DNA from: Bugula neritina
Taxonomy: Eukaryota > Animalia > Bryozoa
Assembly: GCA_964035545.1 (NCBI GenBank)
Contig: OZ037771.1
Location: 7,679,208-7,743,207 of the forward strand
Direction: 5' to 3'
DNA: 64,000 nucleotides
Part shown: one piece after another, positions 1 to 64,000 of the stretch
Numbering within the stretch: position 1 is the first letter of the stretch
How the letters are laid out: the number at the start of each line of letters is the position of its first letter
Notes under the pieces: model-generated
Told to the model about the DNA's origin: nothing
Seen by the model: only the letters and a program-made list of their open reading frames with translations
The model's database searches: none
Program-made: the position numbers and the translations under genes

Positions 1-717
1 TCAACTACTCAGTTTTTAAGGTGTTTATATAGTGTTTTGTCAGATTTCTTGAGCTGTTTGTGGTATAAGCGTTGCATACAAGATCATTGTTATCACATTA
101 TCTCCTTATTTAGAGAAGATAACTTCACATCGTCAGATATTTGCTAACAAGCTGTTTTTAGAAGCACCCTGGCTCTATTTTATCATCTTTTTTTATCATT
201 TTCATATGCCCAGTGAATTCTAACTATTTTTTTATTTTCTGATTTTGCAGATCATGTTTGGAAGTTGCCTTCACCCTGATGCTAATACTGAGGCAGAGGT
301 GCTGCACTAGGATGTTATAATGATATGAATAATAATGTTTACTGCAAAATGAAAATATACCAGTCTGTCTTGCATCTTTATTTCAGTTAACTATTTTCCC
401 ACATATATTGAATGATGACAGTTTCATGTTCAACATACCACCCTCTTATATTAATTATTTTGTAAACCTTTTCTCACATTTGACATGTTTTTATGATTTA
501 TTACCTACTATAAAAGATGTTGAGATTTTGAAAAATTTATGAGGTTGAAGTTTTGTCTGCCGTAGTCATGCATAAATATTTTACTAGCAGTTTTATGAAA
601 CGCTTAGCTTCGAGTTTGATGGACTTACATGCTACCTTGACATAGATATTACCCCATCTCCACAATGCTTATTAGGAAACTGCAGCTATTTGCAACATAA
701 TTATAAAGTGCAATATA

Positions 718-723
718 TTTATT
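718..723 (-). terminator. Candidate polyadenylation signal (AATAAA) for copy A
   Basis: tttatt about 380 nt past the stop. Conserved in copy B at 21666-21671, where A/B similarity ends. Confidence 0.5.
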
Positions 724-1100
724 TCGTGAATAAATGTGCTAGTAAATATGAGTAAATAATGTTAGCAATCATATAGTAATAGTGTATACATACAAAATCA
801 TTTGTCACTAGACTAAGTGCATGAGCTATGTATATGCAGAAGCATATATACATAGTATAGCAAAAGTATAAAATTGTAAATAGCAGTAAATATGTATATT
901 CATAGTTCGCAGGTAAAGTATATCACATAGCAGTATATAGAGTGTCACATGTATAGAGCATGTAGTAAAATATAATACCACATGCAAGGTTTAGATACTG
1001 TAGTCAGTATATACATAATATCTGTATTAAATGTGTATATATGATATAAATAGTGTAGTACCATACTCTACATGTCCACACAGGGATGTGGGAGCTCAGT

Positions 1101-3973
1101 CTACCACTCTCCATAGAATAAAGGAAACAAGTAAATCTTCCTTCTACCAGTGAGAGTATTTATAACCACAGGAGTCTGTGTCACGTAAACAGTTGGATTT
1201 CTTTCTCTCCTTTTACCAGATATTTTCCTCACTCTGTGCTTCACCTTTAAATATTTTAAAACTAAATATATGCTGTTGTTTGCAGACATCAAAATTTTTA
1301 TTTTTTTAAAATATACTAGATGGAAAACTAGAACAAATGTTATTCAAATAAAATATCAAGAAATTCTGTTCTAACAGAGATAATAGAAAGGTATCAAATC
1401 TGAAAAAACATAATATAATGTGCAGGAAGCTTATAAAAAGTATTATATATGAAATAGAGAACTCAGTAAAGCTCATTCACTCTGCATCTTATACTATGAC
1501 TATATCAAACTGCGACTATACTATACTATTACATGACGATGTTATACTATGACTATACTATACTATGACTATACAATAACATGACTATAATATTACACTA
1601 TGACTATATTATACTATGACTATACTACACTATGACTATAATATACTATGACTATACTATGACTATACTATACTATAACTATATTATTCTATGACTATAT
1701 TATACTATTGTAGTAATTTGTGCAATTACTGAGCGTGAGTTATTTACTTGCGTATAGTTAGCTGGTTATTCTGCTATCAATTACTAGGGTAGCTGTCGAG
1801 TACTTATATTTATTATCCACAATAAAGCATAAAACAAACATCACATCAAATTATCCTATACAACAGTCAACTACTAACACATGTTACTACTTTAAGCCTC
1901 CGCTTACAACAACGTGATATAATGTTAATAACCCGGGAAGTGTCACGTGAATCGGAAGCATATCTTCCGGAGCTGCTAATTGGTTGCTACATAATGGTCT
2001 AAGTATTCCAAAAGTAGGGAGAGGACGATTCCCGTATTTGTACTTTGCACTACTCACTACACCATGACTATACTATACTATGACTATACTATACTATGAC
2101 TATATTGTACTATGACTATATTATACTATGACTATAATATACTATGACTATATTATACTATGGCTACATATTATATTATGACTATATTATACTATGACTA
2201 TACTATAACTAGTCACTACACCTATACTACTGTGACTACACCACACTGACTAATATGAAAACAGCCTCCTCTGAATAGGAATTGATGTCACAGGAAGTTA
2301 CTCACAATATCAAATAAGTCAGCAAGATCACGATGACAGCCATGTCTGTGTAAAGTCCTGACAAGTGTTCTTATCAATAATGAGCCACCGTAATCAAACT
2401 TCATAGAAGCACTGTCTATTAAAATAACACAATGAGTTGAATAGTAAATATTACACAGTGTAAAGTAACAGTGAGTGACACTATCCAGTAAAAACTGGTG
2501 AGAAATGCTAATTGAAAATTTGAAAATTGGGTTATTTCAGCAACGAAAGGTATATCTTGAGAAAGTCACATGACTGGTGGGTTTCAAAACTACTTGATGG
2601 TGATTGGGAGTTGTGGCCCATGGTTTAGGTGAAAAGGGATTAACCACACAGAATTGTTTGTAACTTAATCGTCTCACTTTAAATTAAAAACATTCAGCTA
2701 GAGAAAATACTTAGCCGAGTATTTTTAGGCAGCAGAGTATAAACTGTACAGACTAGTGTATCACAGATTACATGAAAACTAGATAACTGTAACTCACACA
2801 CAAATGGTCTATGTACTCAGTTCAGGTTTATGAAAGGTCATGTGATTAGACAGCACACCACAGCTGCTACCTGCTCTTTTTATTCTATTTGTTACTAATT
2901 TTCAATTGAATAATGGATTTGCGTTTAAAATTTTGGCCGATAACACCCTGAGCAAACTTTATTAATAAAATTATGACAATCCTAAAATGATGCAAGAAAT
3001 ATTCGTTTCTTTCGGTGGACAAAATTCTTACTTTCAAAGCATGAGTGAAGGATTAGAAGGTCGTCAACATCAAAGTTCCTCTGTCCAGTTGAAGTCTCAG
3101 CTTCCTGTTGATGAGTTTTGAGAGCAGAAAGTTCTGGTGAGGAGGAGTTGGTACTCTGTTGAATATTCTGCTCAGTTTGACTGACTGAGTTACCTGATTG
3201 ATTAGTAACACATGTGATATACCAACCAGTATTCTATGTATATGTATGAAGACTAGAGTATCATATAATACAGTATTACAATAGTATAATATATTCTTAC
3301 TCGTATCATATCTACACTCACCAACTCTGCACGCCTGAATAACCACAACTTTAGGCTTGCCGGCCATGTTGGGAAAATTTGTAGAGTTAATGAGACTGTA
3401 GATCTGTGTTAGATAGACTGGCTGTGAGTCAACTCCATGAATCATTCCATTAGCTCCGTGTGCAAACAGAAACAGGAAGAACATACCATAAGTGTTATGA
3501 ATCTCATCTCTTGTCTCTGATTGAATACACTGGAGTATCTCCTGTATATGAATATAACACAACACACACAATATACAAACTCAAGCAAGCATATTTGTCA
3601 CATCTCGTACTAGCCTCTAGGAAGTTAGCTCCGTGAAACAAAAGTTAGCCTAAAAGCGAAGATTCTGCATTTCCCGAACTTGATAACTGATTCAATAGAC
3701 AAGTCTGCAGGCTATTATAACAGTGAAGTGAGACATTAACCACTATTAACTAGTCACACTACGTGATAAGAAAAGGGAGACAACTACAAGTAAATAGAAA
3801 TATACCTCAGCTGTGAGATCCTTCTGCTTCACAACCTCAAATCTCATCTTCCTGAACAGAGCAAATGTGTTGTCAACATCATAACTAGAGCCAAGTCTCT
3901 GTCCTATATTTCTATACTTGTTGTTGTTTATAATCAGAGCTCTTCCTCTGAATGGACTCGTCATCTTGTATAT
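1101..3973 (-). CDS. Caspase domain of copy A (5 exons: p20, linker, p10)
   Basis: IYKMTSPFRGRALIINN...QRLGSSYDVD...FLFAHG...GKPKVVVIQACRVG, linker, DLLILHSCFENSASMKFDYGGSLLIRTL...VKHRV...QTPVVINTLTGRRKIYLFP. Confidence 0.92.
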
Positions 3974-6900
3974 CTGTAGATACAGACTATGTAATTAGTT
4001 TAGTACTTATTCATCTCATATTATAAGCAACTGAAGAATAATGAGTTAAAAATCATCCATGAGTAGACTAATATGGTTTCGGACATATTGTGTGGCTTTA
4101 ACACAGGTGCCAGCCTTAACAGTGCTGGGAAAATTGAAAGTACAACCTGGCAGTTTGTTCCATAGATTAGTGACCATCATTCATACTTACCGTACCGTAG
4201 GCCGTAACAGCAAATATCAGCCATTTTTACAAATGTCTGAGCTTCCTGTATGGCATTGTGGTACGTTAGGATCAAGCGCTGCTTGATTCAAAAATGTTGC
4301 GGCGGCTTTCTATTGGACAGAAAAACTTTTGCGTCAACGCTCAAGGAGAGCCAAGGCTATACAGAGATAACAGAGAGGAGAGCCAAGGCTATAGAGAGAC
4401 AATAGAGAAGAGAGCCAAGGCTATACAGAGATAACAGAAAAGAGAGCCAAGGCTATACAGAGATGACAGAGAGGAGAGCCAAGGCTATAGAATATTCAAC
4501 ATGACATACAAACCTCTGAAGTGTTGATGAAGAGAGACTTGATACTCTGATTAGTAGTAGGAACTAGTGTCAACTTGGTAAGATCTTCTGAAGTGGAGGT
4601 AGTACCTTCTTCTTCGTCCGAAACATCACTCAGTACATCATCAGTACCAACAGTATGAGTAGCAGCTCCACTGTGTCCAATATTATCTACATGTACAGGA
4701 AACATCACATAAACAGCTCACAGAAATGTAATGAAACCAGCAACCTACAGGAACAACTTCAACTGTCAATAACAAACATGGAGAATCAGAAAGGAAGAAA
4801 GTTATTCCTAATCAATTCACTAGAAGTAAGTTTAACTCAAGATACCTGGTGGCTTGTAGTTGGTCTTCACAAAGTCACTCAGTTTCTGCAGCTCATCTCC
4901 AGAAAGCTGAAAAACTGCAATATAAGTATGAATTATGGAGGTTGCTATTACTTGGACAGTACATCGCCATCTAAATATTCTATAAATAACCCAACAGAAG
5001 ACAATCATACTAACTTGGGTGTAAAAGACAAGCTGGGATATCTCTGTATTTTCCACATCTACCAGGTGATGAATCTGAAGTCATGGGAAGGGATTCACCA
5101 TACTTTGGAGGTCGACACCAGGGTGGGTTGATGAACCTCTTTGGTCGCTTTTCTCCAACCAATGGGCAGTGAGCACACAAGTTGATACAGGTAATTTTAC
5201 TTGCTCCCCACCATAAGTTGAAGTACTTTACGGTTGAATGAACTGAAGTGGTCAACATCCTCCAAGCATTGCCTATCTGTCGACAAGCAGACGTTACGGA
5301 GATACTGAGTTTACAAGATTTGTAGTCATGCAGCAACTGCAGGGTGTAAGCTTCGTCTCTCAGCTCCACTCCATTCTTTTTCACAGCTTTTTCACTACAA
5401 TCCTGGATATCATTGAGAAGTTTCACAGAAATCTGGTGGTAAACGTACTGAGGGGGAGTCAGGCCACCAAACAACATGTCTACTGACAGCTTTACAGGTT
5501 GTCTCCTGGAGGCAGTCAAGTCGGTGAAATACTCCTGTGAGCAGTATGGCATAGTGTAACTTAGTTTCTGGGATGAATCTTTCATCTCGAATAACAACTG
5601 GAAAGATTGCAGCAATGCGACTGCCACCTTCATCTTGTCACTCGTGGTGAAGCTGGTCTCTGCTATCAGAAGATGCTGAAACAGCTTCTCACCCATCCCG
5701 CCAGTTCGAACAAACTCTTGAGCCAAATTATTAAACTCTGTTTTATTTTCTGTCAACAGAATATCAAGTGAATCCTCTTCAATCGCTGACCGTCGATTGC
5801 TCCACACTTCCTTCTCGTGAGTGAAGAATACGTGGAGCAGCTTTGTAACCACGGAGATGTCGTAGAATACCAGAGACTGCAAACTCTCCCTATCCTGGTA
5901 CCAAATGAGATGGCCGCTGTTATGCATGTATGACAGAATCACTCTCAGCTGGTCTTCACTTTCCAACTTGCATTCAGTGACAAGTTGAAGCACTTCTGGA
6001 AATGTCTTGTAACTTCCATGGAATGAGTTGAATGTTTGAGCAACTTTTCTCCACAGAGTAGGCACCTTCTTCACGACTAGTTTACTATCAGATATGATAT
6101 GACTTCTCAGCTGATCAAACACCTCTTCATATTCATCACCCACAACATATATATCTTGTTCTTGAAACATCTCTTGGCACTGAAAAAGAAAAACTTGTGC
6201 AAAGGAGCTGGAATAATTCTCTTTAGAATTTTCTTCTAGTTGTATCAAATTGAATACACTTTTGGTGTGGAAAAAGAACAGCCTTTTTAGCTCTTCAAAT
6301 CCATCTGCACTGTAAGCATCTCGGTGAGTGAAAACCAGTTTGGGTGCTCTGAGCCCGGGATTGGCCAGGTACAGATGTGAGAGCCAATCAAAATATGTGC
6401 ATCGAACTGCTTCATTACCATTCACTTCTAAACAGAGCTCTTCAAACTCTTTTAGATTCACAACCACAATAGGAATACAGTTCTGTTTCAACGTGAACTG
6501 GTAGGTAGATTGGTATATTTTATTGCCACCAAAATCTATGAACTGAAGAACATTGTCACCAACCACTAACTTTTCCATATTGAAGACACGAGTTATTTCA
6601 TCTTCCACTGCATCAGCCGCTCTATTGGTTAATTTCCTTTTGCCATCTGATCCCACCAGCGTTTTAGTCAGGCTGGTTTTGCCAGACAGCGATCTACCCA
6701 CTAGAGCGACCGTAGCTTCAGAAACTTCTACATGACCACCAGAACTAAGATCGTTATAATACTGTCTGATAGCTGGTAGTCCGTCTACACACACAGCATA
6801 AGGTGGAGATGTGAGTGATACACACATGTAGCAGTACAGTTTAGTCAGATTAGGCATGTTGAGAAGTTGAGGAGTTAAAGATGTCATCTGAGAGTTGAGT

Positions 6901-9900
6901 GACAAGTCTAAGACTTGGAGATTCTTGAGTTGACCAACACTACCAAGTAAGTATACAGTATAACTTTAGTATTATTCTATATCAAATGTGTTATGTTTAA
7001 AAGTAAAACTTGATTGAATACATAATAGTTAGGTATCTAATATAGCCTGAGAGAGAAATAGTGTTTGACAGCACAACTGTTGCAAATGACTAGAACACAG
7101 GCCAAACTGAAAATATACCGATTACTTGACTTAACAGTAAAACTATTACAGTGAAAAAATAGAGTATTGAGTCACAATTTACAAATTGTGTTACATGTAA
7201 AAACTTTGGATCTACAATAATACAATTGTAATATATGGAAATTGTATTATTGCAAAACTATTAAAGCCATGCGTAAAAGTTTTGACACCCTCATACATTT
7301 TTGCAGCTTTGAAAAATGGCTAAACAGGATGTTCAATCTCCTAATGTTTCAAACAATTTAAAGTAATGCCATAATGTTACATATGGTATTGTGTGTTGTT
7401 TTGTAATCTAACTAAACACATTTAAACAATTTCAAATAGATAAACTATATTTGCTCTTAGAAGTTCCTGATATGAAGTAAATTTTCCTGTGTTGTTTACC
7501 CATTTAGGTTAATTTTTGCCTTCATACCATTGTACATTCAAGGCAAAATAGTGTATTGTGAATGAATATTTACAAAGTTTCAATCTGGGAACAAACATTG
7601 CGCAACTTAAAATGAAACTGTATTACAGACTGAGTAAGCAGCAATGACATAATATACCTCACAATTCTACTATTTTCTAAACTCAAACTTCACTTCATTA
7701 TGATGAGTGGTGGAAGACAAAATTTTAGTAGACAGCAGTCATCAAACTAAGAAGTGTAATGTTTTGAATGTTAACTGCATGCATTAGAGTTGTTTGTTAT
7801 TACTGCATGAATCAGATGATTTTTGGCAACTGTATGATGTCATATTCTGCATGTATATAACATGAAGATTTACAAATAAATAGTTAGTTTTAGCTCTCAA
7901 CGAAGTGTAGTCTCTACAGCATAAATATAATAACTGCAACTTAACACAACATAAAAAGAAGTACTAAAAGAAAGAAGTAATTAGGTTTGGTTTTGCAGCA
8001 TTACAGAAAACTGGGGAGTGAGTTTTGGAATGTTATGACATTGGTGATTTCATACTTATAATTGGCTCATGAAAATTACTACTCTATGGCAAGAACTGGT
8101 GAAATAAAAATTTCTGAAAGATAAATTCATGCTGCCAGCTTTGTGGAGATTATGCAGAAAAAAGCAACTTTAGAGAAAGTATAAAAAATTTACTTTCTAC
8201 CATACTTTCCTAGTAAAAGAGAGGAAGTTCAAGTACTTCAGTGGCCCATGCAAAAGTTAAAATAGATTTATAGACAATACAAAGAAAAGTAGCTGAGATA
8301 AAACCAACTGACATGGTCCATTTAGCTAGAACTGTCATCAATGCATGGTACAGGATGTGAGATAAACTACAAAATCAGCTGTGCTAGTGGAGAATATGTC
8401 AGCCTACTGCCTAGCAGTCATTGGTGCTAATAGTTACTCACTCACACTGAAACACTGACATGTTATGTGCAAGAATCTTTTCACACACAGAAGACATCCC
8501 ATTCTACAATCTTCTTCATTTTGCTAACCAAATAAAGAGAAAATTTCAATTCACGCATAATTATGTTTTAGTGCAAAATTTGATGGTAAAGGGCTTTTTA
8601 GCACTTTTCTATCAATAATCTCGTGTTATACAGTTGAAAATTATCTAGAGTTGTAGCTCAGCCAATCAGTTCCATTATATACATATTCAAATATTTTTAG
8701 CATGTAAAATTTCAGAAATTGCAAATAAAGATGTAAACTTGTAAACAATTTGGGGGTGTCAAAACTTTTACTCGTGACTGTATAATATATTGCAAGCTGC
8801 AATCAGATTTATTCAAACTTAGTAATCTCTATAGTTTATATAAAATAGATGATCATATATGATATCTTATATGTTTACATAATAGTAAAACATATATAAC
8901 TAATATAACTCACCTGTCTGATAATGTATGTAAGTGACAGTCCTCTAGACTTAACTGTGTAAGTGACTCCATCTTTGGTATCACCTCAGGTAATGTTCCT
9001 AACTTATTACCAGACACAACTAATGTGTGTAGATGTGTGAGTTGGGAGAGACTGTAATATACATACAATATACCATGACTATAATTATACAAGTTACAGG
9101 AATATTATATGGTAGATATGCGGTGACTCTAAATTATTATTGCCTTGCAGGTAAGAATTGTGTCAGTTATCTCTGTTTTAGTATTATATCCACTTCATCA
9201 CTAGAGAGTAGGTATGCTGGGACTTCTAGTATCACTTCTATTATACTTTATTATATGTTTACATAATAGTAGAACATATATAACTAATATAACTCACCTG
9301 TCTGGTAATATATGTAAGTCACAGTACTGTAGAAATATCTCTGTAAGTGACTCCATCTTTGGTATTACCTCAGGTAATGTTCCTAACTTATTCTCAGACA
9401 CATCTAATGTGTGTAGATGTGTGAGTTGGGAGAGACTGTAATATACATACAATATACCATGACTATAATTATACAAGTGACAGGTATCTTATATGATAGA
9501 TATGCAGTGAGTCTCAATTATTATTGCTTTGTAACTTGTAAGTATGAATTGGGTAAGTTATTAGCATTTGAGTATTATATTCACTTTATCACTAGAGAGT
9601 GGGTATGCTGGGACTACTAGTATTAATTTTATTCTACTTTATTATATATGTTTACATAATAGTAGACTATATATAACTAATATAACTCACCTGTCAGGTA
9701 ATGTGTGTAAGTAACAGTACTGTAGACGTAACTCTGTAAGTGACTCCATCTTTGGTATCATCTCAGGTAATGTTCCTAACTTATTATAGGACACATTTAA
9801 TGTGTGTAGATGTGTGAGTTGGGAGAGACTGTAATATACATACAATATACCATGACTATAATTATACAAGTTACAGGAATATTATGTCAAACATGTTATG

Positions 9901-12900
9901 AGCTTTTATTATTTCTGCTCTGCAAGTATGAATTGTTTATAGTCTGGCAGAAAAACACCAATTTTTGACTTAGGTTCGCACCCCCGGATAAAGTTTTTTT
10001 CTCTCCTGATTATTCAAATATAGGGTCTAGGTAAATGTTTCCAGGTGGGTGTGGACTTCTTACCCTTGAGCATTTTGAGAAATTCAAGATGGCCGCCAGG
10101 CACCAAATGATTTTTTCTAATTCAAATGTACCTACCCATTGGGGCTAAATTTAAGGTTCCAATGCTTTGAAATCTTTAGAAATTAATATAATAAAGATGC
10201 ATGTGCCTTTATCATATGCATTATTGAGTAATAGGCAAATGATACCCAAGGGTAACTAAGCTAAGCCTTAATCATTCATTTTTTCAAGTTTAACCTAGCC
10301 TTGCCGTGTTTATAATTTCCTTTTATCTCTGCATCAGTTTGTTCTAACTTCATAAAAGTTTACTATATGGTGTGATTTTATATGCTGATTACAAGTATGT
10401 CCACCAAATAAAGCTGAAAGGAGTTCTGCAAACTTAAAATGCAACGTCATTGCCATATGAGTTGAATAGCAATTTATTTCCAACTGGCATGCCTATCGAA
10501 AAGATTTGTTGAGCTGCCAACTTAATAGTTATTTTCAGTTTTAAAACTTTAGCTATGTTTTTTAAAGTTATAAAAAGGGGTCAAAAATTTTAATAACACA
10601 GCACCAAGGCTTCTTAACATAATTTAATTGCTTTATTATTGACACATCATTTATCTAAATATTGACATTTTTGCTTTCGAAAACTATTTCTACAATCAGC
10701 CCATTTGACTTTTCCTCTAAAAGCATTTGCAACAGTTTTTTATAAATGAAAATGTATTTCATGCTGAGGGAAGTAATACATCTATTAGAACAGTGGTTCC
10801 CTACCTTTTTCATACCAATCCCCTTTCATTAACGTTTACTATTAATTTCTCCCCTTTTAATGACCTATGTTGGGTGCACTGGAACACTAATAGCTGAAAG
10901 TGGTTTGGTAGAAGTAGTTAATTCTACTTTTGGTTGTTTCTCCAAAATGCTAAATAGAAAAAGTTTCTCCAGAATGTACAAGGTTTGAGAATATTGGTGG
11001 GAGAACTGTTAAAGCTAGTCTTGATGAAAGTGTAATCACTAGCATGAAGGAGCTTGAAAAGATGTTGATTAAGATTGCAGAGAGCTCAAGAACAGCAAAA
11101 CTGTGGGCCATGTGCTTTATTGGACCAATTTTTACCATCAACACCCACATCATATCTGTTAGAAAATGAGACTGGGCCTTATACCTAGCAATAGAAGAGG
11201 AAATGCACTATCTGCATAGCGTGGAGGTCATGCCACAAGATGTAAGGATTGAATTCGCGGCTGGTAACCACGCAATGCATCATAAACGCGGCCAGCTCGA
11301 CGGCATCTGGTCAGACATGACCATTGAGGTGACCTTTGTGAGATTTGGTCACAGCAAGGGGGAATCATTGGCATCACCACTAAATTTGAAACTCTCAAGG
11401 TGTGGGTGTACAGCACTTCTGCATGCAACAAAATATAGTATGGCCTCAGTGACATCAGGGATGAGTCTGAAATAAATGCTTTCACTACTCATAAGGATGA
11501 GATGCAATCAAGAATCCAATCTGATTCAAAGGACAGGGAGTCTGTCAAACGGAAGATTGAACTCTGCAGTGACCCACTAAAAGAATGATGCCACCCAGTT
11601 GCTCTTGTCAATATTGAAGCAGATAAGTGCAACTGAGATGAGGATGCTTAAAAAAATTTACAATATGAATTGGGAAGACCATGTAACAAATGATAATATA
11701 AAGGAGGAGGCCAAAATAGAAGCTATCGCAATACACATGAGGAGAAGACCTCTTCAATAGTATGGACATGTGCGCAGAAGAGATATGGAGGAAGATATTA
11801 TAATGGTGGCTGAGATGAAGATACAGAGAAAGAGAAAGGGAGAGGGGGGAGGGGGCAAAAAAGGTTAACGGATACAGTGAAGGATGGCATACTGAAATGT
11901 GGCTTCTCAGATGAAGATGTTGACAATAGAATCAGATGACACTCTCTGATAGCACTTGGTGCCCTGCAAAACCGCTACTCATCTTGGACAACGGCGTACT
12001 GGATGAGAAAGTCTGAGACAAAGCCCTATGATGAACAATTTGCTGCCTTCCCATGGTCTCTCAGGGGCAACAATGTAGAATATTGGAAAGGGAGTCCAGT
12101 CATACTAAATGTCTTGGTAGAAGGAAAATGTGATTTGGTGACACTAGTGCTTTTTTCAGGATTACTATTCATACAAGCTACCAAGTTTATGCTATGTTGC
12201 TACAATTATGCAAAGTGCTCCTCCATGACATCTACAAGACAAAAGACTTGGGAAACCAAGGTCAGCAATGCTATTTGCGATGTGCCTTTAACTTATGTAC
12301 TTTGCCTCCTACAGATGAAGCTATTGGACAATGTCACCAGAGCACACCTCCAGGTAGCCATATGAAACTGCGGCATTAAGCCCACTAGAACATTGGTAAG
12401 TGATAGGGAATCTAATAGAATCTCTTTTCCCAAAAGGATTATGAAATGATGTTGTGCTTACACCAGACAGTATTATGAAGTAGATCATGTTAGTTAATTT
12501 GGTGTACACTCGACGGCTCTAGCTTTTGGCGATTTTTTACAGTTTAGCTGCTATTGTATACAGATTTTTGCCTCAAACTATCAAAATTTTAACAAATAAA
12601 ACTGAATAATTAAGGTTTTTCCAATTATGCATGATTTTCTATGTCTATTCCTAATTTATTATTACATTGAGATATTATATAGGCCGTGATGATTCACAAA
12701 TTTATATTCAGCTCGTATGACAATGACGCCGCGCTTAAATGTTGCAGGACCTCTTCCCAGTCATTTTGTTATGCATAGATAGAATCAGCAAATTCTATTA
12801 CCCCATATAGTAAGTTTCATGAATTTTGAGCAAACTTTAAAATGTTTGATCATAATCTGCTGATGTGTACTAAATAAAGTAAAATGGCCCAAATTCATTA

Positions 12901-15900
12901 AATGCTCCTGTGGAAGCCAACAATCATGTTAAACAACAAGATATGGCTATTCTAGTACATCTATCCCATGCACAGAGTTCTGCCCTTGTGAAGCAGTAAC
13001 AGGAGTGTGCTGCAATGAACTAACATTTCTAACAAATACTAATGTTAAAAAAAAATGAAAAAGGTGTTTAATATGAACATGAGTGAAAGTTTGTCGCATT
13101 TGTACGATTATATATACGTTCAATTTTAACTTTAGCTGAGCAATATGTTGCATCTGTATCTTTTTTTCACTTTTTATTTCCTGGCAATAAGTAATGTTTT
13201 TTTTCTATATCTGCCCAGTGCCCAAACAGTCATTCAAAAACCTTGTATCATTTCTCTGCACCATATGTGATGTTTTATTGAAGCAATTCCGATTTTTGAG
13301 CTGAAAAACATGTCTCTTAGCTCTTTACTTTGATTTCTTTTTTACTGGCATTGCACATATTCATTCTAAAAATGCACATCTATTTTAATCATCAAAAAAA
13401 TTTTGTTTTTGCAACATAATATAGACTTTATGCCGACTAGATTACGATTTTTTCATAATTGGCGGCCATCTTGGATTTCTCGAAATGCTCAAGGGTGGCA
13501 GGTCCACACCCACCTGGAAACATCTACCTGGACCCTCAAGATAAATAATCAAAAGAGAAAAAAACTTTATCCGAGATTGCGAACCTAACCCCCAGTTCTG
13601 CCAGACTATTAAGTTATTAGTGCTTATGAATTCAATTTAAAACTGGAGAGTTGGTATGCTGAGATTACTAGTATCAGTTTTATTATACTTTATTATATGT
13701 TTACATAATAGTAGAACATATATAACTAAGATATCTCACATGTCTGGTAATGTATGTAAGTGACAGTCCTCTAGACTTAACTCTGTAAGTGACTCCATCT
13801 TTGGTATCACCTCAGGTAATGTTTCTAACTTATTCTCAGAAACATCTAATGTGTGTAGATGTGTGAGTTGGGAGAGACTGTAATATATATACGATATACC
13901 ATGACTATAATTATACAAGTTACAGGAATGGTATACGGCAGATATGCAGTGAATATAAATTATTATTGCCTTGTAAGTATGAATTGGGTACATTATTTGC
14001 ATTTGAGTATTATATCCACTATATTATTAGAGAGTTGGTATGCTGGGACTACTAGTAATAATTTTATCATACTTTATTATATGTTTACATAATAGTAGAA
14101 CATATATAACTAATATAACTCACCTGTCAGGTAATGTGTGTAAGTAACAGTACTGTAAATGTAACTCTGTAAGTGACTCCATCTTTGGTATCACCTCAGG
14201 TAATGTTCCTAACATATTATAAGACACATCTAATGTGTGTAGATGTGTGAGTTGAGAGAGACTGTAATATACATACAATATACCATGACCATAAATATAC
14301 AAGTTACAGCAATGGTATGCAGTGGGTTTATAACATTATAGCTTTTCAAGTATGAGATGTGGAACTTATTTTTGTTTTTGTTCAATTTATTACTGTAAAG
14401 TTGGTATGCTGGGACTACCAGTTTCAGTTATATTATACTTTATTATATGTTTACATTATAGTAGATTATATATAACTAATATGTCTCACCTGTCTGGTAA
14501 TGTATGTAAGTCACATTCCCGTAGATTTAACTCTGTAAGTGACTCCATCTTTGGTATCACCTCAGGTAATGTTCCTAACTTACTAAAAGACACATCTAAT
14601 GTGTGTAAATGTGTGAGTTGGGAGAGACTGTAATATACATACAATATACCATGACTATAATTATACAAGTTACAGAAATATTACGTTAAACATACTTTGA
14701 GGTTATATAAGGTGAAGAACAAAAACAAGGACCAAGAAAAACACAGCTAACTGCCTGAGACTTGGAACTTGGAACTAGAATGACCCTCCTAGCTGTTCCA
14801 AACTTCAAGCTTCTCGGCCACTGCCAATGGGCCATGCAATTTGCAGATGATGTAATGCTGTGCAATGGATAGGCAAATAGAGTGATAGGTTAGAAGAACA
14901 GAGAAAAGAAAATTAGAAGATGCTGGACTAAAGCTGGGCAGAATCAAGACCGAGTACATGCTACCAGTGAGAATAGATAACAAGGAGAAGAAGAAATACT
15001 ATGACTGAGATAACTACAGTGCTCTGCCTGAGACTAGTGCTTTCAAATGTCTTGCAACTATAATAATCAGAATGGTGGGTTGTGGCACTGAAGTAGCTAG
15101 GAGGATTGGAGTGACTTGGGACAAGTGGAAGGATCTCTCAGAAGTGCTGTGCGATAAGAAGGTATCAACTAAACATACAGTACTTCTGTTTAGAATATCC
15201 ATTCTGTATGGTAATGAAACCTGGTCAGTTACTCATGGGATGGAAGACGGGATGAAGACAGTAGAAATGATACACAATTTTGGGATAACTTACGAGGAGT
15301 TGATGAATTGTATCCACCATATTACTGGAGAGTTGGTATGCTGGGACTACTAGTATCAGTTCTATTCTACTCTATTATATATGTACATAGAATTAGAACA
15401 CAGAGGGAATGTAGTATACTTACATACAAAATTAGCAATTAGACCAAAGTAAATATGGGAAGAAAGTGCTTTTTAAGAGATTAGATGATTCAGTGTAACA
15501 AATTGCTAAATCAAAAGAAGTTGTAACAATTTTCCTGTAAAGAGAATGTTGAAGATGGGTTTTGCTCTGCATGGCCCGACTTTGCTGCCAAGGTACCCAC
15601 CTGAGAATTACTGAATACAGAAGGAGAGTAAAAAAGTTGGACAAAAAAAGTAGATAAATCTCTGTAGCTTCAATTCACTTAAACTTGACTCTGATGCAAG
15701 TAAATTATGATGCAGTATAAAACTGGCCATAGGTGTGATAGTAGCTGTAAGGCAGGCAATAACAGGTAGGCCTAACTACAACTACTTTGAGATAATGAGA
15801 ATAAAGTGTTCACATCCCTGGACTAAGTATAAAGTGATTATAAAAGCTGGAGATACAATTGAGATAATGCTGATAGGTAGGAAGGGAGATCTTATGTCAG

Positions 15901-17757
15901 AGTGACTCTAGATTATTACTCATATGCATATATAAACTATAGCTGTGTTCAGAACACATTAAATATAGTTGATTGTTTTACTCCATATTTCATTACATCT
16001 AAAAATATAGAATTTTATCTAACAATTTCAACAACTTGAACAACTTCTAAAGTACCGACAATACACTGAAAGAAACGAAGACAAAACTAATAGCAGTGAA
16101 TACTTTGAAGAATATGAAACAAACTTAAGGCTACAAGCTCTGCAAGTAATATTATATTTGATTTGTGATTTCCTTAATGAATATTTAGCTATCCATTTCT
16201 CTATTGGCAGAATAAATATTAAAGGTTATCCCCACATGCAGGTAATCAGCTATGATGTGTGAGTCACCAGAAGTCATTGTTGACCTCTTCCCCAGCAGCT
16301 TCAGCTCAAACTAATATAACTCTATTTAAGTACAATAGTGGAAAAAATTCCATACTTTTAAATTCAATTCTTTATGGGTCTTTATGATTTTCTTTTCAGG
16401 GGTTTGATTGAACATAATTTAGTTTGCACTTTTTCTCATCAAGCACACAGACTTTTCCACAATTCCACTCTTACTGCACTCACTTTTATAATGCATGTCA
16501 AACAGAATGATTACTCAGGTGCAGTAGAGGTATGAAGGAATATTGCTGACATGCCATACAAGTATAACTCACTAACCATTTCAATATTCCAGTAAATAGT
16601 CAGTGAGTTACAACTGAAATACTGACAGCTAATTACACAGCTCAAGCATATATTATTATCCAAAGAGAATTCATGTTCTAGATAGAGGGATTGTGACCTT
16701 TAACATGTTGATAACAAAGTGATGATAGACCTACTATTCTAAACTGTTGATACTGGTTAGCCGTTGAATACACAAGGTAGTTACAAGTGGAGCAAACTCT
16801 GTAACAGCAGGTGGCAGATCTCCCTCTATCTTTAGGTCAGTGATCACATGACCTGAACAGAGCTTCTTTATTTCCTCCTTTGTATAGAATTTTGTAGATT
16901 TGGAGGACAACTCTCTTTTGTTAATAGGATCCATACCAGAGTGCCTCCACCAACACCTGTATTTCTTTGCTAAAAACAAATGTTCTATTTTTAGTATATA
17001 TGTACCCAATTATAGAGTAAATATAATATCACCTGGTTTATAGTACATTTATATATGTTAATATTCTAATAGTATAAATTACATCATTTTACTGTTGAAT
17101 TACTTATATAATAATTGAAAATATAAACCAGCAGTAAACATATTCCTATATTCAAAGAGACAAACATACTAATTGTTGAGGCATCAGCATGAAGATTAAT
17201 AGGAATAAAAATGATACTTATTCAACTTTTTATATCAGGTAGACTGAGAACAAATGAGAAACTTATCTGATAGACAATGCTGATGTTTTTATAAAGTTTG
17301 ACACCCACTTTACGACAGAAAATGTTGATATAAAAGAAAATATTAGAAAGTATAAGGAATAGTGAGAATGAGAAGTAACCTAGGTTCTCATGTAACCCAG
17401 AAGTTTCTCAACAGCTTTAATTGTCAAGTTGACAGCTTCATTAAACAACCCTTAGATGGAAAGTTACAGAAAGTCTGCTTCATTAAGCTACATGCAGATA
17501 AAAGTCACAGAAAGTGTACAGAAACACCAAAGTATAAATATAGTTCAGAGAAGAAACTTAAAGGGGGATAACAAAGTCTTTATTTTAACTTTCAAGTTGG
17601 AAGATGTAATTGAAACCTATTCAGGTATATTTAAAGAATACTGTATTCAGGTGTGTATTTTACCATTCTCCAGACCAACTAATATTGTATACGGACCTGT
17701 TTGTGAGGTTGCTGCTGTTACTTCATCCTCAGAACTGGTTACAGAGTTGGTAGCCAT
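1101..17757 (-). CDS. ROCO-caspase copy A: LRR-Roc-COR-caspase fusion, ~1364 aa. Coding exons: 17757-17697, 16969-16735, six LRR exons (14627-14490, 14261-14124, 13877-13740, 9828-9691, 9435-9298, 9051-8914), 6939-5015, 4914-4846, 4686-4514, 3973-3806, 3541-3322, 3193-3032, 2415-2306, 1244-1101
   Basis: All exons have AG/GT boundaries with compatible phases and sum to 4095 nt (1365 codons including stop). Motifs: LRRs; hinge PPYAVCVDGLPAIRQY; P-loop GRSLSGKTSL; G3 DFGG; G4 VFTHRD; COR-like LSYMHNSGHLIWY; caspase RGRALIINN, QRLGSSYD, FAHG, GKPKVVVIQACR, DLLILHS, GSLLIRTL, QTP...TL. The exon-1 donor is uncertain (17697 or 17664, both phase 1). Confidence 0.88.
1490..2210. repeat. 16-bp minisatellite (ATACTATGACTATATT)n in the last intron of copy A, interrupted by a solo-LTR-like insert
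   Basis: Direct tandem repeats visible in sequence. Confidence 0.9.
1709..2061. mobile_element. Solo-LTR-like element (TGTAGT...ACTACA)
   Basis: Inverted TG..CA termini; flanks ctat/ccat (near-TSD); absent from the copy B intron; related termini at 50122/55520. Confidence 0.6.
4346..4490. repeat. 32-bp tandem repeat (GAGAGCCAAGGCTATACAGAGATAACAGAGAG), ~5 copies
   Basis: ccaagg recurs at 4351, 4383, 4415, 4447 and 4479. Confidence 0.9.
5015..6939 (-). CDS. Large exon of copy A: last LRRs + Roc GTPase + COR
   Basis: ORF 5010..6905. Acceptor ttggtag|TGTTGG, donor CCAA|gttagt. Roc G1/G3/G4 motifs present, MFHAS1/LRRK-type ROCO layout. Confidence 0.92.
7262..8782. mobile_element. Degenerate Tc1/mariner-like non-autonomous element
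   Basis: Inverted termini gccatgcgtaaaagttttgacaccc / gggtgtcaaaacttttactcgtgactgta next to TA. Copy B keeps the left end (~36939) and has lost the right end. Confidence 0.55.
8914..9051 (-). CDS. LRR cassette exon A6 (138 nt, two 23-aa LRRs; VVSGN / QLSLEDCH)
   Basis: tattacag|TCTCTCC...GACAG|gtgagt, phase 2-2. Confidence 0.9.
9298..9435 (-). CDS. LRR cassette exon A5 (DVSEN / EIFLQYCD)
   Basis: Same 138-nt phase 2-2 unit. Confidence 0.9.
9691..9828 (-). CDS. LRR cassette exon A4 (NVSYN / ELRLQYCY)
   Basis: Same 138-nt phase 2-2 unit. Confidence 0.9.
9940..13608 (+). mobile_element. Decayed DNA transposon, Academ-like, between LRR cassettes A4 and A3
   Basis: TIR TAGTCTGGCAGAA / TTCTGCCAGACTA, subterminal inverted repeats (caagatggccgcc / ggcggccatcttg), 3-bp TSD TTA. 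Frameshifted transposase-like remnants (GIWSDMTIEVTF; LPPTDEA...RAHLQVAI). Contains nested MITE and LINE fragments. The superfamily assignment is an inference. Confidence 0.7.
13740..13877 (-). CDS. LRR cassette exon A3 (DVSEN / ELSLEDCH)
   Basis: Same unit; donor GACAT|gtgaga. Confidence 0.88.
14124..14261 (-). CDS. LRR cassette exon A2 (DVSYN / ELHLQYCY)
   Basis: Same 138-nt phase 2-2 unit. Confidence 0.9.
14490..14627 (-). CDS. LRR cassette exon A1 (DVSFS / ELNLRECD)
   Basis: Same 138-nt phase 2-2 unit. Confidence 0.9.
14780..15300 (+). mobile_element. Decayed RTE-like LINE fragment (related copies at ~45760-46500, ~42350-43020, ~11620-12000)
   Basis: Broken frames such as EVARRIGVTWDKWKDLSEVLCDKK...ILYGNETW resemble the region C-terminal to a non-LTR RT. 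Confidence 0.6.
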
Positions 17758-19407
17758 CTTGTTTCTAGTATCAGATACTACAATGTAATACTAATGTATG
17801 TACTATGAATAAAGTATGAGATAGTATACAATGTGTGTATATTGAGTGAAAGGGTGTGTAGAAGAAGTGGAATAGTAAACAGTAGAGAGACAGTGAAGTA
17901 AAACAAGGTGAACCATAGAATAAATTTGTTCATAGCATTTTCATTAATTGATAATTTTCAATATATATTTTATTAGTATGTTTAGCTATTGATAATTTAT
18001 AGCATTTGATAATTTGTGACATACAGTTTTATTCAACAAGTTTAACAGTAGCTTGGCTTACATGTTTGAGACAAGATTATTGAATATTGCATAAGAGTTG
18101 GTTAGGACAGGAGGAAATATCTAGTTTGACAACTTAGTATATTTCATTTCATTGTTTAACAGATACTAACTACTAGAACAAAGATTGATTTATTAATGAT
18201 AATAGAAACTGTGAGGACAAGCTACAATAGTATTCTAATAGTAATTTCCTATGTCTCATCTTTTACTTATGTTCACCAGAATTACCAACTTGTAGACTAT
18301 TCCATTGTGCTTCATGTTTATTAACTATACAATCATCTAACTGTTGTGGAGGTATAGACAGGTCATTAGCATGAAAAATATTTTAATGTTTCTAAGACCT
18401 CTGTACTGTGGGCATAAATACTGCAGTAATTACTGATAATCTGATAACAAGTCTACTCTGGTTTGAACATAGACTTTCACTTTAGGAATAAACTATATTG
18501 TCTTTTTGTAAACTACTTCTTGGATATTTACAATTGAATAGAAGTAAGTTATTGGTAAAACTGGTGAACAATTTTAAACATAATATAGTGGTTACTATCC
18601 TCTGTGTTGAGAATTTTTGTTACTGTCTCTGCTACAGCAGATGTCATACAAATCAGCAAAATTTAACCTCAATGTCACACCCATAGCTCTGTGAGCCAAA
18701 CAGTATAAATTACATTTCCATCACTGTCTTTACTACCAGTAATCCTAATACAAATCATTGTGACAACTATAGCTCTGTTAAACAGATACCAAAACTAGAA
18801 ATACATATTTTATTATTGGATCAGATCTCAATCCATATTTCAAACTTTACTATATAATCCAAGTATAACATATTAAATGCTATAACTCTTCCTTGACAAG
18901 TGTTGGATGTGTGTTGTGGCCAGGCCAAGTAAATCCTAACAATAAACCGATCCCAAGGCAAATTTAAAAGCTACATAGTAACATCATTATGTGAGCTGAA
19001 TAAATAATTTAAAACCACCCTACGCTGTTGGAATGCCTATACTTTAAAATTAAGCCATATCAACTTCAAGCCTACCCGCTGACCTTGGTGATAGTGTTAA
19101 CGGTCAGCACACCCATAACTAACGTCATTATTGTAATATTCATAGCGAATATAATTGAAAACGAGCCATACTCATAGTGAATGTCAAACTAGATGACACT
19201 TCGATCATCAATCAATCATCAAATTTAATGTCAATCGAAATAAATCAATAATATAATTATTAATTATAACTATCAACATCAATACGAATATTTTCATATT
19301 CTTCTTCATATTCAATATTCCTATTAACTATTAGCTTATTTATATTTATACTCATATTGATATTCACTATCATATTCATATTCAATTTGACATTGCATCT
19401 CAGACTC

Positions 19408-19432
19408 AAAGTGAAACTGAAACAGTGAAAGT
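19408..19432. promoter_or_regulatory. Tandem IRF-binding/ISRE-like motif AAAGTGAAACTGAAACAGTGAAAGT upstream of the copy A CDS
   Basis: Matches GAAANNGAAA. Lies next to a candidate 5'-UTR donor (cttac, ~19461-19465) and ETS-like CCGGAA motifs (~19616, ~19639). Confidence 0.45.
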
Positions 19433-20789
19433 CTTCGAGATGAAATTACAATGCATGACACTTACATGTGGTGCAACTTGACAAATTCTGTTAGTTCTTC
19501 AGTTTTGTACTAAAATTTTGGTTTGAATTGTGGTTAGTATAGCGGTGAGACAGCTGAATTAGTTTCGTCATCCAGAATGCGAGCTTATCTTCTTTTTGCT
19601 TCGTTTCAAGGACTGCCGGAAAACGCCTACTACTGCAACCGGAAACACGTTAACGATGGGCTAAATGGTTTTAGTGACAAATGTAGTCTTTTTAAAAGTT
19701 GGAAGGCGTTGACGGGCTCTCTAATATTTAGATAGAAGGACTTTTTTAGGAACTGAGCCTATATAATCAAAACGCTGATTCTGACGACAAGAAAACATTT
19801 TGTATACGCAACAGCAACAACACTAGTGTTACCTATTTTCAAGAGAATAGTGCACTTGTTATAATGTTTTGAATGACATTATTGGTGTTGTTTTGCAATA
19901 TTGACTAGGCCTATATAGTGTTGTGAAATTGTGCTTCACTTATTTGTGGGTAATTATGATTGAAGTAATGCTGCCGATTTAGAGTAAGAATAATTTTATT
20001 TATACGTAAGATACAAGATTTACCAACTACATAAAAACATACCGAGATTACATAACTGCACAAGACTGTTTACACGGCTTAACTATCCTGCTACTACGAG
20101 CCAACTGCGCCCTCCTCAAGCGTACAGCTCCTTACTAGACATCCACCCGTAGGGTATAAGATCACTCGCTTCGCTGATTGGCTGCTGCAAGTGTCAGTTC
20201 AATATGGAATTGTCCTTTCGATATAATTGGGAGCACAATATTTACAGTGGTTGGGTTTAAACGGATATTAAATTAATAAATGTAATATGTTTGCTAGCAC
20301 AATTACCATACATTACTTTTGCCTCCTACAGATGGTATATCGGCTACAAATGAAGCATTTTTGGTTACTACTTACTAATAAGCAAATAATTCTAGCAGCA
20401 GACATCATCAATCCTGAGTCAGAATTTCTGCACTAGGAATATTTCAACATATGAGAGAATTGTAGCTATAATACTATATAGTCGACCAGCACACAGCCAA
20501 TCAATGTGTAGGGTTGACTATCACATTTTCACAACTTTAGCTATGAATATCACTTACTCCTTTGAGTTTCACAAGAAATAATTTTGTTTGTAAATGTAAA
20601 GTATAATATTCTTTCATTTGAATAAATATATGTCTGGTATAATGTAGATGCGTTATTGAAATTTTTTTATTAAGGGTATATTTTAATTACCAGCTCAAAG
20701 CTGCAACTGCATAGCCAATTACAGCTGTACTTCGCTAAAAATTACAAAAAAAAATAAAAATTTATGAACACCCTACTGGTCAAGGCAGG

Positions 20790-21390
20790 CGGTACAATAC
20801 TACACCACTATACTACTACCACGAGGCTTGAGGCTTTCTAATGACCGCATATCAATTCCAAGGCTATTCGTGTTCCTTTTGTAGGCGACCTTGAAACGCA
20901 ATCTGAGATGTCCCCAGGGATCTGGAGCTTTCCGCAAGTTTGCCATAAAGCAGATTTATAGGAATTCGGCCATCTTGCATTCTGCACACATGTCAAAGCT
21001 AGCGAAGACACCGCTGGCCCAGAAAGAATGAAGATTGTCGGCATCCAAGGACATTGCAAACTGTCAGTACTAGGAATTTTGTCTTGCCACTTGAGATGGT
21101 TAAATAAAAACTGCTTAGTATATTTTTCAGAGTGGCACAGGATGTCCAGGTTACACTGGAGTAGAGTAGTGTGGACAATATACATGCTTTGTAAACATGC
21201 ATCTTAGTGTTTGCTGACAGAGTGCTGTTTGTCCACACACTCTCTTGTGTAACTTGTACATTACTGTAGAAAGTGTGGCAATACTTGAGTTGATATCAGA
21301 CTGAATGGAGAGGGTTACACTGATGGTAGAGCCTGGAGACTGAACTCTGTCAACTGAGTTCAGCTCCTGACTTCCTACGCAGATACTTCA
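20790..21390 (-). mobile_element. Decayed RTE-like LINE 3' fragment
   Basis: TKMHVYKACILSTLLYSSVTW, with frameshifts. Confidence 0.6.
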
Positions 21391-22045
21391 AGTGTAGTAT
21401 GTTTATAAAATTATACTCTAGTTCTAGTAATTATTCTGAAACATGTTGAAATACTGCTGAGTTCCTGGAAGGTGAACTACCAAAGAGTTTATAAAAAACT
21501 TTAAAGATCTTTTAAAAAAAATAATTTCAAAACTATACAAGCTAGTAGCAAGTTCCCTGTCCCAAATATTTATTTATTGGTGTTTTCTTTGCTTTGCTTA
21601 GTGCCAGAAGATTTGTAAACTTGCCTTATAAATGCAAAAAAGAATCAATTATAAAATGCAGTATATTTATTGTGTAAATATATTTCATAGTAAACATGAG
21701 TAAATAATGTCAGCAAACATATAGTAATAGTGTATACATACAAAGTCACATATAACTAGACTAAGTGCATGAGCTATGTGTATGCAGAGCATATGCATGG
21801 TATAGCAAGAGTATAAAATTATAAGTAGAAGTGAATACTTATATTCAAAGTGCGCAGGTAAAGTATATCACATAGCAGTATATAGAGTGTCGCATGTATA
21901 GAGCATGTAGTGAAATATAATACCACATGCAAGGTATAGATACTGTAGTCAGTATATACATACTATCTGTATGAAATGTGTATATATGATATAAATAGCG
22001 TAGTACCATACTCTACATGTCAACACAGGGATGTGGGAGCTCAGT

Positions 22046-25000
22046 CTACCACTCTCCATAGAATAAAGGAAACAAGTAAATCTTCCTTCTACCAGTGAGA
22101 GTTTTTATAACCACGGGAGTCTGTGTAACAGTACCTTCTGAGTCGGATCTGTTACCTGATATTTTCCTCACTCTTTCTTGTACCTTTAAATATTTCATAA
22201 TCAGGTAAACATTGGTCAGTATTACTGACACTACAGCATGAGTTAGAATGTATCGCATCTGTAAATTCACCTACTAGAAAAAATTGTATTTGTGAATAGC
22301 AAAATTATATATACAAATAGTAAATCTATAATAAATTCAATTATATTGATATTGAATAGAGTGGAGACTACATAGCTAACACCATAATATACTGTGATGG
22401 TATTACTATACTACAGTGTATTATGACTATAACATAGTATGATTATAGTATATTGTAAAATATTTGTGAAGGAAAGATTCTATTTGCGTGAGAATGATTA
22501 CATATTGCTATGACTATATATTACTACGACTATATTATACTATGACTATATTATACTATGACTATATTATACTATGACTATATTATCCTATGACTATATT
22601 ATACTATGACTATATACTACTATGACTATACTATACTATGACTATATTATACTATGACTATATTATACTATGACTATATGATACTATAAAAATAACTCAC
22701 GCAATTTTTTAGTCGCTATCTCTGTGAGAAAACCCCTGATGGAAGGGGTTTTTGTTAAAGCCGGCTAAGGACTTATTTAAATGAGGCACAAGAGCAATTA
22801 TGACTGGATGCTCTTCCTAACATCACCAATGGCCTTCGTCTGGGGTCGAGCCCATGACCTTCAGGCTTACTAGGCAAATGCTCTAACCCCTAGACTACGG
22901 CTGCTCCCTGACTATATGATACTATGACTATATTATACTATGACTATATTATAATATGACTATATTATAATATGAATATACTATACTATGAATATACTAT
23001 ACTATGACTATATTATACTATGACTATATTATACTATGACTATAATATACTATGACTATACTATACTATGACTATATTATACTATGACTATACTATACTA
23101 TGACTATATTATACTATGACTATATAATACTATGACTATACTATACTATGACTATATTATACTATGACTATATATTACAATGACTATATTATACTATGAC
23201 TATATACTACTATGACTATATTATACTATGACTATATTATACTATGACTATATTATACTATGACTATACTATACTATGACTATATTATACTATGACTATA
23301 TAATACTATGACTATATTATACTATGACTATATTATCCTATGACTATATTATACTATGACTACACTATACTATGACTATATTGTACTATGAATATATTAT
23401 ACTATGACTATATTATACTATGACTATATTATAATATGACTATATTATAATATAGTCATATTATACTATGACTATATTATGACTATATTGCACTATGACT
23501 AGTCACTACACCTATACTACTGTCACTACACCACACCAACTAATACGAAAACAGCCTCTTCTAAATAGGAGATGATGTCACAGGAAGTTACTCACAATAT
23601 CAAATAAGTCAGCAAGATCACGATGACAGCCATGTCTGTGTAAAGTCCTGACAAGTGTTCTTATCAATAATGACCCACCATCATGGAATCTCATGGATGC
23701 ACTGTCTATTAAAATAATACAATGAGTTGAATAGTAAATATTGTGGTAGATTTTAGTGGTGCAAGTATATTGTATTAATCGAAAAGGTTTACTCTATATT
23801 GTTTTATGTATCTTGTGAGTTCGACACTGTCGGAGTGTAACTATGGACAGTAGTGGCACCATTAGTAGCCACCAATCAGGACAGTGACACTAATTGATAG
23901 CAGGTGGAGCTAGCTACTCGTAGTTGCAGTGCGCTGAGTAGCTAGCCGGCAGAGCAGCTTGGGACTTCATTTAGAACAGTTGTGTATTAAAGCTCACTAA
24001 TTATGTAATCGTTTTCTATTCATGCTAGCAGTAAATAACCTTCTTGTATTTGTGTAAATAATAAAGTATCTTATCGTAAACAACCTGTCGCAGTGGCTTT
24101 GATTAAGTAGACCCACAAATAATAATAGTGAACTGGCAAAATTCACTACACTGGTGGCAGCGGTGGGATCTCACTTAATACAAATGCCCCTAGTCAGGGA
24201 GTAAGATGGCCGACGAAGTCGTCGACGCGCCCCGACAGGAGCCAGCAGCAATAGAGGAGGATCACATAGGCGGCCCAGCGCTGCCTATGGACAGGTACCA
24301 CTTGCGGGCTCCCACCTTCTCTGGAGAAGAAGATGTGGAGCAATTCATCACTGAGTTCAGTGATGTGGCGGACATCTGCGGATGGCCGAACAGGGTTACT
24401 CTGATCCAGCTGCGGTTGTGTCTGACAGGGCCGGCTAAACCCTATGGGATAAGCCAGAATGTCGGTGACATATTTGAAGCAATACGAGCTAGGTTTGGAT
24501 TAACCGCTCGAGATGCTCGCGTGCAACTGCAGAGTCTTAGGAGAAATCCTAAGACCAATCTGCGAGAGCACGCTACCGTAGTCGAACGACTGGCACAAGT
24601 TGCTTACAGCGACTTGCCTGCCGATGGTCGACAGAGCCTAGCACTGGATGCATTCCTCCAGTCCATTAACAACCTCGGTCTTAAACAGCATCTGCTGGTG
24701 GCCGAAGTTGAGACTATGGAGAGAGCTCTAAGGCTTGGGAATGCCTATTTCCAAGCCGACAGTGCAAGTCGACCTGGCGCGACAGTACAGCAAGTCGGGG
24801 CAGACGACGTGTCGACGTCGTCAACGAAGACAGCTGTACAAGTCGCAGCGGCAGCAGCAGACGAATCTAGCTTAACCACGAGCTTGATTCGAGAACTGCT
24901 CGCCGAGTTCAGGCAACTGCGCCAGCAGGCGACAGCCGAGAGACCCAAGAGGTCGTCGGTAGCTGTCGCCGACAGGCGCGGCCCCGTATGCTGGGGCTGT

Positions 25001-28000
25001 GGTAGTGGTGGGCACTTCCTACGAAGTTGCCCCCGCGGCAGTGGGAGGCGGTTAAACAGCGACGGCCCACGGTAACTTCCGCCTACCGTGGGCCCGAGTT
25101 TAACCCCCCAAGGCAAAGGCTACGGCCCCCACCCCATCGGGTGAGGAGGCCGCCTTCGCCAGAGTGGCAAGTCCCAAGGAGAGTGAGTCGGCCGCAAGGC
25201 CCACCAATACCTCCGGCTTGGGCACTCAAAAACCGCTTTGAAGGTTTGCTTGATGAGGGAGTGAACGACGAATGGGAGCACAACAGGGATTTTCCTCGGT
25301 TGCCCACACGAGCATCAGTCCGAGAATTCACTCGGCCGCCCGTGTGTGAGCGAGACCGAGACGTACCCTGCCCGCCCATGCAACGTCGACGACCCCCTCG
25401 CAACCGAAAAGCACAGGTGCATCCCCAATTCCATGCACATGAGGTGTCGCCTCAAGAGACAAATCGCTCAGTGAGCGCCCAGCCATATGGAAGCAGCTAT
25501 TTCCTCCCCGGCAAAATTGCTGGTAAAGCTGCCACATTCCTGTTGGATACTGGGTGTACCACAAATCTACTGAGTCGACGTCTCTTCGACACTCTCAGTG
25601 CCAAGGACAGGGCTAGCCTAGAACCATATGAGGGGGAACGCGGCACGTTGGCGGACGGGTCGTGTATTCCTTTCTATGGGGTAATCCAGTTGACTGGTAG
25701 AGTCCGTGATCAGATGATCAGTGAGACCTTCATCGTCAGTCAACTCAAGGAGGATGCCATCTTGGGCATGCCATTTCTGAAGCGACACAGGTGCTACATC
25801 GACTTTAGCAAGTCGGCAGTAGTGATGGCGGGGCGTGAGCTGGCCTGTGTCGACCGATTTGGCCGACCCTTGGTGGGGGGAGTGCAGGTGGTACAGCGCT
25901 GTACTGTACCTGGGCGCTCCCGGGCTACAGTTCGCTGCAGAGTGAACTGTAGGGAGATCTCCGAGCTCGGAGTGGTGGAAGGTGCACTGGGGGGCGTCCA
26001 GCTCGCTAACAGTCTGAATAGACTGGATGAGCGGAGGGAGTTCCTGGTCCAGTGCGTAAACCCTTTCACGGAGCCGGTAGAATTACCGGCTGGGTCTCTA
26101 GTAGGGAAGTTCCACTCCGTGCAAGAGGAGGATGTAGGGCCCGCGCTGGAAACAGCGGGCGGTGCCCGGGGAGTACCCACTAGAGACGGCAGGGGGCCGG
26201 TGCCTGAACACGTAGCAGAGTTGTACGAGGATGCCTGTGATGGCTGCGAGAGCAAGCGAGAACGCCTGGAGATGGCGCGGCTACTCTCTGAGTACAAGGA
26301 TGTGTTCAGTTGCGGCGACCATGACATGGGTCTGACTGAGACGGTTCGTCATGAGATACCCCTGGCGGCGGGGATGGTGCCGATTCGGCAGCCGACCCGC
26401 CGGTTAGGTCCTGAGAAGGAGAGAGAAGTGAGCCGTCAGGTGCAAGACCTTCTGAACCGGGACCTGATTGAGCCAGGCCATGGGGCCTGGAGTTCTCCAG
26501 TCGTCCTGGTTCGGAAAAAGGATGGTAGCTGGAGGTTTTGCGTTGATTATCGCAGGCTGAACAGCGTGACCATCCAGGACGCTTACCCTCTCCCGAGGAT
26601 TGATGAGTCGCTCGATGCCTTAGCTGGTAGCAAGTTCTTCAGCACGTTAGACTTGTTAAGCGGGTATTGGCAGGTGCCCCTGAGTCCTGAAGCACAGGAC
26701 AAGGCCGCGTTTATAACGCGGGATGGGCTCTGGAAATGGAAGGTGTTGCCATTCGGACTTACGTCCGCACCAGCCACCTTCCAGCGACTCATGGAGCAGG
26801 TCCTGAGTGGACTGCACTGGAAGACCTTGCTCATATATCTCGATGATGTCATCGTCATCTCCCCCGACTTCGACACACATGTCAGTCGACTCAGGGAGGT
26901 GTTCGACAGACTCCGAGCTGCTAACCTGAAGCTGAAGCCCTCGAAGTGTGCATTACTGCAACGCGAGGTCAAGTACCTGGGCCATGTAGTTGGTCGAGAC
27001 GGGGTCGCCACCGACCCCGAGAAGGTACGGGCCGTGAGGGACTGGGCCGTTCCTGTCGACCTCTCTGAATTGCGGGCATTCCTGGAGCTGGTTGGGTACT
27101 ATCGTCAGTACATACCAGACTTCGCAGGAATTGCACAGCCGTTAAATCGGCTGACCGCAAAGGGGGTGCGATGGCAGTGGACGCAAGCTGAGCAGAAGGC
27201 ATTTGACCACCTGAAGGATCGCCTGGTGGAGGCACCCATCTTGGCGTATCCTGACCCTGCGAAGGAGTACATTTTGGATACTGATGCCAGTAACCATAAT
27301 GTGGGGGCTGTGCTATCGCAGGTCCAAGATGGTCGCGAGGTGGTGGTAGCTTACTATAGCAAGGCCCTGTCGGCGCCTGAGAAGAACTACTGTACAACCA
27401 GGAGGGAACTCTTGGCAGTAGTCAAGGCGGTCAAACACTTTAGACCATATCTATACGGGCGCACATTCCGGCTTCGGACGGATCATGCGTCCCTGATATG
27501 GCTGTGTCGACGGGCAGAACCATCCAGCCAAGTGGCGCGCTGGCTAGAGATCCTGGCAGAGTTTTCTTATCGGATCGAACATCGACCCGGTAAGAAACAC
27601 GGTAATGCAGATGGACTCAGCCGCCGCCAGGCAGATGGGTGTAAGCAATGCCAGAATATCGAGCGCAGGGACGGTGGACCCCCTCGCTCGGACGTCGAAG
27701 CGCAGTTGGGGAAAGCGGGTGTGTACAGCTGGGAAGAAGGGCAACTCCTGTCCGAATCACCCAACAAAGCTGTTAACAACCTTCACGCAAACCCCACGTT
27801 GCTTCGGAACGTCAGGGAGCTATGTCGGCTCCAGTCCACGCTACCAGGAGTGGTAGCTGACCTAGTCCGGGCCAAGAAGGAGGGACGGCGGCCGAGTGAG
27901 GCCGAACAGCGAGTGAAGAGTACTGAGTTTAAGTACTTCTGTGACCGCTGGGACTCCCTAAGGTTCAACAGCGATGGGCTGCTAACGATCACGTTGGCAG

Positions 28001-31000
28001 TCGGCACCAATCGCAGTGAACGAGAGAGGGTAGTCTGCCCGTCAGCTCTGCGGCGGGAGTTGATCTGGGACACCCATAAGCAAGCTCACGCAGGAGCTAG
28101 CCGGGTGATCAGGTGTCTTCAACTCCAGTGGTTTTGGCCCGGTATGACCCGGGATGTCCGACTCCGGGTGCGGAAGTGCGAGGTGTGCCAAGCTAGCAAG
28201 CATGGCCGCCCCACTGAGACCGCAGGGAGGCGTCGCCTCCATGCCGGTCGTCCGTGGCAGGTGGTTGCTGTCGATCTGGTAGGCCCCATGCCCACTACAG
28301 CGAAAGGTAATAACTGGATACTGGTATTAACTGACCATTTCACGCGGTGGTCTGATGCACTGGCTATTCCAGATGCGTCGGCCCCCTCGGTGGCCAGAGC
28401 TCTGGATCAACAAGTGTTCTGCTATTTCGGCTTGCCGGAGCAGATACACTCTGACCAGGGCGCCCAGTTTCAGTCGCAACTTATGAGCGATCTCTGTAGA
28501 ATGTGGGGGGTAAACCAGAGTCGGACGACCCCGTATCACCCGCAAGGGAACGGGGTCGTGGAGCGGAACAACCGAATGCTAGGGGATTCTCTGAGAAGCC
28601 TGCTTATCGGTAGGAGCCAGGAAGAGTGGGACTTGGTGTTGCCGCAGATCATGCGAGCGTACCGTAGTACCCCTCACTCCAGTACACTGGAGACCCCTAA
28701 TTTTCTCATGCTGGGGAGAGAAACAAGGGTTCCTGAGCACGTAACCTATCATGTTCCGAATCCAGAGAGCAATGTCCACGACTACGTGGACAAGCTCGTA
28801 AAACGCATGGGGACGGCTCACGAGGTGCTACGTGAGCAGCAGTGGCAGGTCAGGAGTGGTGACTCTGACGACCCACCTTTATACAAGGTGGGGGACTGGG
28901 TCTGGATGACCAGTCATCGCCGCAGGCGCGGACAGGCAGCCAAGTTGCAGCCGAAGTTCGTAGGTCCCTACTGCGTAATTGAGGTAATGCCAAATCATAC
29001 ATACAAAGTGGAACGGTCTGGACAAGTGTCGGTCCAGAACGAGGCACGGCTAAAACCTCACTGGGCAAGTCCTGATGCGGCAGGTCAAGCACCTCCTCTC
29101 TTAGAGCCAGCTAGGCGCCCTCCTATGAGGGGGCGACCCATGGCATATCGAGAGATTGAGGAGATACTGCCAGACCAGGACGGGGCGGCTGATGCGCCAG
29201 CCGACCAGCCCCAACCTCCTCCACCCCAGGAAGAGGAGGTCGACACACCTGAAGACCTGTCGGAGCCGGCACCACCACCTGTGGAGCCGGTCGACAGGCC
29301 CATCGTCCCGGATGAGATGGCAATTCCTCAAAATCATGAGGAAGAGGCAGCTGGGGGGGGACCACCCGTACTGGTGGACCCCCCCGTACTGGCGACACCA
29401 CCCGTGGTGGAAGAGTCACCAGTCGTAGCAAATTCCCCAGTGCAGTTGGAGCGTAGCCAACGCACTAGGGCGCCTCCATCTTATTTAAAAGATTTCTTGT
29501 GTGATGCAGTGGAAAAACATCCAGCAGCTATCATAAAAGAAATCTGGGGGGACGAGCAATTGAGAGTTGCGTTTCCAAGGTATAAGGAGACGCAATTGTG
29601 AGTTGCCTACCCCAGTGGTGTGACACAAAACACCACCGGGGGTAAGAAATGAGCGAAGTCAGCTCGCTAGTGAAAGGGGTGTTATACAATCACTTTCACT
29701 GCGGAAAGCGTTCTTTTCTGATTCAACTGCCAACGTGCACGCATGTACTTGGCAGGCTGGCGCACTACGTAGCCTAAGTGAGCAGCAGACTAAAGTCAGG
29801 GCTGTCTTATGGTAAGTCTACTAGTATAATTCTATTATTTAAGTAGAATTCAAGCTGGTAGCCTAAATCAGTCTCGCTTTATCATAACGATAAAGTTGAT
29901 TTCCCAAGTCAGGTGATTCACTGATGACTTGAGTGGGGCGGTCGACCACATGATTAATTATTAATCAGTGGTTAGTGATTGCGAGACTCAGTCGAGGTGT
30001 CGTACTGACAGGTGCAAACCCCTTCAACAGTTGTTGGCATTCTGTTGCAGGTGAGACTGGAATGGCGGGGCCAAATTCCTTCTCATGGCATAACGCAGTC
30101 ACATTATTCATCTCAACTTTTGGCTAGATGCTGGCTGCTTGACTAGATTCTTGTAGCGACATGACAGCAGTGCTGATGGCTGTCATCACAGAAGTGCCAG
30201 AGACAACTGGCACGTAGCTCCTTCCTCCCCTCCTCTGGCGATCACGTTCCGGTATAGGCAGAGTAGTTCTTCCCTCTTCTCCCCTGTGGCTACATCCTAA
30301 TAAGAAGAAGAAGTAATATTAAAGATTCCTGCATGAAGTTAAAAAGTAAAAATAGAAGTTAAGAAGAAGAAGTAATACTAAAGATTCCTGCATGAAGTTA
30401 AAAAGTAAAAATAGAAGTTAAGAAAAAGAAGTAATATTAAAGATTCCTGCATGAAGTAAAAAGAAAAATAGAAGTTAAGAAGAAGTCTTCCCTTTCTTCC
30501 TTTTGGGAATTCGACGGCGACGAGGTAGACGTTGGTAGTAAAGAGACCAGTCAACCCCCCCTCCATCTTTCCCCCCTTTGGGGAGATTCCTTCCACTCTC
30601 TCCCCCCTTTGGGAGAGACTCCTTTGCCACGCTTGATTCTTCTGGGGACTCATCGATTCCCCCATCGCTTGGCTTCGACTAGACGAGTGTGAAGCAGTAC
30701 ATCTCCTTCTCACTAAGTTCATGCTACCCTACATCATTTGGTGAAGAGATTCCCCCCCCCTACCCTGTGACTGACCCGGATCGATCGTGTACAACATGGA
30801 CATCGTTTTGAATACATATTTTGTGTTCTCTCATTCCTGGTGGTTTTGATCTTTTTGTTTTATTTTGCCTTTATTCCTTTTGTTATTTTTTTGAGATTAT
30901 GTGCATCAATCGTAGAGTGTACTTTTCGATAGGTGTGGCGAGTGTGGTAGATTTTAGTGGTGCAAGTATATTGTATTAATCGAAAAGGTTTACTCTATAT

Positions 31001-33145
31001 TGTTTTATGTATCTTGTGAGTTCGACACTGTCGGAGTGTAACTATGGACAGTAGTGGCACCATTAGTAGCCACCAATCAGGACAGTGACACTAATTGATA
31101 GCAGGTGGAGCTAGCTACTCGTAGTTGCAGTGCGCTGAGTAGCTAGCCGGCAGAGCAGCTTGGGACTTCATTTAGAACAGTTGTGTATTAAAGCTCACTA
31201 ATTATGTAATCGTTTTCTATTCATGCTAGCAGTAAATAACCTTCTTGTATTTGTGTAAATAATAAAGTATCTTATCGTAAACAACCTGTCGCAGTGGCTT
31301 TGATTAAGTAGACCCACAAATAATAATAGTGAACTGGCAAAATTCACTACAATATTATACAATGTAGAGTAACAGTGAGGGACACATTGCAGTAAAACTA
31401 GTGAGAAATATAAAAAGAAAATAAGATGATTTTACAAGCTCAGCAACAAAAGGTATGTCTTGAGAAAGTTGAAGAATGGGTTTCACAGCTACCTAACTGG
31501 CTATTGGGAGTTGCAACACATTATTCAAGTGAAATGTACTCTAAAGCTCAGAGAAGGCTCTGAACTGTTAAGGAATGTTAAAGAGTTTAACTTAAAAATA
31601 TTCAGCTGGAAAACAAATACTCGGCAGCAGACAATAACCTGTACAGACTAGTGTATCACAGATTAAATGAAAACTAGATAACTGTAACTCACACACAAAT
31701 AGTCTATGTACTCAGTTAAGGTTTATGAAAGGTCATGTGACTAGACAGCACAGGACAGCTGCTACCTGCACTTTTTATTCTATTTGTTTTTAATTTTCAA
31801 TTGAATAATGGATTTGCGGTTTGAAAATTTTGGAAGATAATACTCTGAGTTAAATTTTCTTAATAAAATTATCCCATTCCTAAGAATGATGCAAGAAATA
31901 TTCGTTTCTATCAGTGGACTAAATTCTTACTTTCAAAGCAGGAGTGAAGGATTAGAAGGTCGTCAACATCAAAGTTCCTCTGTCCAGTTGAAGTCTCAGC
32001 TTCCTGTTGATGAGTTCTGAGAGCAGAAAGTTCTGGTGAGGAGGAATTGGTACTCTGTTGAATATTCTGCTCAGTTTGACTGACTGAGTTACCTGATTGA
32101 TTAGTAACACATGTGATATACCAACCAGTATTCTATGTACATGTATGAAGACTAGAGTATCATATAATACAGTATTACAATAGTATAATATATTCTTACT
32201 CGTATCATATCTACACTCACCAACTCTGCACGCCTGAATAACCACAACTTTAGGCTTGCCGGCCATGTTGGGAAAATTTGTAGAGTTGATGAGACTGTAG
32301 ATCTGTGTTAGATAGACTGGCTGTGAGTCAACTCCATGAATCATTCCATTAGCTCCGTGTGCAAACAGAAACAGGAAGAACATACCATAAGTGTTATGAA
32401 TCTCATCTCTAGTCTCTGATTGAATACACTGGAGTATCTCCTGTATATGAATATAACACAACACACACAGTATACAAACTCAATGTGAGAGAGTCTATTC
32501 TATGAACAGGACTGACCAGCTCCAATAAACATACACCTTTATTCAGTACAGAGAGAATACAAGTGAAGACAACTCCCGAGACTACATCCATATATTTGGT
32601 GTGAGTGTTGGGAGAGGGGAGAATCATTTCCTTCAATAATTGCAGCTCAGACACAGAATGAAGCAAACATACAAACATGGCGGGGAGGAGGGGGGTGCAA
32701 CCCAACCATTTGTCAACATCTTTTTTTCAACAACTGCTATCCAAATATAGAGACAAGCAAGCATATCTGTCACGTCTCGTACTAGCCTATAGAAAGTTAA
32801 CTCTGTGAAGCGAAAGTTAGCCCCAAAGTTAAGAGATTGTATTTCCCTATTTTGATAACTGATTCAATAGACAAGTCTGCAGGCTATTATAACAGTGAAG
32901 TGAGACATTAACCACTAATAACTAGTCACACTACGTGATAAGAAGAGGGAGACAACTACAAGTAAATAGAAATATACCTCAGCTGTGAGATCCTTCTGCT
33001 TCACAACCTCAAATCTCATCTTCCTGAACAGAGCAAATGTGTTGTCAACATCATAACTAGAGCCAAGTCTCTCTCCTATATTTCTATACTTGTTGTTGTT
33101 TATAATCAGAGCTCTTCCTCTGAATGGACTCGTCATCTTGTATAT
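22046..33145 (-). CDS. Caspase domain of copy B (5 exons, with a Gypsy element in one intron)
   Basis: Same motifs as copy A; p10 reads SASMRFHDGGSLLIRTL. Confidence 0.9.
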
Positions 33146-36100
33146 CTGTAGATACAGACTATGTAATTAGTTTAGTACTTACTGGGTACATTCTATATAG
33201 AGAATATAATACTGAATAGAACACAACTGACCTGTTCATGTTATATTATAAGTAACTGAAGAGTTAAAAATCATCCATGAGTAGACTAATATGGTTTCGG
33301 GCATATTGTGTGGCTTCTACTAGCCGGAACAGTACTGGGTAAATTGAAAGTATAACCTAGCAGTTTGTTCCATAGAATAGTAACCCATCATTCACACTTA
33401 CCGCACCGTAGGCTGTAACAACAAATATCAGCCATTTTTACAAATGTCTGAGCTTCCTGTATGGCGTTGCGGTATGTAATCAATCACAATCAAGCACTGC
33501 TTAATTCAAAAATGTTGGGCGCACTTCTATTGGGCAGAAGAACTTTTGCGTCAACGCATTGGATATAATTGTCCAATTAAGTGTCGTAAACCATACCTAA
33601 TAGCGAATTTTGAAAACTTCAGCCCGAACACATTAAAAATGGCTGATATTTTACGCTATGGCTGACGGTACAGTAAGCGCGAATGAAGGGTAAATCAATC
33701 ACAAGACTGTTGAAAGAAGGTTATTTCAAACTTGAAGTAAAGTTGATTATTTATAGCGCTAGAAATAAGGTAAAATATTTTTGCAATGAAGACAGCTGGT
33801 AAGTAGTTGGCAAGATGAGAGTGGAAAGAAGAGCCAGGGCTATACAGAGAAAACAGAAAGGAGAACCAAGGCTATACAGAGATAATAGAGAGGAGAGTCA
33901 AGGCTATACAGAGATAACAGAGAGGAGAGCCAAGGCTATACAAAAAACAGAAAGGAGAGCCAAGGCTATACAGAGATAACAGAAAGGAGGGCCAAGGCTA
34001 TACAGAGATAATAGAGAAGAGAGCCAAGGCTATACAGAGATAACAGAAAGGAGGGCCAAGGCTATACAGAGATAACAGAGAGGAGAGCCAAGGCTATACA
34101 GAGATAACAGAAAGGAGAGCCAAGGCTATACAGAGATAACAGAGAGGAGAGCCAAGGCTATAGAATATTCAACATGACATACAAACCTTTGAAGTGTTGA
34201 TGAAGAGAGACTTGATACTCTGATTAGTAGTAGGAACTAGTGTCAACTTGGTAAGATCTTCTGAAGTGGAGGTAGTACCTTCTTCTTCATCCGAAACATC
34301 ACTCAGTACATCATCAGTACCAACAGTATGAGTAGCAGCTCCACTGTGTCCAATATTATCTACATGTACAGGAAACATCACATAAACAGCTCACAGAAAT
34401 GTAATGAAACCAACAACCTACAGGAACAACTTCAACTGTCAATAACAAACATGGAGAATCAGAAAGGAAGAAAGTTATTCCTAATCAATTCACTAGAAGT
34501 AAGTTTAATTCAAGATACCTGGTGGCTTGTAGTTGGTCTTCACAAAATCACTCAGTTTCTGCAGCTCATCTCCAGAAAGCTGGAAAGCTGCAATATAAGT
34601 ATGAATTATGGAGGTTGCTATTACTTGGACAGTACATTACCATCTGAATATGATATAAATAACCTAAGAGAAGATAATCATACTAACTTGGGCGTAAGAG
34701 ACAAGCTGAGACATCTCTGTATGTTCCACATCTACCAGGTGATGAATCTGAAGTCATGGGAAGGAATTCACCATCTTTTGGAGGTCGACACCAGGATGGG
34801 TTGATGAACCTTTTCGGTCGCTTTTCTCCAACCAATGGGCAGTGAGCACACAAGTTGATACAGGTGATTTTACTTGCTCTCCATGTGGAGTTGATGTACT
34901 TTACGGTTGAATGAACTGAAGTGGTCAACATCCTCCAAGCATTGCCTACCTGTCGACAAGCAGACGTTACAGAGATAGTGAGTTTACGAGATTTGTGGTC
35001 ATGCAGCAACTGCAGAGTGTAAGCTTCGTCTCTCAGCTCCACTCCATTCTTTCTTACAGCTTTTTCACTACAATCCTGTATATCATTGACAAGTTTCACA
35101 GAAATCTGGTGGTAGACGTACTGAGGGGGAGTCAAGCCACCAAACAATATGTCTACTGACAGCTTTACAGGTTGTCTCCTGGAGGCAGTCAAGTCGGTGA
35201 AATACTCCTGTGAGAAGTATGGCATAGTGTAACTTAGTTTCTGGGATGAATCTTTCATCTCGAATAACAACTGGAAAGATTGCAGCAATGCGACTGCCAC
35301 CTTCATCTTGTCACTCGTGGTGAAGCTGGTCTCTGCTATCAGAAGATGCTGAGACAGCTTCTCGCTCATCCCGCCAGTTCGAACAAACTCTTGAGCCAAA
35401 TTATTAAACTCTGTTTCATTTTCTATCAACGGATTGTCAAGTGAATCCGCTTCAATCGCTGACCGTCGATTGTTCCACACTTCCTTCTCGTGAGTGAAGA
35501 ATACGTGGAGCAGCTTTGTAACCACAGAGATGTCGTAGAATACCAGAGACTGCAAACTCTCCCTATCCTGGTACCAAATGAGATGGCCACTGTTATGCAT
35601 GTATGACAGAATCACTCTCAGCTGGTCTTCACTTTCCAACTTGCATTCAATGACATGTTGAAGCACTTCTGGAAATGTCTTGTAACTTCCATGGAATGAG
35701 TTGAATGTTTGAGCAACTTTTCTCCACAGAGTAGGCACCTTCTTCACGACTAGTTTACTGTCAGATATGATATGACTTCTCAGCTGATCAAACACCTCTT
35801 CATATTCATCACCCACAACATATATATCTTGTTCTTGAAACAACTCTTGGCGCTGAAAAAGAAAAACTTGTGCAAAGGAGCTGGAATAATTCTCTTTAGA
35901 ATTTCCTTCTAGTTGTATCAAATTGAATACACTTTTGGTGTGGAAAAAGAACAGCCTTTTTAGCTCTTCAAATCCATCTGCACTGTAAGCATCTCGGTGA
36001 GTGAAAACAAGTTTGGGTGCTCTAAGTCTAGGATTGGCCAAGTACAGATGTGAGAGCCAATCAAAATATGTGCATCGAACTGCTTCATTACCATTCACCT

Positions 36101-39100
36101 CCAAACAGAGCTCTTCAAACTCCTTTAGATTCACAACCACAATAGGAATACAGTTCTGTTTCAATGTGAACTGGTAGGTAGATTGGTAGATTTCATTGCC
36201 ACCAAAATCTATGAACTGAAGAACATTGTCACCAACCACTAACTTTTCCATATTGAAGACACGAGTTGTTTCATCTTCCACTGCATCAGCCGCTCTATTG
36301 GTTAATTCCCTTTTGCCATCGGATCCCACCAGCGTTTTTGCTAGGCTGGTTTTCCCAGATAACGATCTACCCACTAGAGCGACCGTAGTTTCAGAAACTT
36401 CTACATGACCAGACCTAAGATCTTTATAATACTGTCTGATAGCCGGTAGTCCGTCTATACACACAGCATAAGGTGGAGATGTGAGTGATTCACACCCTAA
36501 GCAGTTCAGTTCAGTCAGATTAGGCATGTTGAGAAGTTGAGGAGTTAAACATGTCATCTTAGTGTTGAATGGCAAGTCCATGTATCGGAGATTCTGGAGT
36601 TGACCAACACTACCAAGTAAGTATATAATATAACTTTAGTATTATTCTATATCAAATGTGTTATGCTTAAAAGTAAAACTTGATTAAATACATAATAGTT
36701 AAGTATCTAACATAGCCTGGGAGATAAATAGTGTTTGACAGTACAACTGTTGCAAATGACTAGAACACAGGTCAAACTGAAAATATAGCCTAGAATGCCT
36801 ACTTGACTTAACAGTAAAACCATTACAGTGAAAAAATTGAGTATAGATTTAAAATTTGCAGATTTTATTACATTTGAAAACTTTTGTACTACAATAATAC
36901 AATTGCAATATATGGAAATTGTATTATTGCAAAACTATTACAGCCATGCGTAAAAGTTTTGACACCCCCATGCACTTTTTGCAGCTTTGAGAAATGGCTA
37001 AACAGGATTTTCAATTTCTCAATACTCTAAAAAACTTAAAATAATGCCAAACTGTTGCATATGGTGTTGTGTGTTGTCTTCTAATCTAACTAAACAAGTT
37101 TAAATAATATTTTAATAATATTAAATAGATAAACTACATTTGTTCTAAGTAGCTCTCAAGCAGAAGTAAATTTTCAAGTGTTGTTTACCCATTTAGGCTC
37201 AGTTTTGCCCCCATACCATTTCACATACAAGGCAAAGTACTGTATTGTGAACAAAATATTTACAAAGTTTCAACCTGGGAACAAGCATTGTGCAACTTAA
37301 AATGAAACTCTATTACAGACTGAGTAAGCAGTAATCACATAATACACCTCACAAATCTACTATTTCTCTAAACTCAGACTTCCCTTCATTATGGTGAGTG
37401 GTGGAAGACAAGATTTTAGCAGACAGCAGCTATCAAACTAAGAAGTACTGAAAGAAAGCAGTAATTGGGTTTGGTTTTTCAGCATTATAGGAAACTAGGG
37501 AGTGATTTATGGGATGTCATGACATTGGTGATTTCATACTTATAATTGGCTCATGAAAATTGGCTAAACCAGGTAAAAGAGAGAAAATTCAATTACTAGA
37601 GTGGCCCGTGCAGAAGGCCAAAAGAATATTTTTATAGACAATACAAAGAAGAGTAGCTGAGATAAAACCAACTGACATGGTCAATTTAGCTAGAACTGTC
37701 ATCAATGCATGGTAATGGATATGAGATAAACCACAAAATCAGCTGTGTTAGTGGAGAATATGTCAGCCTACTGCCTAGCAGTCATTGGTGCTAATAGTTA
37801 CTCACTCACACTGAAACACTGATATGTTATGTGCAACAATCTTTTCACACACGAAAACATCTCATTGTACAATCTTCTTCATTTTGCTAACCAACTAAAG
37901 AGAAAATTTCAAATCCTACATAAATATGTTTCAGTGCAAAAATTGATGGCAAAAAGCTTTTTAGCATTTTTCTATTGATAAGCTTATGCTATACAATAAA
38001 TAACAATGATCTAGAGTTGTAGCTCAGCCAATAAGTTGCATTTCATATATATATTTAAATATTTAAATATGTTTACGTAATAGAAGACAATATATAACTA
38101 ACAAGTTGGCTTTCAAGCTGTTAAGAGGTGTTTTGAACAAGCTCACACAATACTCAACATTACTGGACAGCTTTCTATTAGGACTCATTAACAGGAGGGG
38201 ACAGTATAATTTCTATGAGCTGTCCCCAAATTGGGTAAGTGTTTAATACATGATTGCTTACTATTACTTGCCTACACCATGCCCCCCAAAACTAGAACTG
38301 ATTCAACAGCATCAGATATTGATGCTACCATGAAAGAAATACTTCAACAACTGAAAAAGATTAATAATAGGATTGAGATAATAGAAGAAAAGGTGGACAG
38401 TATAGAGAGTAGTCTGAACTATCATACAGAATGGAAGGAAGTGAAAGAGGATATGGATCAAATAAAGAATACCATTCCAGCACTGAAAGGAAAGATGGAG
38501 GAGCACGAAATTGAAAAGGCAAATAAGATGGCAGAAATACAGGGCGTACCCCATCACCAAGATGAGTCCCTGAAGGATATAGTAACAAAATTAGCTGAAT
38601 TGAATGATGTACACCTCACTCCAGTCAATATTGATATGGTTTACAGAAATAAATCCAAAAAGTCTATTATTGTCAAGTTTATTCAGACTCATATCTGTCA
38701 AGACTTCATAAGATCATTCAAGGCTAAGAAAAACAAGTCACTTACTAGTAAAGAACTTGGTTATAAAACTGCATCTAAGATATATATCAATGAATACCTC
38801 TTATACCCAACTAGACAACTGTTCCACAAAGTCAGAGAATATAAGAAAGAGAATAACTTTAAATTTGCTTGGACAATAAACCAAAAAGTCTTCTTGAGAG
38901 AAACGGAAGGTTCCAAAGCCATCCACATTAAGTCCCTATCTGATCTCTAAGATGCTTAAGACGCCAGTATTTATATAATCGAAATTGTTTTTCATATTCT
39001 AACAAAATGGAACTTTGTAATACCAGCAAACATTTCACTATAGATGACCTAAACAATATTTCTTGTAATGATTTTCGAGTGCTTCACTGCAATATACGCA

Positions 39101-42100
39101 GCCTTAGAAAAAACTTCAATAACCTTTTGGAATTACTCTCAATTGTAAATTGTTCTTTTCATGTTATTGCCATAAGTGAAACTTTTCTCTACTCCAACGA
39201 ATGCAATTACTTTCCGATTTCAAATTACTCTTATATAGGCTCATGCCGTGACTCCAGAGCAGGTGGATGTGGGATATATGTGCACAGTGGCCTGGCTGTA
39301 ATTGAAAAACTAGAGCCATTAATTGAGGGTTCAGAGGCAATCTCTTTGTTAGTGGCCGGCTTGGATGAAGTCCCATTACGTATTACTGCCATATATAGAC
39401 AACCTTCGTCTGACACTGGTAGGTTCACTGATGACCTGCACAATTTTTTACACTCTATTTCTCATACTGATCACAATCACATTATCACTGGTGATATTAA
39501 TATTGATATACTTAAGCAAGAATCTGATAGCTACACTGACCTATTACATCAATACAGCTACACTCATTTAATAGAGCACCCAACTCGCACTACCCAAACC
39601 TCCAGCTCTTGTATAGATCACATAGCCATAAATTTCTACAGTAGTAACGTCATTAGTGGTACACTTGATAAAGATATCTCAGATCACTTTCCGGTATTTG
39701 CCTTTTTTGAGAATCTTGTGCAACCTAAATCTCAAACCTTCAAAAGACGCAGTTATAGATCACTTTGTGATATACAGCTAAAACAAGAGTTTCAAAACTG
39801 TGACTGGAGCAAACTAGTATTTAAACATAATGATCCAATAGTAGCATACAGAAATTTCTTGAACGAAACATCTCATATATTTAACAAATTGGCACCTTTT
39901 CAAGAAAGGACTTTCCATTTCAATAGAAAAAAGGTGAATAACTGGATCACGGATCGTTTAAAAAAAGAAATTCACAAAAAAGACAGGCTTTTTTCACAAC
40001 ACAAAGCTTTTCCATACAGCCCAAAACTTAAGCAAGCCTACATTAAGCAAAGAAACAAAGTATCAACCTTAATTAAACAAGCCAAGTATAACTACTATGA
40101 TAAGCTGATTTCTAACCAAGCAGACTCCAGAAAGCTTTGGAATACAATCAACAATGCTTGTGGAAGAAAATCAACCTCTCCAAGCTTTCCAGTAAAGCTA
40201 AAAGCTGACTCAGAAATCATTACCCACCATACAGAAATAGCAAACTATATAAACAATTATTTCACTAACATTGGAAAGAACTTAGCCGATAAAATACCAA
40301 GTGTTCCTGAGATCCCAGTCAATGCCAAAGATTGTCCTTCATTTTATTTTCAGCTGGTAGACAAAAACAGAGTTTTAACTGAACTAAAAAATTTGAATGA
40401 AAATAAATCAGAAGGCTTAGACTTGATCCCAGCGAGGCTAGTTAAACAAAGTGCAACTTACCTTTGTCAGCCTCTCACACATATTATAAACTTGATAATT
40501 AAATCAGGTGTCATTCCTAATGAACTGAAAGTAGCCAAGATTTTGCCATTTTACAAAAATAAAGGTGACAAACTTTTATGTAGTAATTATCGGCCTATCT
40601 CAATACTTCCAGTTTACTCTAAAATACTTGAAAAAATAATCTGCAAGCAATTAAATGAACATTTAAACCTACACAAAATTTTGTCGGTTTCTCAATTTGG
40701 CTTCCAACAGAAGAAGGGTGCACAAGACGCACTGATTAAGTTTTCAGACCAATCCTTCAAAGCACTTAATGACTCATCAGTAATATTGGGTATTTTCATT
40801 GATTTCTCAAAAGCATTCGATACAATCAACCACAATATTTTGCTACAGAAACTACGAGATTACAATTTTGATTCTCACTCCATAAGTTTAATCCAAAACT
40901 ACTTGACCAATCGAACACAGCATGTTATAATAGAGAACAGTATATCCAATTCCTTGCATATTACCTGTGGAGTTCCCCAGGGCTCTATCTTGGGCCCTGT
41001 GCTCTTTCTGCTGTACATAAATGATTTAGCTACCCATTGTCCTTTATTTGATACTATTCTGTTTGCAGACGACACAAATCTTTTTTGGAAGAGCAAAGAT
41101 TTAAATGCTGATATTGGAAATATAAACTCCTCACTAAATAAAGTTAATAACTGGTGCATTGCAAACAAACTAACTCTAAACTTAACGAAAACAAACTATA
41201 TCATTGTTAAAAACTACCAAAAGAATTTTGTACTTAACAGTACCATCCATATTGACAATATACCTCTCTCGCCTAGCTCAGAAATAAAATTTTTAGGTGT
41301 AGTCATCGACATTAACTTAAACTGGTGTGCTCATATAAATTCTTTAAGGACTCAGCTCAACAAAGTAACTGGTATGATATACTTAGCTTCAAAGTTTTTA
41401 CCATACAAAGCTTTGATTTTATTATATAACAGTCTGATAAACAGCAAACTTACATATTGCTTAGAAGCCTGGGGAAATGCCCCTAAAACCCACCTGAACA
41501 AGTTGCTTTTAATTCAAAAACGCATTATTCGCATTATTTTCCACAAATCACCTACTGAACACACGTCACCTCTATTTATCAAAGCAGAAATTCTTCCTAT
41601 TGATCTCTTGTATATCTACCGTCTATGTCTTCTTGGTCATTCAGCTTATTATACTCCATCTCACACCAAACAACCACCAAATTACCTCACCAGACATTCT
41701 GAACTTTCCTTACCCTTACCTCTCTCTAACTCCGCAGCAGGTCATCGACAAGTGTCCTACCAGATGTCTAGCAATTGGAATAAACTACCTCTGACTTTAA
41801 GACATCATCAAAGCTTTGCCACATTTAAAATATTGTTGAAAAAGCACCTACTAAAATCTTTAACTTAATCTAAATAAATAGTTCGCACTATTTTTTCAAC
41901 TGCCACTTGGGCCCCGCTCCTTGAATAGCTATGCTACTGAGCACATGGGCCCCCATCTTGATATTATATATAAATTGAATTTAGCTCTTTTTGTGTTACT
42001 GTTGTATATTTGTATTTTTTTGTCCTTTTTGTTTTTTTTTTGATGGAAATAAAGAAAACAAACAAACAAACAAACAAACAAACAAACATAACTCACCTGT

Positions 42101-45100
42101 CAGGTAATGTGTGTAAGTCACAGCCCCGTAGACGTAACTCTGTAAGTGACTTCATCTTTGGTATCACCTCAGGTAATGTTCCTAACTTATTACCAGACAC
42201 AACTAATGTGTGTAGATGTGTGAGTTGGGAGAGACTGTAATATACATACAATATACCATGACTATAATTACACAAGTTACAGGAATATTATGTTAAACAT
42301 ACTGTGAGTTTATTCTGAACTGTTGCTTTGTAAGTATAGATTGCCAGTTAATTGTGTGCAGTAAGGATAGCCAAAAGAGAATAGGCAGTTTCAACATGTG
42401 GCAAACATATAGAAAGAGTCCTGGTTGCGCAATGCTGACATCCTGTAGTTTGTAATGGAAAGTAAAAAGTATTCAAAAGATGGAAAACCTCTAGGTGTGG
42501 TGACGATGAAGAGAAGGGAAAGATCACAGAGAAAGCATACGGAGAGAAGAAATAACAGACAACAAATAAAATTGTAACAGCCAAAGAGAAGGCATATGGG
42601 ACAGTCTATGAATACTTACTTACAAGAGATCGAAGCAAAAAACCTATACACCTATATACCTATAAGAACCTGTATATACCTAGATACAAGTTGGTCAAAA
42701 CAAGAAAAAGACGATTATTGGATATTAATAGAATGAAATTGTGACTATAATCCATCAGAATGGAGACAGCATAAATGAGAATGTCAAGACACATCTTTAG
42801 GATAATTTATGAGGAGCATATGGAAAATGATGTGATTAGATAACAGGTTGGGGTGAAATGAATGTCTATAAACATGAGGAAAAACATCTGCAGTGGTATT
42901 GCGATGTTTGCAGCAAAGATGGTGATATTAGCTTCAACTTCAATGAATAAGAATCAATGGTATAATGGATATGAAGAATCTGACAAATTGAAACATACAA
43001 TATAATCCAACAAGAAAGGAGGGTGGTCTAGGCCAGTGGCTCCCAGCCTTTTTCCTACTATTCCCCTATTTAATAAATGTTGACTACCGTATTAATTTCC
43101 TCCCCCCCCCCTTTTCGTAAAGTAAAAAAGTTTCATGACTGACATAATGACAATATAGGATACGATACAATATGGTTTGTTCTATTAAAATATAATTATA
43201 ATAATTGTTATATTATCGTTATTATGTTATGCATGTATAGAACAAGGAGCAGTTCAATTTATAATGATTCTTTTGTGCCAGCTTGCATAAGTCTGCATTG
43301 CTGTTTTTGGCCATGCCCATCTTAATTCACTCTGCAGATTAGGGCAGTTTCTCTTCTCTTTGAGCTAATGAGAATCCTACCTCACTTGGAAAGATGGCGC
43401 TGGGTGGCACCAAAATTCTACTTTGTCAGCTATGTGTGGGGAGAGTTTGCTAGTTAAAACCCAAAATGATTTCAGGGGAAAATGGCACAAATGGAGAAGT
43501 AGGTAAGACTGGCACACTGATGGTAAACTTTTCCAAACCCCCACCCGGCCATTAAAATTGAACCCCAAACCAAAACCTCCAAATTGTATTCAAACCCAAA
43601 GTCCTCACCTCAAATCCCACCCCCAAACTCCAAACGCTCACCCCAATATTCAAAATGTGCCATTTTTACACACTTTTTAATTTTTGCCATTATTACCTGT
43701 GCCTTTTATACCAGACACCACCCACAATACATCAATTCAAGAAGAATTCAAATCAACCTTCATTGCTGAATTGTAAACCAACTCAATGAAATCCTCTTGT
43801 AATTCTTCTGGATTCTTTTAACAGAACGTTGCAATAGATCACATGTCAAGCTAAGAATCAAGCTCTTTCTTTTTGAGAGTTAGCTCAGAAAAATATTGTT
43901 AAAACTCCAATAAAAGTTCAGAGAGATCCGCAGAAGTTTTTTGGAGAAAGAACCTGAAACAAGTGGTGTTCGGTAAAAGTGGCACAGGTAGTAGTGGCGC
44001 AGGTAGTAGTGAAACAAATGGAAAATTGAGTAAAAATGGCACATTTTCAATATTAAAGTTGAAGATTTGGGGTTGGGAGTTCAAGATGGAGGGTTTCGGG
44101 TTCAGCATGGGGGGTTTGAGAAAATTTAACACCAGTGTGCCGGTTTTACTTAACATCAGAACAGGTTCTTTTCCTAAAATAGTTCATGGAGTGTGGGGAA
44201 AGACACCATATTTTTGATAGACTCCACAACTTTAGTGTAATTTTGAAAACATTGATGCTGCAATGCAAAGCAATGATAAGATTATTGCACTCCTGTATTT
44301 TTAGGTTCAAATTATTTAGTGTAGCAAATATAGTCACTAGGTTTGATACTTGTATTATGTATGTATGGTATATTATAGAGATTGGCTTGCTTAAAGTTGG
44401 CCTATTGGTTTTTGCAAACTTTTGACATCCATTCAAAGTAGTACAGAGAACAGTCAGGGTAGAGTAATTAATAAACACATTCATGTTGAAGTAAACCGAG
44501 ATTGCAGAATATAGTTTGGTTAAATAGATTAACTAAGATGAAGGTTTATAGATATGCATGTACATGTATGTAACATGCAAAAGCTCAAAAAAGCCTTCAA
44601 TAAACTGCGTGAATTTCTTAAAATCTAAATCCCCCCTAAAAAGCCCAAACTCTTCTCTAGGGGAGAATTCCCTCCAGGCTGGGAACCACTGGTCTAGGCA
44701 AAAAGGGTGGGAGGTTTGTTTAAGAATAATATCCACTTTATCACTGGAGAGTTGGTATGCTGGGACTACTATTATCATTTCTGTTATACTCTATTATATA
44801 TGTACATAGAATTAGAACACAGAGAGAATGTAATATACATACAACTTAAGTGATTAGAGTTTAGACCAAAGTAAATGTGGGAAGAAAGTGCTTTTTAAGA
44901 GATTAGATGATTCAGTGTAAGAAATTACTAAATCAATGCTAAAACAATTTTCCAATTGAGAATAATATTCAATTTATTACTAAATAGTTGGTATGCTGGA
45001 ACTACTAGTATCAGTTATATTATACTTTATTATATGTTTACATAATAGTAGAACATATATAACTAATATATCTCACCTGTCTGGTAATGTATGTAAGTCA

Positions 45101-48100
45101 CAGTGCTCTAGATGTAACTCTGTAAGTGACTCCATCTTTGGTATCACCTCAGGTAATGTTCCTAACTTATTCTCAGTAACATCTAATGTGTGTAGATGTG
45201 TGAGTTGGGAGAGACTGTAATATACATACAATATACCATGACTATAATTATACAAATGACAGGAATATTATATGGTAGATATGCAGTGAATATAATTTAT
45301 TATTGCCTTGTTAGTATGAATTGGGTAAGTTATTTGCATTTAAGAATTATATTTACTTATTACTAGAGAGTTGGTATGCTGGGACTACTAGTATCAGTTC
45401 TATTATACTTTATTATATGTTTACATAATAGCAGACAATATATAACTAATATATCTCACCTGTCAGGTAATGTATGTAAGTCACAGCCCCGTAGATGTAA
45501 CTTTGTAAGTGACTCCATCTTTGGTATCACCTCAGGTAATGTTCCTAACATATTACCAGACACAACTAATGTGTGTAGATGTGTGAGTTGAGAGAGACTG
45601 TAATATACATACAATAAACGATGACTATAATTATACAAGTTACAGGAATATTATGTTAAACATACTATGAGGTTATATAAGGCAAAGAACATAAATAAGG
45701 ACTGAGAAAAATACAGCTAACTGCCTGAGACTAGGAAGTTGGAACTTTAATGACCCTCCTAGCTGTTCCCAACTTCAAGCTTCTCGGCCACTGCCAATGG
45801 GCCATGCAATTTCCAGATGATGTAATGCTGTGCAATGGATAGGCAAATAGAGTGATAGGTTAGAAAAAGAGAAAAAAAAATTAGAAGATGCTGGACTAAA
45901 GCTGAGCAGAACCAAGACTGAGTACATGCTATCAGTGAGAATAGATAACAAGGAGAAGAAAAAATACTATGGCTGAGATAACTATAGTGATCTGCCTGAG
46001 ACTAGTGCTTTCAAATGTCTTGCAACTATAATAATCAGAATGGTGGGTTGTGGCCTTGAAGTAGCTAGGAGGATGGGAGTGGCTTGGGACAAGTGGAAGG
46101 ATCTCTCAGAAGTGCTGTGTGATAAGAAGGTATCAACTAAACATACAGTACTTCTGTTTAGAATATCCATTCTGTATGGTAATGAAACCTGGTCAGTTAC
46201 TCATGGGATAGAAGACGGGATGAAGTCAGTAGAAATGATACACAATTTTGGAATAACTTACGAGGAGCACATTGAACATGATGTGATTAGATAACAAACT
46301 GAGGTGAAACGAATATCTACAGACATGAGAAGACAACTGCAACAGTATGGACATGTTTGTAGGAAAAAAGACGATATTAGTCTCAATTACAATGTATAGA
46401 AGTCAATGGTAAACAGACACAAAGAAGAATCTGTCTAATGGAAACATACAATATAATCTAACAAGAAATGAGGGTGGTCTAGGCAAGAAAGGTGGGAGGT
46501 TTGTTGATGAATTGTATCCACTTTATCACTAGAGAGTTGGTATGCTGGGACTACTAGTATCAGTTCTATTATACTTTATTATATGTTTACATAATAGTAG
46601 CCAATATATAACTAATATATCTCACCTGTCTGGTAATGCATGTAAGTCACAGAACTGTAGATGTAACTCTGTAAGTGACTCCATCTTTGGTATCACCTCA
46701 GGTAATGTTCCTAACTTATTACGAGACACAACTAATTTGTGTAGATGTGTGAGTTGGGAGAGACTGTAATATACATACAATAAACCATGACTATAATTAT
46801 ACAGGTTACAGAAATATTATGTGAAACATGTTGTGAGTTTCTATTATTTCTGCTCTGCAAGTATGAATTGTGTCAGTTATTTGTGTTCATGAATTCTGTT
46901 CACTACTAGAGAGTTGGTATGCTGGGACTACTAGTATCAGTTTTATTCTACTCTTCTATATATTTACATATAATTAGAACACGGAGAGAATGTAGTATAC
47001 GTACAAAATTACCAATTAGACCAAAGTCAGTATGGGAAGAAAGTGTTTTTTAAGAGATTAGGTAATTTGGTGTAACAAATTGCTAAATCAAAAGCAGTTG
47101 CAATAATTTTCTTGTAAAGAGAATATTGAAGATGGGTTTTACTCTGTATGACCAGGTTTTGCTGCCAAGGCAGCCACCTGAGAATTACTGATTACAGAAG
47201 GAGAAAAAACTGGAGACAAAACAAGAGAGAATAAATCTTCGTAGTTTCAATTCACTTAAACTTGACTCTGGTGCAAGTAAATTGTGATGCAGTATAAAAC
47301 TGGCCATATGTGTGATAGTAGCTGTAGGGCAGGCAATAAAAGGTAGGCCTGAGTAATGAAAAGTCCAACAATTACTTTGAGATAATAAGAATAAAGTATT
47401 CACAGCCCTGGACTAAGTATAAAGTGATTATAAAAGCTGGGGATACAATTGAGATAATGCTGATAGGTAGGAAGGGAGATCTTATGTCAGAGTGATTCTA
47501 GATTATTACTCATCTGTATATATAAACTATAGCTGTGTTCAGAATATATTAAATATAGTTGATTGTTTTACTCCATATTTCATTACATCTAAAAATATAG
47601 AATTTCATTTCACAATTTCAGCCACTCAAACAACTTCTAAAGCACGGATAATACACTAGAAGGAACGGAGACAAAACTAATAGCAGTGAATACTTTGAAG
47701 AATATGAAACAAACCTAAGGCTACAAGCTGTGCAGGTAAGATTATATTTGATTTGTGATTTTCTCAATGAATATATAACTATCCATTTCTCTACTGGCAG
47801 AATAAACATTAAAGTTATCCCCACATGCAGGTAATCAGCTATGATGTGTGATTCACCAGAAGTCATTGTTGACCTCTTCCCCAGCAGCTTCAGCTCAAAC
47901 TAATATAATTCCATTTCAGTGCAATAGTGGAAAAAATTCAATACTCTTCAAATTCAATTTTTTATGGGTTTTTATGAATTTCTTTTTAGGGGTTTGGTTG
48001 AACATAATTTAGTTTGCACTTTTTCTCATCAAGCACACAGACTTTTCCAAATTTCCTAATAAATTCTACCCTTACTGCACTCGCTTTTATAATTCAAGGA

Positions 48101-49256
48101 GAACAGAATGATTACTCAGGTGCAGTAGAGATATGAAGGAATATTGCTGACATGCCATACAAGTATAACTCACCAAACATTTCAACATTTCAGTAAATAG
48201 TCAGTGAGTCACAACTGAAAATTCTACAGCAAGATGCACAGCTCAAGTATAAGTTATTATCCAAAGAGAAGTCATGCTCTAGAGTCTAACAAAGTAATGA
48301 TAGACTTACTATTCTAAACTGTTGATACTGGTTAGCCTTCGAATACGCAAGTTAGTTACAAGTGGAGCAAACTCTGTAACAGCAGGTGGCAGATCTCCCT
48401 CTATCTTTAGGTCAGTGATCACATGACCTGAACAAAGCTTTTTTATTTCCTCCTTTGAATAGAGTTCTGTAGGTTTGAGGAATAAGTCTTTGACATCAAT
48501 AGGCTCTATACCAGAGTGCCTCCACCAACAGCTGTATGTTTCTGCTAAAAACAAATGTTCTAGTTTTAGTATATACGTACCCAATAATACAGTAAATATA
48601 ACAGCATCCGGTTTATAGTACATTTATCTATGTTAAAATTCTAATAGTATACAGTGCATCAATTTACTGTTGAATTACTTATATAATAATTGAAAGTATA
48701 ATCCAGCAGTAAATATATTCCTATATTCAAAGAGAGAAACATACTAATTGTTGAGTCATCAACATGAAGATTAATAGGAATAATACTGAGACTTTCTTCA
48801 ACTTTTTATATCAGGTAGACTGAAAACAAATGAGAAACTTATCTAATAGACAATGCTGATGCTTCTATTTAAGATTTCACATACAACATGTTGATAAGAA
48901 AACACTAGCAAGTATAAGAAATGGCAAGAATTAGAAATAAACTTGTTTTTAATGTGATCCAAAAATTTATCAACAGCTTCATTAAGCTACATGCAGATAA
49001 AAGTCACAGAAAGTGTACAGAAACACCATAGTATAAATATAGTTCAGAGAAGAAACTTAAAGGGGGATAACAAAGTCTTTATTTTCACTTTCAAGTTGGA
49101 AGATGTAATTGAAACCTATTCAGGTATATTTAAAGAATACTGTATTCAGGTGAATATTTTACCATTCTCCAGACCAACTAATATTGTATACGGACCTGTT
49201 TGTGAAGCTGCTGCTGTTACTTCATCCTCAGAACTGGTTACAGAGTTGGTAGCCAT
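22046..49256 (-). CDS. ROCO-caspase copy B: LRR-Roc-COR-caspase fusion, ~1269 aa. Coding exons: 49256-49196, 48544-48310, four LRR exons (46763-46626, 45597-45460, 45214-45077, 42234-42097), 36609-34688, 34587-34519, 34359-34187, 33145-32978, 32440-32221, 32092-31931, 23705-23596, 22183-22046
   Basis: Paralogue of copy A with the same intron positions and phases. Exons sum to 3810 nt (1270 codons) with no internal stop. The large TE insertions all fall in introns. Confidence 0.87.
22505..23500. repeat. 16-bp minisatellite (ATACTATGACTATATT)n in the last intron of copy B
   Basis: Longer array than in copy A, interrupted by a SINE. Confidence 0.9.
22690..22908 (-). mobile_element. tRNA-derived SINE inserted in the minisatellite
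   Basis: Minus strand begins GGGAGCAGCCGTAGTCTAGGGGTTAGAGC...GGGCTCGACCCC (A/B-box-like head). Confidence 0.65.
24206..25075 (+). CDS. gag: Gypsy Gag
   Basis: 289-aa ORF after the PBS with CCHC knuckle CWGCGSGGHFLRSC. Confidence 0.92.
   Translation: MADEVVDAPRQEPAAIEEDHIGGPALPMDRYHLRAPTFSGEEDVEQFITEFSDVADICGWPNRVTLIQLRLCLTGPAKPYGISQNVGDIFEAIRARFGLTARDARVQLQSLRRNPKTNLREHATVVERLAQVAYSDLPADGRQSLALDAFLQSINNLGLKQHLLVAEVETMERALRLGNAYFQADSASRPGATVQQVGADDVSTSSTKTAVQVAAAAADESSLTTSLIRELLAEFRQLRQQATAERPKRSSVAVADRRGPVCWGCGSGGHFLRSCPRGSGRRLNSDGPR
25027..29601 (+). CDS. pol: Gypsy Pol (protease-RT-RNase H-integrase), -1 frame relative to gag
   Basis: LDTG protease, YLDD RT, DTDAS RNase H, HHCC and DDE integrase; open frame with no stop. 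Confidence 0.96.
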   Translation: MPPRQWEAVKQRRPTVTSAYRGPEFNPPRQRLRPPPHRVRRPPSPEWQVPRRVSRPQGPPIPPAWALKNRFEGLLDEGVNDEWEHNRDFPRLPTRASVREFTRPPVCERDRDVPCPPMQRRRPPRNRKAQVHPQFHAHEVSPQETNRSVSAQPYGSSYFLPGKIAGKAATFLLDTGCTTNLLSRRLFDTLSAKDRASLEPYEGERGTLADGSCIPFYGVIQLTGRVRDQMISETFIVSQLKEDAILGMPFLKRHRCYIDFSKSAVVMAGRELACVDRFGRPLVGGVQVVQRCTVPGRSRATVRCRVNCREISELGVVEGALGGVQLANSLNRLDERREFLVQCVNPFTEPVELPAGSLVGKFHSVQEEDVGPALETAGGARGVPTRDGRGPVPEHVAELYEDACDGCESKRERLEMARLLSEYKDVFSCGDHDMGLTETVRHEIPLAAGMVPIRQPTRRLGPEKEREVSRQVQDLLNRDLIEPGHGAWSSPVVLVRKKDGSWRFCVDYRRLNSVTIQDAYPLPRIDESLDALAGSKFFSTLDLLSGYWQVPLSPEAQDKAAFITRDGLWKWKVLPFGLTSAPATFQRLMEQVLSGLHWKTLLIYLDDVIVISPDFDTHVSRLREVFDRLRAANLKLKPSKCALLQREVKYLGHVVGRDGVATDPEKVRAVRDWAVPVDLSELRAFLELVGYYRQYIPDFAGIAQPLNRLTAKGVRWQWTQAEQKAFDHLKDRLVEAPILAYPDPAKEYILDTDASNHNVGAVLSQVQDGREVVVAYYSKALSAPEKNYCTTRRELLAVVKAVKHFRPYLYGRTFRLRTDHASLIWLCRRAEPSSQVARWLEILAEFSYRIEHRPGKKHGNADGLSRRQADGCKQCQNIERRDGGPPRSDVEAQLGKAGVYSWEEGQLLSESPNKAVNNLHANPTLLRNVRELCRLQSTLPGVVADLVRAKKEGRRPSEAEQRVKSTEFKYFCDRWDSLRFNSDGLLTITLAVGTNRSERERVVCPSALRRELIWDTHKQAHAGASRVIRCLQLQWFWPGMTRDVRLRVRKCEVCQASKHGRPTETAGRRRLHAGRPWQVVAVDLVGPMPTTAKGNNWILVLTDHFTRWSDALAIPDASAPSVARALDQQVFCYFGLPEQIHSDQGAQFQSQLMSDLCRMWGVNQSRTTPYHPQGNGVVERNNRMLGDSLRSLLIGRSQEEWDLVLPQIMRAYRSTPHSSTLETPNFLMLGRETRVPEHVTYHVPNPESNVHDYVDKLVKRMGTAHEVLREQQWQVRSGDSDDPPLYKVGDWVWMTSHRRRRGQAAKLQPKFVGPYCVIEVMPNHTYKVERSGQVSVQNEARLKPHWASPDAAGQAPPLLEPARRPPMRGRPMAYREIEEILPDQDGAADAPADQPQPPPPQEEEVDTPEDLSEPAPPPVEPVDRPIVPDEMAIPQNHEEEAAGGGPPVLVDPPVLATPPVVEESPVVANSPVQLERSQRTRAPPSYLKDFLCDAVEKHPAAIIKEIWGDEQLRVAFPRYKETQL
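30300..30487. repeat. ~59-bp tandem repeat x3 in the Gypsy 3' region
   Basis: aagattcctgcatgaagt recurs at ~59-nt spacing. Confidence 0.85.
33381..33693. mobile_element. Palindromic MITE-like insert (right half deleted in copy A, ~4172-4340)
   Basis: Inverted arms acccatcattc...aaatatcagccatttt / aaaatggctgatattt...gaatgaagggt. Confidence 0.55.
33828..34163. repeat. 32-bp tandem repeat, ~11 copies (orthologous to 4346-4490)
   Basis: Direct repeats visible in sequence. Confidence 0.9.
34688..36609 (-). CDS. Large exon of copy B: last LRRs + Roc GTPase + COR
   Basis: ORF 34683..36581, highly similar to the copy A exon and 3 nt shorter. Confidence 0.92.
38279..38950 (+). CDS. LINE ORF1 (coiled-coil + nucleic-acid binding region)
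   Basis: ATG MPPKTR at 38279; coiled-coil segment; IIVKF, KIYINEYL and FKFAW motifs. Confidence 0.8.
   Translation: MPPKTRTDSTASDIDATMKEILQQLKKINNRIEIIEEKVDSIESSLNYHTEWKEVKEDMDQIKNTIPALKGKMEEHEIEKANKMAEIQGVPHHQDESLKDIVTKLAELNDVHLTPVNIDMVYRNKSKKSIIVKFIQTHICQDFIRSFKAKKNKSLTSKELGYKTASKIYINEYLLYPTRQLFHKVREYKKENNFKFAWTINQKVFLRETEGSKAIHIKSLSDL
39007..41868 (+). CDS. LINE ORF2 (AP endonuclease + reverse transcriptase)
   Basis: HCNIRSL, ISET, GDINID, SDHFP; IDFSKAFDT, GVPQGSILGP, FADDT. Confidence 0.96.
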   Translation: MELCNTSKHFTIDDLNNISCNDFRVLHCNIRSLRKNFNNLLELLSIVNCSFHVIAISETFLYSNECNYFPISNYSYIGSCRDSRAGGCGIYVHSGLAVIEKLEPLIEGSEAISLLVAGLDEVPLRITAIYRQPSSDTGRFTDDLHNFLHSISHTDHNHIITGDINIDILKQESDSYTDLLHQYSYTHLIEHPTRTTQTSSSCIDHIAINFYSSNVISGTLDKDISDHFPVFAFFENLVQPKSQTFKRRSYRSLCDIQLKQEFQNCDWSKLVFKHNDPIVAYRNFLNETSHIFNKLAPFQERTFHFNRKKVNNWITDRLKKEIHKKDRLFSQHKAFPYSPKLKQAYIKQRNKVSTLIKQAKYNYYDKLISNQADSRKLWNTINNACGRKSTSPSFPVKLKADSEIITHHTEIANYINNYFTNIGKNLADKIPSVPEIPVNAKDCPSFYFQLVDKNRVLTELKNLNENKSEGLDLIPARLVKQSATYLCQPLTHIINLIIKSGVIPNELKVAKILPFYKNKGDKLLCSNYRPISILPVYSKILEKIICKQLNEHLNLHKILSVSQFGFQQKKGAQDALIKFSDQSFKALNDSSVILGIFIDFSKAFDTINHNILLQKLRDYNFDSHSISLIQNYLTNRTQHVIIENSISNSLHITCGVPQGSILGPVLFLLYINDLATHCPLFDTILFADDTNLFWKSKDLNADIGNINSSLNKVNNWCIANKLTLNLTKTNYIIVKNYQKNFVLNSTIHIDNIPLSPSSEIKFLGVVIDINLNWCAHINSLRTQLNKVTGMIYLASKFLPYKALILLYNSLINSKLTYCLEAWGNAPKTHLNKLLLIQKRIIRIIFHKSPTEHTSPLFIKAEILPIDLLYIYRLCLLGHSAYYTPSHTKQPPNYLTRHSELSLPLPLSNSAAGHRQVSYQMSSNWNKLPLTLRHHQSFATFKILLKKHLLKSLT
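42097..42234 (-). CDS. LRR cassette exon B4 (VVSGN / ELRLRGCD)
   Basis: Same unit; the LINE tail lies about 10 nt inside the downstream intron. Confidence 0.87.
43034..44691. mobile_element. Non-autonomous hAT element with a nested inverted-repeat element (~43515-44140)
   Basis: TIR CAGTGGCTCCCAGCCT / AGGCTGGGAACCACTG; perfect 8-bp TSD GTCTAGGC (43026-43033, 44692-44699); empty site visible at ~46477. Confidence 0.88.
45077..45214 (-). CDS. LRR cassette exon B3 (DVTEN / ELHLEHCD)
   Basis: Same 138-nt phase 2-2 unit. Confidence 0.9.
45460..45597 (-). CDS. LRR cassette exon B2 (VVSGN / KLHLRGCD)
   Basis: Same 138-nt phase 2-2 unit. Confidence 0.9.
46626..46763 (-). CDS. LRR cassette exon B1 (KLVVSRN / ELHLQFCD); not in the ORF track
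   Basis: Translated by hand: LSQLTHLHKLVVSRNKLGTLPEVIPKMESLTELHLQFCDLHALPD, with cag|T acceptor and AG|gtgag donor. Confidence 0.9.
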
Positions 49257-50388
49257 GTTGTTTCTAGTACCAGATACTACAATGTAATACTAATGTATGT
49301 ACTGTGAATAGAGTATGAGATAGTATACAATGTATGTATATTGAGTGAAAGGGTGTGTAGAGGAAGTAGAATAGTAAACAGTAGAGAGACAGTCAAGTAA
49401 AACATAAGTAGGGTGAACGAAGGAACAAATTCATTCATAGCTTTGTCAGCTATTTGATTTTGATCTAGATTTTTCAAATAAAAAACCTTCAACTGTAACT
49501 TGGAAGTTACATTTTTAGTAAAATATTTCTTTATTACTAGACAAATCAATTTGAAATTATAGTTCATCTAAAGTTGCCTGAAAATTCCCAGTAACAGTTG
49601 GCGTAGACATAAAAAAATAACCAAGTTGACAATTCAGCGTACTAAATAGAAATGATATAGGTAGGCAAACTACAAAAATAAATCATTAATTTGTTCTCAT
49701 AAAAGAAACTGCGAAGACAGAAAAGGTGTCTTAAGATATCAACGTCAGCTTTTGCATTTCAAAAGTAGTCACTGACAAGTTTCTGATTTGTCAGACTTGA
49801 AAGTATAATATTAATATAAATTATAATGCATATCAATTTATATAGCACCAAATTGATAAATCATTGTAATGAATGTCATTCTACTTACTAATACTGACTC
49901 TAAATATTGTGCTTATACTTATAGTAACACTAATAAGTAAAAAGTAATATTATCATAATTATAAGACTTAGTAATGCTCATTGATATTCATACGGTAAGT
50001 GTTAGAGTATGTGCAGATAGTTTAAAATATATGTAAGCTAGTATTATTAAAACTATTAGACATATTATAACTATAAAACTGAGAGTATAATTATTGGTAT
50101 ACGTTTGATTATTAGGACTATTGTAGTAATTTATGTAACTACTATGCGTGGGTTCCTAGCTTGTAATTATGTCTATTTATCTACACCAATAAAGTATTTA
50201 GGTAAAAGCTTCCAAGTTTATTTACTACTAATTATATAAAAGATATAGCACGTACACAGATTAGAGATTACATCTTCGCTTAGTTAACACGCTCTCTCTA
50301 CTGCAAAACTACTACTAACTAAGGCCTATCACGTGACGCACTTGGATAGGCTGAAGGAATGCGGGGGACGCGCGTATTACGTCCTCAC

Positions 50389-53300
50389 TGTTGTGTTGTT
50401 TGACTCGCTATTATACAACCAACGGCACAAAGCCACTCTGTTGCCTGAACTTTCTCAAGGTTCACCCGTCTATGTCAGAGACACTAAGAAACAGGGCACA
50501 GTTCTGGCAAGTGTAGCTCCACACTCATACACGGTTAAAACTGAAACAGGAGTTATACGCCGAAACAGAAGTGCGTTGGTAGATCTTCGGGAAGAGGACC
50601 CCGTGGTGCTCAAACCAAAAGCTCCTCCGCCGGTTCCTATGAGTGCAGAGGTGCTTGGTCCAAAAGCTAACAAAAAAGCCAATCCATCAGGAACGCAGGC
50701 ATCCGGAACATTGGTCGCAGAGGGCTCGGGTACGTCTTTGGCCCATACAGCCAGTCCAACGGTTCCGGGTAGGTTTGGTGCTCTATCCAGAGAGCGAAGA
50801 TTGCCCCGGAGATTTGATGACTATGTGATGAATTAACATCCAGACGATCTAACCACGGAGACACTCGTGCCTTCTATGAAACAATCATAAAAATACATAT
50901 TGTCATGTTTTTTCTTACTATTGTCAATCTTAATTAATAGCATACGTGATTACATATAAATGTTTTTTGTAACCCACTTAGAAAGGGGGATGTTGTGTTG
51001 TTTGACTCGCTATTATTCACCGCGAGACTCGTTGAGCTCGGGGATTTTCCTACTAGCTAGAATTGAAATAAATCACGATAATTATCAGCTTAGACTCAAT
51101 CCAACGTTGTTGTACTCTTACGCACCAATCACACATGGTGGCAGCAGTTAAAACTAATAATGGGCGATGAAGAAGTTCAGCAACAAATAATTGTGCATAG
51201 GAATGCACCCAGAATCGAACCACCAGGTGAGATCGTTTTGAATTGTGAGCGTGAGCAAAACTTCAGAAGATTTAAAAGCCGGTGGCAGTCGTTTTACATT
51301 CTGTCTAGACTTTCGGAGGAAAGTGATGAGTACCAGAGAGCATTGCTATTATATACAATTGGTGATGATGCATGCCGAGTGGTAGAGTCAAGTCACAAAT
51401 ATCAGAATGATAAGAGTCTAGCAGCGATAATAGACATTTTGGAGCAATACTGTGTAGGAGAACGAAATATAGTGCACGAACGTTATAAATTTAATACAAG
51501 GTGTCAATTACAAGGAGAGAATTTTGATGCTTTTTACTCAGAATTACGTGCGCTAGCAGATAAATGTGGATTTAATTACCGACCTGCCACTGATGAGGCA
51601 CCAGCACCATTTGATGAGATGCTGAGAGATCGAATTGTTTTAGGAATTAGAGATGACTCTCTTAGAAAGAAATTGATTTCTCAAGGTAACACTTTAACGC
51701 TAGACCAGGCAGTACGTATTTGTAGGAGCAGTGAAGTCACTTCAACTGTGATGCAAAGTGTAACAAAAGGAGCAAGCTCAGGGTCTGTAGATGCTATAAG
51801 TAAAGCACAAAGCAGCTACCCTAAATATAAGCAAAGCAAACCAAGTAATACACGCAAGCAGGGAGGTGCTGTCCAGCTGCCAGTTAACTCTCAGATGTAC
51901 AAGCCTACAAACAGCCAGGATTCTTGTAAAAGGTGCGGTAGGGAACCACATTCAAAAGCGGAATGCCCAGCTAAGGATGCTCAATGCAGGAAGTGCAAGA
52001 AAGTGGGCCACTTCCAGCGGCAATGCAGAAGTAGATCCATCCAGGAGGTGACCGAAGCAAGTAATGACGACGGTATAATGTTCACAGGAGAGTTCAAAAT
52101 AGAAAACCTAACTGTGGATGCTTGGAAAGCCAAAGTAGCAGTAAATGGTAACTGTACTACTTTCAAGCTCGATACAGGTGCAGATGGCACAGTAGTCAGT
52201 GACAAACTACCGTGGCTGTCTACTATTTCACTGCAAACTACAGGAGTCCGCTTATATGGACCTGGAGGAAAGCAACTCCAAGTCTTAGGAACTTTTGAGG
52301 CAGATCTTCAATATAAAAGTCAAAAGTACAAGGAGACAGCCTACGTAATTCAAAATCAGTCAACCTCTCTACTCAGTAGAACTGCTTGTGAAAAGTTAGG
52401 GCTGATAACATGCCAAGTAAAGCAGCAAGGGGAAATAACCAAAGACATTCACACAGACTTCTCAAAGCTATTTAAAGGCCTTGGAGCACTCAAGGGATAC
52501 TCATACAGAATATCACTAATTCCAGATTACCAGCCAACATGCATCTACACTCCAAGGAAAATTCCCATTCCAATACGAGACAAAACCAAGAAAAAGCTAG
52601 ATGAGATGGCACAACAAGGAGTTATCTCTCCCGTAACAGAAGCTACAGAGTGGTGTAGTGGAATGGTCCCAGTCCTCAAACCATCAGGAGATGTACGCGT
52701 CTGTGTGGACCTGACTGGCCTGAATAAAGCAGTTAGAAGGGAAATCTATCCAATGCCAGCAGTCGATGAAAGTATTGGACTGTTGGGGGCAAGTAAAATC
52801 TTCTCAAAGCTAGATGCCAATAGTGGGTTCTGGCAAATACACTTGGACAAGGAGTCAAGAAAACTGACTACCTTCCTCACACCTTTTGGCCGGTTCTGTT
52901 TCAACAGACTTCCATTTGGCATATCTAGTGCACCGGAGATTTTTTCTCGAGCTATGTGCAGACTACTAGGCGACATAGAGAATGTCATCTGCCACATGGA
53001 CGATATTCTAGTTCATGGTAAAGATGCAGAAAGCCACGATAAAACCTTAAAGCTGGTTTTAAGCAGACTGGAAGAAGCAGGACTCACATTGAATGAAGAC
53101 AAGTGTGAGATTGGCCAAGCTCAAGTGAAGTTTTTAGGCCACATTATAGATGCTAAAGGAGTCAGCCCTGACCCGGATAAAGTCGCATCAATACGTGACT
53201 TCCCAGCCCCTACCTGTAAGACAGAGTTGAGACGACTAAATGGTATGCTGAATCAGCTAGCTAAGTTTATCCCTCACCTGTCTGAAATCACAGCTCCCAT

Positions 53301-55511
53301 GAGAGAGTTACTGAAGGAAAGTAAGGCTTGGACATGGAATCAACCTCAAGAGGAAGCTTTCCAAAAGGTAAAGCAAACACTGATGTCTGCTCAGGTCATA
53401 GCACACTATGATCTCAAGCTGAAAACAATTGTTGCCACTGATGCTAGCAACACTGGACTTGGAGCTGCTATGTTCCAAATACAAAAAGATGGGACAAGGA
53501 GGCCAGTATACTATGCATCAAGGTCTTTAACCTCAGTGGAACAAAATTACGCCGCAATAGAAAAGGAGGCATTGGCAATGGCTTGGGCATGCAACAAGCT
53601 TGATCAGTTTTTAAGAGGATTACCTTTCACTCTAGAGACGGATCACAAGCCTTTGGTTAGGCTTATGGGTGTAAAAGACTTGGACCAAGTGCCAGCCAGG
53701 ATTCTCCGATTGAGACTGCGGCTCATGAGGTATGCTCCAAAAATAGAGTATATCCCAGGGTCTCGCAACCACGTAGCAGATGCATTGTCGCGAGCACCCT
53801 CTGGTATACCATCTCGCATAGATGTGATGCTAGTTGAAGAGCTAGAAGCTAGCACTTCCATTATACCTTCGATAGATCCGATGATCGAAGAAATCAAGGA
53901 GGCACAACAATTAGATGCTGTGTGCCAAGAGGTCCAGAATCTCATCATAAAAGGATGGCCTACATATAAAACAGATGCCCACACAGCAGTACACCCTTAC
54001 TGGGATGTCAAAGGACATTTGACACAATCTAAAGGCCTTCTCTTATATGATCAGCGGCTAGTCATCCCTAGCAACCTAAGACTAAAACTGCTTGACCGCA
54101 TTCACCAGGCCCATCAAGGAATAGTAAAATGCCAGGCAAGAGCCAGAAGAGCTATCTGGTGGCCGGGAATGTCTAAACAAATAAAGGAAATGGTACAGGG
54201 GTGTCGACAGTGCAGAATTAACTCACCGACCCCGGTAGAGCCTCTGCAGCCATCCACCTTGCCATCTAAACCCTGGATAAAGTTAGGTGCAGACTTGTTC
54301 GAGTTCCAGAAAAAGAACTATCTGTTAGTGGTCGATTATCATAGCAGATACATAGAAGTTAGGAGATTAGACTCACTGTCTTCAGCATTCACTGTGGACA
54401 AAGTTAAATCCATCTTCTCAACTCATGGAATTCCCGAGGTAGTCATTTCTGACAATGGACCTCAGTTCAGCTCTAGGGAGTTCCAAGAATTTGCCCAGAG
54501 TTATGGTTTTCAACACGTGACCAGCTCTCCAAGATATCCAAAAGCCAATGGCGAAGCTGAGAGAGCGGTAGGAACAGTAAAGCGTCTGTGGAGCAAAACT
54601 ACAGATCCATACCTAAGCCTACTAACCTATAGAGCTACTCCACTCGAAAACGGATTCACTCCTTCAGAACTTTTGATGAACAGGCTACTTCGAACTACCC
54701 TACCCTCCATGCCTGAAACCCGAGTGGTTCACAAGCCACCAGACATTGCTGAGAAGGAACAACACATAAATCTAAGGACCATGAATAACTACAACCAACG
54801 GCACAAAGCCACTCTGTTGCCTGAACTTTCTCAAGGTTCACCCGTCTATGTCAGAGACACTAAGAAACAGGGCACAGTTCTGGCAAGTGTAGCTCCACAC
54901 TCATACACGGTTAAAACTGAAACAGGAGTTATACGCCGAAACAGAAGTGCGTTGGTAGATCTTCGGGAAGAGGACCCCGTGGTGCTCAAACCAAAAGCTC
55001 CTCCGCCGGTTCCTATGAGTGCAGAGGTGCTTGGTCCAAAAGCTAACAAAAAAGCCAATCCATCAGGAACGCAGGCATCCGGAACATTGGTCGCAGAGGG
55101 CTCGGGTACGTCTTTGGCCCATACAGCCAGTCCAACGGTTCCGGGTAGGTTTGGTGCTCTATCCAGAGAGCGAAGATTGCCCCGGAGATTTGATGACTAT
55201 GTGATGAATTAACATCCAGACGATCTAACCACGGAGACACTCGTGCCTTCTATGAAACAATCATAAAAATACATATTGTCATGTTTTTTCTTACTATTGT
55301 CAATCTTAATTAATAGCATACGTGATTACATATAAATGTTTTTTGTAACCCACTTAGAAAGGGGGATGTTGTGTTGTTTGACTCGCTATTATTCACCGCG
55401 AGACTCGTTGAGCTCGGGGATTTTCCTACTAGCTAGAATTGAAATAAATCACGATAATTATCAGCTTAGACTCAATCCAACGTTGTTGTACTCTTACGCA
55501 CCAATCACACA
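50389..55511 (+). mobile_element. Gypsy (Mag-like) LTR retrotransposon with a partially duplicated tandem unit
   Basis: 145-bp LTRs at 50991-51135 and 55367-55511; PBS TGGTGGCAGC; PPT GAAAGGGGGA; 5-bp TSD CTCAC (50384-50388, 55512-55516). Confidence 0.95.
51160..55212 (+). CDS. Single-ORF Gag-Pol (1350 aa)
   Basis: Double zinc knuckle, LDTGA, HMDD, TDAS, HQAH..C..C, SDNGPQF. Confidence 0.96.
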   Translation: MGDEEVQQQIIVHRNAPRIEPPGEIVLNCEREQNFRRFKSRWQSFYILSRLSEESDEYQRALLLYTIGDDACRVVESSHKYQNDKSLAAIIDILEQYCVGERNIVHERYKFNTRCQLQGENFDAFYSELRALADKCGFNYRPATDEAPAPFDEMLRDRIVLGIRDDSLRKKLISQGNTLTLDQAVRICRSSEVTSTVMQSVTKGASSGSVDAISKAQSSYPKYKQSKPSNTRKQGGAVQLPVNSQMYKPTNSQDSCKRCGREPHSKAECPAKDAQCRKCKKVGHFQRQCRSRSIQEVTEASNDDGIMFTGEFKIENLTVDAWKAKVAVNGNCTTFKLDTGADGTVVSDKLPWLSTISLQTTGVRLYGPGGKQLQVLGTFEADLQYKSQKYKETAYVIQNQSTSLLSRTACEKLGLITCQVKQQGEITKDIHTDFSKLFKGLGALKGYSYRISLIPDYQPTCIYTPRKIPIPIRDKTKKKLDEMAQQGVISPVTEATEWCSGMVPVLKPSGDVRVCVDLTGLNKAVRREIYPMPAVDESIGLLGASKIFSKLDANSGFWQIHLDKESRKLTTFLTPFGRFCFNRLPFGISSAPEIFSRAMCRLLGDIENVICHMDDILVHGKDAESHDKTLKLVLSRLEEAGLTLNEDKCEIGQAQVKFLGHIIDAKGVSPDPDKVASIRDFPAPTCKTELRRLNGMLNQLAKFIPHLSEITAPMRELLKESKAWTWNQPQEEAFQKVKQTLMSAQVIAHYDLKLKTIVATDASNTGLGAAMFQIQKDGTRRPVYYASRSLTSVEQNYAAIEKEALAMAWACNKLDQFLRGLPFTLETDHKPLVRLMGVKDLDQVPARILRLRLRLMRYAPKIEYIPGSRNHVADALSRAPSGIPSRIDVMLVEELEASTSIIPSIDPMIEEIKEAQQLDAVCQEVQNLIIKGWPTYKTDAHTAVHPYWDVKGHLTQSKGLLLYDQRLVIPSNLRLKLLDRIHQAHQGIVKCQARARRAIWWPGMSKQIKEMVQGCRQCRINSPTPVEPLQPSTLPSKPWIKLGADLFEFQKKNYLLVVDYHSRYIEVRRLDSLSSAFTVDKVKSIFSTHGIPEVVISDNGPQFSSREFQEFAQSYGFQHVTSSPRYPKANGEAERAVGTVKRLWSKTTDPYLSLLTYRATPLENGFTPSELLMNRLLRTTLPSMPETRVVHKPPDIAEKEQHINLRTMNNYNQRHKATLLPELSQGSPVYVRDTKKQGTVLASVAPHSYTVKTETGVIRRNRSALVDLREEDPVVLKPKAPPPVPMSAEVLGPKANKKANPSGTQASGTLVAEGSGTSLAHTASPTVPGRFGALSRERRLPRRFDDYVMN

Positions 55512-57104
55512 CTCACTACACTATTTCACCTTGAAGTATAACCATTAGACCTACTTTGAGCATTGCATTCACTTTTATTTTTGCTAAAGTACAAATAATT
55601 ACGAACATAATGAAATACAATTATATTACTATCAGTTACTACCCTCACTATAAACATACTCACACTGAAAGTATAATACTAATAGTGATATTGAATGTCA
55701 ATGAGATAGTAATCCTATAGACTATAGGGTATCAGTATAGAGTATATTATTACTACTACTGGTAATACTAATAGTATCACCATCAGTATGTCTATAGACA
55801 GCATCAGTATGACTATCTGAATATCATTATGAAGTATGAGTATGAGTATCGGTAAGTGAGTATTGACACAAAAAGAAAAAATAATACTTTACTTTTACTA
55901 TCAGTGTAGGTATCGCTAAGTCTATGCTCTATCACTATGGGTATCAGCATGGCTAACTATTACATCTACTTATAGTATAAGGTCTTAGCATTGATATTTG
56001 ATTGTATTTATTCTTATATTTATAGTTGTACTCATACTCATAGTCCATAGAGCAATAGACTATCAGTATCTGTATCACTATCACTGAGTGTGAATCTCAC
56101 TATGAATATGACTATAAATTCGCTCTTAAGAGTTTGACATAATGATAATAGAAATATTTAAATGTATATAAATATAATTAATAAATATCTGGCTAGACTT
56201 ACTCTTACTCTTAGTTTTAATAAATTGGTTCTAGTACCAAGTCTAGTAGTAGTACTAGTGGTGGTAGTAGTAGTATAATACTACAGCTACTGCTACTACT
56301 ATTACTATTACTACTAGTAGTATTACTAGTACTACAAGTATAAGTATAACTATTAGTATTAGTATTAGTAAATAGCTATGAGTATGAGTATGAGTATTTC
56401 AAATTGAGTAGTCGTCCGATAATTACTTTTAGTTTTATTAACTTTAGGAGACTAGCACTAACTCTAATTCTAAGCAGTATGAGTATCACTATCAGTATGA
56501 CTATGGGTATGAGATTGAGTATGATCTTGACTCATGGTTATAGTATGAGTATGAGTAAGACTAACTTTAAGTCAAAGTGTAAGTGTAACTGTAAGACTAA
56601 GACTAAGAGCAAGAGTCGGAGTAAGTGATAATTCCTAGTAGTAATTGCCAGTTAAAGTTTATCCAGAAACATTTGCTAATTCAATTTGTTGAGTCATAAA
56701 GTAAAAAACAAAAACTTTATCAATCATTATCAGATTACGACAAATTAATGTATTTTACAACAAATTAGTCAATTACAGATGATAGCTATTATAAAAATCG
56801 CAGCAGTAACAACTTCCAGGAAGTTGTATCTATGACAACTTTGTAACTCCTGGAGAGCTCAAGTTTGGCGCAAGAGTAAAGACTGGTACCTAAAAGCATA
56901 CAACTCCGAATTTTAGCTCTGAAATCTATACATTATAATAAAATAATGTTTTTTTTAGGCTAGTTGCGTTACCTATAATTTACAACTGAGCTTCTTTATA
57001 ATGATATAATATATCGTACTTTTTCAAACCAAATATAGAAGTAACTCTGTCCGGACACGTTTAATTTAATTGATTTGCTTATGTAGTGTTTAGTTTACTC
57101 AGTA

Positions 57105-57172
57105 GCCTCCGTGGTGTAATGGTAGCACACTTGCTTGCAAGCCATAGGACTCGGGTTCGATTTCCAGTGGTG
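57105..57172 (+). mobile_element. tRNA-like SINE head or tRNA pseudogene
   Basis: A box TGGTGTAATGG and B box GGTTCGATT are present, but the acceptor and anticodon stems pair poorly. Confidence 0.5.
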
Positions 57173-57820
57173 ATAATTATTTTACAGCTTACATACTTGC
57201 AAATCTTACATGTTGATGTTGCACAGTTTGTTACTAATATAACATTAAAACAGGTATTATAATATAAAAGTTTCTTCACAAGTTCTTGCAATGATGCTTT
57301 GCTATATATAACTGATTTCTGGTAATTATAGAAGGTGTAGTTGACTGTAGTTAACAGGCAGCTATTCTCCATGCTGTGTCAGCATTAAAGAGGAAACATG
57401 AAATTATTGCTGCTGAAAACAACCAAAAGAACCAATTAAAATTCAGACTAGACCAACTGGGACTCATCACATGATTTTATGCACTTGCCTCTTTTGCATT
57501 ACGGAAATTGTAGTCAGCACCAATGTGCTTGTGAAAAAACTTTGACCTATGATTACAGTTGATCAGCCTCACAAAGCACATTATTATTATGAATAGTCAC
57601 AAACTCAAGTTGCTAGCATTTTACAAAACTCATGCATGACTCCTAAGTGATCCCTAGAGTTACTTGAACACTCCGGCTTGAGTTTACACACCTTTTAAAT
57701 ATGCTTTAGTGAAAACCCAAAATTCTACTATTGCTAAGGCATGGACCTGTGCTCCGCTCTGTGCTGATGAGGGAACAAATCCCAAAACAGCTGCTGTACA
57801 CAGATTGATATATACATTAT

Positions 57821-58129
<309 letters not shown>

Positions 58130-58660
58130 ATAATTGTATCGTGAGATTTTTGAAAAACAGCGGATAAAAAAGTGCTCAAATTACTATGTGTATAATAATG
58201 AGCAATTATATTATTGAGGAAAAGAGCAATTTAATTGTATAAATGTTGTTTTATTGCACTACTAATAGTTTCATGCCTCTTCGGCACTCCTCAATAATAT
58301 ATATATATATATATATGTGCATGCGGCTGCTGGCTATCTTATTGGTTCATAATTACACACATTGTATGTATAGGCTTTATTCAAAAAGAAATTAAAAAGT
58401 CCTGTAAATTGTTTGGATATCTATTTACTGATTAATTTTCTAAAACTCTCTATATAAAAATACATGCAAGTAATTAATAGCAAAGTAGCCATTTATTAAA
58501 GTTACTAGCATATTGCTTCAATGGTGTGTTCATGATGGTGATGCACAGTACGTGTTGGCAAGAAGTACGCAGGTAAGATATCAAGTACTCATTGGTAAGA
58601 TAACTCTTCAATGTGATGAGAATTTATTCTCTGCTTTCTGAGCCAAAAAATCGGTTAAAA

Positions 58661-58980
58661 CAAGAGTGTCCAACAATTTTGGAATATTCAGGTGGCGAGG
58701 GCCACTTTGTAAAATTTAGCTTGAGCGAGGGGGGGGGACTACAGCATCAGTATTTTCCAAATTACTTAGTTCTAAATTCCCATGAATCATACACAATCAA
58801 GTCTCAAGAACTATTGCAGGCTGTATATAATATGTTTTATAGCTTTTATACAAAAAAGCCTTTTTTATTCCAATTAATGTACATTTGTATAAGAATTTGA
58901 TTTGCTATGCCATTGAGGGCCACCTAAATGCAGGCTGGGGGCCGCATCGGACCCTGGGGCCGCATGTTGGGACAGCCCTG
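58661..58980. mobile_element. Probable hAT-type MITE
   Basis: Termini gtgtccaaca / tgttgggacagccctg, with gggccgca subterminal motifs. Confidence 0.45.
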
Positions 58981-59515
58981 GGCTGAAATATTACAAAATG
59001 AAGTTTACATATCCAATATAATATAGTAAATAATGATTTTGAATATTAGTTAAACTTTAAAGCAATAGAAGTATGATGTAGCAAACAGGATACGACTTCG
59101 AACAGAATGGGTTACAAATCCAACAGACTAGGACGAATTAAATACAAACATCAACAGCGTGTATAATCTTGACTTTTTAGGGTTGTCTTCTCTATTGAAA
59201 ATGTGTACAAGTGTCTAGTAGTTGGAACGCTGTTTCTGATGTGTTTTAAACTGTGCATAATTTAACAAACATTGGCGCTTAAGCAAGTCCTTTCAAACCA
59301 TTTAAAAACAATATTTAGAGTTTAGGCTAATAACAACCTCGAATGATTTATTTTCATCCCGATGATTACATTTAGTTTTACTGCACATGTGGTCGACTGA
59401 ATTTCAACTTGCTTTTTGGAAGAAACGAAATAACATATTTATCTTATTTGTATTAAATTTCAACGGCACAACCTTATTGTCACCTATATGCATGACCAAA
59501 CGAATTTAAGTTAGT

Positions 59516-62500
59516 ATGAAAACACATCCAGTATTTAAACTTACTCCTCTATCACAATGGAAGCAAGTGCCGATCTCGGATGGATTCGATTCAGAGTTGA
59601 ATCCAGAATTTGGAGGACTCGAAGTTTTAGAAAATTATGAATGCACGGTTTTTAGAGATGGTGAAGCTCAAAGTAAGACTAATGAAGTAATATCAAAAAC
59701 TAAGCAACCAGTTTCAAAACCTGCTAGGCAGTTTAACTTTAAGCCCAACCGCGAATATGAACTTGAATATCATTGTGAAAGTCAAGACCAAACAGAAATA
59801 GAACCTGAAAGTGAAAGTGATCCAAACGCTGCTTCACCTGTGAGCACTACAGTACCAGTCTATTTTATATATTTAATTTTATAGTCATTATCGTTATGAT
59901 TGGTAAAAAGATAATTTTTAAATTTATGCCATCAAGTGATCAACTTCAAGTTCAAGAAGTTTTTTGAAGTATCTAAATTCAAATTGATTTAGTATTTATG
60001 ATATATATATAATAACATTAACTTAACTGAGCATTAAACTTGAAAGTATGCTTGAACTATTAAAATAACTCAAGCCTAATCTAACTTTAAATCAATGACA
60101 AACTTGGATGTAAAAATAGAGAAGCAAAAGTAACTTAAATATAAATGTTATTATAAATTCGTATTAGTTTAAAATTAACCTACGTTTGTATAAACTTTGA
60201 CTGTAAAATATTAAATTATGCTGTCCAATTTGTATTTGTAAAATGTCCATTACTATTATAGGTTAAAATGCCAAAAAAGAAAAAGCGCAAGATTGCATCA
60301 TCAAAAGCTCTTGTTCTCTCTCAGACTAGTCCACCAGGTACAATACATTTTTATTCTAATAGTTTTTATAACAGTCAATATGTGTTGATGATAAAAAAAT
60401 TGATTTATCGTTTCATCTAGAATTATTTTTGTTAGAAAAACCCATTGCTGGTAATCCAAAAATGAAACGGAGAAAGATTATTCAAAATGAAATTTTGAAC
60501 CAGGAAGTAGCAGAAGTTGATGGTAAAGCAGTGAAGAATAAAAACTGTAAGTGTGTGTGTGTGCGTGCGTGCGTGTGTGTGTGTGTTTTATTTTCATCAT
60601 AATATAGTGTTTACAACTAGCATAAGTTACAAGAGCAGACAAACAATTAGAAAGGAAACATAGTAACAAATAACAGTATATAAAAAGTAAAGCTGTCGGA
60701 AGTGATGATGAGGCCCAGTGCCAAATAGCATGGCTAGTGGTACGCGGGCCCAAAGTTGGCATAACCATACAAGGCATCACAGATCACTCAACAGAGTTGA
60801 GGTGATGCCTCGATTCCGTTTTGAATTTATCAAGTGGCTGTATAATCTTTAAAAATTTAGGCAACTTATTCCACAGTGCAGATATTACAAAATTGGAGGT
60901 GCGTTGACCAGCAAATGAGAAATAAAATGGAACAGGAAGAGATTGCAACTGATGACGAGTAGTATAGTGAGAGTGTGTTGAAAAGCTTCCTGAATTTTAT
61001 GAGCTTTAATTAGCAGTTTGTACTTGTACAACTTGTCAACTTGTAAAATGTCTGATTTCCTAAACAGGTCTTTAGAATGGTATCCAAAAGGTTTGCGGTG
61101 AATTTTACGGACAATTTTCTTTTGAAATTTCATCACTCTATCAAGATGGACCCTGGATGCAATCCCCCCATGATTCTATAGAGTAGCACAGCCTGGAATG
61201 TATAAGTGAATAGTATAACATAATCAAAAAATTTTTAGGGGCGAATGCATTTAAACGATAAAAAAGTCCTGAAATTGGTCGAAGATTTAATAATATTTTC
61301 TGAATGTGGGATGACTAGTTTAAATTTCTATCAATTATCACACCTAAAAGTTTTACTTCGTCAACTGCTGTTATTGGCTTGTCGTTTATTGTTAATTTTA
61401 AATAAAATTGGAATTTATTTTGATAGTTCTAAAAAATAATGTAAGATGTCTTTTCATAATTAATTGTTAGCCTTTTTATCTGGCACCATTCACATAGTCT
61501 TTTAAGATCAGAAGAGATTTTCTCATATTCATTGTTTAAATTTTTTGATTTTAGAAGTAAGTTAGTATCGTCAGCATATAAAATTGGTGTTACATATTTT
61601 AAGGTTTCGCAAAGATCGTTGATATATATTAGGAACAAGGTGGGACCTAGCACAGATCCTTGGGGTACACCCCAAGTTATAGTTTGTGTATTGGATCGTG
61701 TATTGTTTATTTTTGTTCACCATAGCTGTAAATACTAATGAGATTTTTTGCACAGCTATACCTACTGAACCTACCATTACCTACTGTGACATACTATGAC
61801 TTATTAAGCTATTTAATTACTGTTGTAATGTACTCTCGGAGATTTCTTAGTTACACATTTATCCAGGCAATGATGAGAAAATACTACGATCAATAAGAAT
61901 GATTACTTTTTAAAAACAAAGTATTATTTAGCCTGATTTCAACTTTCAAAGTCATATGTTTGTGTTTTGTTGATGATATAAAACAATGAAACATTTTATT
62001 TTAACATATAAGTACAAACATTTTTTTGGTTTTTATATTAAATTTTTAAACAAGCTTCTTTGCTGAAAGTTTTTCAACTATATTTCTTTCATATATTATT
62101 TGAACATATTATAAATCTCTTGTGTTTTTGTACCCACAGAATAACTAATTACCTGTCACTTTTGCGTTGCGTTGCTGCCGGTACACCTGTGTATATCTTG
62201 TAATTCAGTGCTGTCAGCGATGGAAGCATGGAAAGATCTGTTTGTCCCTCTGCCAGTGTTGAAGTCACTACACGAGTTGAACTTCTTGACCCCTACTCTG
62301 ATTCAAGGACTAACTTTGCCATCTGCTATTCGAGATCGACTAGACATACTGGGAGCTGCTGAAACAGTTAGTCCATTTTTTTGCTTTTTTCATGCTTAAC
62401 TTTCTAAAGGATATTTTGAACTTTGACATTTATGTTGTAAATATTCAACTGCTTTGAATTCCTCTCATACTGTCGGGTTTTTTAGCTTTATTTTGTTGAA

Positions 62501-63898
62501 ATACTTGGAAACCTGCCGTGTTTTAGCAGCTGTGTTTCAGAGTAACTGCCACGTGTATTTCTCCCATCATTTTGATGTCTACAACTTAAATTGATATTTG
62601 CTTTGATATATTTTTGTCAGGGAAGTGGCAAAACTCTTGCTTTTGGTATTCCTGTAATTGACAAAATTCTCAAACTGAAGAACACAGAAGACAGTGTTAA
62701 GGTAAAGTGACAGATCTTGCTTGTTTGGCAGGAGTACTGACTTACAATGTACGGTGTTAGTAATACATGCTGAACAGCTTGCATACAGTCCTATATGAAG
62801 TTTACCTAGGTTTTCTACTATAACTCTATAGTGGAGAAATGTTCAGTTTGTACATATTGATTACATTAAGGATAGTTTTAATGTATGTTTTCAGCCTTGT
62901 CTAATAAGTGTATTGTGTATTTGCAGAGCAGAGTATATGCACTGGTGTTGACCCCTACTAGAGAACTCTGTGTACAGGTGAAACAGCACCTGGCGGCAGC
63001 TGCTAAATATACACATTTGAATGTAAGTGTCACGTGATTCGCTAATAAGTGCTGTCTTCATCAAACAGCCAGCGACCCAATCACTTTACCTTTTATGGTC
63101 AAACTGGAAAGTGGAAAGTGATTGGCAGTCTATAATACAGCTGCTGATTTTTATACTAGAATATTGTAAGTTTTAATTATACAATACTAGAATATACCAA
63201 CTCTATGGATACTAGCTCTCTCTCTCTCCCTCTCCCTCTCTCTCTCCCTCTCTCTCTTTTCCCCCTCTCTCTCTCCTCTCTCTCTCCCCCTCTCTCTCCC
63301 CCTCTCTCTCCCCCTCTCTCTCCCCCCCCTCTCTCTCTCTCTCTCTCCCTCTCTGTATACCAGTTCTCTCAGTTCTCTCTCTCTATGCTGGTCTCTGTAC
63401 GCAGGTTGTGTCGATATTCGGAGGGTTGTCTTCTCAGAAACAAGTTCGTCTGCTCAAGTCTCGACCTGAAATTGTTGTCGCAACTCCCGGACGTCTCTGG
63501 GACATAATGAATGGAGAGGTAGGGCGTTGGCATACGCTTAGCCTATGACTCACTGCTAGAAACAGTACTGCTGGTTACACGCATGATTATATATTTAGTT
63601 GTAACTAACCAACTGCAATGCCATTCTACGCATAAAATCTGAAACTAATACTAAAATTGATAGTTTATTACAGTTTTCTCATCAGTTTTACTTTTGTTTT
63701 TGAGACTCGTATATGTTTCGTGTGTCGTTTATGTTTATGTTGCCTACATTTCTTGCACTGTATGTTCATACAGGAGGAAATTGAAGAGTTTTTATCAACT
63801 ATTGTGGAGTGCCCTCTACTTGTCATTGATGAAGCGGACAAGATGGTGGAAAAAGGTCACTTTGAAGAATTGACTAAAATTCTGAACCTGATGAAAAA
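59516..63898 (+). CDS. DDX24: DEAD-box RNA helicase DDX24/Mak5, 5' part (continues past the window). Exons: 59516-59839, 60262-60337, 60436-60546, 62209-62366, 62621-62701, 62927-63022, 63405-63518, 63774-63898
   Basis: AWKDLFVP...PTLIQ...[57 protein letters not shown]-terminal WKQV...LEVLENY resembles DDX24. Exon phases are consistent. Confidence 0.9.
60600..61720 (-). mobile_element. 5'-truncated, decayed CR1/L2-type LINE in a DDX24 intron
   Basis: [20 protein letters not shown]...YADDT, with frameshifts. Confidence 0.85.
63216..63354. repeat. CT-rich microsatellite in a DDX24 intron
   Basis: Visible in sequence. Confidence 0.9.
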
Positions 63899-64000
63899 GT
63901 AGGGAAACGATATAATCCGTAATTATCATTGAACCGCTTCTGTCACGTAATGACATATAATGATCTGTGTTGTGTTAACCAGGAAGTCTGTAGTACATCC

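What the first reader, a model, noticed from the sequence alone, without database searches (positions are those of the whole stretch)
1101..49256. Tandem LRR-Roc-COR-caspase genes: a candidate single-chain sensor/switch/protease immune receptor
Seen: two paralogues in which LRR, Roc, COR and caspase exons join in one frame. The ROCO exon's apparent stop falls just past a GT donor (CCAA|gttag), and two linker exons (69 and 173 nt) lead in phase into the caspase. Established: ROCO proteins (LRRK2, MFHAS1, DAPK1) use Roc-COR as a nucleotide-regulated dimerisation module, and initiator caspases are activated by induced dimerisation, normally through CARD/DED adaptors. Inference: LRR ligand binding could gate COR dimerisation and directly activate the fused caspase, an adaptor-free analogue of an NLR inflammasome. 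I do not know of a characterised ROCO-caspase fusion, but I cannot search databases to confirm novelty.
Basis: partly seen in the sequence, partly recalled or inferred. Interest (0 to 1): 0.95.

Follow-up and report, generated by a model that had tools for sequence, protein, structure and literature searches.

The report
Bryozoan LRR-Roc-COR-caspase fusion genes
Two neighbouring genes of a moss animal (bryozoan) each join a variable leucine-rich-repeat surface, a Roc-COR GTPase switch and a complete caspase in one spliced protein; they belong to a family of at least 62 such genes that looks like an undescribed class of animal single-chain cell-death or immune receptors.

Summary
On the minus strand there are two paralogues, copy A (17757-1101) and copy B (49256-22046). 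In both, the Roc-COR exon ends at a phase-1 GT donor one codon before its apparent stop. Two linker exons (69 and 173 nt) and five caspase exons follow, all GT-AG and in frame.

- **RNA support:** contigs from three studies carry the Roc-COR/linker-1, linker-1/linker-2, linker-2/caspase and internal caspase junctions.
- **Domains:** the Roc-COR exon folds (pLDDT 86) like LRRK1, LRRK2 and Chlorobium Roco. The protease exons match CED-3 and caspases 2, 8 and 3, and keep the His and Cys catalytic residues.
- **Family:** 62 of 68 scored Roc-COR exons in this 216-Mb genome have a same-strand caspase exon 1-3 kb downstream. RefSeq models of the bryozoan Watersipora carry the same fusion.
- **Selection:** LRR residues are under strong diversifying selection. 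The GTPase, linker and caspase are under purifying selection.

- Copy B's last two caspase exons lie 8 kb away, behind a retrotransposon.
- The pair is part of a six-gene array.
- A bacterial Roc-COR-CHAT protease has been characterised, and bacterial LRR-Roc-COR-caspase architectures have been described.

The mechanism is still inference. This scan has already noted the family many times elsewhere in this genome.

The parts
17664..17757 (-). Copy A exon 1 (ATG at 17757, 94 nt, leaves phase 1)
   Evidence: ATG followed by an open frame and a GTAAAA donor. Conserved with copy B. Not checked with RNA.
16735..16969 (-). Copy A exon 2 (235 nt, phase 1 to 2), start of the LRR region
   Evidence: AG acceptor and GTAGGT donor; the frame fits exon 1 and the phase-2 cassettes. 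Inferred, no RNA check.
14490..14627 (-). Copy A LRR cassette exon 1 (138 nt, two LRRs, phase 2-2)
   Evidence: AG/GTGAGA sites.
14124..14261 (-). Copy A LRR cassette exon 2
13740..13877 (-). Copy A LRR cassette exon 3
9691..9828 (-). Copy A LRR cassette exon 4
9298..9435 (-). Copy A LRR cassette exon 5
8914..9051 (-). Copy A LRR cassette exon 6
5015..6939 (-). Copy A Roc-COR exon (1925 nt): last two LRRs, Roc GTPase, COR-A, COR-B with a Cys/His tail. Ends in phase 1 at CAA|GTTAGT.
   Evidence: Pfam. AF2 model. Foldseek hits to LRRK1, CtRoco and LRRK2. Acceptor. RNA joint 4913/5015.
4846..4914 (-). Copy A linker exon L1 (69 nt, phase 1 to 1)
   Evidence: RNA joints to both neighbours.
4514..4686 (-). 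Copy A linker exon L2 (173 nt, phase 1 to 0), acidic and Ser/Thr-rich, no Pfam match
   Evidence: RNA joints 4686/4846 and 3975/4517.
3806..3973 (-). Copy A caspase exon C1 (start of p20)
   Evidence: Pfam. Aligns to caspase-3 from its internal YKM motif, including the Arg that aligns with the Arg of caspase-3's SRSG motif. RNA joints.
3322..3541 (-). Copy A caspase exon C2 (catalytic His in FAHG, catalytic Cys in QACRV)
   Evidence: Pfam. PDB sequence hits to CED-3 and caspases 2, 8 and 3. RNA joints.
3032..3193 (-). Copy A caspase exon C3 (intersubunit linker and start of p10)
   Evidence: RNA joints 3191/3320 and 2415/3032.
2306..2415 (-). Copy A caspase exon C4 (p10)
   Evidence: RNA joints.
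1101..1244 (-). Copy A caspase exon C5 (end of p10, with stop at 1103-1101)
   Evidence: RNA joint 1240/2302 (cut +4).
49163..49256 (-). Copy B exon 1 (ATG at 49256)
48310..48544 (-). Copy B exon 2 (235 nt)
   Evidence: GTAAGT donor.
46626..46763 (-). Copy B LRR cassette exon 1
45460..45597 (-). Copy B LRR cassette exon 2
45077..45214 (-). Copy B LRR cassette exon 3
42097..42234 (-). Copy B LRR cassette exon 4
34688..36609 (-). Copy B Roc-COR exon (1922 nt)
   Evidence: 91% amino-acid identity to copy A.
34519..34587 (-). Copy B linker exon L1
   Evidence: Its first letters match the loose end of an X4 contig at the Roc-COR donor.
34187..34359 (-). Copy B linker exon L2
32978..33145 (-). Copy B caspase exon C1
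32221..32440 (-). Copy B caspase exon C2 (catalytic His and Cys)
31931..32092 (-). Copy B caspase exon C3
23596..23705 (-). Copy B caspase exon C4, 8.2 kb downstream of C3
   Evidence: AG/GT sites and phase are kept. Splicing across the long intron was not checked with RNA.
22046..22183 (-). Copy B caspase exon C5 (with stop)
24206..29601 (+). Ty3/gypsy retrotransposon ORFs lying antisense inside copy B's C3-C4 intron. Not part of the protein; it explains the split caspase.
   Evidence: Pfam (protease, RT, RNase H, integrase). GC 55%.
38231..41868 (+). LINE-type retroelement (ORF1, then endonuclease-RT ORF2) lying antisense inside copy B's intron between the last cassette and the Roc-COR exon
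   Evidence: Pfam.

Best explanation
Each copy is one gene for a protein of about 1,300-1,375 residues. From N to C it has:
- a short N-terminal region;
- an array of LRRs, built mostly from interchangeable 138-nt exons;
- a Roc GTPase with COR-A and COR-B;
- a roughly 80-residue acidic, probably disordered linker;
- a complete animal-type caspase (p20, intersubunit linker, p10).

What is shown: the exon structure, the splicing of Roc-COR to the caspase, the ROCO fold, intact GTPase motifs, the caspase His/Cys dyad, purifying selection on switch and protease, diversifying selection on the LRR surface, and a family of at least 62 such genes.

What is inferred: the protein is a single-chain receptor. 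The hypervariable LRR face binds a foreign or non-self ligand. This changes the nucleotide or oligomeric state of Roc-COR. The tethered caspase domains are then brought or released into an active dimer, as for initiator caspases. They process themselves at Asp sites in the intersubunit linker and cleave death or inflammatory substrates. This would be an adaptor-free counterpart of an NLR inflammasome or apoptosome.

My odds:
- real fused protein: about 0.93;
- immune or non-self death-receptor role: about 0.6;
- the particular 'COR dimerisation switches the caspase on' step: about 0.35.
For: Splicing and frame:
- every exon from the ATG to the stop is in phase in both copies.
- spliced RNA contigs from runs X1, X4 and X14 (three studies).

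Conservation of the fusion:
- a GT donor sits one base after the last conserved Pro codon in six paralogues that are 36-100% identical.
- the order Roc-COR, linker, C1 to C5 is colinear in four divergent loci.
- 62 of 68 Roc-COR exons have a same-strand caspase exon at a median of 1.5 kb downstream.
- Watersipora RefSeq proteins of 1,386-1,419 residues hold LRR, Roc/COR and Peptidase_C14 (5e-40).

Domains:
- ROCO fold: LRRK1 3.6e-20, CtRoco 2.3e-18, COR alone 5.7e-9.
- GTPase motifs conserved: GxxxxGKT, DxxG, THxD.
- Animal caspase.
- the Met of C1 aligns to an internal motif of caspase-3, so it is not an independent start.

Selection:
- cassette variable columns pN/pS 9, other columns 0.25.
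- last LRRs dN/dS about 12, Roc 0.19, linker 0.10, caspase 0.13.

Context:
- only 1 NACHT and 4 CARD matches in the genome.
- a Lingula LRR-Roc-COR-CARD protein links ROCO to caspase recruitment in a related phylum.
Against: - No functional data of any kind.
- The RNA evidence is assembled contigs at 93% likeness. Some may come from close paralogues, and no single molecule was seen from ATG to stop.
- Splicing of exon 2 to the first cassette, and of copy B across its 8.2-kb transposon-bearing intron, was not checked.
- An isoform that retains the first linker intron and ends at the Roc-COR stop is not excluded.
- From my own knowledge of Chlorobium Roco, GTP binding favours the monomer. The direction of any dimer switch therefore cannot be assumed.
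- Copy A seems to have Lys where caspases have the p10 Arg of the Asp pocket (read by eye, not confirmed), so its specificity may differ.
- The variable LRR columns were picked after seeing the data.
Confidence: 0.6

Rival explanations
1. Two separate genes: a ROCO gene that ends at the TAG at 5010 (34683 in copy B), and a short-prodomain caspase gene downstream. The joined reading would be a read-through or assembly artefact.
For: The Roc-COR open frame does end in a stop one codon after the proposed donor. C1 contains an ATG at 3964. The RNA evidence is contigs, not single molecules.
Against: - Spliced contigs join the Roc-COR end to L1 and L2, and L2 to C1, at canonical sites in three runs.
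- The donor position and phase are conserved in paralogues down to 36% identity, while the read-on stop is not.
- The ATG codes the Met of a YKM motif that is internal in caspase-3.
- At least 10 Watersipora RefSeq models are fused.
- 62 of 68 loci keep the pairing.
Confidence: 0.04
2. A real fusion protein, but used for colony allorecognition (fusion or rejection between colonies) rather than for pathogen sensing. The LRR variation would track polymorphic self markers, and the caspase would kill cells at contact zones.
For: The animal is colonial. The family is large, sits in tandem arrays and has hypervariable LRR faces. PMC8195603 lists allo-incompatibility in bryozoans among the contexts of apoptosis.
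Against: There are no polymorphism data between individuals and no expression data at contact zones. At least 62 paralogues spread over many chromosomes look more like an innate receptor repertoire than a histocompatibility locus.
Confidence: 0.15
3. A real fusion protein, with a developmental or housekeeping role in regulated cell death, for example the cyclic degeneration of feeding zooids. No foreign ligand would be involved.
For: Spliced contigs appear in many unrelated RNA runs, which suggests constitutive expression. The caspase and GTPase are under purifying selection.
Against: Diversifying selection focused on LRR concave-face positions, together with a lineage-specific expansion to at least 62 genes including some pseudogenised members, is not expected of a housekeeping regulator.
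Confidence: 0.1
4. A sensor-protease, but with a different switch. Roc-COR would be a constitutive dimer or scaffold and the LRR would fold back to block the caspase. Alternatively, activation would need higher-order oligomers or cleavage within the acidic linker that frees the caspase.
For: Foldseek aligns the model to autoinhibited LRRK2 and to the compact LRR-Roc-COR form of CtRoco. The linker exon L2 is rich in Asp, Glu, Ser and Thr.
Against: Nothing here discriminates between this and the best explanation. It differs from the best explanation only in the activation step.
Confidence: 0.3

Closest known systems
Bacterial LRR / AP-GTPase (Roc) / COR proteins with C-terminal effectors including caspase (Kaur et al., eLife 2021, PMC8195603), and the Runella Roc-COR-CHAT protease that cleaves a bacterial gasdermin (Johnson et al., bioRxiv 10.1101/2021.06.07.447441)
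   Same: Same order of modules: variable LRRs, Roc, COR, then a clan-CD cysteine protease in one chain. The proposed logic is also the same, namely direct coupling of recognition to a death protease without an adaptor.
   Different: Those are prokaryotic. The tested example carries a CHAT domain, not a caspase proper. Here the protease exons are closest to CED-3 and caspases 2, 8 and 3, the gene has about 16 exons, and the fusion looks like an independent animal invention.
MFHAS1/MASL1, the animal LRR-Roc-COR protein after which RefSeq names the Watersipora homologues
   Same: LRR-Roc-COR core without a kinase.
   Different: MFHAS1 has no protease. It is a single-copy gene (my own knowledge), not a family of 60 or more. 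Orthology was not tested here.
LRRK1, LRRK2 and Chlorobium tepidum Roco (solved ROCO structures)
   Same: Best structural matches of the Roc-COR exon model over about 650 columns.
   Different: 12-16% sequence identity. The output domain there is a kinase, or none.
NLR inflammasomes and the Apaf-1 apoptosome
   Same: A repeat sensor, a nucleotide switch and caspase activation by induced proximity.
   Different: Those use STAND ATPases (NACHT, NB-ARC) and recruit caspases through CARD or PYD adaptors. Here the switch is a Ras-like GTPase and the caspase is covalently attached. The genome shows only 1 NACHT and 4 CARD matches.
Lingula anatina XP_013417012.1 (LRR-Roc-COR-A-COR-B-CARD), found here
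   Same: A lophophorate LRR-ROCO whose C-terminal output points at caspases.
   Different: It ends in a recruitment domain, not in the caspase itself, and is only distantly similar (E 3e-15 to the window exon).
Brown-algal LRR-ROC-COR genes with one LRR per exon and exon shuffling (Teng et al. 2024, PMC11378527)
   Same: ROCO genes whose LRRs sit in phase-symmetric cassette exons under diversifying selection, proposed as immune receptors.
   Different: No protease domain. One LRR per exon there, two per 138-nt exon here. An unrelated lineage.

Membership tests
ROCO proteins | Roc (Ras-like) GTPase domain with intact nucleotide-binding motifs | tested here: met
   Pfam Roc 29.4 bits against a cut-off of 27. 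The P-loop GxxxxGKT, DFGG and THxD are conserved or invariant across 45 homologues.
ROCO proteins | COR domain directly C-terminal to Roc | tested here: met
   Pfam COR-A 36.3 bits against a cut-off of 35.3. The AF2 model (pLDDT 86) matches LRRK1, CtRoco and LRRK2 over Roc plus COR, and the isolated CtRoco COR domain (3dpt) at 5.7e-9.
ROCO proteins | GTP binding and hydrolysis, and COR-mediated dimerisation | not testable with these tools
   Needs biochemistry.
Caspases (peptidase family C14A) | Catalytic His and Cys in the p20 subunit | tested here: met
   Exon C2 holds the His (FAHG) and the Cys (QACRV). Peptidase_C14 6e-13. Aligns to CED-3 and caspases 2, 8 and 3. Identical in both copies.
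Caspases (peptidase family C14A) | p20, intersubunit linker and p10 in one chain | tested here: met
   Exons C1-C5 are colinear with residues 1132-1416 of Watersipora P0044. They are open and in phase.
Caspases (peptidase family C14A) | Residues of the P1-Asp pocket (two Arg, one Gln) | tested here: inconclusive
   The p20 Arg aligns to the Arg of caspase-3's SRSG motif, and the Gln precedes the catalytic Cys. By eye, the p10 position is Lys in copy A and Arg in copy B. The 36-residue exon gave no PDB alignment.
Caspases (peptidase family C14A) | Proteolytic activity after Asp | not testable with these tools
   Needs an enzyme assay.
NLR / STAND receptors | NACHT or NB-ARC ATPase domain | tested here: not met
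   No such domain in any exon. The switch is a Roc GTPase. The protein may work like an NLR but is not one.
MFHAS1 orthologues | Orthology to vertebrate MFHAS1 | not tested
   Only the RefSeq naming of the Watersipora homologues. No tree was built.
Bacterial LRR-AP-GTPase-COR-caspase conflict proteins | Common descent of the whole fusion with the bacterial proteins | tested here: inconclusive
   The domain order is the same (PMC8195603). However, the protease exons are closest to animal caspases, and the gene is intron-rich. No phylogeny was made.

The most novel reading that the evidence does not exclude
Cheilostome bryozoans, which in this genome show almost no NACHT or CARD matches, may have built their main intracellular non-self surveillance from a family of at least 60 single-chain ROCO-caspase receptors. 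Their LRR surfaces would be diversified by cassette-exon gain, loss and positive selection. That would be an independent animal invention of an adaptor-free 'inflammasome in one polypeptide', driven by a Ras-like GTPase instead of a STAND ATPase.
Probability: 0.4. Interest if true: 0.85.

Novelty: new variant of a known kind. Interest (0 to 1): 0.72.

Why it matters
If these proteins work as read, they would show three things.
- A Roc-COR GTPase can serve as the switch of a death receptor in animals. That bears on the long-unclear physiological output of ROCO proteins such as MFHAS1, DAPK1 and LRRK2.
- Caspase activation can be hard-wired to a sensor without CARD or DED adaptors.
- Animals have evolved a large innate receptor repertoire outside the TLR and NLR classes.

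The fusion also gives a tractable system. One polypeptide with a protease read-out could be used to study how nucleotide state and COR contacts are transmitted to an output domain.

Tried and rejected
- **Alternative acceptor.** I suspected an acceptor 8 nt inside L1, which would shift the frame, because of an 8-letter loose end in run X4. I rejected this: the letters are simply the copy-B form of the L1 start.
- **Complex prediction.** Complex prediction on two copies of the COR-B part (174 residues) returned 'no answer' with an uncertain fold. It is not evidence either way.
- **Word-based search.** The search for homologous proteins with P0043 residues 428-1413 found only the query itself. 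The word-based search is too insensitive for this family.
- **Short exon search.** A PDB sequence search with the 36-residue C4 exon found nothing.
- **Amphioxus lead.** I could not confirm it. No held paper has amphioxus, caspase and Roc-COR together, and PMC2493400 is not held.
- **Literature.** Searches for a bryozoan or other animal ROCO-caspase found nothing relevant.
- **Joined model.** Exons were searched one by one by reference, and in scripts only the one or two carried bases were passed between exons to check phase.
Full report
**What is in the window.** The sequence is eukaryotic, about 35% G+C, and holds a GC-rich block at 24-30 kb. On the minus strand, Pfam finds the following:
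- an LRR tail, a Roc GTPase and a COR-A domain in the 651-codon open stretch 5013-6965;
- Peptidase_C14 in 3749-3994 and 3056-3580;
- LRRs in a series of near-identical short open stretches further upstream.

A second set of the same pieces lies at 31.9-49.3 kb.

**Gene models.** I read the junctions from the sequence. I followed the reading phase exon by exon, passing only the one or two carried bases between exons.

| Exon | Copy A | Copy B |
|---|---|---|
| Exon 1 (starts at the ATG) | 17757-17664 | 49256-49163 |
| Exon 2 | 16969-16735 | 48544-48310 |
| LRR cassettes (138 nt, phase 2) | six: 14627-14490, 14261-14124, 13877-13740, 9828-9691, 9435-9298, 9051-8914 | four: 46763-46626, 45597-45460, 45214-45077, 42234-42097 |
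| Roc-COR | 6939-5015 | 36609-34688 |
| L1 | 4914-4846 | 34587-34519 |
| L2 | 4686-4514 | 34359-34187 |
| C1 | 3973-3806 | 33145-32978 |
| C2 | 3541-3322 | 32440-32221 |
| C3 | 3193-3032 | 32092-31931 |
| C4 | 2415-2306 | 23705-23596 |
| C5 (with stop) | 1244-1101 | 22183-22046 |

All sites are AG/GT and every phase fits. Neither copy has a stop before the terminal one. Summing the exons gives about 1,375 codons for copy A and 1,280 for copy B.

The Roc-COR exon ends CAA|GTTAGT in phase 1, and the TAG at 5012-5010 lies inside the intron.

Copy B's last two caspase exons were found only by searching with copy A's exon peptides. They sit 8.2 kb from C3 because an antisense Ty3/gypsy element (24206-29601) occupies that intron. 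A LINE (38231-41868) occupies the intron between the last cassette and the Roc-COR exon.

The exon 1, exon 2 and first-cassette joins are inferred from phase only.

**RNA evidence.** Eighteen public runs hold parts of the locus. I laid four of them on 1101-7000, a stretch of 5,900 letters, within the operators' limit. Run X15 covers introns as well and behaves like DNA. The others give spliced contigs with CT..AC ends, that is GT..AG on the gene's strand:
- **X1, 302-nt contig:** 63 letters of the Roc-COR end from 5015, one variant letter, L1 (4913-4846) and L2 (4686-4517).
- **X14 (oligo-dT), 272-nt contig:** L2, L1 and a 31-letter overhang that is the Roc-COR exon end with three mismatches, so it comes from a paralogue or allele.
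- **X4 and X1:** L2 joined to C1, with a net skip of 540 nt, which equals intron 3974-4513.
- **Other joints seen:** 3540/3805, 3191/3320, 2415/3032 and 1240/2302. With the stated cut offsets these are exactly C1/C2, C2/C3, C3/C4 and C4/C5.
- **X4, 8-letter loose end at 5015:** this matches the copy-B form of the L1 start. Both gene types therefore appear to be spliced the same way.

These are assembled contigs at 93% likeness, not single molecules. They show that the junctions exist in RNA libraries of three studies. They do not show a full-length transcript.

**Is the fusion conserved?** The window's genome has 216 Mb in 321 contigs.
- The Roc-COR exon finds 68 scored matches (of 136 candidates) at 36-100% identity.
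- Exon C2 finds 119 matches.
- For 62 of the 68 Roc-COR exons, a C2-like exon lies on the same strand 1-3 kb downstream, median 1.5 kb.
- The window pair belongs to an array of six on contig C7 (7.58-7.72 Mb). Two members of that array carry a stop inside the Roc-COR exon.
- In four divergent loci that I fetched (36-65% identity), the order Roc-COR, linker, C1 to C5 is colinear.
- In all six genes examined (those four loci plus copies A and B), a GT donor (GTGAGT, GTATGT or GTTAGT) follows one base after the last conserved Pro codon. The read-on frame stops at varying distances.

A conserved phase-1 donor at the end of homology argues for a conserved splice, not a conserved terminus.

**Relatives elsewhere.** An exhaustive profile search gave 1,265 hits.
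- Most top hits are about 650-700-residue open frames from metagenome or Logan contigs, which is the single large exon.
- The long hits are RefSeq proteins of the cheilostome bryozoan Watersipora subatra. XP_067948342.1 has 1,413 residues and XP_067947674.1 has 1,419. Both hold LRRs, COR-A (and, in shorter paralogues, Roc) and a full Peptidase_C14 domain at 5e-40 and 1.5e-36.
- These proteins align colinearly to the window.
- A second search found eight more Watersipora caspase models of 853-1,835 residues, seven of them with LRRs, and nothing from other phyla at that sensitivity.
- I infer that the window's organism is a bryozoan, from these relatives and from the kinds of runs that hold it. 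It is not named by any tool.
- More distant ROCO hits include a Lingula protein with LRR-Roc-COR-A-COR-B-CARD and a bacterial LRR-Roc-COR-TIR.

**Membership.**
- **ROCO fold:** an AlphaFold model of the Roc-COR exon, built on 45 homologues, has pLDDT 86 and pTM 0.86. Its best solved matches are LRRK1 (3.6e-20), the LRR-Roc-COR of Chlorobium tepidum Roco (2.3e-18), LRRK2, and the isolated COR domain (5.7e-9).
- **GTPase motifs:** by sequence only the Roc part reaches the Chlorobium and Methanosarcina Roco proteins. The P-loop, DxxG and THxD motifs are conserved.
- **Caspase:** the protease exons match CED-3 and caspases 2, 8, 3 and 9. The His and Cys are present.
- **The ATG in C1:** the Met of C1 aligns to the internal YKM of caspase-3. 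This removes the idea that it is an independent start.
- **Linker:** exons L1 and L2 have no family match and are acidic and Ser/Thr-rich.

**Selection.**
- Across the ten cassette exons of the window, eight columns carry three or more residues: 11, 14, 32, 34, 36, 37, 39 and 42. Six of them (11, 14, 34, 36, 37, 39) are the x positions of LxxLxLxxN. These eight columns show pN/pS of about 9, against 0.25 for the other 37 columns. The columns were chosen after seeing the data.
- Between copies A and B, dN/dS values are as follows. Counts are small for the short parts.

| Region | dN/dS |
|---|---|
| Two LRRs at the start of the Roc-COR exon | about 12 |
| Roc | 0.19 |
| COR | about 0.5 |
| Linker exons | 0.10 |
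| C1-C3 | 0.13 |
| C4 | 0.12 |

- Exons are 98-99% identical between the copies where the long neighbouring introns are 78-89% identical.

This is the pattern of a receptor with a fast-evolving recognition face and conserved signalling parts.

**How it probably works.** The parts and their order are shown. The mechanism is inferred:
1. The LRR face recognises a ligand.
2. The Roc-COR switch changes its nucleotide or oligomeric state.
3. The tethered caspases are allowed to dimerise, process themselves and cleave substrates.

Which way the switch goes cannot be said. In Chlorobium Roco, GTP favours the monomer (my own knowledge). The one complex prediction gave no verdict.

The genome gave only one NACHT and four CARD matches in a six-frame search. 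That search loses sensitivity on split exons. The result is consistent with this family filling the place of NLRs, but it does not prove it.

**What is known.**
- PMC8195603 describes bacterial proteins with rapidly evolving LRRs, an AP-GTPase (Roc) and COR, followed by one of at least 24 effector domains, caspase among them.
- The Runella gasdermin-activating protease is labelled Roc-COR-CHAT, and its catalytic residues were tested.
- Brown-algal LRR-ROC-COR genes have exon-shuffled LRRs.
- I found no paper on an animal ROCO-caspase.

The animal family is therefore annotated in RefSeq but, as far as the held literature goes, undescribed and untested. The same family has been noted many times by this scan in other parts of this genome.

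**Limits.** The retroelements were only described.

Noticed in passing
window 24206-29601 (+): Ty3/gypsy-type retrotransposon with two long open frames (289 and 1,524 codons; protease, RT, RNase H, integrase). G+C is 55% against about 35% around it. It lies antisense in copy B's C3-C4 intron.
   Followed up: partly
window 38231-41868 (+): LINE-type element. ORF1 has a Baculo_FP_2nd match, and a 953-codon ORF2 holds endonuclease and RT. It lies antisense in copy B's intron upstream of the Roc-COR exon.
   Followed up: partly
window 51160-55212 (+): A second Ty3/gypsy-type polyprotein frame (1,350 codons; zinc knuckle, RT, RNase H, integrase), upstream of copy B.
   Followed up: partly
window 5013-5180 (-), residues about 597-637 of the Roc-COR exon: Cys597, His599, Cys600 and Cys637 are invariant in 45 homologues, in a small beta-rich tail after COR-B. 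This may be a zinc site that Pfam's COR models do not cover.
   Followed up: no
window 2306-2415 (-) and 23596-23705 (-): At the p10 position that by eye corresponds to the second Arg of the caspase Asp pocket, copy A has Lys and copy B has Arg. C4 and C5 are also the most diverged caspase exons between the copies (92% and 84% nucleotide identity).
   Followed up: partly
window 4056-4449 and 1692-2282: Intron stretches with summed contig depths up to 56,000 in the DNA-like run X15, and up to 37,700 in X4, against roughly 0-2,300 across the rest of the stretch. They look like high-copy repeats. 4340-4500 also holds a short tandem repeat.
   Followed up: no
G000:C7:7662087-7664039 and G000:C7:7606547-7608496: Two of the six members of the same tandem array carry one in-frame stop (TGA, TAA) in the Roc-COR exon. 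They are likely pseudogenes or sequencing errors.
   Followed up: no
P0116 (Lingula anatina XP_013417012.1): A brachiopod LRR-Roc-COR-A-COR-B protein that ends in a CARD. It may be an adaptor-using counterpart of the bryozoan fusion.
   Followed up: partly
whole genome G000: A six-frame search finds only one NACHT match (E 6.5e-6) and four CARD matches. These are lower bounds on intron-split genes, but they are far fewer than the 62 or more ROCO-caspase loci.
   Followed up: partly
window 9882-13739: A 3.9-kb gap splits copy A's cassette array into three plus three exons. It holds plus-strand open frames (11203-11475, 12003-12365). I did not examine it; it may be another insertion.
   Followed up: no

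Follow-up and report, generated by a model that had tools for sequence, protein, structure and literature searches.

Receptors with modular repeats in other lineages

Brown-algal ROCO genes carry shuffled LRR exons (PMC3341825, PMC11378527), and alternative splicing of these exons is a shown feature of the brown algae (PMC11378527). The original prediction drew a parallel between Ectocarpus ROCO genes and an array of cassette exons in Bugula neritina; the parallel is apt, because the bryozoan cassette genes themselves belong to the ROCO family, as the order Roc then COR shows. Both have an LRR-Roc-COR core and repeat symmetric LRR exons of phase 2; in both, the concave face is under positive selection, the genes lie in clusters marked by birth and death, and a role in immunity is proposed. 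With two LRRs per exon (138 or 141 nt, as opposed to 72 nt and one LRR per exon in the algae) and a full C-terminal caspase fused to the protein, in an animal host, the bryozoan genes work like the brown-algal type but fall outside it; the word "caspase" is absent from PMC11378527.

Bacteria encode LRR–AP-GTPase–COR–effector proteins, some with a caspase as effector, for which a counter-invader role is predicted (PMC8195603); here too, LRRs that evolve fast are joined to Roc-COR and to an effector at the C-terminus. These systems are prokaryotic and predicted only, whereas the bryozoan caspase is closest to metazoan caspases; because its closest matches are CED-3, caspase-2, and caspase-8, with caspase-3 also matched, the bryozoan fusion looks independent of the bacterial one. 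In Podospora, the het-d/het-e NWD family is tied to non-self cell death, and its repeats resemble the cassettes in being exchanged within and between paralogues, in varying in number, and in showing positive selection at a few surface codons of each (PMC1805685). The fungal units are WD40 repeats on NACHT proteins, whereas those of the bryozoan are LRR exons on a Roc-COR GTPase.

Among animal proteins, the kinase-less LRR-Roc-COR core is shared with MFHAS1/MASL1-like ROCO proteins (the name RefSeq gives to the Watersipora homologues) and with amphioxus proteins. One of the latter, P0051, has double LRR repeats of 46 aa as well, but its first 1188 residues, LRRs included, are encoded in one uninterrupted stretch, and its effector is a glycosyltransferase. 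Within the animals compared, the cassette-exon design occurs only in Bugula and in Watersipora, where the same exon measures 141 nt. A symmetric exon holding two LRRs is nothing unusual as such: those of human NLRP3 are 171 bp long, encode two LRRs each with repeats of 28/29 aa, and are alternatively spliced (PMC6642158). NLRP3 and related NLRs also place a sensor upstream of a caspase, but differ from the bryozoan Roc proteins in having a NACHT ATPase. In NLRP3, the caspase is recruited in trans. Assignment of the cassette genes to the NLR (STAND) class was rejected, as Roc is the nucleotide-binding domain and no NACHT or NB-ARC match was found in the Roc-COR exon.

The VLRs of lampreys and hagfish are extracellular receptors with a variable concave LRR face, built by somatic assembly within a germline gene that is incomplete. 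The comparison with VLRs made at the outset stands for the binding surface and falls for the assembly mechanism: each cassette is an exon of a complete, open gene and has intact splice sites, which places the cassettes outside the VLR class, and the bryozoan proteins, in contrast to the extracellular VLRs, look cytosolic.

Cassette exons and gene architecture

The window, a stretch of 64,000 nucleotides of B. neritina DNA, contains ten cassettes on the minus strand, six in gene A and four in its upstream paralogue, gene B, the number originally predicted. The span first given for the array, 8914–14627, holds for gene A (A1, 14490–14627; A2, 14124–14261; A3, 13740–13877; A4, 9691–9828; A5, 9298–9435; A6, 8914–9051) and omits the cassettes of gene B, which lie at 42097–46763 (B1, 46626–46763; B2, 45460–45597; B3, 45077–45214; B4, 42097–42234). 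As anticipated, all ten are 138 nt long, of phase 2-2, and encode two 23-aa LRRs; each is open and AG..GT-bordered, and all differ from one another in both DNA and protein. The residue sets at codons 11, 14, 34, 36, 37, and 39 agree exactly with those listed before, and codons 16 and 32 vary as well. Compatibility in frame was also borne out, the gene A model remaining open with 0 to 6 cassettes. A decayed Harbinger-like DNA transposon (9940–13608) occupies the A3–A4 intron, with 129-nt inverted arms and an apparent 3-nt TTA duplication, and probably divides a formerly single tandem array of ~380-nt units. The region as a whole is transposon-rich, and the cassette units are very alike.

The spliced model of gene A, also on the minus strand, comprises 1364 aa, is open, and uses canonical splice sites. 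The joined model served to check the frame, and searches and folds took one exon at a time. Exon 1 (17697–17757; 61 nt) supplies the ATG and is present in all six paralogues, while exon 2 (16735–16969) encodes an N-terminal cap and the first LRR-like turn and ends in a phase-2 donor. Inspection of these two exons revealed no evident signal peptide, and between exon 2 and the first cassette there are no convincing additional exons. The large exon (5015–6939), with a phase-2 acceptor, encodes the two last LRRs, the Roc GTPase, and COR. Downstream are two linker exons (4846–4914, 4514–4686), caspase large-subunit and linker exons bearing the His (AHG) and Cys (QACR) motifs (3806–3973, 3322–3541, 3032–3193), and the caspase small-subunit exons with the stop codon (2306–2415, 1101–1244). 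Gene B, on the same strand, has exons 1 and 2 at 49196–49256 and 48310–48544, an LRR-Roc-COR exon at 34688–36609, and caspase exons, frame intact, at 32978–33145, 32221–32440, 31931–32092, 23596–23705, and 22046–22183.

Two ROCO domains of gene A pass their Pfam cut-offs, Roc with 29.5 bits against 27 and COR-A with 36.4 against 35.3; COR-B is weak and below its cut-off. The translation contains P-loop and DFGG motifs; GTP binding and hydrolysis and a monomer–dimer cycle are predicted at most. The Peptidase_C14 profile was also matched. The AHG and QACR motifs occur in all six paralogues and small-subunit exons are present, so that the C-terminal domain, with its His-Cys dyad and its large and small subunits, is on sequence grounds a metazoan caspase (C14A). 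The first Arg and the Gln of the Asp-binding pocket are retained. At the small-subunit substrate-binding position, placed by a weak alignment of gene B to caspase-4 (E 0.8), four genes (B, D, E, F) have Arg and the other two (A, C) have Lys; because of this replacement, gene A may differ in specificity or activity, subject to the same weak alignment.

The text of the original prediction mentioned neither the C-terminal caspase nor the size of the family. The cassette-bearing subfamily consists of nine genes with 40 cassettes: the six genes of one cluster have 4, 6, 6, 2, 5, and 4, and the three of the second (C7, 5.04–5.11 Mb; 13 cassettes) have 5, 3, and 5. Cassette number and order differ between loci and paralogues; the number, as had been supposed, is not fixed, ranging from 2 to 6 per gene. 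The whole LRR-Roc-COR-caspase family comprises at least 70 genes on several contigs, with a caspase exon downstream of 69 of the 70 Roc-COR exons listed. Premature stops interrupt two of the six genes, as is to be expected in a birth-and-death family. An independent assembly, metagenomes, and Watersipora all show the cassette pattern again. A search for one-to-one alleles among the genes of the second assembly found none, the best pieces reaching 84–89%; the difference may be allelic, paralogous, or cryptic-species. Searching protein representatives returned generic LRR proteins only, the short-protein search gave no transcript-derived product, and the literature yielded no study of an LRR-Roc-COR-caspase cassette family or of bryozoan immune genes; the bryozoan family is apparently both large and unstudied.

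Selection on the concave face and exchange of cassettes

The diversity and selection statistics derive from the 27 cassettes of the six-gene cluster, the 13 of C7 contributing coordinates only. All 27 are 138 nt long, of phase 2-2, intact, and distinct. Positive selection acts at the concave xxLxLxx sites: piN at the pre-chosen concave codons is 0.29, against a piS of 0.074 there and a piN of 0.027 elsewhere. The pre-chosen xxLxLxx codons account for 76% of amino-acid differences (permutation p = 3.5e-5), and the enrichment holds among non-core positions only (p = 6e-4). The diversifying selection originally proposed for exposed LRR positions was upheld by site-wise dN/dS analysis, in which M2a was preferred to M1a whether the ML tree (2dlnL 155) or a star tree (2dlnL 252) was used. 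M2a selected codons 11, 14, 32, 34, 36, and 37, and the a-priori omega for concave codons was 7–9, a codon-model estimate that recombination can inflate; a tree-free allele count gave p = 0.001. The same six codons take 41 of the 52 changes among 12 cassettes that come from other Bugula samples. In a single-sequence structure model of the Watersipora homologue, the LxL motifs are placed on beta-strands, with the LRR part mostly at pLDDT 70–90.

The scaffold had been described as nearly invariant even at synonymous sites. This is true of codons 17–31, where third-position diversity is 0.015, but not of the scaffold overall, with a piS of 0.072 comparable to that of the adjacent intron (0.07–0.08) and synonymous variation at eight codons among the ten window cassettes. 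Outside the cassettes, piN/piS across paralogues is 1.45 for exon 2, and the last two LRRs of the large exon are also variable (2.0, codons 1–50); the ratio is 0.26–0.42 for Roc-COR and 0.41 for the caspase.

Flank haplotypes point to exchange through the cassette units. The distal flanks, of two types upstream and two downstream, are found in all four combinations; scaffold divergence is alike inside a flank class (0.046) and across classes (0.054), and exon distances are equal within and between genes. Inside the exon, the PHI test gave no significant signal (p = 0.5) and no single mosaic triplet survived correction, so the case for recombination rests on the flank types and homogeneity.

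A putative one-chain receptor and competing readings

We consider it probable that the cassettes are interchangeable, fast-evolving binding modules of a protein that unites a recognition surface with a GTP switch and a cell-death protease. The best explanation of the whole, which we likewise think holds, is that an intracellular receptor made of one chain owes its variable binding arm to modular, germline-diversified exons; an immune role in defence is proposed for it by analogy. In such a receptor, an LRR sensor would precede a Roc-COR GTPase switch and a metazoan caspase in a single chain. Unequal crossover and gene conversion among the near-identical ~380-nt units would generate the repertoire in the germline, and positive selection would then act on the concave face, a course resembling that of fungal NWD repeats and brown-algal ROCOs. 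When a ligand, whether foreign or a sign of damage, binds that face, it may shift the Roc-COR monomer–dimer cycle, of a kind documented for Chlorobium Roco and LRRK2 (PMC6337361); two caspase domains would thereby meet and activate like an initiator caspase, with cell death or a defence signal as the outcome. Some exons may also be skipped in splicing, though the data can be explained without it.

It is unlikely that the genes instead encode a combinatorial receptor, in which subsets of cassettes are spliced (gene A could then give as many as 64 forms) or somatically rearranged, generating diversity inside a single colony. Consistent with this, brown-algal ROCO genes (PMC11378527) and NLRP3 (PMC6642158) splice their LRR exons alternatively, and a RefSeq model of one Watersipora homologue uses four of five genomic cassettes, possibly through gene-prediction choice only. 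Every cassette is frame-symmetric, but such symmetry equally allows germline duplications to survive; moreover, introns of at least 228 nt do not impose mutual exclusion, and in one duplex test for Dscam-like pairing the conserved flanks of A5 paired no better than shuffles (p = 0.2).

Bryozoans are colonial, and the same protein with the same germline diversification could recognize conspecific non-self, serving colony allorecognition with death at fusion borders in the manner of Podospora het-d/het-e, a reading we find less likely again. It agrees with the het-d/het-e pattern of homogenised repeats with few selected surface residues (PMC1805685), and none of the genome's 27 cassettes is found among the 12 from other samples. 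However, at least 70 genes on several contigs better suit a broad pathogen repertoire than one or two histocompatibility loci, and the lack of an evident signal peptide on inspection of exons 1 and 2 also argues against it. More doubtful still is the broader proposition that bryozoans possess at least 70 one-chain LRR-Roc-COR-caspase receptors that replace NLRs and are diversified within the colony by combinatorial splicing or somatic exchange.

Neutral tandem duplication under relaxed surface constraint, or an assembly artefact, is very improbable. A transposon-rich region of very similar units might suggest it, but omega at the selected sites lies far above 1 rather than near it, the 27 cassettes are without exception intact and distinct, and the pattern's recurrence in other assemblies and species is unexpected on this basis; these data refute it unless recombination alone yields a piN four times piS at pre-chosen sites. 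Least credible is local hypermutation, whether deaminase-driven or resembling a diversity-generating retroelement, as the source of the variable codons: up to four bases occur at positions 1–2 of the hot codons, but their third positions are almost fixed, piS at concave codons equals that elsewhere, and the retroelement was rejected because eight fourfold-degenerate adenines are invariant and the 27 cassettes include no invariant template copy.

With this putative germline-diversified receptor family, exon-shuffled ROCO receptors under positive selection reach beyond brown algae to an animal, apparently through convergence, and in the bryozoan they are coupled directly to a caspase. Because a near-constant scaffold carries six variable codons per exon, swap experiments should be easy to design and interpret. 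Caspase activity would offer a simple readout both for what turns the Roc-COR module on and for bryozoan non-self recognition. Diversification within the colony, if true, would provide an invertebrate intracellular variable receptor linked straight to a death protease.

Cassette exons and gene anatomy

Ten cassette copies lie on the minus strand of the window, six at 8914–14627 (gene A) and four at 42097–46763 (gene B). Each is a 138-nt exon flanked by AG and GT, in which 45 codons are preceded by a single base and followed by two (phase 2-2); it yields 46 residues comprising two 23-residue LRRs. The original prediction of ten such cassettes is borne out by a six-frame scan, self-comparison and the splice borders, and the variable residue sets it listed match exactly in all ten copies. 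It also described synonymous sites as nearly invariant; this is true of the central scaffold, with a third-position diversity of 0.015, whereas over the full exon piS reaches 0.072, like that of the neighbouring intron. Exon-less copies of the cassette downstream flank occur at 15299–15424, 44718–44843 and 46880–47005, and are possibly traces of lost cassettes.

Upstream of the cassettes are two 5′ exons; downstream come a 1925-nt exon for two more LRRs, Roc and COR, then two linker exons and five caspase exons. The gene A model, for which exons were joined solely for the frame test (database searches were performed exon by exon), has canonical splice sites throughout and is open with 0 to 6 cassettes, giving 1088–1364 aa, in keeping with the expectation that subsets of cassettes are compatible in frame. 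Tests identify the gene as a ROCO and not as an NLR, VLR or DGR. The closest proteins belong to Bugula neritina (89% identity, and 93% over part) and Watersipora subatra, which makes Bugula the most likely source of the genome. The caspase has both subunits as well as the His and Cys motifs, with best matches to CED-3 and caspases-2, -8 and -3. Its large-subunit exons are near-identical among the genes, unlike the small-subunit exons, of which there are two types differing in substrate loops (window 1101–2415 and 22046–23705). The type found in genes A and C carries Lys at the likely Asp-binding position, that of B, D and E carries Arg, and F is mixed.

Several mobile elements are interspersed. 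A decayed, Harbinger-like DNA transposon (9940–13608; inverted arms of 129 nt, apparent target duplication TTA) lies inside the gene A cassette array, and a LINE-type element (38231–42090), with 239-aa and 953-aa frames and a simple-repeat tail, directly adjoins the donor of cassette B4. A caspase intron of gene B harbors a Ty3/gypsy-type LTR retrotransposon (23742–31351) with 409-nt LTRs of 100% identity and long gag and pol frames, which its sequence marks as a very recent insertion. Just upstream of gene B is a second LTR retrotransposon (50414–55511; 722-nt LTRs, 100% identical; 1350-aa frame).

Selection on the concave face

The concave set was chosen beforehand: 10 of the 45 codons, those at x in xxLxLxx. 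The 27 cassettes of the six tandem paralogues were analysed, and piN was well above piS at concave codons (0.29 and 0.074), with values of 0.027 and 0.072 for the remaining codons. In our own codon-model implementation, M2a was favored over M1a, the log-likelihood-ratio statistic being 155 with the ML tree and 252 with a star tree; the selected class includes codons 14, 34, 36 and 37 under both trees, joined by 11 and 32 under the ML tree. Because recombination can inflate codon-model tests, three tree-free checks were added. Recurrent alleles are more frequent at nondegenerate concave sites than at fourfold sites (p = 0.001); in flank-matched pairs (five, not independent), the difference is 0.23 at first and second positions of concave codons versus 0.06 in introns; and when 12 intact cassettes were taken from metagenomes and another B. 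neritina assembly, these six hot codons held 41 of the 52 amino-acid changes. All three agree with the predicted diversifying selection at exposed LRR positions. A mutational hot spot as the source of the variable codons is disfavored, since the hot codons hardly vary at their third positions, which favors selection. piN also exceeds piS in the LRR turns that exon 2 and the beginning of the Roc exon encode, and across paralogues purifying selection acts on Roc-COR and on the caspase.

Cassette exchange and repertoire

The distal intron flanks are of few types, which recur in differing orders among genes. Two upstream and two downstream types occur in all four combinations, so that exchange within the cassette unit is needed. 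Scaffold similarity is the same whether exons share a flank class or not, and two cassettes of one gene resemble each other no more closely than cassettes of different genes, as expected under homogenisation. Recombination tests restricted to the 138-nt exon were negative (PHI p = 0.5; no triplet significant once corrected), probably because informative sites are few and recurrent change is common. A 68-nt copy of the exon 2 3′ end (contig C7, 7592942–7593009) separates cassettes F1 and F2, on its sequence a scar of illegitimate exchange.

A second Bugula assembly contains two genes with cassette layouts unlike all nine here, and none of 12 outside cassettes equals any of the 27 compared, out of the 40 in the two clusters of this genome. 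These genes and cassettes could be alleles, paralogues or from a sibling species. In other Bugula samples (L028:5695–6817 and L029), a truncated gene copy adjoins a TMEM33 gene; it keeps a single intact cassette and a second, cut one, and its Roc exon ends after ~96 nt. Gene anatomy, selection, and variable cassette number and order are shown by the data, and germline processes adequately explain cassette diversity; exon skipping, which the reading frame would permit, is possible but not needed to account for it.

The family in Bugula and other animals

Six tandemly arranged paralogues, bearing 4, 6, 6, 2, 5 and 4 cassettes, make up the cluster to which the window belongs; in two of them a premature stop interrupts the Roc-COR exon, and the other four are intact. 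The contig has a second cluster, known from coordinates only, of three genes with 5, 3 and 5 cassettes. The genome as a whole gives 70 or more Roc-COR exons (132 candidates), 139 matches to caspase exons and at least 110 further, more distant cassette-like matches; a caspase exon follows on the same strand within 16 kb for 69 of 70 Roc-COR exons (two match lists compared by hand). A loose, exon-wise search of the whole genome gave one weak NACHT match and zero NB-ARC matches, versus at least 70 ROCO-caspase genes, only a hint that NLRs may be scarce or absent.

In two Watersipora genes (L021, L025), exons of 141 nt, likewise phase 2-2 and encoding two LRRs, share the boundary of the Bugula cassettes and have a similar acceptor sequence, almost identical despite ~30% Roc-COR protein identity. 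The cassette design thus seems common to at least two bryozoan genera. In one of the Watersipora genes, 9 of 10 variable positions are concave x sites, and an AlphaFold model of the other places LxL motifs on beta-strands of a regular LRR solenoid. An amphioxus LRR-Roc-COR-glycosyltransferase (P0051) has similar double repeats coded without introns. Its C-terminal domain is a GT4 glycosyltransferase, and another LRR-Roc-COR protein (P0053) ends in an OTU protease; animal ROCOs may thus be able to swap the domain in their effector slot.

In Chlorobium Roco and LRRK2, Roc-COR undergoes a nucleotide-dependent monomer–dimer cycle (PMC6337361). By analogy with known Roco and initiator-caspase behaviour, a ligand on the concave LRR face would alter this cycle, and Roc-COR dimerisation would activate the attached caspase. 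In its mode of working the Bugula family resembles brown-algal ROCOs with shuffled exons (PMC3341825, PMC11378527), its cassettes diversify like Podospora NWD repeats (PMC1805685), and its domain order is that of predicted bacterial counter-invader proteins (PMC8195603). That the family is real, and a ROCO variant resembling known exon-shuffled systems, is well supported; undescribed in the literature searched, which left out most subscription papers, an animal LRR-Roc-COR-caspase family with cassette exons appears to be new.
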